A stretch of DNA of 64,000 bases from IMG/VR virus record IMGVR_UViG_3300036792_000363, positions 60,774 to 124,773 of that record. One strand, given 5' to 3'. Below the pieces are notes generated by a model. The model saw nothing but the letters and a program-made list of their open reading frames with translations. It made no database searches and was not told where the DNA came from. How positions within the stretch are numbered: the first letter of the stretch is position 1; every line of letters begins with the position of its first letter. The translations under genes and the position numbers were made by a program. The DNA comes from a virus. Below, one piece after another: positions 1 through 64,000 of the stretch.

Positions 1-111
1 CGCGTACCGGCCGAACTGGACGTCGTACAGCCGGTCGTCTTTCGGGGCGTCCTTCAGCCAGAGCAGCGCACCCGCCAGGGCGTCGTTCTCGGCATTCGCG
101 GCATTGCTCAT
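1..111 (-). CDS. 5' part of a hypothetical protein (MSNAANAENDALAGALLWLKD...), runs off the window
   Basis: ATG at 111 just downstream of the dpdA stop; frame open to base 1. Confidence 0.6.
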   Translation of the reverse strand, partial: MSNAANAENDALAGALLWLKDAPKDDRLYDVQFGRYA

Positions 112-119
112 GCCCGTTA

Positions 120-809
120 CTACGCGGCAGCCTGATACGCCGCCAGCCGCTCGCGGTAGGCGGGATGGCTCGACGCGAACGCCACCCAGGTCTCCATCCC
201 CCCAGCCCTGTCCTCGACGAACTCCAGGTAGCGCAGCATGCGGCCCAGGTTCTCGTCGGGCCCGAAGCGGAAGAACTGGCCGTCCCCGGAATGACAGCCC
301 AGGTGCGCCGAGTACAGGAGGCGCTTACGGGTGTTGACCCGGCCCATGTGGACCCACAGCCCGCGAAGCCGGGCCTCGGCCACCATCTCGACCACCTCGG
401 CGCTGGCCTTGAACTCGTCGGTGCCGCCGATGAACAGCACGTCGAACTCGCCCCACGGCAGGTCGGCGCTGGTCCCCCCGTCCTGCACCGCGAGCGCCAC
501 CGGGTACCCGATCGAGCGGATGAGCGGCAGCCACGGGCGGGACAGCGCCAGCGACGCCTCGTGCTCGAACGGGACGTCGGGCGCGACCGCGAACTTGCAC
601 CGATCCGCCTGCGGCGCGAAGAGCCGGAGGAACTGGGTGAACTTCTCGTCGCCCACCCAGCCCTTCCCGAACTTCCCGTTGTCAGCGCACCACGTCACCC
701 CGTCGGGGATCGGGTTGAACTGCTTCGGGGTGACGATCTGCCCCAGGCGGCCGGCCTTCATCGCGGCGATGATCCGGTCGTTAGTGCAGGTGGTCCCGAA
801 ATAAAGCAC
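120..809 (-). CDS. dpdA: DpdA-like 7-deazaguanine DNA transglycosylase (TGT superfamily, actinophage type)
   Basis: WCADNGKF, FAVAPDV, LFIGGT, VHMGRVN and SGDG motifs typical of phage TGT-like/DpdA proteins; adjacent to QueF-like and YhhQ genes. Confidence 0.75.
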   Translation of the reverse strand: MLYFGTTCTNDRIIAAMKAGRLGQIVTPKQFNPIPDGVTWCADNGKFGKGWVGDEKFTQFLRLFAPQADRCKFAVAPDVPFEHEASLALSRPWLPLIRSIGYPVALAVQDGGTSADLPWGEFDVLFIGGTDEFKASAEVVEMVAEARLRGLWVHMGRVNTRKRLLYSAHLGCHSGDGQFFRFGPDENLGRMLRYLEFVEDRAGGMETWVAFASSHPAYRERLAAYQAAA

Positions 810-1065
810 GCGCCCTGACCTCGACCGCCCACGGCCCGGTGCTCCAGGTGGTGACCACCTCCGAGCCCTCGGGCACCAGGGCCGCCACCTCGCGGGTGAA
901 GTCCTCGTGGGTGATGGGCTCGGTCGTCAGGGCGTCGATGCGCGCGCCCAGCTCGTGCAGCTCCGGGGCCTCGTCGGCGTCGATCGTGATGACAAGCTCG
1001 CCGACGTCGGTCTCGTTCTTGAAAGGGCAGGTCTTGACGACCTGCCGGCGCAGGGTGACGTTCAC
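781..1065 (-). CDS. QueF-like T-fold protein (about 94 aa)
   Basis: CPFKNETD (catalytic Cys/Asp spacing of QueF) and ITHE motif; GTG at 1065 overlaps the yhhQ stop (GTGA). Confidence 0.65.
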   Translation of the reverse strand: MNVTLRRQVVKTCPFKNETDVGELVITIDADEAPELHELGARIDALTTEPITHEDFTREVAALVPEGSEVVTTWSTGPWAVEVRARALFRDHLH

Positions 1066-1622
1066 GCGGGCATCGCCACAGGGCCGGTCCTGCGCAGGCC
1101 CCACACCACCGGCACGGCCGCCAGCTGCACCCAGACCTTGCCGAGGACGAGCCCGGCGACGGCCGCCTCCCCCGAAGGCAGGTTAGCCAGGTGCAGGAAG
1201 ACCACCGAGTCGACCACGGCGGCCACGCAGCCGGAGGCCAGCACGGCGGGGACGAGCCAGCGGCGCTGCAGCGGGGTGTAGATCAGGAAGTCGGCGCTCT
1301 CCGAGCACAGGTAGGTCAGCCCCGACGCCAAGGCGATGTGCGGGCTGCTGACGCCGTAGGAGACGGCCGCGCCCACCACGATGGCGGCCACCCCGAGCCA
1401 GCGGCCGCCGATCCGCTGGGTGACGTCGCGGGCGGGGAAGCTGACCGCGGCGGCCCAGACGCCCGACGGGGCCAGCAGGCCGAAGCCGACGTAGGTCAGG
1501 TGGGTGCCCGGCCCGGCGGGGATCCCGACGTACGTGATCAGGTAGTTGGAGAGGACGATGGCGGCCACGTAGACGCCGAACGCAGCCGCGGCCCAGGGCC
1601 AGGTCTCTTTGATTTTGGGCAT
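1062..1622 (-). CDS. yhhQ: YhhQ/VUT-family preQ0/preQ1 transporter
   Basis: Multi-TM protein with SNYL, SFPARDVTQRIGG, SESADFLIYTPL and VVDSVVFL motifs of the Vut_1 family. Confidence 0.8.
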   Translation of the reverse strand: MPKIKETWPWAAAAFGVYVAAIVLSNYLITYVGIPAGPGTHLTYVGFGLLAPSGVWAAAVSFPARDVTQRIGGRWLGVAAIVVGAAVSYGVSSPHIALASGLTYLCSESADFLIYTPLQRRWLVPAVLASGCVAAVVDSVVFLHLANLPSGEAAVAGLVLGKVWVQLAAVPVVWGLRRTGPVAMPA

Positions 1623-1653
1623 GAGTGTCTCCCGGTAGAGGGCTGATGCTCTC

Positions 1654-1660
1654 TATTACG
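1654..1660 (-). promoter_or_regulatory. Class II phage promoter motif CGTAATA upstream of the yhhQ-queF-dpdA operon
   Basis: Matches recurring NGTA(G/A/T)TA motif; short leader with GGGAG SD follows. Confidence 0.55.
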
Positions 1661-1668
1661 GGCGAAGG

Positions 1669-2250
1669 TCAGATGCCCGGGTCCGTGGGGAAGCTCTGGG
1701 CGTTGACGTCGAAGAACTGCATGTCGAGCTGGTCGCGGTCGGCCGGGCCCACCAGGACCATCCGGCCCTCCTCGGGGTCCCACTTGATCCGCGCCAGGTC
1801 GTCCTTGGCGAAGTGCTCGAAGCCGGTGATCTGCCCGTAGAACACGCCGGCCAGGGACTGGCGCCGCGCCAGCCGCCGGATCGCCAGGTCGAACATGTCG
1901 ACCCCGGTCTTCTCCGACGTCACTTCGATCGCCTGCGCGTTGCGGGCCATCTCCTGGATCGGCTTGCTGTAGGAGTAGGACCCGATCTCCTCGGCCTGCA
2001 GCGGGTTGGCCATCACCTGCTGGTAGGGCCAGCGCAGGTACAGCCAGTCGGCCATCGCCATCACGCCCATGTTGGCGAGCAGCTGGTAGTCGGCGCTCAG
2101 CCCGCCGTAGTCGTCCGCCCCCAGCTCCGACAGGATCGTGAACATGATCGCGGCCTGCAGCAGCGCCGAGTTGGCGTACCCGGTGTAGCTGGTCACCGGC
2201 CGGCCAGAGTAGTTGGCAAGCTCGGCGACGGTGGGGACCGGCCAGGGCAT
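1669..2250 (-). CDS. Head-to-tail adaptor/connector protein
   Basis: N-terminal PTVAELANYSG and EEIGSYSYSK motif typical of head-completion proteins; downstream of capsid. Confidence 0.6.
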   Translation of the reverse strand: MPWPVPTVAELANYSGRPVTSYTGYANSALLQAAIMFTILSELGADDYGGLSADYQLLANMGVMAMADWLYLRWPYQQVMANPLQAEEIGSYSYSKPIQEMARNAQAIEVTSEKTGVDMFDLAIRRLARRQSLAGVFYGQITGFEHFAKDDLARIKWDPEEGRMVLVGPADRDQLDMQFFDVNAQSFPTDPGI

Positions 2251-2984
2251 CAGCCCTCCTGCCGCGCGAAGGCCAGCCGCGCCAGCTCGTGCCCCTCGTC
2301 GAGCACCAGCGCGCCGCCGTCAGCCCTGGCCGCCATGTGCTGCGCGTGCACCTGGCTGCCGACGTTGGCCCACAGCACCTGCACCCGGCCGTCGCCGCTG
2401 CCCCGCGCGCCCATCGGCACCACCGCTGCCTGGTGCCCTTCGGAGTCGGTGACGAACAGGTTGAAGTCGGCGCGCTTGAACGTCTCGATGTCGGTGATGG
2501 GCGTCGGGTAGTGGTGCACCCCGCCGCCGTGCGGCAGCACCCCCGAGTGCAGGCCCGCGGGCATCGGCACGCTGGCGTTGCAGATGCTGTCGGTCCACCT
2601 CGCGACCCCGGCCGCGTCCGTGATCGGGGCGGCCAGCAGGTCAGCGATCCCCAGTTCGCTCACCGCGCCGGGGAAGGCGGCGTACAGCCTGGACGCGTTG
2701 AGGCGAAGCTGGTCAACTCTGGACGGATCTGCGCAGAACTGGGCGCTCCACTCGATGCCGGCCAGGTTGCGGACGAAGAACCAGCCGCCGGAGTCCTTCA
2801 GCCACAGGCCGCCGCCGTGGTGGTCCTGGATGGGCGGCGGGCCGTAGTAGGTGCCGTCGCCGACCAGGTGGTGCAGCTCCGCCCGCGAGGCCTGGTACTC
2901 CGGGGAGTCGGTCCGGGGCGGGTGGTCGGGGATCTCGATGTCCCAGCCGTGGTCCTCGTGCTCGGTGTGGGTGCCCTCGCTCAT
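2250..2984 (-). CDS. His-rich conserved protein, DUF6424-like
   Basis: DHPPRTDSPEY, QDHHGGGLW, GIEWSAQFCADP, GVHHYPTP motifs recalled from actinobacterial DUF6424 proteins. Confidence 0.5.
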   Translation of the reverse strand: MSEGTHTEHEDHGWDIEIPDHPPRTDSPEYQASRAELHHLVGDGTYYGPPPIQDHHGGGLWLKDSGGWFFVRNLAGIEWSAQFCADPSRVDQLRLNASRLYAAFPGAVSELGIADLLAAPITDAAGVARWTDSICNASVPMPAGLHSGVLPHGGGVHHYPTPITDIETFKRADFNLFVTDSEGHQAAVVPMGARGSGDGRVQVLWANVGSQVHAQHMAARADGGALVLDEGHELARLAFARQEG

Positions 2985-2992
2985 GACCGTTG

Positions 2993-2998
2993 AATCGG
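2993..2998 (-). promoter_or_regulatory. Late promoter motif CCGATT, 8 nt before ATG 2984 (leaderless)
   Basis: Fixed N8 spacing shared with 8 other genes. Confidence 0.7.
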
Positions 2999-3008
2999 AG
3001 AGGCTTCG

Positions 3009-4190
3009 CTAGTCTGCGCCCATGAACGCCAGGAACGCCGACGGGTTGCCGGGAGCGGGGCCGACGGTCAGCTCCGCCTGGTCCATGGTGACGGAGATGA
3101 CCGTCGTGGAGCCGATCTCCGGGACCTGGAGGTAGGCCGCGACGCGGACGGTGTTAGGCGGGCACAGGTAGCTCACGCTGTACCGGGTGGGCGTGCCGGT
3201 CAGCGTGGTGAAGTTGGTGTCGGACTCGGACAGGTAGCTGCTGGACGAGTCGAAGCCCTCGATGCCGATGAAACCGTAGGCGTTAGTCAGCGACCCGGAG
3301 AGCCATACCGAGAACGTCAGGTACTGCCCGGGACTGGCGGTGATGGGCGACTGGTAGATCTCGGTCTTCGCCGTGCCGGCGTCGCCGGCCACGCCCGTGT
3401 AGGCGAAGTTCTGCGCGACGAGGCCGTCCGTGACCCCGCTGGTAACCAGCGAGTAGGTGGCCTCGGTGGCGGTGGTGTGCTCGTCCGTCCAGCCGGTGGC
3501 GATCGTCGTACCGGACTCGAAGCTCGGGTTGGTCAGCAGGTTGGGAGTGCCGCCGGGAGCGACCTGCAGCACGACGGCGATCGAGTTCTGGTTGCGGGCG
3601 GTGCCGTTGGAGCCCCGGTCCACGGTGATGGGGACGCCTGTGAGGCGTCCGGCGGCTAGGTTCACCGCGTCGACCATGAGCGCGGCGTTGTTCGCGGTCG
3701 TGTGGAACTGCGTCCCGGCGTCCGTCGTCCACGCGGCGGTGGAGTTGACGCCCGCCGCAGAGATCATCACCTCGTTGCCGGTGGCGATGTACCCGAGCTG
3801 CACTTCCGGCATGGCCACCGTCGAGGATGAGGAGTTCCCGACGGGCTGGGTGCCCGAATAGGCGGTCAGGGACGTGCTGGCACCCCGGTAGTTCGCGCAC
3901 CACCAGGACCACACCGAGCTGACGGTGCCGGTGACGGTGAATGTGGTCTGGCCGAGGCCGTTCGGGGTGAGCTGATACGCCCAGATCCGGCCGCCAGAGC
4001 CCCCGGCCGGGAGCGGGGTCGCGGTGGAGATGGCCGAGGAGAAGGTCAGGCTCGTCTGGACGTTGTTGCTGTTGACGATCAGCAGGATGCAGTCGCCGGT
4101 GGTGTAGCTGGGCAGCGTGACCGTGATGGATGTGCCGCCAGCGGTGTTCTGGCCGTTCGTAGCGGCAGTGGGTGCGGGGCTGAGCGGCAT
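3009..4190 (-). CDS. Virion structural/fibre protein with C-terminal carbohydrate-binding-like domain
   Basis: Thr/Ser/Gly-rich beta-type sequence; NLLTNPSFESG starts a CBM4/9-like module; ATG overlaps upstream stop. Confidence 0.6.
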   Translation of the reverse strand: MPLSPAPTAATNGQNTAGGTSITVTLPSYTTGDCILLIVNSNNVQTSLTFSSAISTATPLPAGGSGGRIWAYQLTPNGLGQTTFTVTGTVSSVWSWWCANYRGASTSLTAYSGTQPVGNSSSSTVAMPEVQLGYIATGNEVMISAAGVNSTAAWTTDAGTQFHTTANNAALMVDAVNLAAGRLTGVPITVDRGSNGTARNQNSIAVVLQVAPGGTPNLLTNPSFESGTTIATGWTDEHTTATEATYSLVTSGVTDGLVAQNFAYTGVAGDAGTAKTEIYQSPITASPGQYLTFSVWLSGSLTNAYGFIGIEGFDSSSSYLSESDTNFTTLTGTPTRYSVSYLCPPNTVRVAAYLQVPEIGSTTVISVTMDQAELTVGPAPGNPSAFLAFMGAD

Positions 4191-5518
4191 CAGGCCCCGG
4201 CCAGGAACGCGACGAACACCCATTTGCCCTTGGCTGCGTTATAGATGAACCCGAGCAGGTCCGTCGCCCCGGCGGCCGTGGACAGGGTGGGTGCCGGGAG
4301 GCCGGCGGTGAACTCGTAACCGGTGCCGTAGGCCAGGGTGAAACCGCCGCCGGTTCCCTGGGTCACCCACACGAGCATCTTCTGGCCGTCCACGGGATTC
4401 GTGGGGGTGGCCAAAGTGCCGGTGCTGGCGGTCAGGGTCAGCCGGAAGTCGTTGCCCAGGGCGGCGTTCACGGGGGTCGGGTTGCCGAACGCCAGGGTGA
4501 CCACTGCCGGGGCGACGTAGGCGGGCAGCGTCGCGCCCCCGGCAAAGTTCGTGGCCGTGGCCGCGTTCCCCGACGTGGACTGGTTGAGCGTCGGGACGTC
4601 GGCGGCGGCTATGGCGCGCATCGACGGGGCGCCCGCCCCGCCGGACGACGGCCCTGCGAACACCGCGTTCTGCGCGGCGGTCGACGCGCCGTAGCCGCCG
4701 TGCGCGACCGACAACGGCAGGGCCGACACCGGGACGCTCGCCGCCTCGGCCGCGCTCTGCGCCGCCGCCGCCGCGCCCGATACGTCCGCTCCGACCTGCG
4801 ATGCGGTGATGCCCGTCAGATCCGAGCCGCTCCCATTCGGAGCGAGGTAGTCGGAGCCCGCCGTCGCGGGCTCAACGGCGGGCGGGACGCCCTTCAGCAG
4901 CCCCGCGACCGACGTGCCGACCCCGACGGCAGGCGTGGTCGTCCCGTTCGTCACGCCGACCGTGAAGCCGTTCCCGGGCGTGCCCGTCACCTGGGTAACC
5001 GTGCCGGAGCCGCCGCCGGCCGACGGCTGCAGGGTCACGTTGCCGTCGGCGTCGGAGGTGAGCACCTCGCCCGACGTGCCGCCGGGGACCTTCAGCGGCG
5101 GGGACCCGGCGAGGGTCTGCGGCTCCGACCAGGTGTTGGCGGTGCCGAACGCCGTCGAAGCGGGCGGCGCGGTCCCCGGCACCAGCGCCGACAGGTCCAC
5201 CGACGCACCCAGCGTGCTCGGGATGGAGACGTTCGGCGTCACCGTCTTGCCCTGGAAGCCGTCGGGCGTCGCCAGCGTCACGTCGATGGTGTAGACGAAG
5301 GCCGGGGACACGCAGTCGGTGGTGGGGATGATGACCGGGGCCATCACGCCGTTCTCGACCTCGGCGGTCCCCGACCCGTCCAGCAGCACGCTGAGCGCCG
5401 GGTCGGCGACCGTGCCGCCGGCGCTGAAGACCACCATCCCGCTCAGCGGGGTGCCGTCCAGGGCCAGCAGGTGGAGCCCGGTGACCTCGATGACCGACAG
5501 CCCGGCGGGGAACGTCAC
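4190..5518 (-). CDS. Minor virion/fibre protein
   Basis: Gly/Ala/Thr-rich; C-terminal TLSTAAGATDLLGFIY domain common in phage fibre proteins. Confidence 0.6.
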   Translation of the reverse strand: MTFPAGLSVIEVTGLHLLALDGTPLSGMVVFSAGGTVADPALSVLLDGSGTAEVENGVMAPVIIPTTDCVSPAFVYTIDVTLATPDGFQGKTVTPNVSIPSTLGASVDLSALVPGTAPPASTAFGTANTWSEPQTLAGSPPLKVPGGTSGEVLTSDADGNVTLQPSAGGGSGTVTQVTGTPGNGFTVGVTNGTTTPAVGVGTSVAGLLKGVPPAVEPATAGSDYLAPNGSGSDLTGITASQVGADVSGAAAAAQSAAEAASVPVSALPLSVAHGGYGASTAAQNAVFAGPSSGGAGAPSMRAIAAADVPTLNQSTSGNAATATNFAGGATLPAYVAPAVVTLAFGNPTPVNAALGNDFRLTLTASTGTLATPTNPVDGQKMLVWVTQGTGGGFTLAYGTGYEFTAGLPAPTLSTAAGATDLLGFIYNAAKGKWVFVAFLAGA

Positions 5519-5526
5519 GCCGGTGC

Positions 5527-5532
5527 AATCGT
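5527..5532 (-). promoter_or_regulatory. Late promoter motif ACGATT, 8 nt before GTG 5518
   Basis: N8 spacing to start codon. Confidence 0.6.
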
Positions 5533-5537
5533 CCCGG

Positions 5538-6281
5538 TCAGGTGAAGTTGAGCATCGGCACGGCGCGCCCGCGCCGCCGCTCCGCCTCGTCCGCCTGCAG
5601 CAGCTGCGCGGTGGTCGGCGCCGGCACCCGCACCGGCGCGTCCTTCGGCCCGGTCACCAGCGGCTCGAAGCTGCCGTCGGCCTCGGTGTAGCTCCGGCGC
5701 CCGGGCCACGGCCCGAAGTCGAACTTCTGCTCCCCCCAGCGCTCGATCTGCTCGAACCGGCTCATGGTGATCCACCGCCGGGCCTCCGCCCACCGCGGGT
5801 GGTCGGGCCCGATCTCCAGCTCCTGCCCGATGAACCAGATCTGCCCGAACGCGGTCAGCCCGTCGGCGATGAAGTGGATGAGCACCGCCTCGCCCTCCGA
5901 CGCCACGAACGACGGCTCCACCTGCTCGAACTTGGCGGCCGCCGCCATGGCGGCGGCGTGCTGGCGGTCGCGCTCGGCCCGCTCGGCGTCGCTCAGCTCC
6001 GCGGTCGGCCGGGGGCGCGCCACGGTGACCGCGGCGGGCGGCGGGGGCGCGTCCATCGGCAGCCCGCAGTCGGCGCAGAACCGGGCGGACGCGAGGTTGG
6101 CGTGGCCCAGCGCGCAGCTGGCGGGCAGCGTCGGGACGGCCGGACCTCCAACTTGCGTTGGGGCTGCAGGCGCAACCTCCAACGAAACAGGCGATTTGTT
6201 GGAGGTTACCGCGCTCGGGCGCAGCGCCTCGGAGGCCGCAACCACGTCAACGACGGTCTGGTGACCGCTCAATCCTGCCAT
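5538..6281 (-). CDS. Hypothetical late protein with zinc ribbon (CALGH...FCADCG)
   Basis: Open frame; start moved to ATG 6281 because CCGATT-N8-ATG precedes it. Confidence 0.65.
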   Translation of the reverse strand: MAGLSGHQTVVDVVAASEALRPSAVTSNKSPVSLEVAPAAPTQVGGPAVPTLPASCALGHANLASARFCADCGLPMDAPPPPAAVTVARPRPTAELSDAERAERDRQHAAAMAAAAKFEQVEPSFVASEGEAVLIHFIADGLTAFGQIWFIGQELEIGPDHPRWAEARRWITMSRFEQIERWGEQKFDFGPWPGRRSYTEADGSFEPLVTGPKDAPVRVPAPTTAQLLQADEAERRRGRAVPMLNFT

Positions 6282-6289
6282 GGCGGGGG

Positions 6290-6295
6290 AATCGG
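6290..6295 (-). promoter_or_regulatory. Late promoter motif (G)CCGATT, 8 nt before ATG 6281
   Basis: N8 spacing. Confidence 0.7.
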
Positions 6296-6490
6296 CCGGA
6301 AATGCAACGAGGGCCCGGTTCGAGTCCAGGCCCTCGTCCAAACAGGAAGAACAACTCCGAGAATGATGCTACCGGAAATCGGGAGGGACGGGTGGCGGCT
6401 CTGCCCGGACTGCGCCAGGCCAGCGTAGCGCCCGGCCCTCCCTCATTCCCGGTGCCGGGTTCGGCGAGGCCCGCGCCACGGCACATCGTC

Positions 6491-6497
6491 TAATACG
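6491..6497 (-). promoter_or_regulatory. Class II promoter motif CGTATTA
   Basis: Motif match just downstream of the capsid terminator. Confidence 0.45.
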
Positions 6498-6506
6498 TCC
6501 GGACGC

Positions 6507-6537
6507 GAAACCCCCGGGCCGACGAGGCCCGGGGGCT
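6507..6537 (-). terminator. Intrinsic terminator after major capsid gene
   Basis: CCCCCGGGCC-TCGTC-GGCCCGGGGG hairpin followed by TTT on minus strand. Confidence 0.75.
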
Positions 6538-6569
6538 CACGTGATGCCCATCCGCTGGGCGGTCCGAGC

Positions 6570-7784
6570 CTAGTCGATCGGGCTGCCGGTGGTGCCCGCG
6601 CCGCCGTTGTAGTAGCCGGCCGGCGGGGTGTTGCCGTTGGTGATGATCCCGGTCGCCACCAGCATCTGCTCGGGCCGGGTGACGATCGGCAGCATGTGCC
6701 ACTCCAGCAGGTACTGGCGCGCCGACGGGTCCTTCTCTTTCCACGTCTTCGCGTACTTGCCGGTGAAGCCCTCCGGGGCCTCGTCGTCCGCGGTCGGCCC
6801 GATGAGCATCTCGACCGGCCGCTGGTCGGTGTAGTTGCCCATGTAGAGCTGGCCGTCAGGGACGAAGAACGTCAGGTTCCCGAGGTCGGACTCGAAGACC
6901 TGCTCCACCGTGTTCCAGGTGAGGCCCATGAACCCGGTCATGATGCCGGTCGAGTAGAACTCGTCCTTCATCCGGTCGCTCAGCATGGTGGCCGGGATGC
7001 TGACGGTGGACGCCTGCGTGGCGCTCACCCACGCCTCCATCAGGGCCGCCATCGTCACCGAGGTGGCGAACACCTCCTTGGCCGGCACGCGGCCGTGGAT
7101 CTGCAGCAGCCGCTTCCACGACCGGACGTCCTCGATCATCGACACCGGGGTGGCGTAGGTGATGGTGCCGCCGGAGGCGTTCAGCCTCGTGTTCGGCTGC
7201 CCGAGGGTGGACGCGCTGCCCGCCGCGCCGCTGTTGCCGCTCGCGCCGCCGGTGGTGTAGTAGCCGAGCGCGGTGTTCTCCACCCACGGCGTCGCCGGGG
7301 TGACGAAGTGGCTGCTCGGGAACTTGAAGTCGATCGTCGCCTGGATGTCGGCGTAGTTGTACTGGATCGCCCCGCCCAGGGCCTGCCAGCAGCTCCACTC
7401 GGCGAAGTTGTCGAACCGCTGGTTGATGTCGTTGATCTCGCGCAGCACCGCGCGCTCGGCGTTGATCTGGGCGATCTCGCCGGGGGTCCGCAGCCAGTGC
7501 AGGGTGGTCGGCTCGAAGACCTTCTTCTCGCGCAGGTAGATGAAGCTGGCGCTTTCCTGCGAGCGCCCGAGGCGGCTGATGATGTGCGCCTCGGAGTTGG
7601 GCACGTTCGGCTTGGCGACCGCGCGCGACCCCTTCACCACGTCCCAGGTGGCGGACGGGAAGGGCCACGGGGTCTGGTCAAGCCGGTTGAGCATGAGCAG
7701 CGTCTCGGGGGTCACGAACTTCTCGACCACGCCCCTCAAAACGACGGGTTCGAGTAGGCTGATGTCAGGAATCGCGTCCACCAC
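6570..7784 (-). CDS. Major capsid protein (lambda gpE / Phage_cap_E type)
   Basis: PDISLLEPVVLRGVVE, YLREKKVF, EWSCWQALGG, KTWKEKDPS, LPIVTRPE motifs; start uncertain (GTG 7784, GTG 7781 or ATT 7772). Confidence 0.85.
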   Translation of the reverse strand: MVDAIPDISLLEPVVLRGVVEKFVTPETLLMLNRLDQTPWPFPSATWDVVKGSRAVAKPNVPNSEAHIISRLGRSQESASFIYLREKKVFEPTTLHWLRTPGEIAQINAERAVLREINDINQRFDNFAEWSCWQALGGAIQYNYADIQATIDFKFPSSHFVTPATPWVENTALGYYTTGGASGNSGAAGSASTLGQPNTRLNASGGTITYATPVSMIEDVRSWKRLLQIHGRVPAKEVFATSVTMAALMEAWVSATQASTVSIPATMLSDRMKDEFYSTGIMTGFMGLTWNTVEQVFESDLGNLTFFVPDGQLYMGNYTDQRPVEMLIGPTADDEAPEGFTGKYAKTWKEKDPSARQYLLEWHMLPIVTRPEQMLVATGIITNGNTPPAGYYNGGAGTTGSPID

Positions 7785-7896
7785 CCTTGAGCGGATAGGC
7801 TGTCTGTTAAAAGTCTGTAGCAGCGACACCCGCTTGAGAGTGCCCGGCCTGCGCCGCCCCCGAGGGAGCCACCTGGCTGGCCTGTCTGGGCGTGTT

Positions 7897-7902
7897 AATC
7901 GG
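7897..7902 (-). promoter_or_regulatory. Late promoter motif GCCGATTAAC upstream of capsid gene (about 110-nt leader)
   Basis: Best match to sigma28 -10 GCCGATAA. Confidence 0.65.
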
Positions 7903-7918
7903 CACCAGGGAGGAAGCG

Positions 7919-8680
7919 ATGACTCAAGGCCGTCTAGCTGACGCGGAACCGCGCGTCTGCGTCATCTGCGGGACCCGGTTCACGCCCGCCCGGCGAAAGC
8001 AGGAGGCCTGCCCGGCGTCCACCGGGCGCACCTGCGCAATCACGCTCTCCAACCAGAAGCGGAGCGGGACGCGCAGTGCCGCGGGCAAGTTCGACAAGCC
8101 CGGGGAACGCCTGTGCGACCGATGCGAGCGGCCTTACCAGCCAGCGCGATTCGACTCCCGGACCTGCGGGGCCGACTGCCCGGGAAGGCCTGACGAGATC
8201 CGCGTCTGCGCCAACCCCGACTGCGCCCTCCGCACTCCTGTCGTCACGCGTGTCGTGGATGGCCGGGAGCTGCGGCCGGGCGAGTACATCGTCAAAGGCG
8301 GCAACCGCGGAAAAGCCAGCCAGCGGTACTGCTCGAAGAAATGCCGGGACCATGTGGCCCGCATCCGCCAGGGACAGCGGTTCCGCCGGTACGACGGCCT
8401 GACCCGCGAGGAGTTCACCTCTGCAGGGGAGGAGCGCGGCTGGCGATGCGACATCTGCGGCCAGGTCCCGCTCCCGGACTCTCGGCGCATCATGCTCGAC
8501 GAGCTTCCGTATCTTGTCGTCGACCACTGCCACAGGTCAGGCGAGCGCCGCGGGCTGCTCTGCGGGCCGTGCAACACGGCCATCGGGCTCCTGGCTGACG
8601 ACCCTGACCGCGCTGCCGCGGCAGCGGCCTACCTCCGGCTGTGGCAAACCCCGGCGGCGGCATCACCGCGCGCCGTATAA
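7919..8680 (+). CDS. Free-standing homing endonuclease, endonuclease VII domain with N-terminal Cys-rich zinc fingers
   Basis: CDICG...LVVDHCHRSGERRGLLCGPCNTAIG EndoVII signature; GGGAGGA SD before ATG 7919. Confidence 0.85.
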   Translation: MTQGRLADAEPRVCVICGTRFTPARRKQEACPASTGRTCAITLSNQKRSGTRSAAGKFDKPGERLCDRCERPYQPARFDSRTCGADCPGRPDEIRVCANPDCALRTPVVTRVVDGRELRPGEYIVKGGNRGKASQRYCSKKCRDHVARIRQGQRFRRYDGLTREEFTSAGEERGWRCDICGQVPLPDSRRIMLDELPYLVVDHCHRSGERRGLLCGPCNTAIGLLADDPDRAAAAAAYLRLWQTPAAASPRAV

Positions 8681-8686
8681 GGGGGT

Positions 8687-9055
8687 ATGACCTACATGAC
8701 CTACCGCCGCGCCGGGGCCCTCGGGCAGACCCGCGTGCGGCTGACCCGAAGACGCCGCCGGATGCTGCTGGCGCTGCTGGCCGGGGCGGACAACATGCAC
8801 GCCGAGCGGCTGAGTGCGGCGGCCGGGGTGTGGTCGGGGACGGTGTACCCGTTCCTGGAGCACCTGGAGAAAGCCGGCTGGGTGGTCCGCCACCGCCGCC
8901 GGGTGTACCTGCGCGACGTCTACTGCTACGACCTCACCGACGAGGGCCGGGTGCACGCCGCGGGCGCGCTGCTGCTGGTCTTCCCCGGCAAAAGCGAGGC
9001 CCGGCCCGGGTTCGCAGCCCCGGGCCGGGCCTCAACTAGAAGCTTCAGAACATGA
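8687..9055 (+). CDS. PadR-like winged-helix DNA-binding protein
   Basis: SGTVYPFLEHLEKAGWV...YDLTDEGR wHTH pattern. Confidence 0.7.
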   Translation: MTYMTYRRAGALGQTRVRLTRRRRRMLLALLAGADNMHAERLSAAAGVWSGTVYPFLEHLEKAGWVVRHRRRVYLRDVYCYDLTDEGRVHAAGALLLVFPGKSEARPGFAAPGRASTRSFRT

Positions 9056-9737
9056 AGGCGTTGACCCCGATGCCGGTGGGCACCGCGCCCGCGGCCGTCG
9101 GCGGCACCCCGTCCATCGGGCCGCCGGGGAACGGGGCGCCGAGCGAGGCCCCGGACACCGCGCCGCCCCACGGGACGTAGCGCGCCCCCAGCAGCGTCAG
9201 CGCCTGGCCGACGCCGGAGCCGACGCCGTTCTGCAGGATGTTGGTGGTGTCGGTGCCGGAGACCACGTTGCCGTTGAGGATGCCGCGGACCACCACGTTC
9301 CCGAGCGCGTCGACCGGGCCCTTGCCCGCCGGGCTGGGCGGGAACAGGCCGGTGGCGGCGCTGCCCGACAGCGTGATGCCGTCCGGGTTGACGTTGTTGG
9401 TGTTGGAGTTGTACGCGCTCAGGCTGGCCGAGCCGGGGCCGCCGGTGTCGCGCGCGTCGCGCAGCACCCCCACCGGGTTGGCGCGCCCGTCGGTGGCGGC
9501 CGCGTTGTAGGCGAAGTAGCGCCCGCTCGCCGTGTGCCGGGCGATGATGCAGCCGGTCGGCAGGACGCCCTGCCCGGCGGCCAGGGTGACCCCGCGCTGG
9601 GTGAACCCGGCGTAGGACAGCAGGAGTTCCTGGACGGCCTCGGCGTGGAACTCGTCGCCGTAGGGCTGCCCGTACTCATGGGTCGGCTTGCTGTAGCCGG
9701 GCGGGTAGTTGAACTCCACGCTGTCGTTGGCTGGCAT
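9045..9737 (-). CDS. Head decoration protein (gpD/HDPD-like)
   Basis: VTLAAGQGVLPTGCIIARHTASGRYFAYN...GVL pattern; between protease and capsid. Confidence 0.75.
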   Translation of the reverse strand: MPANDSVEFNYPPGYSKPTHEYGQPYGDEFHAEAVQELLLSYAGFTQRGVTLAAGQGVLPTGCIIARHTASGRYFAYNAAATDGRANPVGVLRDARDTGGPGSASLSAYNSNTNNVNPDGITLSGSAATGLFPPSPAGKGPVDALGNVVVRGILNGNVVSGTDTTNILQNGVGSGVGQALTLLGARYVPWGGAVSGASLGAPFPGGPMDGVPPTAAGAVPTGIGVNAFMF

Positions 9738-9764
9738 TCCCGGTGCTCCTTGTGCTCGGCCCGG

Positions 9765-10883
9765 TTACTTCCGGGTGCCGTCCGGCGTGAAGAACTCGCT
9801 GTGCGTGGCGGTCAGGCGCGCCAGTTCCGCGTCGATGTCCTGCTCCTGCTTCTGCTCCCCGTCAGGCCCGCCGATGCCCTTCTGGTTGTTCAGCGCGACG
9901 TACGGGCTGCCGGCGGGGGCGAGGATGGCGTCCAGGCCGGGGCGGTTGGACAGCGCCATCTGGACGGCGACCTCGCGCGTCTTCGGCAGCAGCCGCCCGG
10001 CGGCGATGTACCCGTCCACCTCGGTGCCCGCGGCGGCCAGCTGCAGCTCGTCCACCTTGGTGCTCAGGCCCCGGTTGTCCGCGGCCAGCTCCACCACCGC
10101 GGCGGTCACGTCGGAGAGGGTCAGCTGCCCGTTGTCGGGGGCGGCCAGCTGCACGCCCGCGGCCTTGACCGCCTCGGTGAAGGCGGCGGTGAGCGCGGCG
10201 GCGTCCGGCCCGGCCGGGGGGACGGCGGCGGCCTGCAGGGCGGCGACGTCGATGCCGTGCTCCGTCTTGAGCTGCGCGAGCAGCTCTTCCTTGGTAAGCG
10301 GCACAGGGTCCTCCGGCGCGGCGGTGAGTACGACGACTTCGCCGTCACTATCGGCCGAGGCCGCCAGGACCTCCTTGTAGTCGTCCAGGCCGGTCACGTA
10401 CGGGCGGTTGGTGACCGCCACGTGCAGCAGCGTCGGCCCGGCCTTCTTCCCGGTGGAGCTGTCGGTGTAGTCGGTCGACAGGAACGCCGACGCCCCCAGG
10501 TAGGTCTTGCCGAACTTGTCGGCGTCCTGGCGCGCGTCGATGAGCGCGTACACCTTGTCCCCGCGCGAGCGGATGCCGACCACCTCGCCCAGGTTGGCGG
10601 CCGGGCCCTCGACGTGCTTGTTGTCGTCGTTGGCGAGCGGCACCTGCACGATGTCGCAGGTGCCCCTGGCGAAGTTGTCCTGCATCGCCGCCACGAACGC
10701 GTCGTCGATGTTGATCTTCGCCCCGGTCTTCGGGTGCAGCAGCGTGCCCTTGTTGAGGATGTGCTTCTCGAACAGCCGGCCCTGCACCCGGCGCTCGCGC
10801 GCCAGCGCCACCGGGACGTCGGCCACCGGCCGGAAGGTGTCCGCCCCCGCCGGGGCCGGGACGATGTAGCGCAGGTCATCCAT
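9765..10883 (-). CDS. Capsid maturation protease/scaffold (Mu gpI-like)
   Basis: GASAFLSTDY...LLHVAVTNRPYVTGL protease motif plus Ala-rich scaffold tail. Confidence 0.8.
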   Translation of the reverse strand: MDDLRYIVPAPAGADTFRPVADVPVALARERRVQGRLFEKHILNKGTLLHPKTGAKINIDDAFVAAMQDNFARGTCDIVQVPLANDDNKHVEGPAANLGEVVGIRSRGDKVYALIDARQDADKFGKTYLGASAFLSTDYTDSSTGKKAGPTLLHVAVTNRPYVTGLDDYKEVLAASADSDGEVVVLTAAPEDPVPLTKEELLAQLKTEHGIDVAALQAAAVPPAGPDAAALTAAFTEAVKAAGVQLAAPDNGQLTLSDVTAAVVELAADNRGLSTKVDELQLAAAGTEVDGYIAAGRLLPKTREVAVQMALSNRPGLDAILAPAGSPYVALNNQKGIGGPDGEQKQEQDIDAELARLTATHSEFFTPDGTRK

Positions 10884-10889
10884 GCGCCG

Positions 10890-11018
10890 TTAATCGGATG
10901 ACGGCTCCCGGTTCACCGGCAGCGGGCACGCGCTGAGCAGGCGCAGGAAGTCGAAATCGGGCTCCAGGGTGTACCCGGGCTCCCCGTCGTCGCCCGGCCA
11001 TTCCCTGGTGAACGTCAC
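10890..11018 (-). CDS. Small hypothetical protein (MTFTREWPGDDG..., 42 aa)
   Basis: GTGA-coupled to upstream ORF. Confidence 0.45.
   Translation of the reverse strand: MTFTREWPGDDGEPGYTLEPDFDFLRLLSACPLPVNREPSSD
10892..10897 (-). promoter_or_regulatory. Late promoter motif CCGATT, 8 nt before ATG 10883
   Basis: N8 spacing. Confidence 0.7.
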
Positions 11019-11236
11019 CGCCCGGCCTCCCCGACCGCGACGGCGGCCTGCTTCAGCAGCTCCGCCGCCTGGGCGACCTTCCCCAGGCGGGCCAGGGCCT
11101 CCGCCCGGGCCACCAGGTCCTCCGCCTCCGCCAGCCCGAGCCCCGCCAGCCGCCGCCTCATGTCGGACAGCATGGCGGCCACCTGGTCCCCCGGCAGCGC
11201 CGTCACCCCGTGACGGCGGCTGAACGTTCCCGGCAT
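11015..11236 (-). CDS. Small helical hypothetical protein (73 aa)
   Basis: AGGAGG SD upstream; GC3-rich codons. Confidence 0.6.
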   Translation of the reverse strand: MPGTFSRRHGVTALPGDQVAAMLSDMRRRLAGLGLAEAEDLVARAEALARLGKVAQAAELLKQAAVAVGEAGR

Positions 11237-11247
11237 GGACCCCTCCT

Positions 11248-11264
11248 GCTTGACTTGAGTCTAG
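11248..11264. promoter_or_regulatory. Palindromic operator copy (GCTTGAC-TTGA-GTCTAG) overlapping a host-type -35 (TTGACT-N18-CAGTAT, + strand)
   Basis: Near match to palindrome at 22293 and 53712. Confidence 0.55.
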
Positions 11265-11325
11265 TATTTCGGGCAGTATGGGCCTCGGCAACCAATAGCG
11301 CAATTTCTACCGCAGGAGGCTACGC

Positions 11326-11442
11326 ATGGGACCATCATTCGCCAACGGGCCGAGCGACGGCAAGCCGCGCGAGGTGGCGGCGTCCGAGACCACCTTCTGG
11401 CACTTCGCCCACGGCACCAACCCGGGGGTCTACGCCAGCTAG
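11326..11442 (+). CDS. 38-aa peptide MGPSFANGPSDGKPREVAASETTFWHFAHGTNPGVYAS
   Basis: AGGAGG SD 6 nt upstream and its own host-type promoter; absent from ORF track. Confidence 0.6.
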   Translation: MGPSFANGPSDGKPREVAASETTFWHFAHGTNPGVYAS

Positions 11443-11582
11443 GCTGATTCAGCCTCATCATGCGGCGGGGAGTCCACCACGGGCTCCCCGCCGTTGTCGT
11501 CCCCGGGCAGGGCGGCCTCCTCCGGCGCCCTGGCGGGCGGCGTCACCCAGGCCGGCTCGCGCAGCGTCCACTCGGAATCCAC
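11439..11582 (-). CDS. Small acidic/Pro-rich hypothetical protein (47 aa)
   Basis: GTG 7 nt after upstream stop; stop overlaps the convergent peptide stop. Confidence 0.45.
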   Translation of the reverse strand: MDSEWTLREPAWVTPPARAPEEAALPGDDNGGEPVVDSPPHDEAESA

Positions 11583-11588
11583 GCCGGG

Positions 11589-11816
11589 CTAATCGTGCTC
11601 GGCCAGGCCGGGGATCTGCGCCAGCACCGCCGCGGCCGCCTCCAGGTCCTCCGGGCTGCCCGACACCACCAGGCCGCCGTCGCGCATCGACGCGACGTCC
11701 AGCGGCCCGTAGGCGTAGCTCACCGGGTGGGTGCGGGCGTACTCGAACAGGTTGATGACCGCCAGCGCGTAGGAGAGGGTGCTGTCCCCGAACCACTGGC
11801 GTGTCTGGTCAGCCAC
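11589..11816 (-). CDS. Hypothetical protein (75 aa)
   Basis: Coupled to the Mu-F-like gene; GGGGAAG SD. Confidence 0.6.
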   Translation of the reverse strand: MADQTRQWFGDSTLSYALAVINLFEYARTHPVSYAYGPLDVASMRDGGLVVSGSPEDLEAAAAVLAQIPGLAEHD

Positions 11817-12810
11817 TTCCCCCTGCCAGTCTCTTCAGTACCAGGTCCAGCTGGTGGGCCGCGGCCTGCAGGAACGCCAGGTCGGCCTGGTAGGCCTCCT
11901 CCGGCATGTCCCTGACGTCCTCCGCCGACACGAACCCGGCCGGCTCGGCGGGGGTCACGACGGCGGCCGCCCCTCCGGCCCGGACGATCTCCAGCCAGCA
12001 CCGGCAGAACGGGTGGAGGAGAGGGCCCTGCAGCTGCCCGTGGTACAGGCGGGGCGGGTGCGTGTAGATGATACGCGCGCCCGTCGGCAGGCCGTACCTG
12101 CGCTCCCCCGCCGGGGTGGCCACCCTGCGCTCGGTCCGCTGCGGCAGCGCCACCGCGGTGCCCAGGTAGGGGGCGAAGCTCTCGCGCAGGCCAATCGTCA
12201 CCCCGTTCAGGCGCCGGCACCAGACGCAGCAGGACGGGCTCTCCACGTGCGCCCGCCAGCGCTTCATCAGCCGCTCGCCCCGCGCCTCGCGGGCGTAGGC
12301 ATCCGCCAGCGTCGCCGCGGTGCCTCCGTGGCCCGCCGCCACGCTGGCCGTCATCCGCGCGCGCAGCGCCGCCTTCCGGGCCCAGGCGAGGATCGCGTCC
12401 CGCACCGCGGTGCCGCGCTCCTCCGCCGCCCGGGCCGACGGGTGGTCCCCCGGCTGGGTGACGCCGCGGACGAACCGGGCCGGGCCGACCGACGCGTGCG
12501 CGGTGCGCGTCAGCCCGCGCAGGTGGGGCAGGGCGTCGAAGATCCGGTCGACGTCGGCCAGCAGGTGGCCCAGCGTGGCGTCCTCGCCCGAGCCCCCGGC
12601 GTCGTACCAGGCCTGGCGGACCGCCTCCTCGGCCGCGGAGCGCGCCGTCTCCAGAGCCCCCGACAGCACCGCGTCGACGTCGGGCCGGGCCAGCATCGCG
12701 TCGGCCGACCCGAGCGGGTTGACCCGGGTGACCAGGGCGAGGTACCCGGCCGCCTCGGCCATGGCCGTGGTGATGGCGTCGGCCAGCTGGCGCTCCGCTG
12801 CCTCAGCCAT
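11809..12810 (-). CDS. Head morphogenesis protein, Mu gpF / SPP1 gp7-like
   Basis: KRWRAH...CCVWCRRLNG and PLLHPFCRCWL motifs; follows portal. Confidence 0.75.
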   Translation of the reverse strand: MAEAAERQLADAITTAMAEAAGYLALVTRVNPLGSADAMLARPDVDAVLSGALETARSAAEEAVRQAWYDAGGSGEDATLGHLLADVDRIFDALPHLRGLTRTAHASVGPARFVRGVTQPGDHPSARAAEERGTAVRDAILAWARKAALRARMTASVAAGHGGTAATLADAYAREARGERLMKRWRAHVESPSCCVWCRRLNGVTIGLRESFAPYLGTAVALPQRTERRVATPAGERRYGLPTGARIIYTHPPRLYHGQLQGPLLHPFCRCWLEIVRAGGAAAVVTPAEPAGFVSAEDVRDMPEEAYQADLAFLQAAAHQLDLVLKRLAGGSG

Positions 12811-13279
12811 GTAACTCGGGGTTCAGCTCGCCCCGGAACGACGTGCGGCGGTCCTCCGCGGTGGAGACCACCGTGACCAGGTAGGGGTCCCATCCCGGCT
12901 TGTGCACGGGCGCGTACGGGCGGGCGAGGATCTCGGCCTCCTCCCCGGCGCGCGCGAACGCGAAGTCCTCCATCCGCTCGTGGGTGTCGACGTCGCCCAG
13001 CCGCTCGAACAGCCAGCGGGTCCACGAGTCCCGGTTGTAGGTGGCGGCCGGCACCGCGAAGTAGTGGTTGACGGCGATCACGCGCTCGGGGTGGTAGGTG
13101 TCGCGCCCGCACCGCTGCACCACCAGCGTCATCCCGCGCGCCTCCCCGGTGTGGCGGCCCGGCTTGTCCCGCTGCAGGTCGTCGTCCAGCCAGACCAGCC
13201 AGCCGAGGTCCCGGCGGTAGCGCAGGCGCTCGACCAGATCGGCCAGTTCGATCGGGTACGGCGCGGTCTGGCTCATCAT
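12803..13279 (-). CDS. Hypothetical protein (MMSQTAPYPIELADLV...)
   Basis: Codon-biased C-terminal part of track ORF 12803..14074. Confidence 0.65.
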   Translation of the reverse strand: MMSQTAPYPIELADLVERLRYRRDLGWLVWLDDDLQRDKPGRHTGEARGMTLVVQRCGRDTYHPERVIAVNHYFAVPAATYNRDSWTRWLFERLGDVDTHERMEDFAFARAGEEAEILARPYAPVHKPGWDPYLVTVVSTAEDRRTSFRGELNPELHG

Positions 13280-13284
13280 CTCGG

Positions 13285-13578
13285 TCACCGACCGGAAATC
13301 GGCGGGCGGGGCGGCTGCGCGGGCGGCAGCATGCCCGGCGCCTGCCCGGTCGGGTTCAGGTGCTGGTAGGCGTGACCGGAGATGGCGTCGCCGGGCAGCG
13401 TCGCCAGGTACCCGCCCAGCCCCGGGTAGACGGCCGCCGCGCCGGCGGGGGCGGGGCCCGGCGGGGCGGGAGCCGGGGCGGCCTGCGGCGGCCCCGCCAG
13501 CTCCAGCGCCCGCCCCGCGCTGATCTCCTCCACCAGGTCGCGGGCGAGCGCCATCAGCGCCTCGTGCGGCCCGCTCAC
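13285..13578 (-). CDS. Pro/Ala-rich hypothetical protein
   Basis: GTGA-coupled to portal stop. Confidence 0.55.
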   Translation of the reverse strand: MSGPHEALMALARDLVEEISAGRALELAGPPQAAPAPAPPGPAPAGAAAVYPGLGGYLATLPGDAISGHAYQHLNPTGQAPGMLPPAQPPRPPISGR

Positions 13579-15182
13579 GACCCGCCCAGCCCGTTCCCCT
13601 TGGGCCCGGCGCTGATGGCGCTGCCGCCGGAGGCCGACGTGCCGGTGGCCTGCGTGCCGACCGGCACCTTGATGTGGATGGCGGGCGGCTGGCGCGACCC
13701 GGACGGGCTGCCCGCCCCCGTCGGAGGCTGCTGCTGGGCCTGCTGCGCGGCGGCCTTCGCCTGCTGCGCCATCTGGCGCTGCATCGTCTTCGCCTGCTGC
13801 TCGCGCTGCTCCTGGATCGTGTCGTAGTCCAGGTCGAAGCCGAAGTCCTGGGCCATCCGCTCCTCAAGCGCCAGCATGAACTCGGGGGTGACGTTCGCCT
13901 GCGGGCCGGCCTGGGACAGCTTGTCGAACGTGTCCTGGATCGCGCCCTTCTGCTCCTTGGTGAGCGGGCCCCACTTGAACTGCGGGTACTTCTGCGAGCC
14001 GAAATTCCAGTCGACGAACCGCGGGAAGATGTGGTCGTTGATGATCTGCGCCATCTCCTCCAGGATGCCCTCAAGCATCAGGAAGAAGGTGACGTCATCC
14101 TGCTGGCCGAAGTCGACCATCCGCGAGTCGCCCTGGCCGCCGCCGGTCGAGTCGTCGAACCACTGGGCCAGCACCGACTTGGACATCTGGCTGTTGTGGT
14201 GGTTGATCAGGCCCAGGAAGTCGAACCGCCCGGCCGCCTCGTTGAGCGTCTGCACGGTCCAGTCGGCGGTGGGCACCGCGATGTACTGGGCGAGGCCGAG
14301 CTGGGCGAGCGCGCGGATGAAGTTGCTCTTGTCCTCGGCCGGGGCGTTCGGCACCATCGTGCCCACCCGCAGGCCCACCGCCGCCCGCTGCGCGGCCAGG
14401 TGGGCGATGTAGTAGAGCTTCTCCTTCTTGTCGTAGTGGTAGAAGGCGCTCTCGAACATCGAGACCCCGTAGAACGGCCGCTCCGCCTCCTCGTGGGCGT
14501 AGTAGAGCGCCGTCTCCTTGGCGATCTTCACGTCGATGGTGCGGCCCTGGAAGAACGTCCGCTGCCGGAACCCGTTGAACTCGCCCTGCCCGTCGAGCAG
14601 GAAGGTGAGGGTCTCGCTCGGCCGCCAGTCGAGCTTGCGGAGCGTGTACTTGCCCTTGTTCGGCCCCGTGTCGGGCTGCCAGTACACCATCTCCCAGGCG
14701 GAGAACCCGTTGAACAGGGCCAGCAGCATCTGCTTGACGAACCGGTCGAAGCTGTGGGTCATGCCCCCCTGCGAGCGCGGCGCGAACAGCAGGTCCTTGC
14801 AGAACCTCGCCTCCTCCACCCCGCCGGTCACGCCGTCGGCCGGCACCACGTCCGCGTTCTTCATCGCCGCCAGCAGCGGCTTGGTCAGCAGCCGGTACAG
14901 CGCCCGCGCCTGGCCGTCCCGGCGGCGCATGGTGACCAGCTGGCGGATCGAAACCGGGTCGTCCCTGAAGACTTCCCAGCTGTCGCGGTACGGGGTGGCG
15001 AACGGGAGGAAGTACGGGACGCCGGTGGCGAAGTTGAGCGCCTCGTCGGGCGGCTGGACCAGCTCCTGGTCGTCGGCCAGGCGGTAGCCCTCCTGGCCGT
15101 AGCCCTGGGTGGAGACGCCCATCCCGCCGGGCGGGGCCATGCTGGAGGGTGAGCTGCCCTGCCCGCCGCCTGGAGTGGTCAC
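13575..15182 (-). CDS. Portal protein (DUF935 / Mu gp29 type)
   Basis: LLALFNGFSAWEMVY, PFYGVSMFESAFY, HHNSQMSKSVLAQ, INDHIFPRFVDWNF motifs. Confidence 0.85.
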   Translation of the reverse strand: MTTPGGGQGSSPSSMAPPGGMGVSTQGYGQEGYRLADDQELVQPPDEALNFATGVPYFLPFATPYRDSWEVFRDDPVSIRQLVTMRRRDGQARALYRLLTKPLLAAMKNADVVPADGVTGGVEEARFCKDLLFAPRSQGGMTHSFDRFVKQMLLALFNGFSAWEMVYWQPDTGPNKGKYTLRKLDWRPSETLTFLLDGQGEFNGFRQRTFFQGRTIDVKIAKETALYYAHEEAERPFYGVSMFESAFYHYDKKEKLYYIAHLAAQRAAVGLRVGTMVPNAPAEDKSNFIRALAQLGLAQYIAVPTADWTVQTLNEAAGRFDFLGLINHHNSQMSKSVLAQWFDDSTGGGQGDSRMVDFGQQDDVTFFLMLEGILEEMAQIINDHIFPRFVDWNFGSQKYPQFKWGPLTKEQKGAIQDTFDKLSQAGPQANVTPEFMLALEERMAQDFGFDLDYDTIQEQREQQAKTMQRQMAQQAKAAAQQAQQQPPTGAGSPSGSRQPPAIHIKVPVGTQATGTSASGGSAISAGPKGNGLGGS

Positions 15183-15190
15183 ACCGTTCT

Positions 15191-15196
15191 AATCGG
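15191..15196 (-). promoter_or_regulatory. Late promoter motif CCGATT, 8 nt before portal GTG
   Basis: N8 spacing. Confidence 0.7.
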
Positions 15197-15198
15197 GG

Positions 15199-15528
15199 CT
15201 ACGCTCCGCCCGCGGGCTTGGCCCGGGGGCCTCGGCCCGGCCCGGCGTGCTTCTCCTCGTCGTCCGGCTTGTCGTCCCCGGCCGGGGCGTCGATGATGCC
15301 GGCCAGGTTGGCCGCGGTCACGAACAGGTGGCGGCCGTCGTGCCCCTTCACCTGCAGGCCGATGAAGTTGCCCGCCTCGACCGCCAGCGTCACCTCGCTG
15401 CTGGGGACGCGGACCTCCTCGACCCCGCCCACCGGCTTGATGAGGGTGACGACGACATCGCCCTGCTGCGCGCCGGGGGCGTTGCCGGCCTCGGCCATGA
15501 ACTTGTGCCACATCGGCTGAAGATGCAT
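15199..15528 (-). CDS. Hypothetical late protein (109 aa)
   Basis: Open frame preceded by CCGATT-N8-ATG. Confidence 0.65.
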   Translation of the reverse strand: MHLQPMWHKFMAEAGNAPGAQQGDVVVTLIKPVGGVEEVRVPSSEVTLAVEAGNFIGLQVKGHDGRHLFVTAANLAGIIDAPAGDDKPDDEEKHAGPGRGPRAKPAGGA

Positions 15529-15536
15529 GCCGGCGT

Positions 15537-15542
15537 AATCGG
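15537..15542 (-). promoter_or_regulatory. Late promoter motif CCGATT, 8 nt before ATG 15528
   Basis: N8 spacing. Confidence 0.7.
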
Positions 15543-15557
15543 CTCCGCTACGCTGCC

Positions 15558-15893
15558 GTGGTGAACCTGCCCGCGCCGGTGCCCGAGCCGGACTTCGAGG
15601 ACGCCCTCTCCCGGCCCGACTTCGTGCTGTTCGGCATCACCGACCCGCTGGGCGGGGTGATCCTGTTCGCGAGCAAGGAACTCACCAAGGCGAAGCTGGA
15701 GAGCAAGGTCGTCGGGCTGGAGGTCGTCCCCCTCGGCCCGATCGTGAAAGCGCGCGTCGCCGACCGGCGGACCACCCTGTACGCGGAGTTCAAGAACTTC
15801 ACCATGATCCGCGCCGAGACCTACCCCGAGGCCTTCCGCTCGCTGATGAGCACCTGGCGGCCCCCGGACCCGCGGCGGGCGCTGCCGCAGTAA
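15558..15893 (+). CDS. Hypothetical protein (111 aa), antisense to the module
   Basis: Good codon bias; host-type -10 TACGCT just upstream (leaderless). Confidence 0.7.
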   Translation: MVNLPAPVPEPDFEDALSRPDFVLFGITDPLGGVILFASKELTKAKLESKVVGLEVVPLGPIVKARVADRRTTLYAEFKNFTMIRAETYPEAFRSLMSTWRPPDPRRALPQ

Positions 15894-15917
15894 GACCACG
15901 GCGGTGAGCATCGAGGG

Positions 15918-15990
15918 TGGCCCTGGCTGGACTCGAACCAGCGCCGTACCGCTTAGGGGGCGGCCGCTCTGTCCACTGAGCTACAGGGTC
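15918..15990 (-). tRNA. tRNA-Arg(CCT), C33
   Basis: Cloverleaf; loop CC-CCT-AA; A20. Confidence 0.85.
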
Positions 15991-15991
15991 C

Positions 15992-16068
15992 TGGAGGCGG
16001 CACCCGGAATTGAACCGGGGTCCATGACGCTTTGCAGGCGACTGCCTAGTCCTCTCGGCCATACCGCC
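15992..16068 (-). tRNA. tRNA-Cys(GCA)
   Basis: Cloverleaf; U73; CCA encoded. Confidence 0.9.
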
Positions 16069-16079
16069 AGGTAATTGCG

Positions 16080-16153
16080 TGCGCCCGGAGGGACTCGAAC
16101 CCCCGGCCTGCTGCTTCGGAAGCAGCCGCTCTACTCCACTGAGCTACGAGCGC
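16080..16153 (-). tRNA. tRNA-Arg(CCG)
   Basis: Cloverleaf; loop TT-CCG-AA. Confidence 0.9.
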
Positions 16154-16154
16154 G

Positions 16155-16241
16155 TGGTGGCAGAACCAGGTGTCGGGCCTGGTATGTCCCGAAGGACGAC
16201 GGCTTTACAGGCCGCTGAGCGTGCCGCCGCTCACTTCTGCC
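16155..16241 (-). tRNA. tRNA-Tyr(GTA), atypical D and T loops
   Basis: Loop CT-GTA-AA, long variable arm, T loop CCCGACA, CCA encoded. Confidence 0.75.
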
Positions 16242-16242
16242 T

Positions 16243-16318
16243 TGGGGTGAGATACGGGAGTTGAACCCGCCTTGCGGGGTCCACGGCCCCGCGCCTTCCC
16301 TCGACGGCAAATCCCACC
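16243..16318 (-). tRNA. tRNA-His(GTG), C33
   Basis: G-1, C73, loop CC-GTG-GA, CCA encoded. Confidence 0.85.
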
Positions 16319-16326
16319 ATGTGAAC

Positions 16327-16392
16327 TGGCAGGGGGCGGACTTGAACCGCCAGTCCCTCGTCAGGTCCCGGATCCGCGCCGGGCTCCTGCCA
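16327..16392 (-). ncRNA. tRNA-like mini RNA lacking a canonical anticodon arm
   Basis: GGCAGG/CCTGCC acceptor-like stem and GGCGG-TTCAAGT-CCGCC T arm; only about 66 nt. Confidence 0.5.
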
Positions 16393-16398
16393 GCTGCG

Positions 16399-16470
16399 TG
16401 GGCGCAGAAGGGATCGAACCTACGACCTGTCCGGTGTGAGCGGACCGCTCTTCCGCTGAGCTATGCGCCC
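16399..16470 (-). tRNA. tRNA-Val(CAC)
   Basis: Cloverleaf; loop CT-CAC-AC. Confidence 0.9.
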
Positions 16471-16587
16471 TTGTTCGCTAGTGCGGGGTACCGGCTCTCC
16501 CGCTCCCTGGTTCACGCCACACCCCCTGCAGGACCCGGGCCCGTGGCGCGCACCTGGGCTGTATCCCGCGGGCACCAGGCCCGCACG

Positions 16588-16660
16588 CGCGTTCGGAGGG
16601 ACTCGAACCCCCAGCCAGCAGCTCCGTAAGCTGTCGCTCTATCCGTTGAGCTACGAACGC
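16588..16660 (-). tRNA. tRNA-Arg(ACG)
   Basis: Cloverleaf; loop TT-ACG-GA. Confidence 0.9.
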
Positions 16661-16671
16661 ATTGTCTTGCG

Positions 16672-16743
16672 TGGGCGTGCCTGGAATTGGACCAGGCACC
16701 TCTTCCGTGTCGGGGAAGCGCTCTGCCGATGAGCTACACGCCC
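16672..16743 (-). tRNA. tRNA-Val(GAC), C33
   Basis: Cloverleaf; loop CC-GAC-AC. Confidence 0.85.
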
Positions 16744-16745
16744 GG

Positions 16746-16761
16746 GTTAACCCTGGTCAAG
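16746..16761. promoter_or_regulatory. Palindromic operator copy GTTAAC-CCTG-GTCAAG
   Basis: Near match to operator; upstream of leaderless + strand ORF (-10 TACCGT). Confidence 0.45.
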
Positions 16762-16790
16762 AGACCGGACATCGCGTACCGTCAGTAAAC

Positions 16791-16925
16791 GTGCTAGCAG
16801 CCTTCATCATCGGAGCCGTGATCGGCTTCCTCGTCGGCAACTGGGTCGGCGGCTGGCGGGCCGTGATCAACGTCAGCCGGGTCGCCCACAACGAACTCAT
16901 GCGCAAGGCCAAGCTGCGCAAATAG
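16791..16925 (+). CDS. 44-aa single-TM membrane peptide (MLAAFIIGAVIGFLVGNWVGGW...RKAKLRK)
   Basis: Hydrophobic N-terminus, basic tail; -10 TACCGT shortly before GTG. Confidence 0.65.
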   Translation: MLAAFIIGAVIGFLVGNWVGGWRAVINVSRVAHNELMRKAKLRK

Positions 16926-16926
16926 G

Positions 16927-17002
16927 CGGTCGAGACGGGATTTGAACCCGCGTTCTTCACCTTGACGGGGTGACGGGGACGGCCGAACTCCCCTACACGA
17001 CC
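16927..17002 (-). tRNA. tRNA-Asp(GTC), C33
   Basis: Cloverleaf; loop CC-GTC-AA; G73. Confidence 0.85.
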
Positions 17003-17012
17003 ATGACCTGCG

Positions 17013-17085
17013 CTCTCCCGATAGGACTCGAACCTATAACCCGCTGGTTAACGGCCAGCCGCTCTGCCAATTGAGCTACGGGGGA
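17013..17085 (-). tRNA. tRNA-Asn(GTT), C33
   Basis: Cloverleaf; loop CC-GTT-AA; G73. Confidence 0.9.
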
Positions 17086-17086
17086 T

Positions 17087-17164
17087 TGGTGGCGGAGGCG
17101 GGATTCGAACCCGCGTACCCCGGGTTATGAGCCCGGACTGGGACCTAACTCCAGCTACTCCGCG
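17087..17164 (-). tRNA. Initiator tRNA-fMet(CAT)
   Basis: C1:C72 mismatch, three G-C pairs at base of anticodon stem, CCA encoded. Confidence 0.85.
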
Positions 17165-17195
17165 TCGTTGGCACCAGCGTACGCCTGGTGCCTCG

Positions 17196-17268
17196 TTCTC
17201 CCAACGGGATTCGAACCCGTGCTCTCGCCTTGAAAGGACGGCGACCTGGGCCACTAGTCGATAGGAGA
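17196..17268 (-). tRNA. tRNA-Glu(TTC)
   Basis: Cloverleaf; loop CT-TTC-AA. Confidence 0.85.
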
Positions 17269-17279
17269 GCGATGCTGCG

Positions 17280-17353
17280 TAGTCCTGGTCGGATTCGAAC
17301 CGACGTCAACTGAGCTGAGAACCCAGCATCCTAGGCCGCTAGACGACAGGACC
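17280..17353 (-). tRNA. tRNA-Glu(CTC)
   Basis: Cloverleaf; loop TT-CTC-AG. Confidence 0.9.
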
Positions 17354-17441
17354 GCGGCCCGGCGGCTTGGCCGACCGCCGGATGAGGGAGCGGCGCTAGC
17401 AGCCGCGCCCACGGGGCCGTCTTTAAGCGCGGCCGTTCATG

Positions 17442-17514
17442 TGCGCCGGGCAGGATTCGAACCCGCGCGCGACTCCTTAGAGGGGAGCGGCTCTATCCGC
17501 TGAGCTACCGGCGC
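17442..17514 (-). tRNA. tRNA-Arg(TCT), C33
   Basis: Cloverleaf; loop CC-TCT-AA. Confidence 0.85.
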
Positions 17515-17518
17515 TCGG

Positions 17519-17591
17519 TGGGCCGCCAGGGACTCGAACCCTGAACCCGCTGATTAAAAGTCAACTGCGCTGCCAGTTGCGCCAGCGGCCC
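17519..17591 (-). tRNA. tRNA-Lys(TTT)
   Basis: Cloverleaf; loop CT-TTT-AA. Confidence 0.9.
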
Positions 17592-17594
17592 CGG

Positions 17595-17627
17595 CTAGTT
17601 AACCGGAAACCGTTTCAGCTTAAACAT
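17595..17627 (-). CDS. 10-aa micropeptide MFKLKRFPVN
   Basis: AGGAGG SD 4 nt before ATG; AT-rich island between tRNAs. Confidence 0.35.
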   Translation of the reverse strand: MFKLKRFPVN

Positions 17628-17664
17628 GGAGCCTCCTGCGTCCGCTTAGTGAACGTCATGCAAG

Positions 17665-17737
17665 TAGCGGTAAAGGGACTTGAACCCCTGGCCGACCCAT
17701 TATGAGTGGGGCGCTCTACCGGCTGAGCTATACCGCC
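17665..17737 (-). tRNA. tRNA(CAT), elongator Met or Ile2
   Basis: Cloverleaf; loop CT-CAT-AA; paired 1:72. Confidence 0.8.
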
Positions 17738-17743
17738 GTGCTG

Positions 17744-17819
17744 TGGTGGGCGGAGGAGGACTTGAACCTCCAACCTTTTCCGTATCAGAGAACTGCTCGG
17801 ACCATCGAGCTGCCCGCCC
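17744..17819 (-). tRNA. tRNA-Ile(GAT)
   Basis: Cloverleaf; loop CT-GAT-AC; CCA encoded. Confidence 0.85.
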
Positions 17820-17823
17820 GGAG

Positions 17824-17913
17824 CAGAGGAGGCGAGACTCGAACTCGCACGGGGGTTTCCCCCCTAACCGTTTTCGGGACGGCATCCGGTAGGCCAGCTC
17901 GGATTACTCCTCC
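17824..17913 (-). tRNA. tRNA-Ser(CGA), C33
   Basis: Long variable arm; loop CC-CGA-AA; G73. Confidence 0.85.
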
Positions 17914-18080
17914 ATGACAAACTGTGATACTTCGGTTACCGTGGTGAACGAACTTCTCGCCCGAGAGTTCGTAGGTTAACTACCGGCGTGAAGCGCGGCC
18001 AGATTACCGGAGAAGCACCCGGGGCCTGACGAGGCCGATGACGTCCCCGTTACAAGGGCGACCGGGTGCTTCTTCCGTTG

Positions 18081-18170
18081 CGGAGGGAGCGGGATTCGAA
18101 CCCGCGGGGCCGCTCTCGCGGCCCACTGCCTTAGCAGGACAGCGCCTTCAACCACTCGTGCCATCCCCCC
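18081..18170 (-). tRNA. tRNA-Ser(GCT)
   Basis: Long variable arm; loop CT-GCT-AA; G73. Confidence 0.9.
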
Positions 18171-18255
18171 AGGGGCCGATCGCCCCCTCCCGGGAAGGGG
18201 ACTGACCGCCGCGGCATGCGCGACGCCCCGGGGCCTCGTGCCAACAGCCCCAAAG

Positions 18256-18340
18256 TGGGCGAGGAGGGACTTGAACCCTCACTCCTCTTGCGGGGAACCG
18301 GATCCTGAATCCGGCGCGTCTGCCGTTCCGCCACCCGCCC
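18256..18340 (-). tRNA. tRNA-Leu(CAG)
   Basis: Long variable arm; loop TT-CAG-GA. Confidence 0.9.
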
Positions 18341-18414
18341 GAGCGTCACCGTGCCGGGCGCGACCCGGACATGTGCTGGACCCCCCTGCCCGGTGACCAC
18401 GGCGGGGGTACACG

Positions 18415-18488
18415 AGCCGACGACGGGATTCGAACCCGCGACCTCAACCTTGGCAAGGTTGCGCGCTAGCCAGCTGCGCTACGTCGAC
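18415..18488 (-). tRNA. tRNA-Gly(GCC)
   Basis: Cloverleaf; U73. Confidence 0.9.
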
Positions 18489-18499
18489 ATTGAACTGCG

Positions 18500-18571
18500 A
18501 GCGGACGACGGGGCTCGAACCCGCGACCCCGTGCTTGGGAAGCACGTGCGCTACCACTGCGCCACATCCGC
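18500..18571 (-). tRNA. tRNA-Gly(CCC)
   Basis: Cloverleaf; U73. Confidence 0.9.
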
Positions 18572-18604
18572 ACGCCGGGGCGGCGCTGGCCGCCCCGGGC
18601 ACTG

Positions 18605-18805
18605 CTAGAACCGCTCTCCCTCTTCGGACTGGGCGAACGGGTCGATCACCTCGATGCCGCCGTCATCGTGGAAGTCGATCGAGACCTCGCTGCCGAGGCA
18701 GGTGACCTTGCACCTGGCGCCCCAGCTCTCGACCTTCACCTTCAGCTCGGCCTGGACGTTGCCCAGGCCCACCGCGACGTCGCCGCGGGGCTTACTAGCG
18801 CTCAT
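18605..18805 (-). CDS. Hypothetical protein (66 aa)
   Basis: GGGGAGG SD; overlaps upstream ORF; GC hairpin after stop. Confidence 0.6.
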   Translation of the reverse strand: MSASKPRGDVAVGLGNVQAELKVKVESWGARCKVTCLGSEVSIDFHDDGGIEVIDPFAQSEEGERF

Positions 18806-18902
18806 CGCCGGCCTCCCCGTCTGCCACCGTGACCGTGACCGACTCGGTGACCGAGAGGCCCTGCGAGTCGGTCGCGGTGACGGTGATGGTGAGGTCAGCC
18901 AC
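18795..18902 (-). CDS. 35-aa Ig-like beta-strand peptide (MADLTITVTATDSQGLSVTESVTVTVA...)
   Basis: Overlaps stop of upstream Ig-like gene; ITVTATD Ig-repeat pattern. Confidence 0.5.
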   Translation of the reverse strand: MADLTITVTATDSQGLSVTESVTVTVADGEAGDER

Positions 18903-19230
18903 CGGCCGGCGGGGTGACGGTGGTCGTGAAGACCGCGGTCCCGGTCCCGTTGGCCAGGGTGTTGGACCCCGCGGCGTAGGTGTCGCCGAAGGTGTCCGTC
19001 GGGGTGACGTCCATCGACTCGCTGGCCTGCTCGACCACGGTGACGGTGGTGGATGCCGAGGCGGAGTTGCCCGCGGCGTCAGTCGCCGAGGCGGAGATGG
19101 TGAGGGTGACCGGGTTGGACTGGCTGTCGGCGTAGGTCGCCGTCAGCGTCAGCTGCTGGCCGGCGATGTAGCTGGCCGCGTCGGTCGCGAGGGAGAGGGT
19201 GGGGGTGCCAGGGGCTGGCGGAGTGGTCAT
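18895..19230 (-). CDS. Ig-like/Thr-rich putative virion surface protein (111 aa)
   Basis: LTLTATYAD, TISASATDAAGNSASASTTVTV pattern; AAAGGAA SD; late motif upstream. Confidence 0.6.
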   Translation of the reverse strand: MTTPPAPGTPTLSLATDAASYIAGQQLTLTATYADSQSNPVTLTISASATDAAGNSASASTTVTVVEQASESMDVTPTDTFGDTYAAGSNTLANGTGTAVFTTTVTPPAGG

Positions 19231-19267
19231 GGCGTTCCTTTGATCGGGAGGACGTTGCCTCCTGACC

Positions 19268-19273
19268 AATCGC
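19268..19273 (-). promoter_or_regulatory. Late promoter motif variant GCGATT upstream of Ig-like gene
   Basis: CGATT core; short leader. Confidence 0.45.
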
Positions 19274-19277
19274 CACC

Positions 19278-19354
19278 TGGAGCCCGGAACCGGGTTCGAA
19301 CCGGTGACCTCATCCGTACCGGGGATACGCTCTTCCACGCTGAGCTATCCGGGC
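19278..19354 (-). tRNA. tRNA-Thr(GGT), C33
   Basis: Cloverleaf; loop CC-GGT-AC; CCA encoded. Confidence 0.85.
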
Positions 19355-19496
19355 GAGTCTGATTCCATCTGCCGTCTACCTGCTGTTTTCCCGAAGGAAG
19401 GGGAGGTGTTCTTCGACAGTCAGAGTTCGCGGGCGTGTGAACTACCGGGGGCTCTGACCCCCCGGGCGGCCTGCCCAGAACCGCGTCTCCTCCCGG

Positions 19497-19581
19497 TGTC
19501 CGAGGCGGGACTTGAACCCGCACACCCCTTTCGGGGCACCAGCACCTCAAGCTGGGGCGTCTGCCGTTCCGCCACCCGGAC
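19497..19581 (-). tRNA. tRNA-Leu(GAG)
   Basis: Long variable arm; loop TT-GAG-GT. Confidence 0.9.
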
Positions 19582-19737
19582 GCGGGGCCTCGCCAATCCT
19601 GACGGACCCGTCGTGGTCGCAGAGGGAGCCGTCCGCGTGCACGCGCCGCGGGTGCCCTGGCTGCGAGTAGTCGATGCTCACGACTACGAGATCCCCGGTG
19701 CAGTAGACCGCCTTCGCTGTCATACCGCCGAGGATAG

Positions 19738-19811
19738 AGCCCCGAACCGGAGTCGAACCGATGGCCTGCTCATTACGAAAGAGCCGCTCTGGCCAGCTGA
19801 GCTACCGGGGC
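19738..19811 (-). tRNA. tRNA-Thr(CGT)
   Basis: Cloverleaf; loop TT-CGT-AA. Confidence 0.85.
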
Positions 19812-19820
19812 GTGCCTGCG

Positions 19821-19893
19821 TTCCTCCTCATGGATTCGAACCACACACCTCTGACACCAGACGCCAGCGCTCTGCCAACTGAGCTAAGGAGGA
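19821..19893 (-). tRNA. tRNA-Gln(CTG)
   Basis: Cloverleaf; U1-A72; loop GT-CTG-GT. Confidence 0.8.
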
Positions 19894-19990
19894 GCATTGC
19901 CGGGGGTCTTTTCTCCCCCCGGGGTAACGGCCTTGTCCCTCCCGCAGAGGAGGCCGGGCACGGATTCGCAGGACGGCCGTGCCAGCCGAG

Positions 19991-20066
19991 TGGGCGACGC
20001 GGGATTCGAACCCGCAGGTGACGCGGCTTTTGGGGCCGCCGCATATGCCGGTTCTGCTACTCGCCC
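19991..20066 (-). tRNA. tRNA-Leu(CAA), C33, short variable region
   Basis: Leu-type D loop; loop CC-CAA-AA; only about 7 nt variable region. Confidence 0.7.
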
Positions 20067-20070
20067 GTTG

Positions 20071-20142
20071 TGCGCCGCCAGGGACTTGAACCCCGTTCCG
20101 TGGATTAAGAGTCCGCTGCATATCCCTACATGCTCGCGGCGC
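20071..20142 (-). tRNA. tRNA-Lys(CTT)
   Basis: Cloverleaf; loop CT-CTT-AA. Confidence 0.8.
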
Positions 20143-20337
20143 ATTGTTTCCGGAAGTCAGTCCCGGGACCCCGCCGCGCGGAGCCTGGTGTCGCCCGCTT
20201 GCGGCGGGCTCACAGGGCGTCGGCGGGTGCCCCGGGGAGCATGAGACCCGGCCAGCCGGCTGGCCGGGCTTACGAGGCGTGTCGACTCGCGCCCGCCGGC
20301 CGGCCGTTTGATTACGGTCCTGACCGTCATACCCAAG

Positions 20338-20408
20338 AGCGGATGACCGGAATTGAACCGGCGTGGTCAGCTTGGAAGGCTGATGCTCGGCCACTGAGCC
20401 ACATCCGC
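20338..20408 (-). tRNA. tRNA-Gly(TCC)
   Basis: Cloverleaf; U73. Confidence 0.9.
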
Positions 20409-20419
20409 ATTGAACTACG

Positions 20420-20493
20420 TGGTCACAGAGGCGATCGAATCCTCGAACCTACCGCTTTTCAGGCGGTCGCTCTTCCGTCTGAGCTATGCGACC
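20420..20493 (-). tRNA. tRNA-Phe(GAA)
   Basis: Cloverleaf; loop CT-GAA-AA. Confidence 0.85.
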
Positions 20494-20632
20494 TCGTTGC
20501 TTGTCCCCGGATTTCCACTGTCGCAGGAATACCGGGTAACCGCACCTCGGCACGCATGCACCAGGTGGCCACCCAGTGCTTCAGCCGGTCTCTGCCAGGC
20601 GCTACCCGGGAACTGCAACTCGGGCCGCGGCC

Positions 20633-20702
20633 CGGCAGTCGGCAGGAGTCGAACCTGCCCGTGCGCATACCCCGCAGAGGGGCCAGGGCAGTCGCCGCTG
20701 CC
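20633..20702 (-). ncRNA. Second tRNA-like mini RNA
   Basis: GGCAG/CTGCC acceptor-like stem and GCAGG-TTCGACT-CCTGC T arm; no canonical D or anticodon arm. Confidence 0.45.
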
Positions 20703-20704
20703 CG

Positions 20705-20781
20705 TGGTCGGGATGACGCGATTTGAACGCGCGGCCCCCTGGTCCCAAACCAGGTGCTCTACCAAGCTGAGCTACACCCCA
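20705..20781 (-). tRNA. tRNA-Pro(TGG)
   Basis: Cloverleaf; CCA encoded. Confidence 0.9.
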
Positions 20782-20847
20782 GTGCGCGTTGTTTAGGGTC
20801 CCGTAGGCAGAGCCGGATACGGGCCTTATGGCACAACGCGTAAAGCC

Positions 20848-20924
20848 TGGTCGGGGAGGCGGGATTCGAACCCACGACCTCTGCTTCCCGAAAGCAGCGC
20901 GCTACCAAGCTGCGCCACTCCCCG
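20848..20924 (-). tRNA. tRNA-Pro(CGG)
   Basis: Cloverleaf; CCA encoded. Confidence 0.9.
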
Positions 20925-21123
20925 ATGCTCCGGTCCTCAGAGCCCTGCTTCGCCTTGACGAGAGTCCCCGGCCGACGTCAGCCAGGTGCCTCAGCGGCCG
21001 CGTGGCGGCGGCCTCGGCCAGCAGGCCCGAGTGGGGGTGGAGCTGGCGGGGCAGACCGGCTAGTGCCTTGTTCCGCATTACCAGGACAGCTTCCCCGCGG
21101 CCAAGCGGCTACCTGCCCGAGCG

Positions 21124-21196
21124 TGGAGACGACGCGATTCGAACGCGCAACCGCTTCAGTGCGAGTGAAGTGCTCTACCAGCTGAGCTACATCCCC
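21124..21196 (-). tRNA. tRNA-Ala(CGC)
   Basis: Cloverleaf; G3:U70. Confidence 0.9.
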
Positions 21197-21612
21197 TAGA
21201 TATGCTGCCAAATCTTGCGCTGCCTGATCTGCCAGATCAGGGTGTAATCCACCCCGAGCTGATCCGCTACCGCCCGAAGGGAGAGCGGCGAGGATCTCGC
21301 CATCAGGACGTCTGCTTCAGTCAGCTTGGCCGCGGCGTTGTCTTCTCCGCACAGCGCCTCGGCTGCCGACTTCTTCCTGTAGCACGGGCTGCACCGAACC
21401 ACGCATTTGGCCAGTTCGGCTTCCCGCCGGGCCTTAGCCCAAGACCAGACCCTGTGCGTGATCTTGGTAGACGGATCCACATGATCAACTTCAGGGCTGT
21501 CCCAGGAACCGCAGTCGACGCACGGCCCATTTTCTGCAATCCACGCAGCACGACGAGCAGCCATCCACATGCGCATGTACTCTCGCTGCTGAACTGGATC
21601 TTTATACGGCAC
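21196..21612 (-). CDS. HNH homing endonuclease with C-terminal HTH, inserted in the tRNA array
   Basis: CVDCGS...EVDHVDP...KCVVRCSPCYRKK; lower GC; CGTAATA-N6-GTG start. Confidence 0.8.
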   Translation of the reverse strand: MPYKDPVQQREYMRMWMAARRAAWIAENGPCVDCGSWDSPEVDHVDPSTKITHRVWSWAKARREAELAKCVVRCSPCYRKKSAAEALCGEDNAAAKLTEADVLMARSSPLSLRAVADQLGVDYTLIWQIRQRKIWQHI

Positions 21613-21618
21613 GCTCAC

Positions 21619-21625
21619 TATTACG
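21619..21625 (-). promoter_or_regulatory. Class II promoter motif CGTAATA, 6 nt before GTG 21612
   Basis: N6 spacing. Confidence 0.6.
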
Positions 21626-21636
21626 TGAAGCGCCCG

Positions 21637-21709
21637 TGGAGCCTACGCGATTCGAACGCGTGACCTTTTGCATGCCATGCAAACGCGCTACCAGCTGCGC
21701 CAAGGCCCC
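21637..21709 (-). tRNA. tRNA-Ala(GGC)
   Basis: Cloverleaf; G3:U70. Confidence 0.9.
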
Positions 21710-21929
21710 AGATAGGCGCTCGGCCAGGACGCGATGCGAACACGCCCCGGCCGAGCGCCGGTCAAACTGGCGCGACGCCCGGTACAGAGTGATCCCCGGG
21801 AGTAGCTGCTCTATCTTCCGTCGCGCCCAAATACACGGCGGCGAGATGGCGCTCGCCGCCTGATGCTCACCGCTATGGTCTTGTCATGTAGCGAGCACGT
21901 CCCCCGGGCCGAGGCCCGGATGGTGCCAG

Positions 21930-22003
21930 CAGGGGCGGCAGGATTTGAACCCGCGACGCGCAGTTTTGGAGGCTGCCGTTCTGCCTGGCTGAACTACGCC
22001 CCT
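21930..22003 (-). tRNA. tRNA-Trp(CCA)
   Basis: Cloverleaf; loop CT-CCA-AA; G73. Confidence 0.9.
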
Positions 22004-22084
22004 ACGTTCAGTTGTGAAACTAGAAAAGCCGCCCGCCAGGATCTTCTCCCGGGGACGGCTCCTGATGAGTCAGGGCCTGGTCCG

Positions 22085-22198
22085 CTACCCGGGGACCGCC
22101 TCGAAGGTCGGGATGCAGCTGCCTTCGGACAGATGCATGCGTGCGGGGATGGCGTACCACCCTCGTAGCTGCTTCTGATCCGATGACCTGTTCACCAT
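22085..22198 (-). CDS. 37-aa ORF at head of the tRNA-array transcript (MVNRSSDQKQLRGWY...)
   Basis: AGGAG SD; downstream of a strong host-type promoter. Confidence 0.35.
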   Translation of the reverse strand: MVNRSSDQKQLRGWYAIPARMHLSEGSCIPTFEAVPG

Positions 22199-22278
22199 GG
22201 CTCCTACGTTATCCGGGTGCCGGGCCGGCACCAACCGTTTTATCGGACGGGGGGCTTCCGCGCCCGCCGTGAGGTTCC

Positions 22279-22310
22279 ACCATACCGCGCTTGCTTGACT
22301 CGTGTCAAGC
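22279..22310 (-). promoter_or_regulatory. Host sigma70-type promoter for the tRNA array (TTGACA-N18-TATGGT) with perfect palindromic operator GCTTGAC-TCGT-GTCAAGC (22293-22310) over the -35
   Basis: Direct sequence match. Confidence 0.75.
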
Positions 22311-22562
22311 GCCGAATCCCGTGACGATCGTCCCCCGGTCGGCCACCACCGCGCGGGCCACCACCTCGTCCGTCGCGGCGCGGATGTCGACCGGGCTGAC
22401 GTAGGTCCGCTCCCCCGCCATGACCCGCACCGCGGCGATGGCGTCCAGCAGGCGGAACGGGTCCTCGCCCACCAGGCCGGCCAGGGCGCTCACCGACTCC
22501 TCGCCGTCCTCCGGCCCGAGCGTGGCCGCGTACTCCATCAGGCGCTCGAACGGCATCCGCAT
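22305..22562 (-). CDS. Hypothetical protein (85 aa)
   Basis: Open frame with good codon bias. Confidence 0.6.
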   Translation of the reverse strand: MRMPFERLMEYAATLGPEDGEESVSALAGLVGEDPFRLLDAIAAVRVMAGERTYVSPVDIRAATDEVVARAVVADRGTIVTGFGA

Positions 22563-22670
22563 TCGTCCATTATCGTACGAATCCGTTCGGTTAGTCGACA
22601 CCCCCGCCCGCGCCCGGCACACTGGGGGTGCGGGGTAAGCCTTTCCCCCGCGCGCACCATGGGCGGGTGC

Positions 22671-22907
22671 TCAAGGGGAGGCCCGGGCAGCGGGCCTCCC
22701 CTGCCTGCTCACCAGCCACCCCCGGTGCTGCCGGACGAAATCGTGGTAGGCGGTGCCGAGGCCGCACTCCGCGCAGGTCAGCATCCCGTTCATCGAGGTG
22801 ATGAACGGCAGCCTGTTCCGGCGCCGCATCAGGCCCGCCTCAATCTTGAAGAAGATCCCGCCGCAGAACGGGCACCGGAGGCGGAACGGGGGACGACGCA
22901 GGCGCAC
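22671..22907 (-). CDS. Small zinc-finger protein (CPFC...CAEC)
   Basis: Two CxxC pairs; directly after terminase. Confidence 0.55.
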   Translation of the reverse strand: MRLRRPPFRLRCPFCGGIFFKIEAGLMRRRNRLPFITSMNGMLTCAECGLGTAYHDFVRQHRGWLVSRQGRPAARASP

Positions 22908-22916
22908 CGGCCCAGG

Positions 22917-24884
22917 CTACTGCTGCCACCCGGCCTCCGGCCCCCAGTCGTCCATGAACCCGCCCGCGTGCTCCATCCCGGCCCGGGACGGGGGCAGGAA
23001 GGCATCGGGCCCGAGCTGCGAGAGCGACGGCATGCCGGCGGGCGTGAACCCCTCCAGGCCGCTGTGCGGCCCGTAGAACTGGATCTGGCCCGGGTAGGCG
23101 CGCTTGCCGGCCGGGTCCTCGGCGCCGCCGACCTCCAGCGCCCCCACCACCGCGCCGGCCAGGGAGTCGGCCTCGTCCTTGGAGCTGTCGCCCAGGTGGT
23201 CGATCTTCCCGCTGGGCAGCCGCGACAGCCCCAGCAGCTCGATGATCGTCAGCTCCCGCAGCGGCATCTCCAGGCGGCCCTCGTACATGACGTCGCGCAG
23301 GGTCCGCCAGCCCTCCTCCGACACGTCGGTGGAGAACCGGTCGGTCTCGATGCCGTGGCTCTCCAGGATCTGCATCGAGTCCTTGCTCTGCCACTGGTCG
23401 AAGGAGAACCGCATGATCGGGAAGCCCATCCGGCGCAGCTCCAGGCACAGCATCCGGGCCCACCGGATCTGGATCTCCATCGGGGGCACCGCGCCGGCGT
23501 CGGACTGGTAGGACAGGGTGAAGTCGACCTTCACCACCGGGCGGCGCTCGCTCACCTGGATCTCCAGGCCCTGCTCGTCCGCGCCGGTGAGCGCGTGGTC
23601 CTGCCAGCGCTTCACGTGCGCCATGCTCACGCCGGCCCGGTCGCCGGAGGCCGCCAGGTCGGCGTGCATGGCGTACAGCGCGCCCTTCACCGCGAACAGC
23701 TCCGGGGAGAACGTGTAGACCGGCCGCCAGCTGGCCCCCTCGCGCACGTAGCCGACGCTGACCGGCGGCTGCGCGTACTCGGTGCAGCAGTCGCGGATGG
23801 CGGCCTCGTTGGCGAAGTAGGGGTTGATCGCCCGCCGCGGCTTGCACTCGTACTTGGCCTCCGCCAGCGCCGGGTCCTTCTCGTAGTCCTCCGCGAACGC
23901 CGCCTTGCCGGAGATGCGGGGGTTGGCCTCCCAGGTGGCGAGCGGGCCCGACACGTAGTAGCGGCTCGCCTCGCCCTTGGCCGCGTTGTCGGCCTTGCCC
24001 TTCGCGACCAGCTGCTGGATGGTCGAGCCGAGGTAGCGCGGGTAGCTGATGTGCACGTTCTTGAACACCTCGGGGAACCGGGTGGTGGCCGAGGTCCGGA
24101 TCATGTCCAGGATCGCCTCGGCGGAGCTGCTCGACTCGCGCTGCTTCGGCCCCGACGACCTGGCCAGCTCCGCCGCCGAACGGAAGGCGTCGATCTCGTC
24201 GGCGATGCCGAGGATCAGGTTGAGGCCCTCCTGGCTGTCGGCGTCGCTGTGGCCCGACACCGCCTCGATGTTGTGCTCGAACCTGATCGTGTCCAGCAGC
24301 GCGGTGGTGCGCTCGCCGCGGGCGCCGCGGCGCTGGCGGTCGGCGGCGTCGAGGATGTCGATGCCGCCGACCCGCTGGAACCAGCAGCCGGGCCGCTGCA
24401 CCGCGCGGCGCATGGGGGCGAAGAACGCGCGCTGGGCCTGCTTCGAAGAAGATGCGACGTTGAGGACGTGGATCGAATCCTGTTCGGGCATCTGGTAGTA
24501 AAGCTGCGGACTGCGCAGGCACAGCAGCAGGTAGCAGACCCGCATGGCGATCATCCGGCAGGTGTGGTCCTTGCCCCCGCCCTTGCCCCACTCCAGCTCC
24601 AGGAAGTTGACCATCCGGCACGGGGCCGACCAGTAGGCGCGCACGGCCGGGTCGGCGCTGTCGGCCAGCAGCTTGTAGGTCTCGGGGTAGTAGACCCGCT
24701 CGGCGTGCCGGACCGCCTCGTACTGCACGTCGGACAGCGGCGGGTTGGCCATGTACCCGCGGTCGCGCACGAACACGTCGAGCGGGACCGGCTCCTCCTC
24801 GAAGACCGAGAACCCGGGCGCGCTGGTGCCGGCGGCGCCGACGTTCCCGAGCAGCGCCGCCGCGGCGGCGCCGGGGGTGGTCAC
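22917..24884 (-). CDS. terL: Terminase large subunit
   Basis: Walker A WGKGGGKD, Walker B IADEIDAF, C-terminal RNase H-like domain (HADLA, FSFDQWQS, SKDEADSLA); GTG 24884 overlaps upstream stop. Confidence 0.9.
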   Translation of the reverse strand: MTTPGAAAAALLGNVGAAGTSAPGFSVFEEEPVPLDVFVRDRGYMANPPLSDVQYEAVRHAERVYYPETYKLLADSADPAVRAYWSAPCRMVNFLELEWGKGGGKDHTCRMIAMRVCYLLLCLRSPQLYYQMPEQDSIHVLNVASSSKQAQRAFFAPMRRAVQRPGCWFQRVGGIDILDAADRQRRGARGERTTALLDTIRFEHNIEAVSGHSDADSQEGLNLILGIADEIDAFRSAAELARSSGPKQRESSSSAEAILDMIRTSATTRFPEVFKNVHISYPRYLGSTIQQLVAKGKADNAAKGEASRYYVSGPLATWEANPRISGKAAFAEDYEKDPALAEAKYECKPRRAINPYFANEAAIRDCCTEYAQPPVSVGYVREGASWRPVYTFSPELFAVKGALYAMHADLAASGDRAGVSMAHVKRWQDHALTGADEQGLEIQVSERRPVVKVDFTLSYQSDAGAVPPMEIQIRWARMLCLELRRMGFPIMRFSFDQWQSKDSMQILESHGIETDRFSTDVSEEGWRTLRDVMYEGRLEMPLRELTIIELLGLSRLPSGKIDHLGDSSKDEADSLAGAVVGALEVGGAEDPAGKRAYPGQIQFYGPHSGLEGFTPAGMPSLSQLGPDAFLPPSRAGMEHAGGFMDDWGPEAGWQQ

Positions 24885-25054
24885 GCGGGCGGGACCCGCC
24901 CCGGCCACCACCGGTAGTGCAGGTACAGGTGGATGGCGATGGAGATCATCCCCAGCAGGAACACGCCTTCCGCGTCGAACGGGTTATGGCCCTTGCCCGC
25001 CCAGTGCAGGACGAAAGCGATGAGCCACAGGACTCCGGCGATGATCGCGAACAT
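24881..25054 (-). CDS. 57-aa two-TM membrane protein, holin candidate
   Basis: MFAIIAGVLWLIAFVLHW...GVFLLGMISIAIHLYL; GAGGAG SD; absent from ORF track. Confidence 0.6.
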   Translation of the reverse strand: MFAIIAGVLWLIAFVLHWAGKGHNPFDAEGVFLLGMISIAIHLYLHYRWWPGRVPPA

Positions 25055-25067
25055 GTCTACCAGCTCC

Positions 25068-25868
25068 TCACCAGTTGCGCTTCGGGGTCGACCCGGGCCG
25101 GTGCAGCGGCCCGCCGTCGTGGTGGCTGTCGCCCGCGTGCTGGTGCGGGTGGCTGTGGGCGCCCGACTGGAAGTGGGTGTGCGTGTGGGTCCCGTTGAAC
25201 GGCCCGTGGTTCATCGGGATGCCGCCGTCCCCCGCCGCCTTGGCGGCCAGCTCGATCATCGACGCGGCGGCCTTCTCGCCGTCCTCGTCCGACTGCCCGA
25301 ACCCCGGCAGCGTGCTGACGTCCACCCCGAACTTGGGGGCCTTCCTGCGGATGAGGGCCTGGGCGGCCTTCCAGTCGCCGTGGTGCGAGGCGGCCAGGGT
25401 CGCGGCGGAGTGCAGCTGCCGCACGCTCTTGACCGGGTACGACCCGTCCGGCAGCGCGTCGCCCTCGTCGGCGGCGGCCCTGCGGCCTTTCGCGGTCTCG
25501 CTGGGCGGCGTCAGCGTCACCATGTCGATGTCGAGCCCGGGGCGTCCCGACAGCATCGCCGCCAGCGACCCCGCCAGCCGGGACGCCTTCACCTTCTTGT
25601 CGGACCGGGCGCACATCGACGACGCCCGCGCGGCCGGGACGCCCTTCTTCACCAGGGCCTTGTAGGTAGGGTGGTCGGCGTGCCCGCCGCCATCGCCATC
25701 GCCCCCCTTGCCGTCGTCGCCCTTGCCGCGGTCGTCCTCATCGTCGTCGGACGCAAGCAGGACGGCTAGCTCGCCGGCGGCCGTCTGCACGGCCAGCAGG
25801 AGGTCGGCGTCCGGGTCGGCCGGGGCGGGTCCGCCGCCCGCCAGCGCCAGGACCTTATCGAGCGACAT
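25068..25868 (-). CDS. Hypothetical head-associated protein
   Basis: ALPDGSYPVKSVRQLHSAATLA motif recurrent in phage head-module proteins; His-rich tail. Confidence 0.65.
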   Translation of the reverse strand: MSLDKVLALAGGGPAPADPDADLLLAVQTAAGELAVLLASDDDEDDRGKGDDGKGGDGDGGGHADHPTYKALVKKGVPAARASSMCARSDKKVKASRLAGSLAAMLSGRPGLDIDMVTLTPPSETAKGRRAAADEGDALPDGSYPVKSVRQLHSAATLAASHHGDWKAAQALIRRKAPKFGVDVSTLPGFGQSDEDGEKAAASMIELAAKAAGDGGIPMNHGPFNGTHTHTHFQSGAHSHPHQHAGDSHHDGGPLHRPGSTPKRNW

Positions 25869-25903
25869 CAGGGGCCTCCCCGTCGGCGTGGGTTCCCCGT
25901 GCC

Positions 25904-25909
25904 AATCGG
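25904..25909 (-). promoter_or_regulatory. Late promoter motif CCGATT with short leader and GGGAGG SD
   Basis: Motif match. Confidence 0.6.
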
Positions 25910-27514
25910 TTACCTGCCCGCCAGGGTCACCCGCTCGACCGCGCTCAGCTTCGCAGCCGGGGTCTGGTTGCCGGTGTCGGCCACCGTCTGCGGGCTGTTC
26001 TGCGGGCTCACCGTCTTCCCGCCGCTGGCCATCCGCCCCGCCTCGGCCCCGGTGTGAGTCGTGCTGCCCATGTCGGCCAGCGCCCGGACGTGGTGCCTGA
26101 TGTGCCGGGCCAGGTCGTGCGCGCCGCTCTCCCAGGCCACCGCGGCGGCGCGGATGGCGAACTGCGCCGCCCCGGCCCGGTTGGTGCCCAGCATCTCCCT
26201 GGCCCTGTCCAGGTAGGCGGTCACCCGGGCCTTGTCCAGCGCGGGCAGGGCCGCCAGCTGCCGCGCGGCGTCCGCGTCGGCGATGTTCAGCAGGTCCTCC
26301 GGCGGCTGGATGAGCGGGGTCCGCCCGCTGACGTCGGAGGTAGCCGGGAAGGACACGTCCTTGCCGGTGGTGATCGGCGCGCCGGCCAGCGCCAGCAAGC
26401 GGTCGAGCGCGGTCATGTCATCCTCCGTGAACCTGCCCAGCTGGGAGGGCCCGTTGTAGACCCCGTGGAAGAACTTCTTGCGGATGCGCTCCGCCAGCGC
26501 CTGCACGTGCTGCTCGGCCTTGCGCCAGGCCAGCTGCCTCGCCGTGCCCTGCTTCATCGCGGTGGTGGCGGACGACTGGGCGGCCGGGGGGACCGCGGTG
26601 AACACGTTGGCGGTGTAGACCGCCGGCATCAGCTCGCTGATGTCGGCCTTGTGCCCGGCGTACAGCGCCGCCTGCGCCGACCGGAGCACCCCCAGCGCCT
26701 CCACCGGGTTGCCGCGCTCGATCTTGGCCGCGGCCTGCTCCAGGAACTTGCGGGCGGTGGCCGACAGGTCCGGCTTGCTGCACTCGGGCACCAGGGCGAT
26801 GCACGCCTTCACCTCGGCCGGGGTCGGCAGCGCGACGTCGGGCGGCAGCGGCGGGCTGGGCGAGATGGTGGCGGCCGGGCGCTGGTGCAGCCCGTACTGG
26901 GCGTAGCTCCCGCCGGTCGGGCTGGTCACCGGGGCGGGGCGGGCGCCGGGCGCGGTCATCATCTGCGGGCCGGCCAGCCCCACCGCGGTGGCCTTCGCCT
27001 CGTGCCCGGCGCTCCGGGCGTGCGCCTTGGCCCGCGACGCCTCCCACTCGGCCACGTTCTTGGCGGCCGCGGCGCGGACGTCGGGGTGGGTGCGCTTGCC
27101 CTTGCCGCTCTTGGTGTCCCACCCGCCCGGGTTGACGCCCGCCGCCCACTTCTTGACGATGCCGATGGCCACCCCGTACGCGCCGTGCTTGCCGTACCGG
27201 CCCACCAGGTGCTTGTAGAGGTGCTCCACGTACGGCGGCAGGTGCTCGCCCTTGATGTGGAACAGCCCCGGCCCTCCGGGCGGGACGGTCGGCTGCACCA
27301 CCGTGGAGGCCTCCGGGGTGCGCGGGGTGAACTTGACCAGCGCGCCGCCGCGGTCGTCCTCGTCGTGCGGGTCGGGCACCGAGCGGCAGTACATGTCCGG
27401 GTGCTCGCGCCCGCCGCCCTCGACGTGCCGGAACCACGGGCACTCGCCGACCAGGTGCACGCGCGCTTCGCGGTCCTCGTGGTCGGCGACCAGCTTCTCC
27501 AGCGCGGCGGCCAT
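25910..27514 (-). CDS. Hypothetical late/virion protein (about 534 aa)
   Basis: LPPYVEHLYKHL...AIGIVKKWAAG domain; start fixed by CCGATT-N8-ATG. Confidence 0.7.
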   Translation of the reverse strand: MAAALEKLVADHEDREARVHLVGECPWFRHVEGGGREHPDMYCRSVPDPHDEDDRGGALVKFTPRTPEASTVVQPTVPPGGPGLFHIKGEHLPPYVEHLYKHLVGRYGKHGAYGVAIGIVKKWAAGVNPGGWDTKSGKGKRTHPDVRAAAAKNVAEWEASRAKAHARSAGHEAKATAVGLAGPQMMTAPGARPAPVTSPTGGSYAQYGLHQRPAATISPSPPLPPDVALPTPAEVKACIALVPECSKPDLSATARKFLEQAAAKIERGNPVEALGVLRSAQAALYAGHKADISELMPAVYTANVFTAVPPAAQSSATTAMKQGTARQLAWRKAEQHVQALAERIRKKFFHGVYNGPSQLGRFTEDDMTALDRLLALAGAPITTGKDVSFPATSDVSGRTPLIQPPEDLLNIADADAARQLAALPALDKARVTAYLDRAREMLGTNRAGAAQFAIRAAAVAWESGAHDLARHIRHHVRALADMGSTTHTGAEAGRMASGGKTVSPQNSPQTVADTGNQTPAAKLSAVERVTLAGR

Positions 27515-27522
27515 GCACTGGT

Positions 27523-27528
27523 AATCGG
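27523..27528 (-). promoter_or_regulatory. Late promoter motif CCGATT, 8 nt before ATG 27514
   Basis: N8 spacing. Confidence 0.7.
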
Positions 27529-27531
27529 GTG

Positions 27532-27759
27532 CTACCGCCCCCGAACGCGCCTGCGGGCAGCCCTGTCGCGGCGCGCCTGGTCCCGGGCCTGGTCGCGTGC
27601 CGTCCGCTCCAGCCGGTCGGCGCGGGCCCACTCTGCGGCCACCTCGCGCCCGGCCGTCATCTCGCTGCGCCGGAAATCCGCGTCGGTGGCCAGCCTGTAG
27701 ATCATTCCGAGATTGCCCCTGGGGCGTTCGTCCGGGCTCCGCTTCCTGAATAGCCTCAT
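27532..27759 (-). CDS. Arg-rich small protein (75 aa)
   Basis: Open frame; CGTATCA motif 5 nt upstream. Confidence 0.5.
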   Translation of the reverse strand: MRLFRKRSPDERPRGNLGMIYRLATDADFRRSEMTAGREVAAEWARADRLERTARDQARDQARRDRAARRRVRGR

Positions 27760-27778
27760 ACCCCTGATACGGAGGGGA

Positions 27779-28219
27779 TCAGGCGGCCGCCAGGGCGTCC
27801 ACGAACTTGTCCTGCAGCAGCGCGCGCAGCCCCGCGTCGTGCACCTCGCCCAGCACCGCCAGGAACACGTCCCGCACCCGCTCGGGCGACAGGCCCTCCA
27901 CCCGCGGCCTGCTCTTCATCCGCACGTCGTCCCACGTCTTGGCGATCTGCTCCCAGGCCAGGATCGCGTCCTTCTCCTGCCCGGGGTGCTGGTAGCCGTC
28001 GTCGGTGCCGTAGCCCTTGCGGGAGGTCTGCTGGTGCTTGAAGAACCAGTTGAGCATGACGCTCGTGCGCATGATCTGCGCGGCCGACATGTCCAGGCCC
28101 TCGCACTCGCGGCGCGCGGTGGCGTAGAACTCCTCGTAGCTGCTGCGCAGGTCCACGTCGGTCACGGAGGCGGGGCAGGTGAACAGCCCGTCGAACTTGT
28201 CCCAGTTAGCGTCGGCCAC
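27779..28219 (-). CDS. Hypothetical late protein (146 aa; terminase small subunit candidate)
   Basis: Helical; late motif; upstream of the terminase operon. Function is inference only. Confidence 0.55.
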   Translation of the reverse strand: MADANWDKFDGLFTCPASVTDVDLRSSYEEFYATARRECEGLDMSAAQIMRTSVMLNWFFKHQQTSRKGYGTDDGYQHPGQEKDAILAWEQIAKTWDDVRMKSRPRVEGLSPERVRDVFLAVLGEVHDAGLRALLQDKFVDALAAA

Positions 28220-28227
28220 GCCCTGGT

Positions 28228-28233
28228 AATCGG
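28228..28233 (-). promoter_or_regulatory. Late promoter motif CCGATT, 8 nt before GTG 28219
   Basis: N8 spacing. Confidence 0.7.
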
Positions 28234-28390
28234 GTCGGCCCGTGGTGCGGGCACTCCGGGTCGGTGGTGAGGCGCACCCAGCCCTTGCCGTAGCCGCGCG
28301 TCTCCTTCAGGGCGTACTCGCACGGGCACAGGTCGTCGTGGTAGACGTAGACGATCCAGGCCCGCAGGCTCTCGTCCTCGCTAACGCGGG

Positions 28391-29182
28391 TCAGCCGGGC
28401 ATCCCCGACAGCCGCATCCGGTACCGCCCGCCCTCCCGGTGCGGCCGGAACGAGCGCGACTGCTGCCCGGGGAACATGTGCGGCAGCGACGCCCAGCCGC
28501 CGAACTCGCCGATCGTCTGACTGCGGGCGGCGTCCGGCACGATGCACGACCAGCCGCCGGCCTGGACGAGGCGCTGCAGGTTCCAGTCGTAGCCGGAGTC
28601 CTGGTCGCCGCCCGAGTCGCAGTCCCAGTCCCAGGCCGGGCGCATCACCGTCAGCCAGGTGCCCCGGCGGACCATCCACACCCAGGGGTTGAAGTAGGGC
28701 AGCTGCCGCGCCCGCCACTGGTCGGCGTCCTGGTCCTGGCGGGGGCCGTCCAGCCCGTCCCAGCCGGTGCCGCCCTGGTTGTGGGCGAGCACGGCGAGCA
28801 CCCCATCCAGGTACCAGTGCTTCGACCACTCGAACCAGGCGAGGGCGTCGTCGGAGACGATGACGTCCTCCTCGCCGCAGATCACGTACTCCGGCCGGGT
28901 CTCGCCGAACGCGCGGTCGATGCCCTCGCCCAGCGCCCGGTGCATGCCGGGGCTCTCGCGCGCCTCGATGCTGTCGCGGAACACGACGACCGGGCGGCCG
29001 AGATCCGCCTCCGCCTCCTTGATGACGTCCATCTGGTCGTCCCACCGGTGCGACATGCCGAGCGCGACGATGACGCGGCCAAGCTCGCCGACCTCCGGGC
29101 ACGCCGCCCAGCTGGCCAGCGTCTCGCGCAGGTACTCGGGCCGCTTGTAGGCGGTGATGAGCAGCGCGGTGTCACCCAGCAC
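28391..29182 (-). CDS. GT-A fold glycosyltransferase (GT2/GT13-like)
   Basis: LLITAYKRPEYLRETLASW start and ICGEEDVIVS DxD-like motif. Confidence 0.7.
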   Translation of the reverse strand: MLGDTALLITAYKRPEYLRETLASWAACPEVGELGRVIVALGMSHRWDDQMDVIKEAEADLGRPVVVFRDSIEARESPGMHRALGEGIDRAFGETRPEYVICGEEDVIVSDDALAWFEWSKHWYLDGVLAVLAHNQGGTGWDGLDGPRQDQDADQWRARQLPYFNPWVWMVRRGTWLTVMRPAWDWDCDSGGDQDSGYDWNLQRLVQAGGWSCIVPDAARSQTIGEFGGWASLPHMFPGQQSRSFRPHREGGRYRMRLSGMPG

Positions 29183-30041
29183 GGAGCCCCCTCGGCCGGA
29201 ACCACACGTCGGGCGCGGGCCCCCGCGGGCTCTTGGCCTCGGCGTCCCAGCTGTCGGCGATCCACTGCGGCCAGGTCCGGTCGACGGTCACCGGGGTGAA
29301 CTGGGTCTCGTGCGGGCGGCCGCTGCCCGGCCACCACACGCCGTCGCGGTAGTACTTCCCGGCGCCCAGGCCGGTCATCGTCTCGGGGATGGCCTCCACG
29401 TGGCTGAACGCGTGCACCTTCTCGACCGCCGCCTGGCGGCCGCCCAGCCAGGTCAGGTGCCAGCCGTGCGAGCCGTCGGGGGCCTGCCCGTGCGGCCATG
29501 TTCCCCACCCGGTCTCGCGCAGCTGCGTCATGTTCTCCAGCTGGCCGACCCGCATCACCGACGGGGCGTTCCAGCGCCAGGGCACCTCCCAGTCGACCGC
29601 GAACATGAAGAACCGCAGCGACAGCTTGCACGGCACGATCTCGTCCTCGCGCGCCCGCAGCGAGGTGACCGCCGCGCGGGTGGGGATCTCGTCCACGTCC
29701 CCGTGCAGGATGACGTCGCCGTCGACCGCGCCCGCCGACCGCGCCCCGAACAGGGCGGCCTGGCGGGACGAGTGCTCGCGCGCCCAGGCGAGCCCGGGCT
29801 CCTTGCCGGGCTCGACGGTGGTCGGGTAGTGCGGGACGTACATGATCCGGTCGCGCCACGGGGCGAACCGGCGGGCGTCCAGCTCGTCGAAGGTGAGCGG
29901 CTTGACGTCCCCCTGGAAGGTGAGCGCGCCCTCCACAATCACATGCCAGTCGACCAGCCCGTCAAGCTCGCGCAGGCGGCACTCCAGCAGGTCCGGCTCG
30001 GTGCCCATCCCGGAGTAGAGGAACGTGTCGTAGAGCTTCAC
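29172..30041 (-). CDS. Glycosyltransferase, GT17 (MGAT3-like) family
   Basis: KLYDTFLY...LLECRLREL...HVIVEGALTFQG..KPL, GDVDEIP, GWHLTWLGG, FSHVE. Confidence 0.8.
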   Translation of the reverse strand: MKLYDTFLYSGMGTEPDLLECRLRELDGLVDWHVIVEGALTFQGDVKPLTFDELDARRFAPWRDRIMYVPHYPTTVEPGKEPGLAWAREHSSRQAALFGARSAGAVDGDVILHGDVDEIPTRAAVTSLRAREDEIVPCKLSLRFFMFAVDWEVPWRWNAPSVMRVGQLENMTQLRETGWGTWPHGQAPDGSHGWHLTWLGGRQAAVEKVHAFSHVEAIPETMTGLGAGKYYRDGVWWPGSGRPHETQFTPVTVDRTWPQWIADSWDAEAKSPRGPAPDVWFRPRGLRAG

Positions 30042-30613
30042 GCGCCCAGGTGCTCCACGTAGAAGAGCGTCTCCGACCTGTACTGGGTGTCGGTGGGCAG
30101 CGCCTCGGCGCGCCAGCGGAAGTCCCCCAGGTGCCCGGTCAGCTCGAAGTAGTTGAGCGCCAGGTCGCAGTACGGGTCCCCGGGCGGCCGCAGCCTGCTG
30201 GTCGCCCCGTTGGTGAACGGGGTGAAGACGACCAGGCACAGCCGCTGGGTGAACGACTGCAGCGCGTGGTCCAGGATCCGGTCCCAGTTGAACTCGTTGT
30301 GCTCCAGCACGTGCCGCATGAAGATGCCCTGCGGCTTCGGCTTCGGGTCCCACGCGGTCAGCTCGCACACCACGTCCGACAGCGGCGCGCTGTCGGGGCT
30401 GCCGTCCACGCCGGTGTAGAACCTGTCCGGCGGGCAGAACCGCCGCCCGTAGGCGGGCCCGCAGCCCCAGTCCTGCACGTACTCGCAGCCCTCGTACAGC
30501 CAGCCGAGGCCCATCCGGTAGGTGGTGTCGTCGCCGAACGGCCGGACGGCCGCCGGGTCCGGGTACTGGTAGGTCCAGATCTCCGGCGTGTACCCGCCCT
30601 CAAGCCGCGGCAC
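30038..30613 (-). CDS. Class I SAM-dependent methyltransferase
   Basis: VQDWGCGP, YTGVDGS, IFMRHVLEHN motifs. Confidence 0.75.
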   Translation of the reverse strand: MPRLEGGYTPEIWTYQYPDPAAVRPFGDDTTYRMGLGWLYEGCEYVQDWGCGPAYGRRFCPPDRFYTGVDGSPDSAPLSDVVCELTAWDPKPKPQGIFMRHVLEHNEFNWDRILDHALQSFTQRLCLVVFTPFTNGATSRLRPPGDPYCDLALNYFELTGHLGDFRWRAEALPTDTQYRSETLFYVEHLGA

Positions 30614-31442
30614 GGGGCCTCCCCTTGATCGGCCGCCACCAGACGTCGGGGCACAGGCGGCGGTGCACCCACAGCGGGGACTGCAGCTCCCACGGCAGCG
30701 CGTCCCGCTCCTGGCGGCTGTCGACCCACGGGATGTCGATGACCGGCTGCGGCTCGACCGACCCGTCCGGGCGCACCCGCGACATCCCGTACGTCCACAT
30801 GACGTTGGCGTCGTTGGCCGCCATCGTGTCGTCGTAGGACTCCAGGTGGGCGAAGCAGTTGGCCTTCTCCGCGATGGCGGCCTGGCCGCCCAGCCACGAC
30901 AGGTGCCAGCCGGCCCGCTCGTAGCGCGGCAGCCGGTCCCGGCGCTGGCGCATCTGGTCGATCGAGTCGATCGCGCCGGCCCGCGCCAGCACCTGCATCA
31001 CGCCCGGCGTGCCCGGGGTGTCGACGGTGGCGAACCGCAGGTCGATGCAGCCGCCCAGGAACGGGGCCGGGTTCTGCTCGAACGCCGCGGTCGACGGGAT
31101 CTCGTCCAGGTCGGAGACGATCACGATGTCGTCGGGGTCGGTCTTCGGCATGAACGCGAGCATCGCGCAGTCGCGCTGCCAGCGCTCGCGCACCCACGGG
31201 TCGGGCACCTGCTCGCGGGTGGGCATGTCGTCGACCACCACGTGGATGATCTTGTCGCGCCACTGCTCGAACCGGTCCTGGTGGTCGTCATAGTAGAGGG
31301 GCTTCGGCCGCCCCTGGTGGGTGAGCGTCGCCTCCACCAGCACGAACTTGTGCACCCGGTCGGCGTTCTCCTCCAGGGCGCATTCGAGCATGTCGAGTTC
31401 CCAGTTGAGCATGAACGGGAACCAGTAGCGGGGCGCGCTCAC
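30600..31442 (-). CDS. Second GT17-like glycosyltransferase
   Basis: FMLNWELDMLEC...FVLVEATLTHQGRPKPL, VSDLDEIP, GWHLSWLGG, FAHLE. Confidence 0.8.
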   Translation of the reverse strand: MSAPRYWFPFMLNWELDMLECALEENADRVHKFVLVEATLTHQGRPKPLYYDDHQDRFEQWRDKIIHVVVDDMPTREQVPDPWVRERWQRDCAMLAFMPKTDPDDIVIVSDLDEIPSTAAFEQNPAPFLGGCIDLRFATVDTPGTPGVMQVLARAGAIDSIDQMRQRRDRLPRYERAGWHLSWLGGQAAIAEKANCFAHLESYDDTMAANDANVMWTYGMSRVRPDGSVEPQPVIDIPWVDSRQERDALPWELQSPLWVHRRLCPDVWWRPIKGRPRAAA

Positions 31443-31669
31443 CCGTCCGAGTCCTCGATCGCCTGCCGCACCGCCGCGTCCCTGCCGTCGGTGAGGTGGC
31501 GCAGCGCGATGACCAGCTGCGGGCCGTCGCCCAGCTTCGACAGCAGCCGGTCCCTCATGTCTGCGAACATGGCCGAAACCGTAGCAGGCAGGCCCGGCGG
31601 CAGGCTGGGGTTTGGCGTAAGCCACTTGGCCGCGTCCCGCACCGACGGGTGCCGGTCCTCCAGTTTCAC
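31439..31669 (-). CDS. 76-aa helical protein, possible Acb2/Tad1-like nucleotide sponge
   Basis: LPPGL...VSAMFADM...GDGPQLVIALRHLTDGRDAAVR resembles the hairpin family pattern; recalled similarity only. Confidence 0.45.
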   Translation of the reverse strand: MKLEDRHPSVRDAAKWLTPNPSLPPGLPATVSAMFADMRDRLLSKLGDGPQLVIALRHLTDGRDAAVRQAIEDSDG

Positions 31670-32835
31670 GTCTCCCCCAGCAGGGTCCTCAGCTCGTTGA
31701 TGGGGGCCGGGGCGGCCTCCGGGGAGGACATCGGCACGGGGGCGTCCAGCGCCTGCGGGCACAGCCTGCGGGCGATCATCGCCGCGGCCAGCGTCACGCC
31801 GGCCTCGCGGTCGTCGGGCCGGACGCGGGCGAGCACGTCCCACAGCACGGCCAGGGCGGCGTGCGCGCGGGCCGGGCCCAGCCGGGCGGCCAGCTCCCTG
31901 CGCGCCTCCAGCGCCTGCCCCTGCGCGGGGACCTGCGCGCCGCACGACAGCACCAGCACGTCGCGCAGGCAGCGCGACAGCTCCCTCACCACGTGGGCGG
32001 GGTCCCCCAGCGACGACAGCGCGCCGTCGAGGGCCGCGTACATGGCCGGGTAGTCGCCGTCGGCGGCCGCCTTCAGCAGGACGGGGGCGAAGTCGGTCTC
32101 CCCGGTCAGCTCGCGCCACAGCGCCACGCTGGTGATCCCGGCGGCGGCCATCTGGTCGAGGCGCACCAGCGCGTCCCGCACCCGCCCGCCCGACACCTCC
32201 GCCAGTTCCGCCAGCAGCTCCGGCTCGGCGTCGAACCCCTCCGCCGCGCACACCTTCTCCAGCCGCTCCAGGACCTGCCCGGCAGGCAGCGCCCGGAACT
32301 GGAACGGGCTGCAGCGGCCGCGGATCGTCTCCGGCAGCGCCATCGGCTGGGTGGTGAGCAGGATGAACACCGTGCGCGGCGGGGGCTCCTCCAGGATCTT
32401 CAGCAGCGTCTCGGCCCCCGGGCCGCTCATCGCGTGCGCCTCGTCGATCAGGAACACCCGGTACCCGGGCCCCGCCGGCCCGTACTGCGCCCGCTGGCGC
32501 AGCTCGCGCATCATCTCCACCGTCCCGTTGGACGCGGCGTCCACCTCGTCCACGTCCAGCGAGTTCCCGGCCAGGATGGCCGTGCAGCTGGCGCACGAGC
32601 CGCACGGCCACTGGCCGGGCGGCCCGGGCGGCGCCTCGCAGTTGATCGCGCCGGCCACGATCCGCCCCAGCGTCGTCTTGCCGCTGCCGGACTCGCCCGA
32701 CAGCAGGACGGCGGGGGGGAGGGTGCCCCGCTTGGCCATCAGGTACAGCAGCACCACCACCGGGCGCTGTCCGGCCACGTCCCCGAACGTGCGCGGACGG
32801 TACTTGGTCGCCAGCGCCTCGCGGGCGTCACTCAT
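31666..32835 (-). CDS. dnaX: DNA polymerase III gamma/tau-like clamp loader ATPase
   Basis: LATKYRPRTFGDVAGQ, GESGSGKTT, four-Cys zinc motif, EVDAASN, FLIDEAHAM, ETIRGRC. Confidence 0.9.
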   Translation of the reverse strand: MSDAREALATKYRPRTFGDVAGQRPVVVLLYLMAKRGTLPPAVLLSGESGSGKTTLGRIVAGAINCEAPPGPPGQWPCGSCASCTAILAGNSLDVDEVDAASNGTVEMMRELRQRAQYGPAGPGYRVFLIDEAHAMSGPGAETLLKILEEPPPRTVFILLTTQPMALPETIRGRCSPFQFRALPAGQVLERLEKVCAAEGFDAEPELLAELAEVSGGRVRDALVRLDQMAAAGITSVALWRELTGETDFAPVLLKAAADGDYPAMYAALDGALSSLGDPAHVVRELSRCLRDVLVLSCGAQVPAQGQALEARRELAARLGPARAHAALAVLWDVLARVRPDDREAGVTLAAAMIARRLCPQALDAPVPMSSPEAAPAPINELRTLLGET

Positions 32836-33061
32836 CGGGCCTCCTGCGTATGTCAGCGCCGAGGAACACGGGCCCCGGCTCGGTCTCGGGGGCGACGGGG
32901 AGCCCGGCCGCGCACACCGGGCCGGCGGACGCCAGCTGGTACCCGAACTCGGCCCCGCACTGCGGGCACGCGTAGTACCGCGCGTCCCCGGCCTGCTCCG
33001 GCTCCGCCTCCGAATAGCACTGCGGGCACTGCGCGGGCTCCGCCAGCAGGGGCTCAGCCAC
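32828..33061 (-). CDS. Small zinc-ribbon protein (CPQC...CPQC)
   Basis: Two CxxC pairs; coupled to neighbours. Confidence 0.65.
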   Translation of the reverse strand: MAEPLLAEPAQCPQCYSEAEPEQAGDARYYACPQCGAEFGYQLASAGPVCAAGLPVAPETEPGPVFLGADIRRRPDE

Positions 33062-33203
33062 CCTGCTGGTCCGGGTCCCCGGTCTCGTCGTCCACCGGCC
33101 TGGTGAACCCTCTGCCCGCCCAGTCCTCCTCGGCGGCGGGCGGCGGCCCCCCGTAAGGCTGGCCGAATTGGTGCGCCCTGCCGCTGAATCCGGGACTGTC
33201 CAC
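33054..33203 (-). CDS. 49-aa acidic hypothetical protein (MDSPGFSGRAHQFGQPY...)
   Basis: GGGGAG SD 7 nt before GTG; overlaps next start. Confidence 0.45.
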   Translation of the reverse strand: MDSPGFSGRAHQFGQPYGGPPPAAEEDWAGRGFTRPVDDETGDPDQQGG

Positions 33204-33240
33204 AGGCTTCTCCCCACCGCGTGGAAAACATCTGGTGCCC

Positions 33241-36093
33241 TGTTAATACGCCCGCGGCGGGAAGGGCGGCGATGACCCGCCCCGCGGCCTCGTCGGCGCA
33301 GCGCGGGCACAGGCCCTCCGGCCAGGGCGCCCCCAGCAGGCTGACCGGCACCGGCGCGCCGCACCCGGCGCAGGCGCCGGCGCCGCCGGAGAAGAACTCC
33401 ACCCGGCGGGCGGTGTAGCGGGCCGCCTCGATCCAGCTGGGCCGCCCCATCAGCGCGGCGTAGGCCTGGTACGGCCCGATCCTGCCGTTCAGCACCATCC
33501 GCAGCACGATCCTGCGCCCGTCGCGGGCGACCCAGAAATCAGCGACGTGCTCCCTGGCGTCCCCGTGCTGCGCGGTGGCCCCCACGTAGAAGCTGTCGGC
33601 CCGCACCAGGACCGGCACCTCCTGCGCCTCCGCCCACCAGCGCAGCCGCGCCGCCACCTCGGCGGCGGGGTCGGCCACCTCCAGTTCCCACAGGCTGGCG
33701 GGGCGGGGCGGCAGCCGCGCGCCGGGCGGCAGCTCCCCGAACTCCCCGCGCCATTCCAGGTGCGGGGCAAGCTCGTCGCCGAACGCGGCCAGGAACCACG
33801 GCAGCCCGGCGTCGTCGCGGCGGGTGACGCCGAACTCGGCGTAGTCGGCGCCGGTGGACCGGTCCCGGTAGGCGGTGGAGCCCGACACCAGCCGGACGGT
33901 GGCGGGCGCGATGGGCGGGAACCCGGTCCGCTCGCACGCCCGGTAGGCGGCGCGGCGGATGATGAACGCCAGCGAGGAGTTGGAGACGAACCGGAACGCC
34001 TCCGGCCGCTCCACCCGCAGCCGCAGCTTCAGCGCCACGGTGGAGTGGTCGAGCGGGGTCACCGGGTCGGCCGCCAGGTCGCGGTCGGCGGCGGTCACGC
34101 GGTCCCGGCGGATCTCCAGGTCGCGGCGGTCGCACGCCCCGCACGCGTTCCCCTGGCAGCGCTGGTCGCAGCGGTCGACCCACTCGTTGCCGTGGTAGCC
34201 CTCGTCGCACAGGTCGTCGTAGGTGCCCGCGCTGGTGCCGGTGAGCAGGTCCACCATGTCGCGGTAAACCCGCCACATGAGGGACTTCTCCACGCCGGTG
34301 TCGATGTGCTCCCAGCCGAGCAGGTCGTGCTCGAACCGCTCGCCGAAGATGTCGGCCAGCCCGTTGCGGAACCCGCGGCCGATGAGGGCGGCGTCCAGCC
34401 GCTCGGGCGTGTCCTTGGGGAACCCGCCCCAGCTGGCGACGCCCAGGCCCTCGATCACGTCGACGATCGCCTCGCCCGCGTCCCGGCTGGCGCGCTGGCA
34501 CGCCTGGAAGAACGCCAGCTTGGCCGGGTTGGCCTTGCTGCCGATCTTCACCCAGATCCGGTGCTCGCGCAGCGCGTCGAACGCGGGCTGCAGCGAGTAG
34601 TCGGGCGGGGTCACCTCGAACCACTGCATCGGGGTCTGCGCCTCGATGAGCAGCGGCGTCCAGCTCATGATGATCTGCACGCCGGCCGCGTCGGGCCCGA
34701 AGCCGTCGCGGACGTCGGCCAGCCGCTTCCCCAGGTCCACGATCCGCATGACGTCGCGCTCGGTCTCGCCCGGCCAGTTGGTGATCATGTAGAGCTTCAC
34801 CTTGCGGATGCCGGCGCCGATGGCCTGGGCGACGGCGCGCACCACGTCCTCGTCGGAGGTGCCCTTCCCGGCCAGGTCCCGCATCAGCTGGCTGTTGCCC
34901 TCCAGCCCGAACGTGATGGCCTCGGTGCCGCCGATCTGCATCACCATCGACAGCTGGGGGTCGGCGGTGTAGTCGTCGATCCGCATGCTGGACGCGTTCA
35001 CCCGCCCGGTGACGTTCTCCAGCAGCCCCGCAATCAGTGCCTTTTTCAGCGTGTGCGCGGGCGGGTCGGGGGCCACCAGGGAGATCTCGGTCGAGCCCAT
35101 GTTCCGCCGCCACTTCCCGGCGCGGGCGATCGTCCGTTCCGGGTCCTCCTGCCGCTGCGGCTTGGTGACCCACCCGAGCTTGCAGAACACGCACCAGTTG
35201 TCGCAGCCGCGGGCCATCTCCACGTCGCCGGAGCCCATGCTCGGGTCGGAGAACAGCACCGGCGCCGACGTCATCAGGTCGGCGGCGTTGAGGTCGTGCA
35301 CCCGGCGGGCGCGGAACCGCGGCCCGACCCCGGGCACCAGCGGGTAGGAGCGCGAGACCATCTTCGTCGGCTCGGGCAGCCCGCGGTCCTCGTACCGGTA
35401 GGAGAACGCGGTGAAGCGCGGGAAGTACAGGAAGTTGAACTCGCGGGCGAGGGCCAGGTAGCAGCCCTCGCGGTCAGCCTGCCACGACCCGGCGCTCTTG
35501 AACTGCGCGATGCGCTCGCACACCGCGCCGATGCCGGGGTTGCCGGGCTCGTCCTCGGCCTCCCCCAGCCACACGCAGTCGACCACCGGGGCCATGAACT
35601 CGGGCGCGCAGTAGGCCAGCCCGCCGACCATGACCATGGGGTAGTCCTCGGCCCTGGCCTGGCGGTCCGCCCAGCGCAGGGGGACGCCGCTCATCGACAG
35701 GTACTTGCAGAAGTTGACCAGCAGCACCGTGTAGCTGATGGACGTGCCCACCACGTCGAAGTCGCGCAGCTGGCGCCTGCTCTCGATGCCGAACGCCGGG
35801 ACCTGGCCCTTCTCCAGCAGGTCCATGTCGCGCTGGGTGGCGGGCAGGTACCAGCGGTCGGCCAGGTTCCGCGGCCCCGCCTTGTGCACCGCGTCGTAGA
35901 TCACCGGCATGGCCATGTTGCCGGCCGCCTGGCTGTAGTCCCAGGACGCGGCCAGCAGGCAGCGCACGTCGGTGTGCTCCCACGACCGCCGCTCGGCGTT
36001 CGGCTCGGTGCCCAAAAATTGTCCGGGCCCATCAAATCTATATAGATTTGCGTCCAACCATCGAGCGATTGAATCTGGCGAGCGGCCTGCCAC
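33241..36093 (-). CDS. Radical SAM enzyme, TIGR03960-like domain fused to TIGR03936/DUF2344-like domain and C-terminal zinc ribbon (about 950 aa; frame stays open into dnaX)
   Basis: RGCDNWCVFCK (CxxxCxxC), FGIESRRQLRDFDVVGTS, KVKLYMITNWPGET, RFVSNSSLAFIIRRAAYRA. Confidence 0.8.
33244..33250 (-). promoter_or_regulatory. Class II promoter motif CGTATTA upstream of the dnaX operon
   Basis: Motif match. Confidence 0.55.
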
Positions 36094-36550
36094 AAAGAGT
36101 CACCTCCTCCCCCTCGAAGTACGCCACCTTGGCGCATGCCACAGCCAATTGCGTCAGCCGCCGGTCCGACAACAAAGGACCGACCAACACCAGAAACTCC
36201 CAGGCCCGCTTGCCGTTTAGATACAGATAGCTAATGCCGTCCACTCCAGGATTGCCCATACTGCCCCCGAAGTACCGACGAAGGAACACCAATGGCTGCA
36301 CGTCCTTCTGGGGCAGGGTCACACGCAACGACCCGCCATGGCAGTCCGCACTTCCCTCGCCCTCGTAAAACCCAGCAGCGTACCCAATCTCTAGAGGACC
36401 GGGAATTAGCTCGGGGGCGGTTCTCTCAGGCGGGTTGTTCCATCGGAACCGGTCTGCGCACCTCCGGCAGCGTGCCGCGTAGTGATATTTGGCGTTACCG
36501 CACTCACAAAATGGACCACAACGCGGGTCCGACGCAGGGATGCTCGGCAT
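36038..36550 (-). CDS. LAGLIDADG homing endonuclease with N-terminal zinc finger
   Basis: IGYAAGFYEGEGS helix, VTLPQKD, FLRRYFGG; markedly lower GC. Confidence 0.85.
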   Translation of the reverse strand: MPSIPASDPRCGPFCECGNAKYHYAARCRRCADRFRWNNPPERTAPELIPGPLEIGYAAGFYEGEGSADCHGGSLRVTLPQKDVQPLVFLRRYFGGSMGNPGVDGISYLYLNGKRAWEFLVLVGPLLSDRRLTQLAVACAKVAYFEGEEVTLCGRPLARFNRSMVGRKSI

Positions 36551-37206
36551 AACTCACTCTCCCCTTCGAAAACCCGCGTCAGCCCGTCCGGCCCGAGCGT
36601 CAGGCGGATGAGCTGGTCGGCGTACTGCGCGTAGGTCACGCTGTGGGCGGACAGGACGATCTGCACCCCCGCCTGGTAGGCCGCCTCGCGCAGGAACGCG
36701 GCCACCCGGTCGGCGTAGCTCTCGCTCACGTGCGCGAAGCTCTCGTCCAGGAACAGGACCTGCCGCGCGCCCGGCGTGAACAGCAGCATGACCAGCCGCA
36801 TCATGAACCCGGCGACCGCCGCCATCCCGCCACCGCGGGCGTCGAGCACGGAAGTCTCCGTTATCGTACCGCCGTAGTCGGAGCGGATGACGGGCTCCAG
36901 CGTGGGCTGCCCGCCGGTCTCCCCCGGCACCAGGCCGAACGACAGCTCCGGCCCGAAGATGATCTGCAGCGCCCGGGTGACCGCGCCCTCGAACCGGGCC
37001 CGGTCGTCCTCCTGCTTGCGCTCGCTGATGGTGGTGAGCAGCAGCGCCACCTTGGCGTGCAGCTCCGCCGCGGCCTCCAGCCGGGCGATCTCCGCGTTCA
37101 CCGCGGCGGCGTCGGCCCGCACCTGCTGCGCCCGGCCGGTCTCCCGGTCGACCTGCTGGCGGGCCAGCCGGACGCGCTCGGCGAGCGCGGCGGCGTCAGC
37201 GGTCAC
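36406..37206 (-). CDS. sbcC: SbcC/Rad50 C-terminal half (coiled coil + ABC signature/Walker B)
   Basis: LDARGGG signature, LFLDESFAHVS Walker B/D-loop, VLSAHS H-loop; reads 48 codons into the HEG. Confidence 0.8.
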   Translation of the reverse strand: MTADAAALAERVRLARQQVDRETGRAQQVRADAAAVNAEIARLEAAAELHAKVALLLTTISERKQEDDRARFEGAVTRALQIIFGPELSFGLVPGETGGQPTLEPVIRSDYGGTITETSVLDARGGGMAAVAGFMMRLVMLLFTPGARQVLFLDESFAHVSESYADRVAAFLREAAYQAGVQIVLSAHSVTYAQYADQLIRLTLGPDGLTRVFEGESELCRASLRRTRVVVHFVSAVTPNITTRHAAGGAQTGSDGTTRLREPPPS

Positions 37207-37376
37207 TGGGGCTCCTGCAGCGTCCAGTGCCACAGGTGGATGTTCTCGGCGACCTCGGGATGCGCCGACAGGTAGTCCACCATCTCCGCCGGGCTGTCGA
37301 ACTTCACCTGCGCGTGCGCGTCGGTGATGGACACCGACTGGGGCGGCGGCCGGAAGCGGCCGAGCAGCCACGACAT
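37203..37376 (-). CDS. Small hypothetical protein (57 aa)
   Basis: Coupled overlaps at both ends. Confidence 0.55.
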   Translation of the reverse strand: MSWLLGRFRPPPQSVSITDAHAQVKFDSPAEMVDYLSAHPEVAENIHLWHWTLQEPQ

Positions 37377-37594
37377 CAGGGGTTCACCGCCGAGATGGCC
37401 GCGGTGACGGCCCGCATGTGCCGCGGGGTCCCCGCGCCGCGCCCGCGGTCGTAGGCCGCGTAGACCTCCCGCTGCAGCGGCCCGGGCACCTGCCCCCAGT
37501 GCCCTCCGCACATCAGCTTGTTCCTCGGCACCTGCGCCTTGCACAAGTGCCCGGGGCACTTGTGCGTGTTCTGCACTGCCTGCGCCATCGTCAT
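37376..37594 (-). CDS. Small Cys/His zinc-binding protein
   Basis: HKCPGHLC...MCGGHW motif; AAGGAG SD. Confidence 0.65.
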   Translation of the reverse strand: MTMAQAVQNTHKCPGHLCKAQVPRNKLMCGGHWGQVPGPLQREVYAAYDRGRGAGTPRHMRAVTAAISAVNP

Positions 37595-37600
37595 TCTCCT

Positions 37601-38800
37601 TCAGTAGCCGAGCCGGCCGGGGACCTGCTGGGGGCAGGTCCCCATCACGCCGGCCTCGATGTCCTCCAGCAGCAGCGGGAACCGCCGCTGCCCGCTGTCG
37701 GGTGCCAGCCGGAAGTCGCAGACGGGCGACGGGTGCGCCGCCAGCATCGCCTCCAGGAACCCGGCGTTGACCACCGCCTGCTGCTCGTCGGCGCCGGGCT
37801 GCCAGTCGTCGCCGACCTTGGCGGACCAGTCGGCGGCCGGGATGACCTCCTCGGAGCTGTTGCCGTCGGGGTCGCGGGCGGTGACGGCCAGGGTGGCCCG
37901 GCCGTCCGCCACGGCGGCGCGCAGCGCCACGGCCGACGACCGCGGGTTGGCGTTGATCCGGGCCCGGCGCAGCGCGCCCGCCAGGTCGGCCTTGTCCACC
38001 GTCAGCCGGCGGCTGTGCCCGGCGACCGGCTGCAGGAACTGGCTGTCGACGTCGGGGAACTCGCGGGTCGACCTGGCGGCGGCCAGCGTCACCCGCCCGA
38101 TGCGGAACACCACGCACGCCTCGGTCTCCCCTGCCTCCACCGTCTCGCCCTCGGGGCTCTTGGCCAGGATCTTCAGCAGGTCGTCCAGCGCGGTCAGCGG
38201 CACCGACACCGGGAACGGGAAACCGGGGACGGCCGCGCGGGCGAACTGCCCGCTGTCGGACGCCATCGCGCACATGACCCCGCCCGACATGCCGATCCGC
38301 ACCTGGGTGAACTCGGGCCGGCCCAGGTCCCGGCCGACCGCGTGCTTCACCGTCTGCAGCGCCGACAGCAGCCCCTTGCGGTCGACCGCGGCGAACTCGG
38401 CCCCTGACAGGTCCGGCAGCCCGATGTAGGACTTGGCGGGCCACAGCCGCAGCGACCACGACGCGGACCCGGCGGTCACCTTCGCGGCCGCGCCCTTCAC
38501 CGCCACGGTGACGTCCCCCTCGGGGGCGGCCGCCAGCATCTCGCGCAGCTTGCGGGCCGGGATGAGGGCCTCGCCGCCGGTCTTGGACTCCACCGTCGGC
38601 GTGGAGGCGATCACCGTCAGCTGCTGGTCGGTCCCGGCCAGCGTCAGCAGCTCGGGGGTGACGGTGACCTTGAAGCACCCGTTGACCGGCAGCGTCGGCG
38701 AGCCCGGCACCGCCTGCACCGCCCACTCCGCCAGCTGCGCCAGCCACCCCCGCCGGGTGGTGAACGCCCAGTTCCCGTAGTCCGCCCCGCCGTCGCTCAT
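37601..38800 (-). CDS. dnaN: DNA polymerase III beta sliding clamp
   Basis: LAGTD, ALIPARKLREML, AMASDSGQFA, EFPDV, VNAGFL three-domain pattern. Confidence 0.85.
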   Translation of the reverse strand: MSDGGADYGNWAFTTRRGWLAQLAEWAVQAVPGSPTLPVNGCFKVTVTPELLTLAGTDQQLTVIASTPTVESKTGGEALIPARKLREMLAAAPEGDVTVAVKGAAAKVTAGSASWSLRLWPAKSYIGLPDLSGAEFAAVDRKGLLSALQTVKHAVGRDLGRPEFTQVRIGMSGGVMCAMASDSGQFARAAVPGFPFPVSVPLTALDDLLKILAKSPEGETVEAGETEACVVFRIGRVTLAAARSTREFPDVDSQFLQPVAGHSRRLTVDKADLAGALRRARINANPRSSAVALRAAVADGRATLAVTARDPDGNSSEEVIPAADWSAKVGDDWQPGADEQQAVVNAGFLEAMLAAHPSPVCDFRLAPDSGQRRFPLLLEDIEAGVMGTCPQQVPGRLGY

Positions 38801-39045
38801 GCCGCGCTCCCTGTCAGCTGCTCTTCCACGTTGGCGGCCTCCGCCGCCACCTGCTGGCGCAGCAGCGCCAGCAGCCGCTCCGCGTCCTCCAGGCCGTCGG
38901 CCTGGAACTCAGCGCGCAGCTCCTCGGCCGCCAGCCGCTCCCTGGTCTCCGCCTCGGCCACCCCGGCGGCCGCGGCGGCGTGCCGCCGGCCTGCCTCCTC
39001 CGCCTCGCGGCGGAGCCTCGCCACCTGCTGCGCGATGTCTTCCAT
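38797..39045 (-). CDS. 82-aa coiled-coil protein, possible middle segment of split SbcC
   Basis: Pure heptad helix; GGTAGTA-N6-ATG start. Confidence 0.65.
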   Translation of the reverse strand: MEDIAQQVARLRREAEEAGRRHAAAAAGVAEAETRERLAAEELRAEFQADGLEDAERLLALLRQQVAAEAANVEEQLTGSAA

Positions 39046-39046
39046 G

Positions 39047-39892
39047 TCAGCTACTACCGGCGGTGAGGGCGGCGCGCCCGGTGCGGCCGATGGGCGGCGC
39101 GAACTTGGGGCAGACGCGCTGCACGTCGCACCAGTCGCAGCCCTCGTCATCCGCTTTTGGGTGCACCCGGCCTGCCCAGATGTCGTGGGCGGTCCGCTCG
39201 ATCCGCCACGACATCTCCCGCACGGCCGTCATGCCGACGTCGAACGGCAGCACCTGCTCCGAGCACATGGGCTGGATGATGCCGGTCTTCACCGGCAGCC
39301 GTCCCCGCATCGCGGCCACCGCGATGGCGTAGAACGCCAGCTGCCCCAGCACCTTCTTGTAGTACTGGTCGTTCTGGGTCGCCTTCAGGTCCCAGACGAC
39401 GATGCGCCCCTGGCTGTCCTCCACCAGCAGGTCCATCTCGCCGATGAGGATGATCCCCCGCGGCTCGCCGTCCAGGCCGGTGATGGTGACCGGCACCTCG
39501 AACCGCCTCGCCGGGGTCCAGGTGAACGGCAGCGCGTACCGGTTGAGGATCTTCTCCAGCCGTTTGACCAGCTCGCGGCAGAACGCCAGCAGCTGCGCCC
39601 GGTCGTCGGCGTGCTTCCACTTGACGATCCCCTCTTTCGAGGGCTTGCTGCACTCGTCGAGCAGCTCCTCGATGTGCGCCAGCATCCACCCCGGGGGCGG
39701 CTCCTCGAACTCCAGCCAGCGCCGCATCGCCAGGTCGGTCGCGTTGCCGTGCACGAAGTTGCGGTTGTCGAACAGCGGGGACCGGTTCCCCCTGCGCAGG
39801 TCGTACTTGGCCGGGCACTCGTCATGGGTTCGCAGCCGGCTCCAGGACAGCCGCAGCGGCTTCGGCGCTTCCAGGACCGCCAGGTCGCTCAA
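39047..39892 (-). CDS. PD-(D/E)XK exonuclease (RecB/Cas4-like, Fe-S Cys)
   Basis: LSWSRL..HDECPAKY, GEMDLLVE...VWDLKAT, QLAFY, CDWCDVQRVC. Confidence 0.85.
   Translation of the reverse strand: MSDLAVLEAPKPLRLSWSRLRTHDECPAKYDLRRGNRSPLFDNRNFVHGNATDLAMRRWLEFEEPPPGWMLAHIEELLDECSKPSKEGIVKWKHADDRAQLLAFCRELVKRLEKILNRYALPFTWTPARRFEVPVTITGLDGEPRGIILIGEMDLLVEDSQGRIVVWDLKATQNDQYYKKVLGQLAFYAIAVAAMRGRLPVKTGIIQPMCSEQVLPFDVGMTAVREMSWRIERTAHDIWAGRVHPKADDEGCDWCDVQRVCPKFAPPIGRTGRAALTAGSS
39052..39058 (-). promoter_or_regulatory. Class II promoter motif GGTAGTA, 6 nt before ATG 39045
   Basis: N6 spacing. Confidence 0.65.
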
Positions 39893-40872
39893 CGCCCGCC
39901 CCCGTAGGCCGCTTCCGCCAGCAGCTCCGACGCCAGGTCGACCTGCGCCGGGTCGAGCCCCAGCGACTTGATGTGAGCGATGACGCCCTCGATGCTCAGC
40001 ACGTCCATCTGCGCGGTGCCCACCTGCTCCAGGAACCCGGACAGCAGCGCGCGGGAGGTGACCACCCGCTCGTGCTCGCGCAGCCGGAACACCTCCTCCG
40101 GCGGCCGGGCCCGCAGCGGGGCGAAGGTGAACTGCCCGGTCACGGTGTCCCACAGCGTGCACCCGACCTGCCGGCCCGGGTCCAGGTTGTAGTCGTCCAG
40201 GCTGCCCCGGGAGATGGCCCCGTTGTTGCAGAACGTCAGCCCGCCGTGCTCCCACACGCCGTGCGGCTCGTGGATGTGCCCGTAGAACAGCCCGTGGCCC
40301 ATGTCCCCGTCCTCGGCGGCCGTCGACCACCAGCCGGCCGGGGTGCACTCGGCCCCCTCGTAGCGCGGCACCTTGTCCGGCGGGTAGATGGGCGCGTGGG
40401 AGACGATCAAGGTCCGGCTGAAAACGCTCTCGCGGAAGTCCCCCAGCGCGGCGGCGACCCGAGCCTCCGACCAGTCCTGCTGCCAGGGCACGCCGTACAC
40501 CGGCAGGCTGCCCTCGGCCCAGCCCTCCAGCCGCTGCGCCCCGGCCTCGTACAGCACCCCGAGCGGCTGGGTCGCCTCGATCGAGTCGAGCCGGTCGTTC
40601 TGCAGGTCGTGGTTGCCCGGGGTGATGAGCACCGGGCACGGGTACGCCTTAATCACTCTTATCAGGTCGAGGATCACGCCGTACGTGGTCCGCCCGGGGG
40701 CCTTGTGGTGCAGCACGTCGCCCGCCCAGGCCACCGCCAGCACCTCGTGCTCGCGCGCCAGCGCCACGCTCTGCCACAGCAGGTCGAGCAGGTCGGGCCA
40801 GTACGCGTCGGTGCACGACGACGGCGGCCGGTAGGTGGCGTGGATGTCGGACAGGCACAGGATCTCACCCAT
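39889..40872 (-). CDS. sbcD: SbcD/Mre11 metallophosphoesterase nuclease
   Basis: LSDIH, AGDVLH, PGNHD, VSHA, GHIH. Confidence 0.9.
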   Translation of the reverse strand: MGEILCLSDIHATYRPPSSCTDAYWPDLLDLLWQSVALAREHEVLAVAWAGDVLHHKAPGRTTYGVILDLIRVIKAYPCPVLITPGNHDLQNDRLDSIEATQPLGVLYEAGAQRLEGWAEGSLPVYGVPWQQDWSEARVAAALGDFRESVFSRTLIVSHAPIYPPDKVPRYEGAECTPAGWWSTAAEDGDMGHGLFYGHIHEPHGVWEHGGLTFCNNGAISRGSLDDYNLDPGRQVGCTLWDTVTGQFTFAPLRARPPEEVFRLREHERVVTSRALLSGFLEQVGTAQMDVLSIEGVIAHIKSLGLDPAQVDLASELLAEAAYGGGR

Positions 40873-40878
40873 GCCTCT

Positions 40879-40885
40879 TACTACG
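40879..40885 (-). promoter_or_regulatory. Class II promoter motif CGTAGTA, 6 nt before sbcD ATG
   Basis: N6 spacing. Confidence 0.65.
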
Positions 40886-40887
40886 GA

Positions 40888-41808
40888 CTAGCCGTAGAGG
40901 GCCTCCCAGGTGTCCCGGCCGATGCGGCCGTCCTCCGTCAGCTTGTAGTGCCGCTGCACCGCCACCACCGCGGCCTTCATCTTGGCGCCGAACACGCCGT
41001 CGTCGGCGATGGCGGTCACCGCCCCCAGCCCGTTCCAGCGCCCGACGGCCGCGACCATCACCTGGGCCCGGTGCACGTAGAACGTCGACCCGGCCTTGTC
41101 GTCCGAGCCCTCCTCCAGCGTCGGCAGGTTCGCCATCATCTCATCCGTCCAGTTGAACTCGGCCCGCCAGGCGGCAAGCTCGTTGAGGTCGCCGTTGAAG
41201 TAGTCGAGGTCCCCGCCGCCGGGGCCGCCGCCCTGCTCCTTCTGCCAGAACACCCACATCGGCCAGGGGTGCACGTTCTCCGGCGGGGCCGGTTCGTACC
41301 AGGCGGCGAACAGCGGGTAGCGCGCGCAGGACGTCAGGTAGTTCTGCGCCATCCACATGTCGGTGTAGAGCATCACCGGGCACGTCGGCCCGACCAGCTC
41401 CTCCACCTTCTCCAGGAACGCCAGCGCGGCCGCGCCCACCGCGGTGCCCGCCGGCCCCCGCAGCAGCGGCAGGCTCATCCGGCGCGCGGGCGCGGCCCCG
41501 TACCGCTCCACCCCGTCCCCGCCGGAGAGGATCTCCACGTCGGCCAGGAACACGTCGCCGTCGCTGATCCCGTGCGCCCGCACGGTCGAGACGAAGAACT
41601 CGGCCTGGGTGACCGGGTTCTCGGCCGGGTGGAAGAAGTGGTAGGCCCCGCGGACGATGCCGGCGTGGCCCAGGTTCCCCCAGTTGGCCGCGAACGTCGG
41701 GTCGTCCCAGGTGGTGCCCTCGGTGGCCTTGGCGAACCCGAAGGAGTTCCCGCCCCACCCGGTGACGGGCTGGTAGGTGCTCCGGTCTTCGCCGGGCGCG
41801 TACGACAT
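40888..41808 (-). CDS. Endolysin: GH25 muramidase + peptidoglycan-binding domain
   Basis: FAKATEG..WDDP.F..NW, GAYHFF, LADVE, DLDYFNG; DDGVFG...AVVAVQ...LTEDGRIGRDTW. Confidence 0.85.
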   Translation of the reverse strand: MSYAPGEDRSTYQPVTGWGGNSFGFAKATEGTTWDDPTFAANWGNLGHAGIVRGAYHFFHPAENPVTQAEFFVSTVRAHGISDGDVFLADVEILSGGDGVERYGAAPARRMSLPLLRGPAGTAVGAAALAFLEKVEELVGPTCPVMLYTDMWMAQNYLTSCARYPLFAAWYEPAPPENVHPWPMWVFWQKEQGGGPGGGDLDYFNGDLNELAAWRAEFNWTDEMMANLPTLEEGSDDKAGSTFYVHRAQVMVAAVGRWNGLGAVTAIADDGVFGAKMKAAVVAVQRHYKLTEDGRIGRDTWEALYG

Positions 41809-41845
41809 CCGGACTCCCGCCTGCGAGGCAACACGACGCAGGGGG

Positions 41846-41851
41846 AATCGG
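41846..41851 (-). promoter_or_regulatory. Late promoter motif (G)CCGATT upstream of endolysin
   Basis: Motif match, short leader, GGGAG SD. Confidence 0.65.
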
Positions 41852-41855
41852 CCGG

Positions 41856-42794
41856 TTAGGTGACGGCCTGCCCGCAGGTCGGGCACAGGCCGGCCCGGGC
41901 CAGCGCGTCGTGCGCCGTCTGCCGCGCCCGGTCCGCCCGGTCCGACGCGTCCGACGCGACCTGCCGCAGCCGGGCGGCGTCCTCCCGGCCCTGCCGCAGC
42001 CGGGCGATGACGCCCGCCAGCCGGGCCTCGCGGGCCGCCAGCCCCTCCAGCCGGGCCAGGGACGGCGGCTCCCGGCGCGAGGCCTCGGCGCGGGCTCCCG
42101 CGGCCGCCGCCCGGGCGGCCCGCAGCCGGGCCGTGAGGGCCTCCAGCCGACGCAGCGACGCGGACGCCGCCTGCAGCCGCGCCAGCGCCTCCTCGGCGGC
42201 CTGGACGGCCTTCCTGCGCTCGCCCAGCCCGATGAAGGACTGCGCCTGCGCCAGCAGCGCCTCGCGGCGCTCGCGGGCCGCCTCCAGGTCCCGCTCGATC
42301 CGCTTGCGGCGGCGGCTGGCGCCCGCGGCGGCGGCCAGCACCCAGGACACGTTAGTCAGCTCGCCCAGCGTGCCGGCCAGCTTGGTGCCGGTCACGTCCA
42401 GCAGGTAGGGCATGTCGAACTGCCCGGCGAAGTTAAGCTCGGTCAGCCGCAGCGCGTCCGCCGCCTCCTGCGGCACCGCGCCGGCCAGCTTGGTGTGCTT
42501 GGTCCGCGTCCACGCCGCGCCGTCCCACGCGGCCACGTGGTAGGCGTCCAGCCTGCGCGAGCGGGAGCGGGTGATCCGGACCACGCCGGCGCCGTCCCCC
42601 ACCGCCACCGAGCACGAGGCGCGGCCGTTGGTGATGTAGCCGGTGCCGCGGGCGTTGAAGGCCAGCAGCCGCACGGCGCGGAAGACGGCGCTCTTGCCGG
42701 AGCTGGACGGGCCGGTGATGACGGTGAACATGCGCAGCGGGATGTCCACGGCGTCCAGGCTCTGGTACCCGCGGACCTCGATGCGCTCAAGCAC
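41856..42794 (-). CDS. sbcC: SbcC/Rad50 N-terminal half (Walker A, Q-loop, coiled coil, terminal zinc hook)
   Basis: LERIEVRGYQS, ITGPSSSGKSA, FAGQFD, ends CPTCGQAVT. Confidence 0.85.
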   Translation of the reverse strand: MLERIEVRGYQSLDAVDIPLRMFTVITGPSSSGKSAVFRAVRLLAFNARGTGYITNGRASCSVAVGDGAGVVRITRSRSRRLDAYHVAAWDGAAWTRTKHTKLAGAVPQEAADALRLTELNFAGQFDMPYLLDVTGTKLAGTLGELTNVSWVLAAAAGASRRRKRIERDLEAARERREALLAQAQSFIGLGERRKAVQAAEEALARLQAASASLRRLEALTARLRAARAAAAGARAEASRREPPSLARLEGLAAREARLAGVIARLRQGREDAARLRQVASDASDRADRARQTAHDALARAGLCPTCGQAVT

Positions 42795-42948
42795 GCGGGC
42801 CCCGCTCGATCCGGAACGGCAGCATCGGGATGATGACGATGTAGTCGGAGTCCTCGCCGTGGAACCACCCGATCCACAGGTCGCGCGGCTCGAACCACTG
42901 CGACCAGCGCCCAAGCTCCCACAGCCGGGTCTTCAGCTCCCAGAACAT
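42787..42948 (-). CDS. Trp-rich small protein (53 aa)
   Basis: FEPRDLWIGW motif; coupled overlaps. Confidence 0.6.
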   Translation of the reverse strand: MFWELKTRLWELGRWSQWFEPRDLWIGWFHGEDSDYIVIIPMLPFRIERGPRA

Positions 42949-43166
42949 CAGCCCGCCTCCGTCCGGTAGGAGTAGCCCGGGTACTCGGCTTCCCACGTCT
43001 CCGCGCACTCGCCGCAGGTCTGCAGGGCGGGCTCCACGTCGTCGTCGGAGTCCTCCGGCTCAAGCCAGACGCCCTCCATCTCGACGCGGCACTTCGGGCA
43101 GCAGATGACCATGACCAGCGGCTGCCGGTCCGACTCGGGAAGACTGGCGTCAGGCAGGCCTGGCAT
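42948..43166 (-). CDS. Small zinc-ribbon protein (CPKC...CGEC)
   Basis: Two CxxC pairs. Confidence 0.6.
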   Translation of the reverse strand: MPGLPDASLPESDRQPLVMVICCPKCRVEMEGVWLEPEDSDDDVEPALQTCGECAETWEAEYPGYSYRTEAG

Positions 43167-43365
43167 GGCCCCATCCGTTTCTCAGTGCGCTGCGGACCCG
43201 CGGCTGCAGGTCGCTCTTTAGTACCGGCACGCAGATCACGGGGTTCTGCGCCAGCGAGAACAGGTAGTGCCGGTCCGACCCGGTGGTGAAGACGCGCCAG
43301 CGCGTTCCGAACGCGCCGTTCACCTCGGCCACGAACTTCATTACCTGCAGCTCGGGGACCATCAT
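43150..43365 (-). CDS. Small hypothetical protein (71 aa)
   Basis: Starts 3 nt after upstream stop. Confidence 0.5.
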   Translation of the reverse strand: MMVPELQVMKFVAEVNGAFGTRWRVFTTGSDRHYLFSLAQNPVICVPVLKSDLQPRVRSALRNGWGHARPA

Positions 43366-43367
43366 CG

Positions 43368-44540
43368 CTACTCGGCCTCGTCCCGGGACCAGTCCTCCGG
43401 GACGGGCCGGCGGCAGCCGTGCTTGAGGCTGCCGTCGCACATGCCGCCGCCGCGGTGCACGATGTCCCCGCCGAACATCATCAGCGTCTGCGCGGTCCGC
43501 CAGCCCACCTCGTCGGTCAGGTTGGCGGCCTCGATGCCGGCGTTCATGATGGCGTACATGGTCAGGTCGCCGGGCAGGTCCTCGATCGCGACCGCGATCC
43601 GCAGCTGCTCGTCCCGCGGCACCTTGTTGTCCTTGAACAGCTCCCGCAGCAGGCGCCCGTAGTCGCCGTCCACCTGGCGCTTGACCAGCGCCTGCAGCCC
43701 GCTGAACGCGGACTCGACCCCGCCGAAGATGTCGCGGCAAGCCTCGGCGCACCAGGCGTACGCGCCCTCGGGGGTGGAGCCCCGGCGCTTGAACCCGCCG
43801 GAGGTGTGCTCGACGTCCAGGCACACCGCGGTGGTGGACAGGCGCATCATGCACCCGCTGACGATGGTCTGCTTGAGCGCGGTCAGGGAGTTGTGCACCT
43901 CGATGCCGTAGCACCAGGCGTCCTCGTCCTCGTCGGACCCGAGGATGATGCTCTGCACGGCCGGGAACAGCACCCGGAAGCTGGTGTGCTCCAGGTCCGT
44001 CCACAGCTTATAGTCCACGCAGGCGGTGTCGGCGGCCTCGTCGCCGAACCGGGCCCGCGCGCAGCGCAGCACCGTGTCCAGCAGCGTCACGTCGCTGAAC
44101 GGGACGATGGTGTCGCGGCACTGGGCCACCGCCAGCGGCACCCGCTCCCCGTTCTGGTCGGCGCCCGAGCCGGACAGCAGCAGCTTCAGCGGCCGCTCGC
44201 CCAGCCCGTCGCGCAGCGCGAAGTTGGCCGCCTGGGACAGCAGCGGCGCGGGCAGGAACTCCTGCAGCTTCTTCGGCACCCGCGCGGTCGAGCCGACCTG
44301 CTTGGCGGCCATGTGGGTCAGCTGGAACCAGCCGCCCGACGGGACGTACAGCCACGCCGGGGCCGGCTCCAGGTCCGGCACGGTGAACCAGTCCGCGCCG
44401 TGGACGACGGCCAGCCCGTCCTCGCCGCACTCGAAGGTGAAGCTGCCCAGCTGGTCGCCCAGGGCCAGCCGGGCGCGCGCGTCGTCCACCGGGATCATCC
44501 CGGCGTCGTCCGCGTCGAAGGGAACGCTGGTCCAGGTCAT
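43368..44540 (-). CDS. Hypothetical protein, possibly DUF932-like (390 aa)
   Basis: YGIEVHNSLTA...IVSGCMMRLS pattern; strong SD. Confidence 0.6.
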   Translation of the reverse strand: MTWTSVPFDADDAGMIPVDDARARLALGDQLGSFTFECGEDGLAVVHGADWFTVPDLEPAPAWLYVPSGGWFQLTHMAAKQVGSTARVPKKLQEFLPAPLLSQAANFALRDGLGERPLKLLLSGSGADQNGERVPLAVAQCRDTIVPFSDVTLLDTVLRCARARFGDEAADTACVDYKLWTDLEHTSFRVLFPAVQSIILGSDEDEDAWCYGIEVHNSLTALKQTIVSGCMMRLSTTAVCLDVEHTSGGFKRRGSTPEGAYAWCAEACRDIFGGVESAFSGLQALVKRQVDGDYGRLLRELFKDNKVPRDEQLRIAVAIEDLPGDLTMYAIMNAGIEAANLTDEVGWRTAQTLMMFGGDIVHRGGGMCDGSLKHGCRRPVPEDWSRDEAE

Positions 44541-44550
44541 TGACGGTCTC

Positions 44551-45132
44551 CTATCCGGCGTCGGCCGCCAGCGCGGCCAGCCGCGGCCAGTCGATGACCG
44601 GCTCGCTCTTGTGGGTCCGCTTGTTCACCCTGACCCGGCGCAGGACCGCCTCGCGGTCGGCCGGCATCTTCACCAGCGGCAGGCCGTACGCGGCGGCCCC
44701 CATGGCCGCCAGGGTGAAGGCGTCCGCCTCGTCGTCGCCCCGGACGTCGACCAGCGGGAACCGCTTGACGACCTCCAGCACGCACTCGACCTTCTCGGCC
44801 TTGCCCTTGCCGGTCAGCCACAGCACCCGCGAGGCCGGCTCCACCACCGCGTAGGGCACGCCCATCTCGTACAGGGCGTGCCTGACCAGCCAGTGCAGCC
44901 CGACCAGGGCCATGTGCGTCTGCGCGCCCGGCAGGCGGCTGAATGGCGCGCCCTCGACCACCGCCACATCGCAGCCCCGGGCGATGGTCATCACCTCGGA
45001 CATCAGGTACGCGAGCCGGGGGTGGCCCGTCAGCTTGGTCTGGAACCGGAACAGCTCCGGCGCCACCCCCGGCCCCTGCACGACCGCCCCGCCGAACGAC
45101 GTCAGCGAGGGGTCTAGGCCGCAGACGCGCAC
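44551..45132 (-). CDS. ruvC: RuvC-like Holliday junction resolvase
   Basis: VCGLDPSLTSFG, VAVVEG, GKGKAEK, DDEADAFTLA. Confidence 0.9.
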   Translation of the reverse strand: MRVCGLDPSLTSFGGAVVQGPGVAPELFRFQTKLTGHPRLAYLMSEVMTIARGCDVAVVEGAPFSRLPGAQTHMALVGLHWLVRHALYEMGVPYAVVEPASRVLWLTGKGKAEKVECVLEVVKRFPLVDVRGDDEADAFTLAAMGAAAYGLPLVKMPADREAVLRRVRVNKRTHKSEPVIDWPRLAALAADAG

Positions 45133-45134
45133 GC

Positions 45135-46397
45135 TCAGCCTTCCAGGCCTTCGAAGATGTCGTCGAACGACTTGGCAGTTCCCGGGGCGGCAGGTGCGGG
45201 CGCCGCCGGGGCCTGCGCAGCCGCCGGGGGAGCTGCGACGGCAGGCGCAGCCGCCGGGGCCTGCACGGGCGCCGCCGGGGCGGCAGGTGCGGGCGGCACA
45301 TCCGCCGGGCCGCCGAACAGGTCGTCGTCCGGGGCCGGGGGCAGGGGAGCGGCCGCCGCCAGCGCGGGCTGCTGGTCCGGGGCGGCGAACTCCGCCATCC
45401 CGCCCGGGTGCCCGTCCAGCGGGTCGTCGGCGAGCGCGGACGGGGCGAACAGGTCGTCGCTGTCCAGGCTGGCCGACAGGCCGTCGATGCTGGCCGACAG
45501 GGAGTTCGTGCCGAGCGCCAGCGCGCCGCCGCCGGTCGGGTCAGCCCCGGCCGGGCTGCTGGCGCCGTGCGCCTTCCGCCAGCGCCACTCCACGTCCTCG
45601 GTGTCGCGCGCCAGCCATTCGAGGGTGCTGTCCCGCCCGCAGGCCGCCCGCAGCTGCTCGTCGGTGGGCCGGTTCTCCTCGTTCCCCCACAGCGCCGCGA
45701 TGAAGGCCTTGACCTGCCGGCCGCCCTCCGACTGGTGCTGCCAGATGGCGCGCAGCGCCCAGATGCGGTCGTACTTCTGCCAGGCCTTGTTGTCGCAGTG
45801 GATGGCGAGGTCGCACATCGACAGCTTGACCTGATCCTTGAGGACGTCCTTCTCGGGCGTGCTCAGCAGCTCCGCCATCTGGCCGCGGGTCTCGTCCAGC
45901 TGCTTGTACGTCCACCCGGACATCGCCCATACCAGGATGGAGCCGCCCGGCGGGGTCTGCAGCGGCGCGGGCTCGGTCCGCTTGAGGGTGGTGTACCGGA
46001 TCACCGGCACGGCCAGACGCAACTGCGCCTTCATGTCCACGGCCTCGGTGATGCCGTCGTCCACCAGGCGCTTGATCATCGCGCAGGCCAGGCACTTGTC
46101 GACGTCAAGCCCCTGCGACTTGAGCGTCTCCTCGTCGCCCTTGCAGATGGGGCGGCCGAGGAAGTCGGTCTCGATGACCGGGCGCTCGATGCCCCGGATC
46201 GTCTTGGTCCCCATCAGCGGCGAGCCGTCCTCCCTGAACAGCGGGACGCGCAGCGTGTGGGTGTACTCGCGCCAGGCCTTCTTCTGGTCGGGGATCCAGA
46301 GGCGGGCGACCTCATCCTTATCCAGCTTGAGCTGGTCGTACCGGTCGCCGCCCTGCTCCTCGCGGTAGGCCCCGGACTCCAGGTTTGCTCTCGGCAT
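45135..46397 (-). CDS. Single-stranded DNA-binding protein (gp32-like, Zn-binding)
   Basis: CKGDE...CLAC Cys cluster, OB-like core, long Ala/Pro linker and acidic tail (DDIFEGLEG). Confidence 0.6.
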   Translation of the reverse strand: MPRANLESGAYREEQGGDRYDQLKLDKDEVARLWIPDQKKAWREYTHTLRVPLFREDGSPLMGTKTIRGIERPVIETDFLGRPICKGDEETLKSQGLDVDKCLACAMIKRLVDDGITEAVDMKAQLRLAVPVIRYTTLKRTEPAPLQTPPGGSILVWAMSGWTYKQLDETRGQMAELLSTPEKDVLKDQVKLSMCDLAIHCDNKAWQKYDRIWALRAIWQHQSEGGRQVKAFIAALWGNEENRPTDEQLRAACGRDSTLEWLARDTEDVEWRWRKAHGASSPAGADPTGGGALALGTNSLSASIDGLSASLDSDDLFAPSALADDPLDGHPGGMAEFAAPDQQPALAAAAPLPPAPDDDLFGGPADVPPAPAAPAAPVQAPAAAPAVAAPPAAAQAPAAPAPAAPGTAKSFDDIFEGLEG

Positions 46398-46434
46398 TCG
46401 CGTCTCCTGACTTGGCGAGTAGCTCTTTGGTGTC

Positions 46435-46441
46435 TAATACG
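46435..46441 (-). promoter_or_regulatory. Class II promoter motif CGTATTA upstream of SSB
   Basis: Motif; leader with AGGAG SD. Confidence 0.6.
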
Positions 46442-46459
46442 CCCGAGCCGCGCGGGCCC

Positions 46460-46621
46460 TCAGCGGTCCGAGACGAACCGGATGGTCTGCGTGCCGGGGT
46501 CGAACTCGATCCGGTCGACGGTGTACCACCAGGGCTCAACGGCGTCGGGGATCTGCAGCTTGCACGGCCCGTACTCGTTCTGAATGCGCTCGATCTCCTC
46601 CAGCGCCTCCGGAGACTCCAA
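46460..46621 (-). CDS. 53-aa hypothetical protein (MESPEALEEIERIQNEYG...)
   Basis: TTG start with GGGAAG SD; GC3-rich codons. Confidence 0.5.
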   Translation of the reverse strand: MESPEALEEIERIQNEYGPCKLQIPDAVEPWWYTVDRIEFDPGTQTIRFVSDR

Positions 46622-46658
46622 CGATCTTCCCTTCCGCCGGGTTTTGGCGGAGCGATCG

Positions 46659-47165
46659 TCACGACTCCAGCGAGTGCAGCCAGGGCAGGAAGCTGTCCAG
46701 CGTGGTGAGCAGCTCCTTGCGGATGTCGCGCAGGCCGAAGAACGACGACCGCAGCGAGTCCTCGGCCTCCTCCACCCGGTCGAGCACGACCGCGGCGGCG
46801 CGCGCCTGCCTGCGCAGCGGCGAGGCCTTGATCCGGGCCCCCACCAGCCGGTCCTGCGCGCTCTCGAACTCGCGCGTGACCGCGCGCTCGGCCCGCCGGT
46901 TCAGCTCGGTGTCGTAGACCTCGTTCGCCTTGTCGTCCAGCCGCCGGTAGGCGCGCCGGACCCGGCGCTTGGCCCTGGCGATCTCCTGCACGAGCCCCTC
47001 GGCGGCGTCCAGCCGGGCGCGCAGCTCGCGCACCGCCTGGTGCACGTCGTCGGGCAGCGCGTCGTGCGGCGGGATCTCGAACTCGCGCAGCGTCCTCATG
47101 GCGGCCAGCGTCTGGTCGATCAGGGCGACCGTCTCCGGCTCCAGGCTCTCCAGGTCGTCGATCAC
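46659..47165 (-). CDS. Coiled-coil hypothetical protein (168 aa)
   Basis: Helical; GTGA coupling. Confidence 0.7.
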   Translation of the reverse strand: MIDDLESLEPETVALIDQTLAAMRTLREFEIPPHDALPDDVHQAVRELRARLDAAEGLVQEIARAKRRVRRAYRRLDDKANEVYDTELNRRAERAVTREFESAQDRLVGARIKASPLRRQARAAAVVLDRVEEAEDSLRSSFFGLRDIRKELLTTLDSFLPWLHSLES

Positions 47166-47527
47166 TGCGCTGCGGCCGCCTGCTGCGCCGCGCGGCGCTC
47201 CTCGGCCTCCGCCAGCGCCGCGGCGAGCGCGGGCACGTACTTGGCCAGCACCCGGTCGCGCCGGCCCCGGTGGAGCTTGATGCCAGCCTTCAGCTCGCCC
47301 TCCTCCACGGAGCCCCTCGGTGTCCAGGACAGGGCCAGGTAGGCCGTGAAAGACTGCAGCTCCTCGTCCATGGCCATAAGCACGTCGGAGGAGATCATGG
47401 CCGCCGACGTCTTCTCCGGGTCGTCGGCCCCCGCCTCGGCGAGCATCCGCAGCAAATCGGACTCCTCCACCATGGCGCTGACCTTGTTCCGGCCGAAGTC
47501 GGTGCTCACACCGCGCTGAACGTTCAT
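47162..47527 (-). CDS. Hypothetical protein (121 aa)
   Basis: TGTAGTA-N6-ATG start. Confidence 0.65.
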   Translation of the reverse strand: MNVQRGVSTDFGRNKVSAMVEESDLLRMLAEAGADDPEKTSAAMISSDVLMAMDEELQSFTAYLALSWTPRGSVEEGELKAGIKLHRGRRDRVLAKYVPALAAALAEAEERRAAQQAAAAQ

Positions 47528-47533
47528 GTCACC

Positions 47534-47540
47534 TACTACA
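47534..47540 (-). promoter_or_regulatory. Class II promoter motif TGTAGTA, 6 nt before ATG 47527
   Basis: N6 spacing. Confidence 0.65.
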
Positions 47541-50055
47541 GGTCGAGGTCCCCGGCGAGGGCCTCCGCGTCCACCGAGTCGAGAGCGTAGTGCACCGACC
47601 CGCCGCCCAGGATGAGCGACACCCGCGCCTCGTGCCCCGGGGTCAGCCCGCAGGGGAAGCCGACCGGCACCACGGCGTCCGGCACGTGCAGCTCCACCGT
47701 GTTGGCGCCGGGCAGCTGGCGCAGGTACGTGGCCAACTGCGCCGCCTGGTCGCGCGACGGCGCGCTTTTCGCCAGCACAATCACTTTCCTCGGCGGACCC
47801 GCCGCAGGCAGGGGGCTCGGGAGATCGGGGACGACCTCGGCCGGGGCAGGCTCGGGAGGCGGCGCAGGGCGCTTTTTCTTCTGCTTCACCCGGACGCTGC
47901 CGTCGTCGAGGACCTCGATCTCCTTCTTGCCGCCCCACGACTCGCCGATGTGCCAGTCCGCCACCAGGGTGGGCCACGCGACGCCGGGCCCGTTGATGGG
48001 CACGATGACCGCCGGGTGCAGCACGGCGATGACGTCGGCGGGGGCGACGTCGCGCCGCACCTCGAACTCCAGCGCGTCGTGCACGTTCATAATCAGGCGA
48101 ACCCGGTCCGACAGCCCGGCCTTCTCCAGCGCCTTCACCGCGCGGACCATGACCGCCTTCACGTAGTCGCCGGTGGCCGGGCCCTGGATAACGCAGTTGC
48201 CGGCGGTGCGCTCCTCGGCCGACCGGACCCGCTTGTTCTCGTTCCAGATGTCGTGCAGCGTCACCCGCCGCCCGAACTTGGTGATGACGAAGCCCAGGCG
48301 GCGGGCCTCGGCCACCACGCGCCGGGAGTAGGGCTTCAGCCTCGGGTACGCGCGGTGGTAGTCGGCGAACAGCTGCTCGCACTCCTCCAGCGGCTTGCCC
48401 GTCTGCTCGGCCATGCCGTGCGGGCTCAGGCCGTAGCCGATGGCGAAGTTCATCCGCTTGCCCTTGTCCTGGCGCTGCTCGTCGGTGACGTCCTCCAGCG
48501 GGATGCCGAGCATGCGCGAGGCGGTGAGGCGGTGCACGTCCTCGCCGCGCTCGAACGCCTCCAGCAGCTCCGTCTCCCCCGCCTCGGCCGCCAGCACCCG
48601 CAGCTCGATCTGGCTGTAGTCGAACCCGAGGATGTACCAGGGGATCGCGCTCGGCTCGTCCGGCGGGGTCCAGCCGGCCTCGATGAGCACCAGCTCCCAC
48701 CACTGCCGCTGCCCCGGCAGGGCCGGGATGATGGCGTCGCGGAAGTTGAAGTCGAACGTGTCCCCGTCAGCCAGCACCACGTGGTACTTGCCGGGCGGCT
48801 GCTGGGCGTTGGGGCTCTCGCAGGAGAACCGGCCGGCGATGGTGCCGTGCTGCACCAGCAGCGGATGCGCCCGGCCGTCGGCCGCCCACAGGTACTTCTC
48901 CTCGTAGATGTCCAGGAAGTTGTCGATCAGGGTGTTCAGCCGCCGCCACTGGTGGTACCGGGCGACCGCCGGGTACTCGGCGATGAGCCGCGGCAGCGCC
49001 TTCTTCGCGTCGGTCGACGCCTTGGGCACCCCCGACTTGCCGCCGTCGGTCCAGTGGTAGACCGGCATCTTGCACTTGACGTAGAACAGGTCGGCCAGCT
49101 GCTGCGACGACCCGAAGTTGAAGTCCGGCGGCAGCCGCTCCCCGCACAGCTCCTCGAATCCCTCGATCACCTCCGGCAGCAGCCGGTTGGCGAACTCGCG
49201 CGCGTCCTCGGCGGCGCGGCGGATCATGTCCCAGTCGTACTGCAGCCCGGTGTCGGCCATCTGGCAGACGACCGGCAGCACCGCCATCTCCACCTTGTAC
49301 GGGAACCCGTTCCGCACTTTCGGCCAGCGCCGCAGGTGGTGCCCGAGCGCGTACACCACGTCCTCGCAGGCGTAGGAGATGACCTCCGGCGCGCTCGGGT
49401 CGAACACGTTGAACCGGACCGAGTTGCCCTCCTGCGAGGTGGGGGCCCGCCCCAGGTGCCAGGCCAGCAGGCTGCCCGGGCCGTCTTTCAGCTCCCGCAT
49501 CTGGTGCCCGAACCCGCCCTTGCCCGGCGGCAGGGCGGTCATGTTCTTGAGGCCGTGCGAGGGGTTGACGCCCTCGGCGAACGACTCCAGCAGAGTGCAG
49601 GACCGGATGGGGTAGTACCCGCGGGCGGCGATCACCTGGCGCCCGTACAGCGGGTGGTCCCACAGGTTCCGCAGGAACCACCGGGCGAGCCAGCGCAGCT
49701 CGGCGACCGCCCCGTGCGCTATGGCGAGCGGCAGCCCCTCGTCGTCGAGAGCGTGCAGCATCGGCCAGAGGATGGCGGCGGCGGCCTTGTTGTCGACGTT
49801 CTCGCCCGAGTCGAACCCGAGGGGGATCAGCCGCGCCCAGGACATGTCGTTGGTGAACTGGAAGGAGACGATGAGGTTCTCCTCCGCGTGCAGCGACACG
49901 CCCTCCCGGCTGTCGCCGTGGTACCCGGTCTCGACGTCGATGGCGATCGGCAGCTTCGCGGCGGCCAGCGCCTCGCAGCGCTCGCGGATCTCCGCCAGGT
50001 CGGTCAGCGCCGCGGTGCTGGGCGAGGCGGGGGCCTCCAGGACCGCCGCCGTCAC
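47536..50055 (-). CDS. polA: Family A DNA polymerase with 3'-5' exonuclease
   Basis: IAIDVETG (ExoI), GTIAGRFSCESPNAQQ, GFDYSQIELRVLA (A), KRMNFAIGYG (B), MNVHDALEFE (C). Confidence 0.95.
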   Translation of the reverse strand: MTAAVLEAPASPSTAALTDLAEIRERCEALAAAKLPIAIDVETGYHGDSREGVSLHAEENLIVSFQFTNDMSWARLIPLGFDSGENVDNKAAAAILWPMLHALDDEGLPLAIAHGAVAELRWLARWFLRNLWDHPLYGRQVIAARGYYPIRSCTLLESFAEGVNPSHGLKNMTALPPGKGGFGHQMRELKDGPGSLLAWHLGRAPTSQEGNSVRFNVFDPSAPEVISYACEDVVYALGHHLRRWPKVRNGFPYKVEMAVLPVVCQMADTGLQYDWDMIRRAAEDAREFANRLLPEVIEGFEELCGERLPPDFNFGSSQQLADLFYVKCKMPVYHWTDGGKSGVPKASTDAKKALPRLIAEYPAVARYHQWRRLNTLIDNFLDIYEEKYLWAADGRAHPLLVQHGTIAGRFSCESPNAQQPPGKYHVVLADGDTFDFNFRDAIIPALPGQRQWWELVLIEAGWTPPDEPSAIPWYILGFDYSQIELRVLAAEAGETELLEAFERGEDVHRLTASRMLGIPLEDVTDEQRQDKGKRMNFAIGYGLSPHGMAEQTGKPLEECEQLFADYHRAYPRLKPYSRRVVAEARRLGFVITKFGRRVTLHDIWNENKRVRSAEERTAGNCVIQGPATGDYVKAVMVRAVKALEKAGLSDRVRLIMNVHDALEFEVRRDVAPADVIAVLHPAVIVPINGPGVAWPTLVADWHIGESWGGKKEIEVLDDGSVRVKQKKKRPAPPPEPAPAEVVPDLPSPLPAAGPPRKVIVLAKSAPSRDQAAQLATYLRQLPGANTVELHVPDAVVPVGFPCGLTPGHEARVSLILGGGSVHYALDSVDAEALAGDLDL

Positions 50056-50219
50056 CGCGCCGCCTTGTCCTCGGCGTCCAGCCGGGCGCGCACCTCGCCC
50101 CACTGGGCGTCGCTCACGACCTCCAGGACCGCCCCGAGCACCCGCTCCAGGGAGGCCTTCTCGGCCGTCACCTCGTCCAGCCTGGCCTGCAGCTCCACCA
50201 GGTCCTCCTCAGCGCTCAT
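50052..50219 (-). CDS. Small coiled-coil protein (55 aa)
   Basis: GTGA-coupled to polA. Confidence 0.55.
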   Translation of the reverse strand: MSAEEDLVELQARLDEVTAEKASLERVLGAVLEVVSDAQWGEVRARLDAEDKAAR

Positions 50220-50245
50220 AACCGGGTAATGCCCCGCCGTGTCGT

Positions 50246-50252
50246 TACTACG
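50246..50252 (-). promoter_or_regulatory. Class II promoter motif CGTAGTA upstream of the polA operon
   Basis: Motif match. Confidence 0.6.
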
Positions 50253-50256
50253 GCCC

Positions 50257-51174
50257 TCACCACAGCGCCACGATGCTCTCGGCCAGCCCGACGGCCGCGC
50301 CGGAGCGCCAGGCGGAGTCGACCCGCGCCAGGACGGAGCGCAGCCGCTGCACCCGGGCCGGGTCGTAGGCGGCGGCATGCAGGGCGACCTTGCGCGGCAC
50401 GTACCGGTCGCGGCCGGGGTCGTCGCCGGACCGCTGGGCCTCGCGGACCTCGGCCATGGCGGTCAGCCGGTAGTCCAGCAGCCCGACCAGGGCCCCGACC
50501 TCGCCGCGCGGCACCTGCGCGGCCAGCGCCATCGCCCGCGCCCTGTCCCCGGCGGCGAGGGTGTCCGCCAGGTCCCCGATCGCGGCCTGCGGGCAGACCA
50601 GGGCCGCCCGCTCGGGCGTCGGCTCCAGCCCCGCGGCGGTGCCCTGGCGGCAGGCCTGCCAGGCGGCCTCCAGCGACCCGCAGCGGGCCAGCAGGTCGTA
50701 GGCGAGGACCGGCGTCATGCCGGGCCACCAGGAGGCCACCAGGGCCGCCCTGGCGTCGGCGGACGACGGGGCGCAGCAGCGCACCAGCTGCGCGTCCCGG
50801 GCGGACTGCAGCGCGGCCAGGTGCGGCGCCAGGCCGTCCTTGGTCTTGGCGAAGTCGCCCTCGGACGACACGAACACCGCCACCGAGGCGTCCAGGCCTT
50901 TCGCCTGCGCCAGGTCGACGAGGGCGTCCGGGTGCTTCAGCCTCTCCGCGCCGTAGATGACCGCCCGGCGCCCGCCCGGCGGCGGGTAGGTCAGCAGCGT
51001 GTCCCACATGGCGGTCTCCGGGCCCTCCCCGGCGAACCACGTGGCCAGCTGGGACGGCTGCGCCCCCTCGCGGTGCGCGGCCACCACCTCGCGGGCGAGG
51101 CAGGCCTCCCCGCCGCACACCCAGGTGAGCCTGCGGACGGTCGGGTTCTTGCGCCAGGTGCTGTAGGTCGCCAT
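50257..51174 (-). CDS. holA: DNA polymerase III delta-like clamp loader subunit
   Basis: TWVCGGE...REVV, RRAVIYGAERL, C-terminal LARVDSAWRSG collar; CGCAATA-N6-ATG. Confidence 0.65.
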   Translation of the reverse strand: MATYSTWRKNPTVRRLTWVCGGEACLAREVVAAHREGAQPSQLATWFAGEGPETAMWDTLLTYPPPGGRRAVIYGAERLKHPDALVDLAQAKGLDASVAVFVSSEGDFAKTKDGLAPHLAALQSARDAQLVRCCAPSSADARAALVASWWPGMTPVLAYDLLARCGSLEAAWQACRQGTAAGLEPTPERAALVCPQAAIGDLADTLAAGDRARAMALAAQVPRGEVGALVGLLDYRLTAMAEVREAQRSGDDPGRDRYVPRKVALHAAAYDPARVQRLRSVLARVDSAWRSGAAVGLAESIVALW

Positions 51175-51179
51175 GCCCT

Positions 51180-51722
51180 CTATTGCGCCTGACGGAGTGT
51201 CCCCGTCTGGCGGGCGAGGGCGGCGATCATCCCCGGCGTGTAGCGCGCGCCCTCGGCCAGCTGCATCCGCCGGGTGGCCGGGCCCGCCTGCTCCAGTTCG
51301 GCGGCGATGTAGCGCTCGAACTCCAGCCTGGTCAGCGCCGCCCACCGCGGCCCGTTCGGCCCGGCGAAGCTGCTGATGGACTCGATCAGGTGGTTGACCC
51401 GGGCGTGCACCAGGAAGAACGGGTCGGGCGCGGCTCCCTGCGCGGCCAGTTCGGCGAACTTTCCCTGGTTCGCCTGGACCAGCTGCTCGAACTCGGCCTG
51501 GATCACCTCAAGGGAGGGGGTGACCTTCGGCGGGGCGATGCGGCCCTCCTGGGACGGGCCCGTGATCCCCTGCGGGTGCTGCTGGATGTCGGGCGCCGCC
51601 GGGCCGGGCGTCTCGGTGCGGATGACGCGGCGGGTCCTGCGCGGGATGCCGTCGGGCTGCTGGCTCAAGGTGACTCCTCGGGGAGAGATTCGACCCCTCC
51701 CCAATCGCCAGATCCGGCGCAA
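51180..51722 (-). CDS. Hypothetical protein
   Basis: Open frame; start may be GTG near 51671. Confidence 0.6.
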   Translation of the reverse strand: MRRIWRLGRGRISPRGVTLSQQPDGIPRRTRRVIRTETPGPAAPDIQQHPQGITGPSQEGRIAPPKVTPSLEVIQAEFEQLVQANQGKFAELAAQGAAPDPFFLVHARVNHLIESISSFAGPNGPRWAALTRLEFERYIAAELEQAGPATRRMQLAEGARYTPGMIAALARQTGTLRQAQ

Positions 51723-52400
51723 TCACCCCCCGCAGAAGACCCGGGCGAGCGCGACCTGGGGGGCGAGCCGGGCCCCGGGCATCCGCGCCAGGTCCGCCAG
51801 CAGCTGCAGGGCCTCGCTCGGGGTCACCCCGGGCGCGAAGTCGGGCCCGAACGCCCGCCAGCGCTGCGAGGCGGCCTCCGCCGCCCAGGCGGCCAGCACG
51901 CGCGGCTGCGGGGCGTCCTTCGGGGTCTCCTTGAACCACCCGCGCACCGTGGCGGCCAGCCGCAGGTGCTGCCCCCGGCGGGCGGCGTCGACCGCGGCGG
52001 CCACCGACATGCGGATCCGGGGGTCGGCCATGGCCGGGTCGTCGGCGGTGCCCGACAGCGGCAGCAGGCGGCACCGGGACGCGATCGTGGGCAGCACCCG
52101 GCCGGCCGACGCGAGCACGAACCGGGTGGTGGCGGGCGGCTCCTCCAGCACCTTCAGCAGCGAGTTCTGGGCGGCCGCCGAAGCGCCGTCCAGGCAGATC
52201 AGGTAAACGCGCTGCTCCCCTGTCGGCCGCAGCCACGCGGTGCGGTGCACCTCGCGCGCCGCCGCGGCGTCCAGCTTCCCGGTCACGTGCCATGCCGGGC
52301 GGTCCAGGGCGCCGGCAAGCTCCCACGCCCCCGCCCCGCGCACCAGCGTGGCCGGGGGCAGGTCGCCCTCCAGGGCCGCGCGCACCTGCTCAGGCGTCAC
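51723..52400 (-). CDS. holB: DNA polymerase III delta-prime-like subunit
   Basis: SAAAQNSLLKVLEEPP..TRFVL...VLPTIASRC. Confidence 0.85.
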   Translation of the reverse strand: MTPEQVRAALEGDLPPATLVRGAGAWELAGALDRPAWHVTGKLDAAAAREVHRTAWLRPTGEQRVYLICLDGASAAAQNSLLKVLEEPPATTRFVLASAGRVLPTIASRCRLLPLSGTADDPAMADPRIRMSVAAAVDAARRGQHLRLAATVRGWFKETPKDAPQPRVLAAWAAEAASQRWRAFGPDFAPGVTPSEALQLLADLARMPGARLAPQVALARVFCGG

Positions 52401-52593
52401 CGGTCTTCTCCTCGTCTGTCACAGCCCAGAACTTCCAGTAGCCGCCCCGGGTGCGGCCGGCGTGGATGAGCGCGTCCGGGTGCCCGTTGTCCCAGTGACC
52501 CGGGCGCTGCTCGCACCGGGCGGTCGAGCGCTTCGACGGCCACGTGCCACACGTCGGCGGCGGCTCAGGCGCTGACTCGATCGTGATCTTCAA
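52390..52593 (-). CDS. Small Cys/His protein (67 aa)
   Basis: TC...RCEQRPGH...H pattern. Confidence 0.5.
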   Translation of the reverse strand: MKITIESAPEPPPTCGTWPSKRSTARCEQRPGHWDNGHPDALIHAGRTRGGYWKFWAVTDEEKTGDA

Positions 52594-53659
52594 CGGCGGC
52601 CACCTCCGCCACGTCCTCCTCGGCGAGCACCGACTGGATGACGGTGAGCAGGAACGAGGTCTTGGACTCGCTGGCGCCGGGCATCCGCGACAGGATGGCC
52701 TGCAGCGCGCCCCACATGCGGGCGTCGAAGATCCGGACCGGGGCCTCGGGCTCGCGGTCGACCAGCAGCTCCAGGCCGTAGATGAGCGCCGCCTTCACCC
52801 CGCCGAAGTGGCCGCCCGGGTAGTGGCCGCCTTTCGGCACCCGGCACTCGGGGTGCTGCGCCTGCACCTTGCGGGCGAACGCGATATACCAGGTCTTGCC
52901 GGCGCCGGCGAGCGGGTGCCCGGCGTCGATGAAGGCCGGCAGCACCCGGTTGCCGGGCGCGGCCTTCAGCGCGGTCACGGCGGCGCGCACCTGCTCGGCC
53001 GACAGCACCATGCCGCCAAGGTCGAACCGGCGCGGGTCGGTGATCTCCCTCAGCGCCGCGCGCAGCTCCGCGTACAGGGCGGTCGCGTCGTCCCGGCCGA
53101 GCCCCAGCTGGCCGCGCACTCCCGCCGCGGTGACGGTCTCGCCCGCCGCGTACCGGGCGGTCACCGCGTCGAACATGGCCGCCAGCGGCGGGCTGCCGGG
53201 CTCCGCCTCGCGCGCCGCCAGCTGCCCGCGCAGGCGGTCCAGCACCTCGCTGTCGCCCAGCGACGGGTAGTCCTCCCACTGGCCGGGAAGCCGGTCCACC
53301 CAGCGGCCGCCGGACTCCTCGTCCCCGGACGCGTCGGCGTCGTACGACACCTCGCGGCGCTTGCGGGCCAGCCGGTCGCGCAGCCCCTTGCCGTAGGCGG
53401 CGACCTTGCTCAGCATGTACGCCCTGAACGTCACCGTCTTGCCGGTGAACTCGCTCAGGTGGCCCGCGTCGTACTTGGCGATGATGTCGTTCTGGATGAA
53501 CTGGCCGAGAATGTACTGCACGCCGTCGTCGGCGTCGGCCTCCAGGGCGTCAGGGCCGAGGGCCCGCCAGACCACCCGCTTTATGACCGGCCCGTACTCC
53601 CGGAACAATTCGTCGTAGTCGGCCGGGGCCGCGCAGACAGCTGTATTCGGAGACGCCAC
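52565..53659 (-). CDS. Sigma-70 region 2-containing (ECF-like) transcription factor with C-terminal extension
   Basis: YDELFREYGPVIKRVV...DADDGVQYI...TFRAYM...LRDRLARKRRE region-2 pattern; HTH-like segment later; GGGGAG SD. Confidence 0.6.
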   Translation of the reverse strand: MASPNTAVCAAPADYDELFREYGPVIKRVVWRALGPDALEADADDGVQYILGQFIQNDIIAKYDAGHLSEFTGKTVTFRAYMLSKVAAYGKGLRDRLARKRREVSYDADASGDEESGGRWVDRLPGQWEDYPSLGDSEVLDRLRGQLAAREAEPGSPPLAAMFDAVTARYAAGETVTAAGVRGQLGLGRDDATALYAELRAALREITDPRRFDLGGMVLSAEQVRAAVTALKAAPGNRVLPAFIDAGHPLAGAGKTWYIAFARKVQAQHPECRVPKGGHYPGGHFGGVKAALIYGLELLVDREPEAPVRIFDARMWGALQAILSRMPGASESKTSFLLTVIQSVLAEEDVAEVAAVEDHDRVSA

Positions 53660-53711
53660 GTAGAACTCCCCACGAAATTACCTCACCAGGTAGGCCGAAG
53701 CCTAGCCCTGT

Positions 53712-53729
53712 GCTTGACCGTAGTCAAGC
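53712..53729. promoter_or_regulatory. Perfect palindromic operator GCTTGAC-CGTA-GTCAAGC in the leader of the ECF-like sigma gene
   Basis: Identical arms to 22293 copy; GGTAGTG class II-like motif at 53737-53743 upstream. Confidence 0.65.
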
Positions 53730-53738
53730 TGAACACCA

Positions 53739-54041
53739 CTACCAGACAGCGTTGTACTCCAGCCGCGCCTTCTTCAGGGCGTGCACGCCGACGGCGATCC
53801 GGGGGCCGGGCAGGTCAACCGCGCCGTCCGGGTCGGTCTCGGCCAGGATCACGCCGCGGCGGCCCAGGTTGGTCGACAGCGGGGAGCGGTAGGCGCCGGG
53901 GGCGTCCATCGAGAACCAGCCGCGGTCGAAGCTCACCACCACCCCGGGCTGCGCCGGGTCGGCCGCCTTGCCGGTCAGCTCCTCGGCAACCCGCCACTTG
54001 CGGCCTTTGAACAGGTCGTCCCACATGCCGGTGGTGCTCAC
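53739..54041 (-). CDS. Hypothetical protein (100 aa)
   Basis: GTGA coupling. Confidence 0.6.
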   Translation of the reverse strand: MSTTGMWDDLFKGRKWRVAEELTGKAADPAQPGVVVSFDRGWFSMDAPGAYRSPLSTNLGRRGVILAETDPDGAVDLPGPRIAVGVHALKKARLEYNAVW

Positions 54042-54223
54042 AGGTGATCCCTCCGCCAGTGCCGGCGGTACGCCCGCAGCGTCCGGAAGCGCGTGCCGGA
54101 ATAGCGGCGCCGGACCATCCCGCACGACCAGAACGTCACCCTGCCGGCGGACTTGACCTCCCGCTCCTCCCAGGGGCAGTACAGGAACGTGCCGCCGCGC
54201 TTGGGCTCCGGGGGGTCGGTCAT
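54038..54223 (-). CDS. Small hypothetical protein (61 aa)
   Basis: Coupled ORF. Confidence 0.55.
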   Translation of the reverse strand: MTDPPEPKRGGTFLYCPWEEREVKSAGRVTFWSCGMVRRRYSGTRFRTLRAYRRHWRRDHL

Positions 54224-54226
54224 TGC

Positions 54227-54493
54227 TCACTCCAGCGGGTCGGGCACCTCGAACCGGGAGACGGACCGCGCCCGGCGGACCTGGGTATCGGCAACCCGGT
54301 CGGCTAGATCATCGGCATGCTCGGCCCGGGCCTCCTCGCGCCGCCAGCGGGCGTACTCCTGCGCCGCCGGGAGCGCGCGGTCCCGGTCGGCCCGGTACAG
54401 CGCGCCGAACTCCGCGCAGAACAGCACGTGCCGCTCGACCGCCTTGCGCTCCCCGGTCTCCCGGCACCCGGCGCAGCGGCCCCGCTCGCTCAC
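54227..54493 (-). CDS. Small zinc-binding protein (CAGC...HVLFC)
   Basis: C2HC motif; GTGA coupling. Confidence 0.6.
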   Translation of the reverse strand: MSERGRCAGCRETGERKAVERHVLFCAEFGALYRADRDRALPAAQEYARWRREEARAEHADDLADRVADTQVRRARSVSRFEVPDPLE

Positions 54494-54738
54494 CCGAACT
54501 CCAGGCAGAGGACGCCGGCGACGGTCAGCGGCCGGTCGGCCTCCAGCGCGGCGTCTATGTTCTTGCACAGCGTGTCGGCCCGGCGGGCGTAGCGGAACCC
54601 GGGGCAGGTGCACGACCACGACCCGTCGGCGTGCAGCGTCACCACGTGGATGGTGCCGGGGTCACGCGCCGACGGGAAGTGCCACTCGATGTCGGCCCCG
54701 GGCGCCGTCCGGTCGGGGACGCCGATGCTCACGTGCAC
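54490..54738 (-). CDS. SWIM zinc-finger protein
   Basis: WSCTCPGFRY...LCKNI (CxC...CxH-like). Confidence 0.7.
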   Translation of the reverse strand: MHVSIGVPDRTAPGADIEWHFPSARDPGTIHVVTLHADGSWSCTCPGFRYARRADTLCKNIDAALEADRPLTVAGVLCLEFG

Positions 54739-55016
54739 TACCCCGCGACCGTGAGCGGGCCGTCGGCCCCGGGCGCGGGCCCCGGCGAGTACGTGACCTG
54801 GCCGGTCCCGGTGTCGGCCGTGTAGTGGCCGGGCTCCCCCGCGATGGTGACGTTGACGACGGGGGCCTGCCCGGCCGCGGCAAGCTCCCGTCTGTGCACG
54901 CTCTCCTGGTACTCGCGCACGGTGGCCTGGTCCTCCCAGTCCTTCTTCAGCCTGTCGAAGAACGGCGTGTCAGTGTCGCTGACCATCGCGGCGGGGGTGT
55001 CAAGCTCGTCGGCCAT
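54738..55016 (-). CDS. Hypothetical protein (92 aa)
   Basis: CGTAGCA-N6-ATG start. Confidence 0.6.
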   Translation of the reverse strand: MADELDTPAAMVSDTDTPFFDRLKKDWEDQATVREYQESVHRRELAAAGQAPVVNVTIAGEPGHYTADTGTGQVTYSPGPAPGADGPLTVAG

Positions 55017-55024
55017 AGCTGATG

Positions 55025-55324
55025 CTACGACGCGAGCGCAGCCGGCTCCCGGGAAACCGCGGCCTTGGCCTCGGCGGCCTGGGCGCGCTCCGCGGCGGCC
55101 TGCTGCGCGGCCCTCTGCTCGGCCAGCAGCCTGTCCACCTCGTCCCTGGAGACGAGGTAGGCGGCCGGGCGCTTGTCCGGGTCCGAGCCCGGCACATAGC
55201 ACAGCGACGTCAGCTTGCCCGACTCAGCGCGCTGGAACATGCTCTGCCGCGAGATTTTCAGCTCCATGCCCGCCTCGGGCAGGGTGAGCCAGCCTTTGAT
55301 GTGCGGGCAGTCGATCTTCTTCAT
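55025..55324 (-). CDS. Excisionase/MerR-like helix-turn-helix protein
   Basis: WLTLPEAGMELKISRQSMFQRAESGKL...YLVSRDEVDRL; GAGGAGGA SD. Confidence 0.8.
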   Translation of the reverse strand: MKKIDCPHIKGWLTLPEAGMELKISRQSMFQRAESGKLTSLCYVPGSDPDKRPAAYLVSRDEVDRLLAEQRAAQQAAAERAQAAEAKAAVSREPAALAS

Positions 55325-55356
55325 GAGTTCCTCCTCAGACGCTCTTTACCTTCCCA

Positions 55357-55374
55357 GCTTAACCCAAGTCAAGC
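55357..55374. promoter_or_regulatory. Palindromic operator copy GCTTAAC-CCAA-GTCAAGC over the -35 (TTGACT) of the HTH gene promoter
   Basis: One mismatch to perfect palindrome. Confidence 0.6.
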
Positions 55375-55920
55375 TTACTTGGGTAGCGGGACATTCAGCG
55401 CCTTCCCCATGATTCTCTTGCACCCCGCCAGCCACGCATCGCAATCACTGGCTGATCGCACCTGCGGCAGCAGCGCGTTGCACCCCGCCAGCGCCCTGGC
55501 GGTGCGCGGCTCGAACTGCCGGGCCTGCCAGTCCGGGCAGTTGGCGGAGCACCAGATCCGCAGCGCGTCGGCCAGGTCGGAGCGGGCCGGCTCCTGCACG
55601 GCCGCCGCGGTCTCGGCGAACCGGGACGAGTAGTCGGGGGCCACGTACCCGATGAGGTCCAGCGCCTTGTCCGCGGCGTCCTCGCGCTCCATGTTCCAGT
55701 AGTCGGCCAGCAGCCGGACCGGGGTGACCCAGAGCCTTTGAGAGAAGCAGTACCCGTGATCGGGGTAGACGCGCATCCCCGCCGACGCGCCGCACAGCGG
55801 GCAGGTGACCTTCAGCCCGCGGTCCCGCCGCCCGGCCGGGGCCCCGGCCCACTCCAGCGCCTTGAGGAAGGACACCTTCTCGTTGGCGATCGAGGTCAGG
55901 GAGCGGGCGCCCCTGGTCAA
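55375..55920 (-). CDS. Primase-type zinc-binding (CHC2-like) domain protein without catalytic domain
   Basis: VTCPLC...MRVYPDHGYCF...VRLLADYWNMEREDAA; TTGA-coupled to dnaB. Confidence 0.6.
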   Translation of the reverse strand: MTRGARSLTSIANEKVSFLKALEWAGAPAGRRDRGLKVTCPLCGASAGMRVYPDHGYCFSQRLWVTPVRLLADYWNMEREDAADKALDLIGYVAPDYSSRFAETAAAVQEPARSDLADALRIWCSANCPDWQARQFEPRTARALAGCNALLPQVRSASDCDAWLAGCKRIMGKALNVPLPK

Positions 55921-57389
55921 TTCATGTCCAGGTCGGGCCCGAACAGCTCCTCCGGCGAGTCGAGCCCGCGCTCGGTGAAGCAGCAGGTGGCGTAGTCGGC
56001 GTAAAGCTCGAAGTTGTTGCCCCGTCGGCCCGCCCGGTTCTTCATCACGTTCACCAGCACCGGCGCGCGGCGCCCCCGGGAGTTGTCCTCGTCGGGGTTG
56101 AGCAGGGCCAGCACCAGGCCGGGGGTCTTGGCGGCCTCCTTGGTCTCGCTCATGTGCTGGTCGAGGACGAACTTGCCGTTGCTGCGCATCGACGCGGCCC
56201 CGTCCCCGTTCACCTGCCACGGGGAGATGAACGGGACCCCCTCCCCGTCGTCGACCGACCGGCACCAGCCGGCGGCGGCCTTGACGATCCCGGCCTGGTC
56301 CTCGTTGGCCCGCGAGTCGCGCTTGATCCGCTCGGGGGTGAACAGCTGCAGGTAGTCCGCGATGGCCAGGTCCACCGGGTACTGCCGCCGGATGGAGGCG
56401 TACCGGGCGGCCATCCCCGACACGGTGGCCACCTCGGGCAGCTGCACCACGTTCAGCTGCCCGTAGTCCCCGGTCTTCAGGTCGTCCAGCACCCAGGCGA
56501 GCGCCTTCTCCCCGTCGCCGTTCAGCCGGCCGGCCCGGATGTCGGAGTCGTCGATCCCGCGCGGCAGCCCGAACTTGGGGAGCATCGAGTGCCGGGCCAC
56601 GATCTTGGACCGCAGCGCCGGCCGCAGCTGCTCGGTGGTGAAGAAGACGACGTTCTTGCCCTCCATCACCGCGTTGAACCAGCCGCACTGCACGCACAGG
56701 GTCGACTTGCCCGCCGTGGTGGTCGCGGCCACCAGGGCCATCTCCCCGGGGCCCAGCCCGCTGCCCAGGTAGTCGTCCAGCGCGGGCAGCCCCCACCGGA
56801 TCCCGGGCGTGTGCCCGGCCAGCCGCAGCTCCTTCGCCCGCGCGTACTCCGACAGCACGGCGTCGCCCTCGGTGATGACGTTGCCCTCGGGGGTCAGCGC
56901 GCCCGAGGCCCGCTCGGCCCGGGCGAACACCTCCAGCACGTGCGCGCGGGCGTCCTTGTGGCCGACCAGCGGCTCTTTCGTCTTCTCGTCGATGATCTCC
57001 TCGCCCGGCCGCGGGTTGAGGATGGCCATGCCCTGCGCCAGCCCCTCGGCGGTGTAGCGGTGCGCCGACAGCTCGCGCAGCTGGGCAAGGGAGAACTTGA
57101 ACTCGTGCTCCTCCGGCCTACTCGCGGCCAGCTTGTCGTAGAACTCCGCCATCCGCTGCGCCGACCCGGGCCGCTGGGCCCGCATCAGGTCGAACAGGGC
57201 GTCCCGGCTGCAGATGCCGCCGTGGTCGCCCGCGTACCGGGTCAGGAACTCGAACAGCATCCGCTGCGCGCGGTCGGTGAAGTAGTCCAGGTCGTCGATC
57301 CGCGCGCCGGCGTAGTCGAGCGCCTTCAGGTCCCCGCCGCCCGCCAGGACGCGGGCGAGCACGATCTCGCCGTGCCCCTTGGCGTCCAT
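55917..57389 (-). CDS. dnaB: DnaB-like replicative helicase
   Basis: AATTTAGKST, VFFTTEQ, LAIADYLQL, ISPWQVN, KNRAGRRG. Confidence 0.9.
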   Translation of the reverse strand: MDAKGHGEIVLARVLAGGGDLKALDYAGARIDDLDYFTDRAQRMLFEFLTRYAGDHGGICSRDALFDLMRAQRPGSAQRMAEFYDKLAASRPEEHEFKFSLAQLRELSAHRYTAEGLAQGMAILNPRPGEEIIDEKTKEPLVGHKDARAHVLEVFARAERASGALTPEGNVITEGDAVLSEYARAKELRLAGHTPGIRWGLPALDDYLGSGLGPGEMALVAATTTAGKSTLCVQCGWFNAVMEGKNVVFFTTEQLRPALRSKIVARHSMLPKFGLPRGIDDSDIRAGRLNGDGEKALAWVLDDLKTGDYGQLNVVQLPEVATVSGMAARYASIRRQYPVDLAIADYLQLFTPERIKRDSRANEDQAGIVKAAAGWCRSVDDGEGVPFISPWQVNGDGAASMRSNGKFVLDQHMSETKEAAKTPGLVLALLNPDEDNSRGRRAPVLVNVMKNRAGRRGNNFELYADYATCCFTERGLDSPEELFGPDLDMN

Positions 57390-58051
57390 AACGCAGCCTC
57401 CCGCGCCAAGTAGGACAGCGCGTGCACGGCGATGTAGTTGGTGAAGTACGCCGGCGCGGCCTCCTTCATGAACTCGCGCGGCATGTACCGGGAGACCCCC
57501 ATCACCTCGCGGACCTTGGCGATGGGGGCGGCGTGCCCGGCGACCGACATGACGGTGCCCGGCACCCAGTGCCCCGCCCTGCTGGCGGGCATGGTGTGCT
57601 CGGGGTGGCGCAGCGCGGGGACGGTCAGCCCGTTGCCCAGCTCGAACCCGCGGTGCCGGTAGATCTCCCGGCCGAACGAGAACCCGCACAGCCACAGCGG
57701 GTCGATGAGCGGGCTGTTCTCCACGTTCTCGATGACGTAGGGGACGCCGCTGGCCTGCAGGACCGGGCGCATCGGCGTTATCAGGTCGGGGTACATCTTC
57801 GCCAGCCCCGGCCTGCAGTTGCTCATCTTCGACCACCGCTGGCAGGGCGGGGCCACGTGCACCAGGTTGAAGTTCTCGGCCAGGTACTCGGGGGTGAGCG
57901 TCAGCATGTCGACGCAGTGGAACTCGTAGGGGTACCACCGCTCGCACTCGGGGTTGTTGTCGAAGCCGACCACCTCGAACCCCGCCTGGGCGTACCCGTC
58001 TCCTGAGATGCCGACGCCGCCTCCGACGTCGGCCACGCGCTGGGCCGCCAC
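57326..58051 (-). CDS. C5-cytosine DNA methyltransferase (compact actinophage type)
   Basis: HVAPPCQRWS (motif IV), YVIENVE (VI), YRHRGFE (VIII); motif I degenerate (ADVGGGVG). Confidence 0.8.
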   Translation of the reverse strand: MAAQRVADVGGGVGISGDGYAQAGFEVVGFDNNPECERWYPYEFHCVDMLTLTPEYLAENFNLVHVAPPCQRWSKMSNCRPGLAKMYPDLITPMRPVLQASGVPYVIENVENSPLIDPLWLCGFSFGREIYRHRGFELGNGLTVPALRHPEHTMPASRAGHWVPGTVMSVAGHAAPIAKVREVMGVSRYMPREFMKEAAPAYFTNYIAVHALSYLAREAALWTPRGTARSCSPASWRAAGT

Positions 58052-58053
58052 GC

Positions 58054-58584
58054 CTACTCCGCCAGGCGGAAGGCCCTGAGAGGGTGCCCGGGGTCGAACG
58101 CGGCCCGGTTGCCGGCGACGCCGGTGAGGATAACCTTCATGCCTACTGCTACGTCCGGCACGCCGGCGACCGTCTCGTAGCGCAGCACCTGCTCGGTCTC
58201 GGCGATCTTGCCCACGTCCGGCACCACGTCCCCGGCCGCCACCTCGTCGGCGCGGCACTGCGTCCAGGCGCGGCCGTGGCGGTCGAGCGAGATCCGCTCG
58301 CGGCGGAACGGGGCCGGCAGCACCCGGCGGGTGGACGGCACCCGCGGCAGGTGCTCGCCGTCGAAGGTGATCCGCGACGCGGCCTCCGCCTTGGTGATGG
58401 GCACCATGTCCTGCTCGCGCACCGTGGCGGCCGCGTCGGTGTTCCGGGCGATCTCCTCCAGCACCGGCTCGGAGATGAACGCCTCCATCGGCGGGGCGGG
58501 CCCGTTCCCGGCGTAGTACCGGTCGACGTCCCTGCCGAGGGAGTCAGGTATCTCCAGGATGTGGCCCGGCTTGTCGTCGCTCAA
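58054..58584 (-). CDS. Hypothetical protein (176 aa)
   Basis: TTG start with GGGAGG SD; CCGATC late-like motif at 58612-58617. Confidence 0.65.
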   Translation of the reverse strand: MSDDKPGHILEIPDSLGRDVDRYYAGNGPAPPMEAFISEPVLEEIARNTDAAATVREQDMVPITKAEAASRITFDGEHLPRVPSTRRVLPAPFRRERISLDRHGRAWTQCRADEVAAGDVVPDVGKIAETEQVLRYETVAGVPDVAVGMKVILTGVAGNRAAFDPGHPLRAFRLAE

Positions 58585-58996
58585 CGTCCGCCCTCCCGTT
58601 TCCGGCGGGACGATCGGCGGCGACCGCGAACCGCCCGGTGCTAGAGCGGACGACCCGCCCGCATCCGGCGCACCCACCCTCTCTCCATATCCACGTGAAC
58701 AGGCCGTCCGCAGCCAGCACCTTACTGCCGTCGCAGTCGTAGTGCGGGAACTCCGCCGAGGTCGCCCCGACGGCGCCGCAATAGCAGACCCGGTACTCCG
58801 GGCTGGCCGCGCGGTGCTCGCGCAGCGTGATGCCGACGCTCGCGCCGCCCCGTGCGGCGCACTCGTGCCGCACCACCCGCCAGACCGCCAGCGCCGCCCC
58901 GTGCGGCGGTCTGGCGGCGTTCAGGTCGTCGAGCAGCCCCTGACGGTGGGCGCGGAACATGCGCCCGGCCTGCTTCTCGTCATCGGTCAGGGTCAC
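58544..58996 (-). CDS. Cys-rich zinc-binding protein
   Basis: VCYCGA...YDCDG...GCAGCGR. Confidence 0.6.
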   Translation of the reverse strand: MTLTDDEKQAGRMFRAHRQGLLDDLNAARPPHGAALAVWRVVRHECAARGGASVGITLREHRAASPEYRVCYCGAVGATSAEFPHYDCDGSKVLAADGLFTWIWREGGCAGCGRVVRSSTGRFAVAADRPAGNGRADVERRQAGPHPGDT

Positions 58997-59130
58997 CGGG
59001 CCCACCAGGACCGGTGCGTGACCCGGCCGCGCGGGTAGAACTGCACCCTCCGGCGGCACTGCGAGCACACCCAGCGCCTGCGCCGGTAGCTCCAGACCGC
59101 GAACGCCCGGTGCGGGATGAGCAGCCACAC
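58993..59130 (-). CDS. 45-aa basic zinc-ribbon peptide (WVCSQC)
   Basis: Coupled to sigma gene stop. Confidence 0.45.
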   Translation of the reverse strand: MWLLIPHRAFAVWSYRRRRWVCSQCRRRVQFYPRGRVTHRSWWAR

Positions 59131-59825
59131 TAGGCCACCGCCTTCATCATCGCGGTGTGGATCTCCAGCACCGCCCTCTGGTGAAGCCTGACGGCCTCGT
59201 CCTCTGATACGCCGATGACGTCCGCCACCTCCTGCACGGTCATACCGTGGTAATAGCGCAGCACCAGGATGATACGGGACGCCTCGCCCAGCCGCGCAAT
59301 CACTCCCATCACGGCGGCCAGCACCTCCGACACCACCGCCGACCCCTCCACGTCGTCGGCGCCGGCCACGTCGTGCGGCTCGGCGTCGAAGCTTACCGGG
59401 CGGGCCGACACCGCGGCCATCGTCTCGCGGATGTCGGCGACGCTGATGCCGGTGGCGGCCGACAGCTCCGCCTCGCTCAGCCCGCGGTCCTGGCCGGCCG
59501 CGCGCAGCGCCTTCGACCTGGTGCGGGCGCTGCGGGTCACCCAGTCCTGGCTGCGCAGCCAGTCGAGCATCGAGCCCCGCATCCTGCGCAGCGCGTAGGC
59601 CGGGAAGAACTGGTAGGCGGTCGGGTCGTGCCCGTTCTTCTCGCAGTACACGAGCCACCTCGCGGCCGCGGCGGCCAGGCCCGACAGCGCCAGCGACTCA
59701 AGCTCGTCCATCTCCAGGACGTGCGGGGCCCGCTGCCACACCTTGTAGGCCTCGGCCCGCGCCTGGGGCATGATCTCCGCCACCAGTTCGTTGATGCGCG
59801 CGCGAACGGCGTCGTCGTCACTCAT
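59130..59825 (-). CDS. RNA polymerase sigma factor, FliA/WhiG (sigma28) family
   Basis: FFPAYALRRMRGSMLDWLRSQDWVTRS (region 2.3-2.4), LSEAELSAATGIS (3), LVLRYYHGMTVQEVADVIGVSE...RLHQRA (4). Confidence 0.9.
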   Translation of the reverse strand: MSDDDAVRARINELVAEIMPQARAEAYKVWQRAPHVLEMDELESLALSGLAAAAARWLVYCEKNGHDPTAYQFFPAYALRRMRGSMLDWLRSQDWVTRSARTRSKALRAAGQDRGLSEAELSAATGISVADIRETMAAVSARPVSFDAEPHDVAGADDVEGSAVVSEVLAAVMGVIARLGEASRIILVLRYYHGMTVQEVADVIGVSEDEAVRLHQRAVLEIHTAMMKAVA

Positions 59826-60009
59826 CCTGTCTGACTTCGGCCCGGGCGGGCTCGTCCTGCTCGACTTCGACCCGGGCGGGGCGGACGACGGCATCAATCT
59901 CGGCGCGGGGGATCCCGCAGTGCTCGGCCACCCGCTGGTCGTCCCAGTCCCGGTGGACGCGGATGGTGCGCTTGGCGGCCAGGAACCACTCAACTCGGCT
60001 TGACGGCAT
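59818..60009 (-). CDS. Small protein co-transcribed with the sigma gene (63 aa)
   Basis: ACGATT-N8-ATG start; overlaps sigma start. Confidence 0.6.
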   Translation of the reverse strand: MPSSRVEWFLAAKRTIRVHRDWDDQRVAEHCGIPRAEIDAVVRPARVEVEQDEPARAEVRQDE

Positions 60010-60017
60010 GCCGTCGG

Positions 60018-60023
60018 AATCGT
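60018..60023 (-). promoter_or_regulatory. Late promoter motif ACGATT in front of the sigma28-like operon (possible autoregulation)
   Basis: N8 spacing. Confidence 0.6.
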
Positions 60024-60055
60024 CACGCCACCCAGACGGCCCGCAGCCGCCGTCA

Positions 60056-61774
60056 TTACGCGGCGGCGGCCTCCCCGCGCACCGGCTCCAGGCGGCCGGT
60101 GGCGATCAGGCGCAGCATCTGCCGCGGGGTGAGCTGCGCGAAGGTGTTGGCCTGCTCGTCCCACACCGCGTCCGACATGACGCCCTCGCGGCGCAGCATC
60201 GACAGGAACGCCTCCTCCAGGGTGCCCGCCGCCAGCAGGTGCAGCAGGTACACCGTCGGGTAGGGGCTGCCGACCCGGCGCACCCGGCCGAACAGCTGCT
60301 CCATCCCCTGCACGTTGAGGATGGTGTCGACCGCGATCAGGTACCGCGCCACCTGCAGGTTGAGGCTGGTCTGGATGGTGGTGGTGCCGACCAGCACACG
60401 GCACGCCGGGTCGTAGCGGAACGCCTCCAGGCGGCGCTGCCGCTCGCGCTTGTCGGTCTCCTGCGACCACATGAGCACGTGCCCGACCCCGGCCGCGGTC
60501 AGCCGGGCCGACAGGGCCGCCACATTCGGCCTGAAGCCGACGTAGCAGACCACCTTCTCCTCCGCCAGGTCCCCGGTGACCTCGCGCATCGCCCAGTCGA
60601 GCTTGGCGCTGTCGTCGAGCGCCACCCCGTCCAGGGTGGCCAGGCCCGAGCAGACCTGGCGGGCGCGGGTGAACGCCGCGCCGGCCTGCGCGCGGGTGAT
60701 CTCCACCCCGCCGTCGGCCCGCAGCCGCCGCAGCACGCCGTCGGACAGCTCCCGGTACCGGGTGCGCTGCCGCGGGCTCAGGTCGACCATGACGGGGGTG
60801 TACTGCACCTGCGGCAAGGTCACGTCGTCGCCGAAGTCGGACGCGGTGCGCCGCAGCACCAGCGGGGCCACCTTCCGGCGGAACTCCGCCAGCCGCGCCG
60901 GGTTGGAGGTGATCCCGTTGTTCGGCTGGACGACGCGCGACATCGCCGTGCGGCCTCTCCTGTCGCGCGGGTCGGCGGTGACGATGACCCGGCGCTCGGC
61001 CGCCTCGTACTTGCTCAGCATCCAGTCGAGCGACCCGAGCGCGGCCTCCCCGCCGGCCGGCTCCAGCATCCCCCACAGGTCGCGCAGCTGCTTCTGCAGC
61101 GGGGTGGCGTGCGCGCCGTGCACCCGCGTGCACCGGGAGGCCAGCCGGTTGACCGCGATGGCGGTCTTCGACTCAGGGTTGCGCATCGGGTCCACGTCGT
61201 CGTAGACGAGGATCCCGATGTCCAGCTGCATCAACAGCTCGATGTCGCCCTCGCGCCTCGCCTTGCGGCCCTCCGCCGGGGCGAGGGTGCGGTCGGAGAC
61301 GACCGCCACCTCCCAGTCGCCCAGGTAGCCGCGGACCCGGCTGTCGCGGTCCCCATCGGCGATGAGCACCTTCAGGCCGGGGGTGAGGCGCTTCAGCTCG
61401 TTCGCCCACGGGTCGTGCACCGCGGCGGCCTTGGTGACGATGACCGCCCGGTTGCGGGGCCCAAGCTCCCCGTTCTGCTTGCACATCGCCAGCATCAGCA
61501 GGATCTGGGCCGTCTTGCCCGAGCCCACCGTGTCGCCCAGCAGGCCGGGCAGGCCGTAGTACATCCACGCCGCGCCGATCCGCTGGTGGGCGCGGGGCAT
61601 GATGCCGCACCGGCGGCACAGGATGTCCAGCTGCTCGTGCCGGGCGCACGGGGCGGTATTGAACCACTCCAGTTCAGGCCAGGGGTCGATGTCCTTCTGC
61701 TGGCGGATGCTCCAGGCAGCGCGGCGGCGGGCCTCCGTGGAGAGGCCCGCCGCGTCGCGCAGAGGGGTCGTCAC
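60056..61774 (-). CDS. SNF2-family helicase/ATPase
   Basis: LLGDTVGSGKT, YDDVD (motif II), HATPLQ..L.DLW.ML, LRRT, SLNLQVA, QLFGRVRRVG. Confidence 0.85.
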   Translation of the reverse strand: MTTPLRDAAGLSTEARRRAAWSIRQQKDIDPWPELEWFNTAPCARHEQLDILCRRCGIMPRAHQRIGAAWMYYGLPGLLGDTVGSGKTAQILLMLAMCKQNGELGPRNRAVIVTKAAAVHDPWANELKRLTPGLKVLIADGDRDSRVRGYLGDWEVAVVSDRTLAPAEGRKARREGDIELLMQLDIGILVYDDVDPMRNPESKTAIAVNRLASRCTRVHGAHATPLQKQLRDLWGMLEPAGGEAALGSLDWMLSKYEAAERRVIVTADPRDRRGRTAMSRVVQPNNGITSNPARLAEFRRKVAPLVLRRTASDFGDDVTLPQVQYTPVMVDLSPRQRTRYRELSDGVLRRLRADGGVEITRAQAGAAFTRARQVCSGLATLDGVALDDSAKLDWAMREVTGDLAEEKVVCYVGFRPNVAALSARLTAAGVGHVLMWSQETDKRERQRRLEAFRYDPACRVLVGTTTIQTSLNLQVARYLIAVDTILNVQGMEQLFGRVRRVGSPYPTVYLLHLLAAGTLEEAFLSMLRREGVMSDAVWDEQANTFAQLTPRQMLRLIATGRLEPVRGEAAAA

Positions 61775-61780
61775 CCTGGT

Positions 61781-61787
61781 TACTACA
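61781..61787 (-). promoter_or_regulatory. Class II promoter motif TGTAGTA, 6 nt before GTG 61774
   Basis: N6 spacing. Confidence 0.65.
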
Positions 61788-61792
61788 CCCTG

Positions 61793-62011
61793 CTAGTCGA
61801 ACTCGCTGCCGGAGTCGTCGTCTTCGTCCTCGTCGTCGCCCATCTCCTCGGTGGGGTCGACGTCGGAGTCCCCCAGGATCCACTGCAGGGTGTCGTAGAC
61901 GGCCGAGGCCACCTCGTCATCCTGGCCGCTGTCCTCGGCGTCGAACGCCGCCTTCTGGGCCCGCGCTCGGGCCTCGCTGATCTCTTCCGCGGTGCGCGCT
62001 ACTGCTGCCAT
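61793..62011 (-). CDS. Small acidic protein (72 aa)
   Basis: GAGGAG SD; D/E-rich tail. Confidence 0.65.
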   Translation of the reverse strand: MAAVARTAEEISEARARAQKAAFDAEDSGQDDEVASAVYDTLQWILGDSDVDPTEEMGDDEDEDDDSGSEFD

Positions 62012-62108
62012 GGCTGTCTCCTCGGTCGGGCCGGCTCGGTGAGGATGCCGCGTGCCGTGGCCTTCCGGCCCGCAGGCCGGCGATCCGTGGGATAGGTCAT
62101 CCGCCCTC

Positions 62109-62115
62109 TACTACG
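62109..62115 (-). promoter_or_regulatory. Class II promoter motif CGTAGTA
   Basis: Motif match upstream of 62011 gene. Confidence 0.55.
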
Positions 62116-62130
62116 CCCGAGGGGTGCCGG

Positions 62131-62448
62131 TCACCGGCTGATCCGCTCCAGGTGCTCGGCGTGCAGCCGGTGGATCAGCTCCCGGTGCGGGCGCCGGCCC
62201 TTCAGGTCGGGGTGGTGGTGCCTGCACAGCTTGAACATCCCGCCCGCGGCCTCGTACTTCCCGCGCCGCAGGCACTTCCAGGAATCGTGGCAGGTCTGCC
62301 CCAGGTACCAGGTGACGATGAACACGATCACGCCGACCACGAACGACCCCGACACCCCGGACCAGAAGTCGTAGGGCACCAGCACGCCGTAGGGCGCGCC
62401 GTAGTCGCAGCCGAAGAAGTGGACCAGGAAATGCCAGGCGATGATCAC
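62131..62448 (-). CDS. Membrane protein (105 aa) with Cys/His C-terminus
   Basis: TM segment FVVGVIVFIVTWYLG. Confidence 0.65.
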   Translation of the reverse strand: MIIAWHFLVHFFGCDYGAPYGVLVPYDFWSGVSGSFVVGVIVFIVTWYLGQTCHDSWKCLRRGKYEAAGGMFKLCRHHHPDLKGRRPHRELIHRLHAEHLERISR

Positions 62449-62467
62449 GAGACTGGTGGCGGGACCC

Positions 62468-62731
62468 TCACCCGGCGCTGAACAGCGCCTTGATGTCGGT
62501 GAACAGCTGCTCGCCCAGCGCCGCCAGCTCCGGCCCGTACTGCGCGGCCAGCGCGGCCAGCTGGTTCTTGGCGTTCTCGGCGATCAGGACGGCCTTGCCC
62601 TCGGCCTCGCCCGCCACGGCGATGGCCTGCCGGGCGACCGACAGCGCCTCGCCGTCGAACTCCCCGACCTTGACCTCCACCTCGTGGAAGACCTTCTCGA
62701 CGGCCTGCTCGACGTTACTCAGAACGGACAT
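62468..62731 (-). CDS. Helical hypothetical protein (87 aa)
   Basis: GGGAG SD; late motif upstream. Confidence 0.65.
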   Translation of the reverse strand: MSVLSNVEQAVEKVFHEVEVKVGEFDGEALSVARQAIAVAGEAEGKAVLIAENAKNQLAALAAQYGPELAALGEQLFTDIKALFSAG

Positions 62732-62897
62732 GCGGTTCTCCCTCGGCCTTGGCTCCGGACAGGGAATCGGCTATGTCCAGCACCCGGCGCAATTCGGCCC
62801 GCTGGGGCTGCTTCAGCAGCATGAAGCCCTTGGCGAGGGAGTCGGTGTCATAGTCGAGAAGCGCGCGCAGGTCCATCGCCGCGGCGGTCGACGCCAT
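62715..62897 (-). CDS. Small hypothetical protein (60 aa)
   Basis: TGATG coupling. Confidence 0.5.
   Translation of the reverse strand: MASTAAAMDLRALLDYDTDSLAKGFMLLKQPQRAELRRVLDIADSLSGAKAEGEPHVRSE
62765..62770 (-). promoter_or_regulatory. Late promoter motif (G)CCGATT
   Basis: Motif match with short leader. Confidence 0.55.
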
Positions 62898-63625
62898 CAC
62901 GCCGCCCACCCCCCCGCCGCCACCGCGTCGTCGTCGAACACCTTCACGCCCTCGGCGAGCCCGCCCGCCGCCAGGACCTCGGCCGCCTGGGCGGACTCGG
63001 TGAACGACAGCCCGGCGCGGACGTGGTTGGCCGGCCGGGTGAACTTCCCGGGCCCGGCCACCGCGACCGCCAGCCGCAGGGCGGGCGAGGCGAACCGGCA
63101 CGAGCCGGAGCCGCAGGCGGTGTCCTCGTCGCAGGTGAACTCCCCGGGCCGCTCCCCGCACAGGGCCAGGGCGCGGTGCACCGCGGCCCGGACCGACGAC
63201 CGCACCCCGGCCGCGCGGGCCCGCTCGCGGACCCCGACGGCCTCGCGGGCCATCGCCGCCGCGTACCGCTCGTCGCGGGCGAACGCGTCCAGGGCGGCGG
63301 CGATCTCCCGCTCGCGCGCCGCCTCCAGGGCGGCCTCGACGGCGATGATGAACGCGGTCTTGGTCACGTGCCGCCCGGCTGCGCCGATCCGGCCCGTCCT
63401 CGGCCAGTACCGGCACTGCTCGATGTACGGCGCGGCCGCCGCGAAGTAGTCGCACCCGGCCAGCGGGCTGCCCGCGGTGCGCAGGGAGGGCTGGATGACG
63501 GAGCTGGCCGTGGCGGCCAGGATCCCGGCGGCGCGCTCGGCCTCGGCGTAGGACACCTCGACGCCGCCGACCGTGACGCGGCGCTCGGCCAGCGCGGGCC
63601 ACGCGCCCGAGAGGTTTGACTTCAC
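62897..63625 (-). CDS. Ala-rich hypothetical protein (242 aa)
   Basis: Long open frame with good codon bias. Confidence 0.65.
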   Translation of the reverse strand: MKSNLSGAWPALAERRVTVGGVEVSYAEAERAAGILAATASSVIQPSLRTAGSPLAGCDYFAAAAPYIEQCRYWPRTGRIGAAGRHVTKTAFIIAVEAALEAAREREIAAALDAFARDERYAAAMAREAVGVRERARAAGVRSSVRAAVHRALALCGERPGEFTCDEDTACGSGSCRFASPALRLAVAVAGPGKFTRPANHVRAGLSFTESAQAAEVLAAGGLAEGVKVFDDDAVAAGGWAA

Positions 63626-63795
63626 GGCGCGGTCGGGCAGACTGGATGTGCATGCGGCACATGGCGCGACCGCATAGGCACTGGTGCCCCGCCCGTATCC
63701 CCACCGTCCTCACCAGCCGGCTTCGGGCGGGGCGCTGTCATGTCCGGGGGCAGGCGAAAGGCCAGCCGCCCGGGTATCCAGATGGCTGGCCTCAT
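63622..63795 (-). CDS. 57-aa Pro-rich ORF (MRPAIWIPGRLAF...)
   Basis: AGGAGG SD; GTGA-coupled to next gene. Confidence 0.45.
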   Translation of the reverse strand: MRPAIWIPGRLAFRLPPDMTAPRPKPAGEDGGDTGGAPVPMRSRHVPHAHPVCPTAP

Positions 63796-63884
63796 CTATC
63801 CTCCTGCGATGCGGGCAGGAGGCAGGCCGGAGGCCTGTCCTCCGGCTGTGAACCGGCTGACGGGCCTCTCGGGCTCTGCGCCGA

Positions 63885-63914
63885 AGGCTAAGCCCCCGGC
63901 CGCCCCCGCGTCAA
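63885..63914 (-). promoter_or_regulatory. Host sigma70-type promoter TTGACG-N18-TAGCCT
   Basis: Direct match to actinobacterial housekeeping consensus. Confidence 0.6.
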
Positions 63915-64000
63915 TAATCACCTCTTGCGCGTCGTCCGGTCCACCCGGTCCCGGGGCGTCCGGGACGTCCGGGCCCGGGACGTCCGGGCGCGCTTGGCGC

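Follow-up and report, generated by a model that had tools for sequence, protein, structure and literature searches.

We detected a short motif, GTADTA (GTA(G/A/T)TA), at gene junctions on the coding strand of a large uncultured phage (genome 124.8 kb, 72% G+C; host group, soil actinobacteria). It is likely a promoter element and, if a promoter, still more likely to be read by a sigma factor of the phage itself. The two together, a promoter class with its own phage sigma, appear reasonably probable from the sequence, and the full chain, with the protein encoded at 52565-53659 (sigma-B) as the reader, is a tentative proposal that we place slightly below even. Coordinates refer to the window, the whole 64,000-nt stretch analysed (genome bases 60774-124773), whose minus strand is the coding strand. 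A single public sequencing run contains this DNA, and it is a DNA run.

GTADTA-N6-RTG occurs seven times in the window, always on the coding strand, whereas 100 dinucleotide shuffles of the window average 0.10 and never exceed 2, and the hexamer without the spacing rule occurs 27 times where 4.3 are expected. All 13 minus-strand copies in the window lie at gene junctions; the 14 plus-strand copies are TAC-TAC (Tyr-Tyr) codons of minus-strand genes. Across the whole genome, ATG or GTG stands at exactly N6 after 11 of the 19 coding-strand hexamers, every other spacing from N3 to N9 having 0-1, and the other strand has no GTADTA with a start codon at N6. A motif-blind search for fixed-offset hexamers upstream of ORF starts ranked GTAGTA at -12 first (7 seen, 0.03 expected). 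The original prediction of a heptamer exactly 6 nt before start codons, and the enrichment that it proposed to check, are thus confirmed by the shuffles, the phase peak at N6 only and the strand bias. The triplet GGC usually precedes the hexamer, the start codon is ATG in 8 of 11 N6 sites and GTG in three (counting a non-coding RNA site), and these genes lack a ribosome-binding site. At the N6 starts listed originally (21612, 39045, 40872, 47527 and 61774) the hexamer is exact; 118-123, 6491-6496 and six sites in the rest of the genome were absent from that list. The N6 sites upstream of genes in the window are as follows.

61781-61786, minus strand: GTAGTA-N6-GTG(61774), heading an operon of an SNF2 helicase gene (60056-61774), a 63-aa ORF and a WhiG-like sigma gene
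47534-47539, minus strand: GTAGTA-N6-ATG(47527), heading a 121-aa gene (47162-47527)
40879-40884, minus strand: GTAGTA-N6-ATG(40872), heading Mre11-like phosphoesterase and PD-(D/E)XK nuclease genes
39052-39057, minus strand: GTAGTA-N6-ATG(39045), heading an 82-aa ORF and the beta-clamp gene
21619-21624, minus strand: GTAATA-N6-GTG(21612), before an HNH-like gene (21196-21612) that lies in the tRNA array
118-123, minus strand: GTAGTA-N6-ATG(111), upstream of an 85-aa gene

The HNH-like call for 21196-21612 is based on Cys/His motifs in the translation, Pfam giving only a weak HTH match. A twin of 118-123 (GTAGTA-ACGGGC-ATG) lies 266 bases further, beyond the window, before a SLOG gene.

Hexamer, spacing and positions are conserved across six related phages, with RTG at N6 after 10 of 19 hexamers in G001, 6 of 14 in G004 and 14 of 26 in G006. 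Orthologous junctions keep the hexamer while their flanks diverge, even inside the end of the upstream gene, at a protein identity of roughly 30-60% between the phages. The hexamers at 47534-47539 and 40879-40884 are conserved in G001 and G004, as is the signal at 39052-39057, which lies within the 3' end of the upstream nuclease gene (rare codons GGT AGT AGC, then TGA); the position orthologous to 61781-61786 has GTAGTA in G001, GTAGCA in G004 and GTAATA in G006. A seventh relative, G007, has GTAGCA-N5 in place of GTAGTA-N6: GTAGCA-N5-RTG is its top fixed-offset hexamer (7 sites), and the polA junction, the counterpart of 47534-47539, is among them as GTAGCA-N5-ATG. The motif might be a by-product of composition and stop codons, as AT-rich words are expected to pile up in intergenic DNA at 72% G+C and GTAGTA contains TAG; at 47534-47539 the first TAG of the hexamer is the polA stop codon. 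Against this stand the shuffles and the single phase peak, the hexamer written into a gene with rare codons at 39052-39057, the near absence of one-mismatch versions at N6 and the conservation at orthologous sites between such diverged phages, and as far as sequence statistics go this explanation is refuted and retains practically no probability.

Six further sites genome-wide are leadered, 20-90 nt from the start codon. Five of those listed originally (1654, 33244, 46435, 50246 and 62109) proved to be exact hexamers, and a Shine-Dalgarno ribosome-binding site is present in four of the five leaders.

62109-62114, minus strand: GTAGTA, predicted +1 near 62102, with a leader of ~90 nt to ATG 62011 (ORF 61793-62011; ribosome site GAGGAGA)
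50246-50251, minus strand: GTAGTA, leader ~20 nt, upstream of a 55-aa ORF (ATG 50219) and the DNA polymerase A gene (47536-50055)
46435-46440, minus strand: GTATTA, leader ~31 nt, upstream of a 420-aa gene (ATG 46397; ribosome site AGGAGA)
33244-33249, minus strand: GTATTA, leadered, upstream of a zinc-ribbon ORF (32828-33217) and dnaX
1654-1659, minus strand: GTAATA, leader ~25 nt, upstream of the VUT transporter / 7-deazaguanine module (ATG 1622; ribosome site GGGAGA)

G001 and G004 have the same hexamer as 46435-46440 despite diverged leader sequence, and both retain the GTATTA of the 33244-33249 junction. One more site heads a conserved RNA with no ORF.

6491-6496, minus strand: GTATTA-N6-G(6484), heading the non-coding RNA
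6300-6484, minus strand: structured RNA, its 5' hairpin starting at the predicted +1, with its own terminator (6300-6338)

An intrinsic terminator (6508-6536) ends 12 nt before this hexamer, and the N6 spacer leads to the first paired base of the RNA, which has 39 predicted pairs, 3 with compensatory changes (three phages), and matched no family in Rfam. Since the site leads into a structured RNA and not a gene, it argues for a promoter signal rather than a translation signal. Many sites lie in tight gaps (1-18 nt) between same-strand genes, where read-through transcripts are likely, so that the hexamer might act in the transcript instead, marking where polycistronic RNA is processed or translated. 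We regard this as very improbable, because six sites are 20-90 nt away from their start codons with normal ribosome sites in between, another lies between a terminator and a non-coding RNA, and the fixed 6-base distance is the -10-to-start geometry of RNA polymerase and not that of known ribonucleases. Nor is GUAGUA known to be complementary in any obvious way to the 3' tail of 16S rRNA.

We propose that GTADTA would occupy -12 to -7 as the -10-region element of a promoter class that is specific to the phage and has no -35, and that RNA polymerase would start 6-7 bases 3' of the hexamer. At roughly two of every three sites transcription would begin on the first base (A or G) of the start codon and yield leaderless mRNAs; at the others the transcript would open with a leader of 20-90 nt that has an ordinary ribosome-binding site, or in one case with the structured RNA. 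Positions -45 to -9 carry no information across 45 sites of three phages, so a two-block ECF promoter was rejected. T directly 3' of the hexamer is avoided (1 of the 45 sites), hence TANNNT never forms and the motif is distinct from the host -10, as had been claimed. Leaderless mRNAs of Actinobacteria come from promoters whose TANNNT lies 6-7 nt ahead of the start codon (PMC4895711, PMC3898074, PMC3160421), and those of Streptomyces prefer AUG (PMC4895711). The phage class resembles them in its order of -10 element, 6 nt and start codon, in lacking a ribosome-binding site and in preferring ATG, and the phage also has the exact host form, TAGCAT-N6-GTG, at an ECF sigma gene; the hexamer GTAGTA, however, does not match TANNNT at its conserved T and A, and the class therefore appears to be a private version of the host layout.

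Three sigma-like genes and their promoters bear on the reader.

52565-53659, minus strand: sigma-B, the candidate reader, 364 aa, with predicted sigma2, sigma4-like and C-terminal domains
53699-53727, minus strand: host-type promoter of the sigma-B gene, TTGACT-N17-TAGGCT, with the palindrome TTGACTACGGTCAA
6831-7412 of the genome (outside the window): canonical ECF sigma, 193 aa, TIGR02937 56 bits (cut-off 42.9)
59130-59825, minus strand: sigma-C, WhiG/FliA-like, downstream of the GTAGTA site 61781-61786 in the same operon
60007-60022, minus strand: late-type CGATT-N8-ATG site, before the 63-aa ORF and the sigma-C gene

The sigma fold that the original prediction proposed for 52565-53659 is present in an AlphaFold model (mean pLDDT 85) as sigma2 (residues ~8-97) and a sigma4-like domain (~130-212), followed by a conserved C-terminal domain (215-364) of unassigned fold. 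Residues 8-97 match sigma2 of SigK (Z 8.4, rmsd 2.2 A over 77 residues) and residues 130-212 match region 4 of SigR (Z 6.3). Sigma factors dominate the fold matches in three independent structure libraries, with phiEco32 gp36 (chain 9m7y_F, Z 5.8) and structure 7d7d (T4 gp55 system) among those listed. The structure matches score in the middle range (Z no higher than 8.4; Foldseek E no better than 0.02), and sequence-level evidence is weak, a Pfam search having no match and TIGR02937 scoring 15.6 bits, below its cut-off of 42.9. We predict a diverged ECF-like sigma that carries an additional domain at its C-terminus. Its promoter (TTGAC-N17/18-TANNNT type) is conserved in five phages, including G001, G004, G006 and G007; with its gene behind a host-type promoter, sigma-B is probably an early product, and it would be the most likely reader of the class.

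The same promoter class could instead be read by the 193-aa ECF sigma, sigma-B having another role. This protein is a bona fide ECF sigma, with Pfam Sigma70_r2 and r4_2 matches besides TIGR02937. Its gene has a conserved TANNNT-N6-start promoter and would likewise be early, it is found in every complete phage with GTAGTA-N6, and no separate regulon was found for it. Many ECF sigmas read a CGT-type -10, such as the CGTA of the B. subtilis SigW promoter TGAAAC-N16-CGTA (PMC5758882), which the original prediction had cited correctly. C-GTA opens the -10 region at 37 of the 45 sites, as in ECF (group 4) promoters, a likeness shared by sigma-B through its ECF-like two-domain fold. ECF promoters, however, are two-block and normally require an AAC-type -35, which is absent here, and the conserved stretch runs 3 bases past CGTA. 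Moreover, G007 (estimated 100% complete) has no canonical ECF sigma, by protein search or by profile search with a positive control, and encodes sigma-B and sigma-C; it keeps the related GTAGCA-N5 class at orthologous junctions, which favours sigma-B as reader, although this is a single natural experiment in which motif and spacing also differ. Of the two proteins sigma-B is therefore the likelier, and reading by the ECF sigma appears unlikely. The late CGATT class also has no -35 element, though its sigma has a normal region 4, so the missing -35 alone is no pointer to sigma-B.

A further alternative dispenses with a phage sigma, the hexamer being read by an alternative host sigma or by HrdB redirected by a phage co-factor. 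T4 AsiA/MotA redirect host polymerase in this way. phiEco32 gp79 also acts on host polymerase (PMC12276001). Here, the hexamer departs from TANNNT at the conserved T and A and, at 44 of 45 sites, has no T after it; the phage uses consensus TTGAC-N17-TANNNT wherever host transcription is wanted; every relative conserves at least two sigma-like genes of its own; and the motif shifts between phage lineages from GTAGTA-N6 to GTAGCA-N5. We consider a host reader improbable.

Membership of the listed variants is mixed.

51181-51186, minus strand: GCAATA-N6-ATG(51174), a weakened variant upstream of a 305-aa gene (50257-51174)
55023-55028, minus strand: GTAGCA-N6-ATG(55016), a doubtful variant
17978 and 19440, in the tRNA array: putative GGTAGTT variants of the original prediction

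The first is a plausible member, its orthologue having GTAGTA-N6-ATG in G006 (and GCAGTA-N6-ATG in G004). The second is plausible, if doubtful, because G004 has GTAGCA for GTAGTA upstream of the SNF2 gene; it can also be read as host-type TAGCAT-N5-ATG, and the orthologues in G001 and G004 have a ribosome-site-like GGTGA at the place of the hexamer. The listed site at 53737 (GGTAGTG) was rejected, being the stop-codon region just upstream of the host-type promoter of sigma-B.

Bacillus phage SPO1 runs a sigma cascade from host sigma A to gp28 and then gp33/34. The temporal cascade proposed here would resemble it, each gene class encoding the sigma of the next, whereas SPO1 promoters combine a -35 with a -10 block, SPO1 mRNAs are leadered and the proteins are unrelated. 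T4 late promoters have TATAAATA at -10 and no -35, and are served by gp55 together with gp33 and the gp45 clamp; they share with the proposed class the -10-only form, a divergent phage sigma and the tie to the replication phase. T4 differs in that gp55 has a sigma2-like part alone and depends on the sliding clamp, that the late element is AT-rich and that the mRNAs are leadered. In phiEco32, the sigma gp36 reads a single AATGTA element centred at -11.5 and, with its co-factor gp79, serves middle and late promoters (PMC12276001). Both phages have a divergent sigma with sigma2-like and sigma4-like domains (predicted here) and a single short -10-region element with no conserved -35 hexamer, and early genes are left to the host sigma (as we propose here). 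Unlike phiEco32, our phage has its element, GTAGTA, at -12 to -7 and the predicted start site on the start codon (leaderless), and is not known to have a gp79-like partner; sigma-B has no detectable sequence relation to gp36 and an extra 150-residue C-terminal domain, and a further, WhiG-like sigma follows in the proposed cascade.

The original prediction assigned the class to replication genes; these do carry the motif, but so do the 7-deazaguanine/VUT module, SLOG, two HNH-like genes and the non-coding RNA. The promoter type goes with gene function rather than with position: the endolysin gene in the replication block has CGATT, and DNA-modification genes in the virion block have GTAGTA. The class would thus drive a 'middle' programme of replication, recombination, DNA modification and homing-nuclease genes, a timing that we infer from gene functions and gene order only. 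It would also drive the operon with the WhiG-like late sigma gene, which may add positive feedback on itself through the CGATT-N8-ATG site at 60007-60022. A cascade from host sigma to sigma-B to the WhiG-like sigma is plausible.

The virus record has 124,773 bp, of which the window comprises bases 60774–124773, and is estimated to be ~82% complete. Its DNA is 72% G+C, nearly every gene lies on the − strand and there is an array of 34 tRNAs. Searches of 50,697 phage records by megablast with 10 kb, and by tblastn with two candidate sigma factors (sigma-B and the canonical ECF sigma, see below), returned no match; cultured phages are distant relatives at best, with at most 33% identity in the DNA polymerase. 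For comparison we used seven related IMG/VR records, five reached through homologues of sigma-B (G001–G005) and two through alignment of the WhiG-like sigma (G006 and G007). Replication and recombination genes occupy ~29–62 kb of the window, where Pfam identifies SNF2 and DnaB helicases, clamp-loader subunits, DNA polymerase A, the beta clamp, a Mre11-like phosphoesterase, a PD-(D/E)XK nuclease and the WhiG-like sigma, with a GH25 endolysin embedded among them. Giant ORFs of 2702 and 2077 aa match no Pfam family, which would still permit a phage RNA polymerase, but nothing indicates one.

The window contains 27 copies of the hexamer GTA(G/A/T)TA (GTADTA), where chance would give 4.3. On the + strand the copies are TAC TAC (Tyr-Tyr) codons of − strand genes, and on the − strand all 13 copies lie at gene junctions. 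Followed by six nucleotides and an ATG or GTG (GTADTA-N6-RTG), the motif is found seven times, always on the − strand, where 0.10 would be expected. Across the whole genome, 11 of the 19 coding-strand hexamers have a start codon at exactly N6, and every other spacing from N3 to N9 has none or one. A motif-blind search for fixed-offset hexamers upstream of ORF starts ranked GTAGTA at −12 first and CGATTA at −13 second. Hexamers at N6 with a single mismatch hardly occur, which makes five positions out of six almost invariant. One hexamer lies inside the 3′ end of the upstream gene, read as the rare codons GGT AGT AGC and then TGA (39052–39057), and in another the TAG is the stop codon of polA (47534–47539); the element is therefore placed relative to the downstream start and not to the upstream stop. 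The sites and sigma genes in the window are:

118–123: additional hexamer site
1654–1659: leadered hexamer (ahead of a longer leader), VUT/7-deazaguanine module
6491–6496 (−): additional hexamer site, ahead of a structured RNA
21612 (−): start codon with hexamer at N6
33244: leadered hexamer
39045 (−): start codon with hexamer at N6
40872 (−): start codon with hexamer at N6
46435: leadered hexamer
47527 (−): start codon with hexamer at N6
50246: leadered hexamer
52565–53659: sigma-B, 364 aa
59130–59825: WhiG/FliA-like sigma
61774 (−): start codon with hexamer at N6
62109: leadered hexamer

The five N6 starts and five leadered sites were named in the original prediction and proved canonical; 118–123 and 6491–6496 are additions to it. 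Its other candidates fared less well. The site at 51174 (GCAATA) holds as a weakened member, its orthologue being GTAGTA-N6-ATG in G006 and GCAGTA in G004. The one at 55016 (GTAGCA) is ambiguous: GTAGCA replaces GTAGTA upstream of SNF2 in G004, but the sequence also reads as a host-type TAGCAT-N5-ATG and its orthologues resemble ribosome-binding sites. Position 53737 drops out: a stop codon accounts for the sequence there, and a host-type promoter (TTGACT-17-TAGGCT) follows immediately downstream. A GTAGCA-N6-ATG at 58147–58152 was rejected because it lies within gene 58054–58584 and is kept as coding sequence. The putative GGTAGTT variants at 17978 and 19440 lie outside detected tRNAs; GTAGTT elsewhere in the tRNA arrays mostly belongs to D-arms. 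A tRNA-Ser(cga) (17823–17910, −) that ARAGORN finds only at a lowered threshold (-ps80) lies ~60 nt downstream of the variant at 17978. Two HNH-homing-endonuclease-like genes (window 21196–21612, −, and genome 39987–40676), judged by Cys/His motifs in translation, have lower third-position G+C (0.70 and 0.79), and one sits in the tRNA array. Both have GTA(A/G)TA-N6 starts, so that these genes, which are probably mobile, would have adopted the phage's own promoter. Near the leadered site at 33244, a single open frame of 1475 codons (31666–36093, −) spans the radical-SAM enzyme to DnaX; by third-position G+C the junction at ~33240–32830 (−) codes in another frame, and it holds a zinc-ribbon ORF (32828–33217). 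The long frame could be a read-through, a fusion or a sequencing error. A TAA triplet, a possible stop, lies ~25–30 nt upstream of this hexamer in G001 and G004 and is absent from the phage under study.

GTADTA-N6-RTG is enriched and strand-biased in G001–G006; in G006 it occurs 14 times on the forward and 0 times on the reverse strand, and a control with the pattern reversed gave 0 and 3. Orthologous junctions retain the hexamer between diverged flanks; those examined were SNF2, the gene after polA, Mre11, the HNH-like gene, the SLOG gene and a 420-aa gene. In 22 metagenome loci (96 kb) we found eight further coding-strand sites, seven at N6 and one at N5, with 0 on the other strand at those spacings.

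An element at a fixed distance from start codons could act in transcription, in translation or in RNA processing. A usable ribosome-binding site is present in none of the 11 N6 genes of the whole genome and in four of the five leadered genes of the window (GGGAGA, AGGAGA, GAGGAGA and GGGGAGAAG), a split that is expected if transcription would start 6–7 nt past the hexamer. The N6 sites thus show the leaderless layout, a fixed −10-to-start distance of 6–7 nt and no ribosome site, and the phase peak is at N6 only. Actinobacterial leaderless genes have this geometry, with TANNNT ahead of the start codon and a preference for AUG (PMC4895711). The hexamer at 6491–6496 lies 12 nt after an intrinsic terminator, and its N6 spacer ends not at an ORF but where base pairing of a structured RNA begins. 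G001 and G004 share this RNA (~130–185 nt, within 6300–6484, −), three of its pairs showing compensatory changes; it carries its own terminator, and an ORF there would span only 13 codons. Judged from sequence, this case speaks against a role in translation alone, and together with the leadered sites it speaks against a role in RNA processing, which would leave a promoter as the preferred reading. The RNA itself, which has no Rfam family match, consists of a 5′ hairpin and a long GGGAGGG/CCCUCCC hairpin; CCCUCCC resembles an anti-Shine-Dalgarno sequence.

As a promoter, the element has an unusual architecture. Forty-five aligned sites from three phages gave the consensus t-N2-gGC-GTAGTA-r-N2-Gg-c-(A/G)TG, in which every column between −45 and −9 carries ~0 bits; no 4-mer or 5-mer that could represent a −35 element is enriched there. 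A host HrdB-type promoter would place TANNNT 6–7 nt from the start site; no register of the motif yields it, the next base being T at just one of the 45 sites, and the genuine host-type promoters of the phage read TTGAC-N17-TANNNT. The original prediction took the class as a candidate regulon of an ECF-like sigma. A C precedes GTA in 37 of the 45 sites, giving a CGT-type −10, and the SigW-type −10 element of B. subtilis is CGTA (PMC5758882). The GTAGTA element shares this C-G-T-A start with ECF promoters, but the −35 block obligatory in ECF promoters, an AAC core 16–18 bp upstream of the −10, is missing, so this is not a two-block ECF promoter. The layout agrees with that of promoters read by a phage sigma from the −10 only: a single element near −10, no conserved −35 and a divergent sigma-like protein encoded in the phage genome. 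Middle and late promoters of phage phiEco32 carry AATGTA, centred at −11.5, which is recognised by gp36, a divergent sigma of that phage (PMC12276001). This is the closest described system to the GTAGTA class. Late promoters of T4, read with gp55, are another −10-only case. The second phage-specific class, CGATT-N8-RTG, comprises 61 sites in five phages (for example window 60007–60022, 41809–41855 and 28220–28234) with no −35 information and no TAAA block; its presumed reader is the WhiG/FliA-like sigma. Since neither class has a −35 element, both appear to rely on an element in the −10 region alone. A GGC immediately before the start codon is common to the two.

Sequence models identify two sigma factors in the genome, the WhiG/FliA-like protein and a canonical ECF sigma (193 aa; TIGR02937, 56 bits), the latter encoded outside the window at genome 6831–7412 (L001:1147-1728:-). 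Sigma-B, which the original prediction took as the reader, scores 15.6 bits with TIGR02937 against a cut-off of 42.9 and is not recognised as an ECF sigma by sequence models. It matches no Pfam family, and a profile search of PDB sequences was empty; a marginal Sigma70_r2 match (E 0.047) appears in 2 of 58 homologues. Its homologues number 64, two of them labelled sigma-24 by JGI, and the contigs that carry them reach 153 kb. The fold of sigma-B was examined on a predicted AlphaFold model (mean pLDDT 85), in which sigma2 and sigma4 folds follow one another as a sigma factor requires. At the level of the predicted fold, the prediction thus survives one of its own refuting conditions, the lack of a sigma fold. 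Residues 8–97 resemble ECF sigma2 (SigK, Z 8.4, rmsd 2.2 Å over 77 residues) and residues 130–212 resemble sigma4 (SigR region 4, Z 6.3; the sigF chain 8jzt_A, Z 6.1; sigmaE region 4, Z 5.7). Comparison with phiEco32 gp36 and T4 gp55 gave Z 5.8–5.9, and Foldseek against PDB and viral models returned almost only sigma factors among the top matches, at weak E-values. Residues 215–364 (window 52565–53014) form a conserved C-terminal domain with the motifs GNRVLP, GKTWY and GGHxxGGHFGxVK and the invariant residues His248, Trp257, Tyr258, His279 and His284. Predicted alone, this domain gave no informative fold match, only short helical-hairpin matches with Z of 5.5 or lower.

The canonical ECF sigma is the rival reader. 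Its gene, in the early arm, has a leaderless promoter of the host type (TAGCAT-N6-GTG), which G001 and G004 keep; in G006 the open frame has 454 aa. No regulon was found for it: a search for AAC-N15-18-CGT gave one conserved match, upstream of a TraR-like region, and no class. A SigR/SigH-like two-block motif there (GGGAAT-N18-GTT, genome ~24950–25124) overlaps a promoter of the host type that contains a GTAC palindrome, and the version in the relatives is GGGAAC-N17-CGTT (coding-strand position 900 in G001 and 108173 in G004). G007, estimated to be 100% complete, bears on the choice. It encodes sigma-B (E 1e-75) and a WhiG-like sigma; a protein search, a family search and our own profile search with a positive control did not find the canonical ECF sigma, and the only further sigma4-like match is a plain HTH protein. 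G007 has zero GTADTA-N6 sites and carries GTAGCA-N5-RTG at seven sites, including the polA junction, as its top fixed-offset hexamer. Its sigma-B is the most diverged (32% identity by tblastn), and the CGATT class and its better-conserved sigma are unchanged. G007 thus keeps the class without the ECF sigma, and the motif shifts with the diverged sigma-B; this single lineage favours sigma-B as the probable GTAGTA reader. An argument from the acidic sigma4 helix of sigma-B (hence no −35) was dropped, as the CGATT class also lacks a −35 though its sigma has a normal region 4.

The promoter classes differ in the genes that they serve. In the early arm most promoters are of the host type (consensus TTGACT-N17-TAGACT, including a palindrome TTGAC...GTCAA), and such promoters also precede the tRNA array and the sigma-B gene. 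An early-type palindromic core, TTGACACGAGTCAA (22295–22308, −), heads the array, which makes early transcription of the 34 tRNAs probable. Another −35/palindrome of the early type, GCTTGACTTGGGTTAAGC (55357–55374, −), lies in the replication block upstream of a 99-aa gene (55025–55324). GTAGTA sites stand before genes for replication, recombination and DNA modification, also where such genes lie amid virion genes (the VUT/7-deazaguanine module and the SLOG gene), and the endolysin gene within the replication block has a CGATT site; this reciprocal embedding supports two separately regulated classes. In five phages the sigma-B gene lies behind TTGAC-N17/18-TANNNT, and sigma-B should therefore be made early. 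The WhiG-like sigma gene belongs to the SNF2 operon, at the head of which stands the GTAGTA site 61781–61786, and also has its own conserved CGATT-N8-ATG site (60007–60022, −). The host sigma would thereby produce sigma-B, sigma-B would drive the GTAGTA class including the WhiG-like sigma, and the latter would drive the late CGATT class, an order that we infer and that fits each of the relatives examined.

Phages of E. coli and Bacillus are the well-studied cases of temporal control by phage sigma factors. For actinophages, the literature searched contained no account of such control, and nothing relevant on GTAGTA as a phage promoter or on phage-encoded sigmas in Streptomyces. The most far-reaching reading, to which we give somewhat less than even weight, is that a clade of 125–150-kb actinophages may possess two private −35-independent promoter classes starting on start codons, and that the GTAGTA reader may be an undescribed sigma family (ECF-like sigma2/sigma4 plus a His/Trp-rich C-terminal domain) co-evolving with its promoter, which is GTAGCA-N5 in a single lineage and GTAGTA-N6 in the majority. 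If true, these would be natural orthogonal sigma/promoter pairs in which the −10-to-start distance itself has shifted by one base, and the compact 6-base promoters with matching sigmas could serve as orthogonal expression parts in Streptomyces-like or high-G+C actinobacterial hosts. The GTAGTA class would also be a clean test case for sigma action without −35 contacts. For this uncultured phage clade, the reading would allow gene starts and transcription units to be annotated by a simple rule and would add a new sigma family with an extra domain. Both phage-specific classes appear built for leaderless mRNAs, and a single genome would contain a readable three-step programme, host-type, then GTAGTA, then CGATT, in which each step appears to make the next sigma.

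Follow-up and report, generated by a model that had tools for sequence, protein, structure and literature searches.

A probable sigma-28-type late promoter class lacking a -35 element, with a phage-encoded sigma factor as its putative reader, in a soil actinophage genome

The virion and lysis genes of the phage genome IMGVR_UViG_3300036792_000363 are headed by a recurrent (C/A)CGATT box, which is probably the -10 element of a sigma-28-type late promoter class devoid of a -35 element, read by the phage's own sigma factor and giving leaderless mRNAs at about half of its sites. This reading is drawn from sequence comparisons across related genomes. The window analysed here, to whose positions all coordinates refer unless the genome is named, is a stretch of 64,000 nt corresponding to positions 60,774 to 124,773 of the 124,773-bp, high-GC genome. 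An earlier note on this DNA had placed the box exactly 8 nt (N8) before nine start codons, an observation that was confirmed and proved stronger than first stated.

The CGATT-N8-ATG/GTG arrangement occurs 12 times in the window, on the coding strand in every case, versus 1.44 ± 1.13 times in shuffled sequence, and none of 100 shuffles reached 12. When five related genomes were scanned without bias, CGATT ranked first among the pentamers at positions -13 to -9 of gene starts (45 occurrences, 0.6 expected), and the histogram of box-to-start distances showed one spike, at 8 nt, formed by 13 sites in this genome and by 10, 11, 6 and 12 sites in four relatives. MCGATT by itself is not over-represented in the window (21 copies, 24.6 expected); the minus strand, which is the coding strand, carries every one of them, and the split across the whole 124,773-bp genome is 34:1. 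The box consensus, (C/A)CGAT(T>C>A), has an information content of about 11-12 bits, so that frequent chance matches are expected in a high-GC host genome, implying either that specificity has a further source or that noise is tolerated. Nine copies of the box fall inside coding sequences of this genome, which counts against the promoter reading, and one CGATT-N8-RTG site, at 47446, is internal and in frame.

All boxes in the window are on the minus strand. CCGATT stands at N8 from the ATG at 2984 (box 2993..2998; DUF6424 protein), the ATG at 6281 (6290..6295; 247 aa, homologue of gp23 of Microbacterium phage Magritte), the ATG at 10883 (10892..10897; scaffold/protease, Magritte gp19 homologue), the GTG at 15182 (15191..15196; Mu-type portal, Pfam Portal_Mu 3e-32), the ATG at 15528 (15537..15542; 109 aa), the ATG at 27514 (27523..27528; 534-aa protein without assigned function) and the GTG at 28219 (28228..28233; 146 aa, positional counterpart of Magritte gp9). 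ACGATT takes the same place before the GTG at 5518 (5527..5532; 442 aa) and the ATG at 60009 (60018..60023; 63-aa ORF plus sigma). Besides these nine sites, all listed in the earlier note, the set includes CCGATT at 13297..13302 before the GTG at 13288 (161 aa, phrog_1540) and ACGATT at 11591..11596 before the GTG at 11582, which opens a 47-aa ORF, an uncertain gene for which no orthologue was found.

In a second arrangement, 24-166 nt separate the identical box from other late genes downstream, which have GGAGG. Three such sites in the window have leaders of 33-37 nt carrying GGGAG/GGAGG: CCGATT at 25904..25909 (35-nt leader with GGGGAGG, start 25868, 266 aa), at 41846..41851 (37 nt with GGGAG, start 41808, GH25 endolysin with PG_binding_1) and at 62765..62770 (33 nt with GGGAG, start 62731, 87-aa protein without assigned function). 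The CCGATT at 7897..7902 is separated by a leader of about 100-166 nt from the gene of the major capsid protein, which extends from 6570 to about 7790. Four of the five leadered sites previously proposed were therefore retained, the fifth, 19268, being GCGATT and not fitting (C/A)CGATT, and the description of the leaders as short applies to three of them and not to that of the capsid gene. A second copy of the box near the 6281 gene (6377-6382) lies upstream of a 13-bp hairpin with a z-score of only -1.7, and a scan for a terminator consensus around the capsid gene gave no match. As the earlier note had claimed, the targets are virion, lysis and uncharacterised genes and the sigma operon, with zero replication genes, and the replication block contains no copy of the box.

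Shine-Dalgarno (SD) sites occur at 6 of 65 N8 genes versus 504 of 1078 other genes (47%; Fisher p 2.6e-10), and the start codons at N8 sites are ATG or GTG only. Together with the exact N8 spacing, these in silico features suggest that at about half of the sites the start codon is the predicted +1 of the mRNA, which would be leaderless. The lack of SD sites agrees with the earlier view of the regulon as "largely leaderless", but the proportion of such sites, about half, does not. At the predicted +1 of the leadered sites the base is a purine in 52% of cases, which is uninformative, with a mild A/G excess at +2 to +4. In mycobacteria a 5'-terminal ATG or GTG suffices for translation, and about a quarter of the mRNAs are leaderless (PMC4633059). 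The predicted phage messages resemble actinobacterial leaderless transcripts in that the predicted +1 falls on ATG/GTG, SD sites are lacking and the -10 element keeps a constant distance to the start (PMC4633059), and differ from them in that the -10 is of sigma-28 type rather than TANNNT and the sites are crowded into virion operons, where the -10 in some cases includes the stop codon of the upstream gene.

The exact spacing to the start codon would also fit a box acting in polycistronic late mRNAs, as a non-canonical translation-initiation element substituting for the SD site or as a RegA-type regulator-binding element. The box lies at -14 to -9, the usual position of an SD site, an RNA-level role is conceivable from the sequence alone, and many N8 boxes fall in very short gaps within apparent operons, some over the upstream stop codon (10892..10897 contains the TAA of the preceding gene and 11591..11596 overlaps a TAG). 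We nevertheless consider this explanation improbable, as it does not accommodate the boxes placed 24-166 nt upstream of genes with their own GGAGG, an arrangement conserved at orthologues. Moreover, by our own reading CCGAUU pairs with the 16S 3' tail by about 4 bp including wobble, leaving the invariant CC unexplained, and the match to the sigma-28 -10 in sequence and register, beside intact -10-reading residues in the phage sigma, would have to be a coincidence.

An alignment-based scan of IMG/VR for the sigma was productive; the same database scanned with one sigma sequence returned nothing, and a 7-kb megablast query against the phages of GenBank gave no close DNA relative. In four IMG/VR relatives, orthologous genes have retained both the box and its spacing. 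Across five relatives, CGATW-N8-RTG occurs 9-15 times per genome on the coding strand versus 0-3 times on the other strand, and 0-2 times in three unrelated actinophages; the weakness of the N8 signal in the two relatives farthest removed (44-45% identity of sigma) counts against the proposal. Orthologues alternate between leaderless and SD-led forms. Examples are the gene at genome 28825, the endolysin, whose orthologue is leadered in relative G003 and leaderless (N8) in G001, and the portal, which retains the box in G001, G004 and G005 and has an SD-led start instead in G003. The orthologues of the 27514 gene in G001, G003 and G004 have a TGATG overlap in place of the box, and the 62765 box is kept as CGATA/CGATT in G001 and G003. 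In Magritte the whole set has changed from CGATT to the variant CGATATCCCTG, with CCGATATCCCTGAC-ATG found at gp19 and at the gene syntenic with 28219.

Among orthologues, the box and its distance to the start are fixed amid flanks and N8 spacers that have diverged freely, and the box also occurs at non-homologous genes. These observations, and the shift of the box as a set in Magritte, argue against the view that conserved gene junctions, or site-specific processing of polycistronic RNA into leaderless messages, gave rise to the N8 pattern as a by-product. The junctions are indeed compact and several boxes overlap stop codons; no nuclease candidate for such processing was identified, however, and we regard this explanation as very improbable.

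The promoter reading is in agreement with the register of the box. In P. aeruginosa fliC, the -10 element is (-15)GCCGATAA(-8), with A-11 flipped out (PMC12784957). When +1 is set at the start codon, CCGATT-N8-A(+1) gives C-14 C-13 G-12 A-11 T-10 T-9, so that, with this predicted start site, CCGATT(A) and the sigma-28 -10 share five identical core positions within -14 to -9 and differ at -9, where the phage box has T (or C or A) and sigma-28 has A, a mismatch that counts against the assignment. The resemblance to the sigma-28 -10 proposed earlier thus extends to the exact register. Bacterial sigma-28 (FliA/SigD/WhiG) promoters combine the -10 GCCGATAA with a TAAA -35 box about 15-16 bp upstream; the phage promoters are without a -35 box, as the earlier note had judged by eye, since TAAA is present at 0 of 106 sites and the region has neither positional information content nor an enriched k-mer. 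The search (anchored information content, and 4-6-mers in the 106 sites versus 854 control upstream regions) returned as best result AGTGC in 7 of 106 sites, which is unconvincing.

The putative reader is a 231-aa protein encoded at 59130..59825 on the minus strand, a diverged group-3 sigma of FliA/SigD/WhiG type. Its best family model is TIGR02479 FliA_WhiG (NCBIfam; E 5e-27), scoring 95 bits, ahead of the ECF model (59) and SigB/F/G (43), and Pfam detects region 4 strongly and regions 2 and 3 weakly. The closest PDB sequence is E. coli FliA (6pmi_F, E 4e-17), the protein aligns over its full length with E. coli and P. aeruginosa FliA and S. venezuelae WhiG, and the AlphaFold model (pLDDT 85) has SigD, sigma-28 and WhiG as top full-length Foldseek matches (223-260 columns). 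The earlier assignment to a "clear" FliA/WhiG-family sigma is therefore upheld by family ranking, fold and -10-reading residues, with the reservation that the 95 bits fall below the curated cut-off of 189.6. We collected 191 homologues of this sigma, mostly on phage-sized metagenome contigs, the closest sharing 85% identity with it.

In P. aeruginosa sigma-28, Y76, R80, D87, R90 and R97 read the -10 and extended -10, and S224 and Q228 read the TAAA -35 box (PMC12784957). The former align with Y77, R81, D88, R91 and R98 of the phage protein (E. coli -10-reading counterparts: D81, R84 and R91), of which R81, D88, R91 and R98 are invariant in 34 sigma homologues and Y77 is present in at least 90%. 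At the -35-reading positions, S224 is replaced by D209, which is variable, and Q228 by R213, the arginine being shared by at least 90% of homologues. As judged from these alignments, the phage sigma keeps the sigma-28 -10-reading residues and has lost the -35 reader by the Gln to Arg change. It thus resembles the bacterial sigma-28 system in the core CCGAT in the same register to +1, in the retained readers of A-11, G-12 and the extended -10, and in the three-domain group-3 fold; in contrast to that system, it is phage-encoded, would serve virion and lysis genes, and has no FlgM or RsiG partner that we could see in the phage. The sole anti-sigma candidate is the 63-aa ORF upstream of sigma.

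Since the GCCGATAA -10 consensus is also that of host WhiG and FliA (PMC8325347), the boxes might be promoters read by a host WhiG/SigD/FliA homologue; a further candidate is the second sigma of this phage, an ECF-like protein encoded at genome 6831-7412. Both possibilities have little probability in our estimate. The TAAA -35 of host sigma-28 promoters is missing from every site, and the FliA-like sigma is encoded in every genome with the box set, being in Magritte, which has the CGATA box set, the only sigma. The ECF-like sigma tracks the CGTAGTA-N6 motif class across relatives, and both Magritte and G005 retain the CGATT/CGATA box set without it; as reader of CGATT it was rejected on this phyletic pattern. 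No support was found for the "sporulation-type" character of the phage sigma or for a perturbation of host development, the residues reading the TAAA -35 of host sigma-28 promoters being changed.

The 63-aa ORF (59818..60009, minus strand) overlaps the sigma start and would be the first gene of a predicted leaderless sigma transcript; it is conserved in 7 of 9 relatives, after ACGATT or ACGATC at N8/N9, and has no Pfam or PHROG match. Autoregulation, as claimed in the earlier note, is compatible with this weaker box before the small ORF, but the helicase-sigma operon is headed by the other class, GTAGTA-N6, in front of the helicase, and in relative L012 GTAGTA-N6 stands directly before sigma. 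The gene of the later sigma is thus under the earlier class, and the three promoter classes are confined to separate gene blocks, early (E) promoters to the early block, middle (M) ones to the replication block and late (L) ones to the virion block, the temporal order being predicted from this map. The CCGATT class seems to form the final tier of a cascade of three classes.

According to the mechanism that we favour, early genes would be served by host-type TTGACT-N17-TAGACT promoters, and replication genes and the helicase-sigma operon by the CGTAGTA-N6-start class. RNA polymerase carrying the FliA/WhiG-like sigma would then read (C/A)CGAT(T>C>A) as a -10 and drive the virion, tail and lysis genes together with a late boost of the sigma operon. 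Transcription would start 9 nt past the last T. This start nucleotide coincides with the A or G of ATG or GTG at about one site in two, and the leaderless mRNA may be translated through 70S-type initiation without an SD site; the remaining sites would produce a 24-166-nt leader with a normal GGAGG. An SD-less ORF might be translatable only from an mRNA beginning at its own start codon, in which case read-through from upstream would be silent and late genes would be doubly locked, each needing sigma at its own box; we hold this extension to be unlikely. As a 6-7-nt box is too short for specificity, it would need a further determinant, for which T4-like replication coupling, the 7-deazaguanine DNA modification of the phage and the small protein co-transcribed with sigma would be candidates.

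The sigma cascade of Bacillus phage SPO1 proceeds through gp28 and then gp33/34, and T4 late promoters consist of a -10-type TATAAATA box alone, without a -35, activated by gp33 and the gp45 sliding clamp. The phage studied here would resemble SPO1, as well as phiEco32 and 7-11 (gp36; PMC8948821, PMC4331800), in that successive phage sigmas reprogram the host core RNA polymerase, with a separate motif class for each temporal gene block, and would differ from them in its ECF-like and FliA-like lineages, its actinobacterial hosts and the leaderless nature of two of the three classes. With T4 gp55 it shares a phage sigma-family protein and a short -10-only box before late genes (PMC2988020); however, gp55 is a minimal region-2 protein whereas the present sigma has full sigma-2/3/4 regions, T4 late mRNAs are leadered, and no evidence for clamp coupling was found here.

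Full-text literature searches returned no description of such a sigma family or motif in actinophages. A three-tier transcription programme is predicted for a large, mostly uncultured soil actinophage clade, with about 190 sigma homologues in metagenomes. If correct, it would represent a natural case of a sigma-28-type factor functioning without a -35 element and would indicate that leaderless initiation can be used serially within dense virion operons; for use in high-GC actinobacteria, it would also offer a sigma-promoter pair that is compact and orthogonal. Start-codon calls are corrected as well, because SD-based gene finders miss SD-less starts. Magritte is the one cultured relative, and its late 5' ends are predicted to lie 8-9 nt downstream of each YCGATATCCCTG; its counterpart of the phage sigma, gp47, is annotated merely as "DNA binding protein". 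In the search for a host, the sole genome match was a "Chloroflexia" MAG contig that carries a homologue of the sigma; a GC break from 72% to 55% lies 2 kb away from this gene, and the match probably reflects a chimera or an insertion.

The virus record is a single sequence of 124,773 bp with 72% GC (completeness 82% by CheckV), of which the window covers bases 60,774-124,773; nearly all its genes lie on the minus strand, and genome coordinates below refer to the whole record. Pfam matches in the window comprised a Mu-type portal, a Mu-like protease/scaffold, an E-type capsid protein and a GH25 endolysin, and 34 tRNA genes were located at 15916-22003. The nearest cultured relative was Microbacterium phage Magritte (OR553905.1, 133 kb), with a portal identity of 51% and a largely collinear gene order, and its annotation was transferred by synteny to assign the gene blocks in the window. 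A replication block containing the genes for a helicase, a sigma factor, a DnaB-like helicase, primase, DNA polymerase I, SSB, an MRE11-like protein and nucleases extends over 62000-37000, the terminase lies at about 24900, and the portal, scaffold, capsid and head-tail genes are found from 15200 downwards. Tail genes are located beyond the window, at genome 28-58 kb.

The earlier note had proposed that the box (C/A)CGATT, placed eight nucleotides before the start codon of late genes, is the promoter element of a phage-encoded FliA/WhiG-like sigma factor (59130-59825, minus strand). The bare hexamer is not over-represented in the window (21 copies seen versus 24.6 expected); all 21 copies lie on the coding strand, and the whole genome showed a split of 34 coding versus 1 other. 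The pattern CGATT-N8-RTG occurred 12 times in the window versus 1.44 +/- 1.13 in shuffled sequence. All nine sites of this type listed previously were recovered, together with two that had been overlooked, at start codons 11582 and 13288. The distribution of box-to-start distances in this genome returned one spike, at 8 nt (n=13), and essentially nothing elsewhere between 0 and 30 nt. An unbiased table of every pentamer at positions -13 to -9 relative to candidate starts, compiled over five related genomes, was headed by CGATT (45 seen versus 0.59 expected); CGATC (14 versus 1.7) and CGATA (5 versus 0.3) were also enriched, and the second rank was occupied by CGTAG, a member of a separate CGTAGTA class. 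The box contains only about 11-12 bits of information, too little for high specificity in a high-GC host genome; either spurious late initiation is tolerated or a further determinant exists.

Two individual sites deserve mention. The site assigned earlier to an Ig-like gene (19268-19273, minus strand) reads GCGATT and does not fit (C/A)CGATT; it occurs immediately after a tRNA-Thr gene and is followed by a 37-nt leader with an AAGGA site. A CCGATT-N8-ATG (47444-47460, minus strand; ATG 47446) lies in frame inside a 121-aa gene (47162-47527) having its own start at GTAGTA-N6-ATG, and the internal ATG could produce a shorter late isoform or be due to chance.

Homologues of the phage sigma factor (n=191 at E <= 1e-5) were mostly carried by metagenome contigs, the longest being 100-155 kb. 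The sigma is encoded on nine IMG/VR contigs (100-152 kb), five of which contained 9-15 CGATW-N8-RTG sites each on the coding strand versus 0-3 on the opposite strand; a reversed-pattern control gave 0-2. Three unrelated actinophages (45-55 kb) gave 0-2 sites without strand bias. In the orthologues of the N8 genes from four IMG/VR relatives (G001, G003, G004 and G005), the box and its 8-nt distance are kept at the aligned N-terminus, and the spacer and flanks diverge. Magritte, whose sigma shares only 32% identity with the phage sigma, has about ten copies of a variant box, YCGATATCCCTG, among them those at N8-ATG of the scaffold gene gp19, of gp98 and at the gp9 position; leadered copies were located upstream of gp17, gp23, gp41 and the major tail protein gene. 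The start of gp9 is probably at 5353 (CCGATATCCCTGAC-ATG) and not at the annotated 5332 (OR553905.1, 5332-5799). Another homologue (64% identity) belongs to a "Chloroflexia" MAG, in a contig of 702 kb (CAVZQK010000010.1, 643281-649964) where GC drops from about 72% to 55% about 2 kb downstream of the sigma homologue gene; this is probably a chimeric assembly or an insertion of phage DNA.

Among the 65 genes that have the box at a distance of N8 or N9, 6 showed a Shine-Dalgarno (SD) site, versus 504 of the 1078 remaining genes (Fisher p 2.6e-10). As the box occupies the place of an SD site, it might act at the RNA level, but boxes are also present 24-166 nt upstream of other genes, each with a GGAGG-type site before the start codon; moreover, the CC of the box is invariant and, in our own reading, its complementarity to the 16S tail is weak. 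Such leadered boxes precede, in this genome, the endolysin, capsid, major tail protein and tail assembly chaperone genes, the starts at 25868 and 62731 and others, and are likewise kept at orthologues. Orthologues even swap arrangement, the endolysin being leadered in the genome under study (G000) and G003 and predicted leaderless (N8) in G001, and the portal having N8 in four genomes and an SD site in G003. Being followed at some genes by a start codon exactly 8 nt away and at others by a normal leader, the box behaves as a promoter whose start point is fixed, unlike a translation signal. Leaderless mRNAs are known in actinobacteria. Leaderless ATG/GTG initiation is robust in mycobacteria (PMC4633059), and we assume it to be so in the host of this phage as well.

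At 7 of 48 predicted leaderless sites in five genomes, the upstream gene has its stop codon within the box (CGAT-TAG or CGAT-TAA; window 10890-10897 and 11589-11596, genome 58221-58228 and 54954-54961), so that stop codon, predicted promoter and next start codon all fall within one 17-nt junction. Full-text searches gave no description of serial leaderless promoters within actinophage virion operons. Downstream of the capsid gene (6282-6382, minus strand), a GC-rich hairpin of 13 bp, with UGCAUUU after it, lies between two CCGATT copies and is a possible terminator; its fold z-score was only -1.7, and it was not picked up in a scan for consensus terminators.

The phage sigma can be aligned from end to end with E. 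coli FliA, P. aeruginosa FliA and S. venezuelae WhiG. Its best family model was FliA_WhiG (E 5e-27), the score of 95 bits being below the curated 189.6, and the highest-ranking structural matches to its AlphaFold model (pLDDT 85) were SigD, sigma-28 and WhiG. IMG automatic annotation calls the homologues "FliA", and Magritte gp47 (47155-47895), annotated as "DNA binding protein", is a FliA-like sigma. The fliC -10 element of P. aeruginosa is (-15)GCCGATAA(-8) with A-11 flipped out, and in sigma-28 R80 contacts G-12, D87 is close to -12/-13 and the extended -10 is recognised by R97 (PMC12784957); WhiG has the same consensus, with -35 TAAA and -10 GCCGATAA (PMC8325347). Placing the presumed +1 at the A/G of the start codon, CCGATT-N8 reads C-14 C-13 G-12 A-11 T-10 T-9, which is the fliC register. 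Phage residues Y77, R81, D88, R91 and R98 align with P. aeruginosa Y76, R80, D87, R90 and R97; of the phage residues, R81, D88, R91 and R98 are invariant across 34 homologues and Y77 occurs in at least 90%. The -35 readers are lost, Q228 being replaced by Arg213 and S224 by a variable Asp. In agreement with this loss, TAAA was present in 0 of 106 candidate promoters, where anchored information content and k-mer enrichment found no upstream element. Late promoters consisting of a -10 only are known for T4 gp55; full-text searches gave no description of this sigma family or of its -35-less sigma-28-type promoters in actinophages. Box, sigma and cascade are read here from sequence, and Magritte would allow a direct test of the predicted promoter class. 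No support was found for the idea that the sigma might perturb host sporulation.

A conserved ORF of 55-63 aa overlaps the sigma start (59818-60009, minus strand) and is preceded by ACGATT/ACGATC at N8 or N9 in 7 of 9 relatives. This arrangement fits the autoregulation proposed earlier, in which a weaker box would give positive feedback at the late stage. The ORF is predicted to be co-transcribed with the sigma, and its product, without Pfam or PHROG match, could be a sigma partner or an anti-sigma.

A second sigma, ECF-like, is encoded in the early block (genome 6831-7412). CGTAGTA-N6-RTG also showed one spacing spike, at 6 nt, with 8, 7 and 10 sites in G000, G001 and G004, the genomes in which the ECF-like sigma was found; both are absent from G005 and Magritte, the latter having gp47 as its sole sigma and a CGATA box class. 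G003, only 82% complete, contained four CGTAGTA-N6 sites and no ECF-like sigma match. By this phyletic pattern, CGAT(T/C/A) goes with the FliA-like sigma and CGTAGTA with the ECF-like one. In the window, (C)GTAGTA-N6 sites occur at 61781-61786 (helicase GTG 61774), 47534-47539, 40879-40884 (MRE11-like ATG 40872), 39052-39057, 118-123, 62114, 50251 and 46440. On replication and recombination genes, these sites would represent a second leaderless promoter-like class.

A third class, CTTGACTnnAGTCAAG-N8-TAGACT (n=16), is a sigma-70-type -35/-10 pair. Most copies lie in a small-gene block (genome 0.7-17 kb, 708-16842), and those in the window (minus strand) are at 22309, heading the tRNA cluster, 16761, 53728 and 55373. 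The three classes map to separate territories along the coding strand, with the early CTTGACTnnAGTCAAG class in the small-gene block, CGTAGTA in the replication block and directly before the helicase preceding the sigma (61786, to GTG 61774), and CCGATT in the virion block and at the endolysin and the small ORF with the sigma. A distant relative (L012) carries GTATTA-N7-ATG directly at its sigma gene. Phage sigma cascades are known in SPO1 and phiEco32/7-11. The territories and the L012 site support a cascade in which a host sigma would lead to the ECF-like sigma, this to the FliA-like sigma and the latter to the late genes, in a putative time order. The -35 of the CTTGACTnnAGTCAAG class is covered by a perfect palindrome, which could be an operator, and these promoters are followed by a conserved leader, CAGGCA...GAGAGGCAGGCA.
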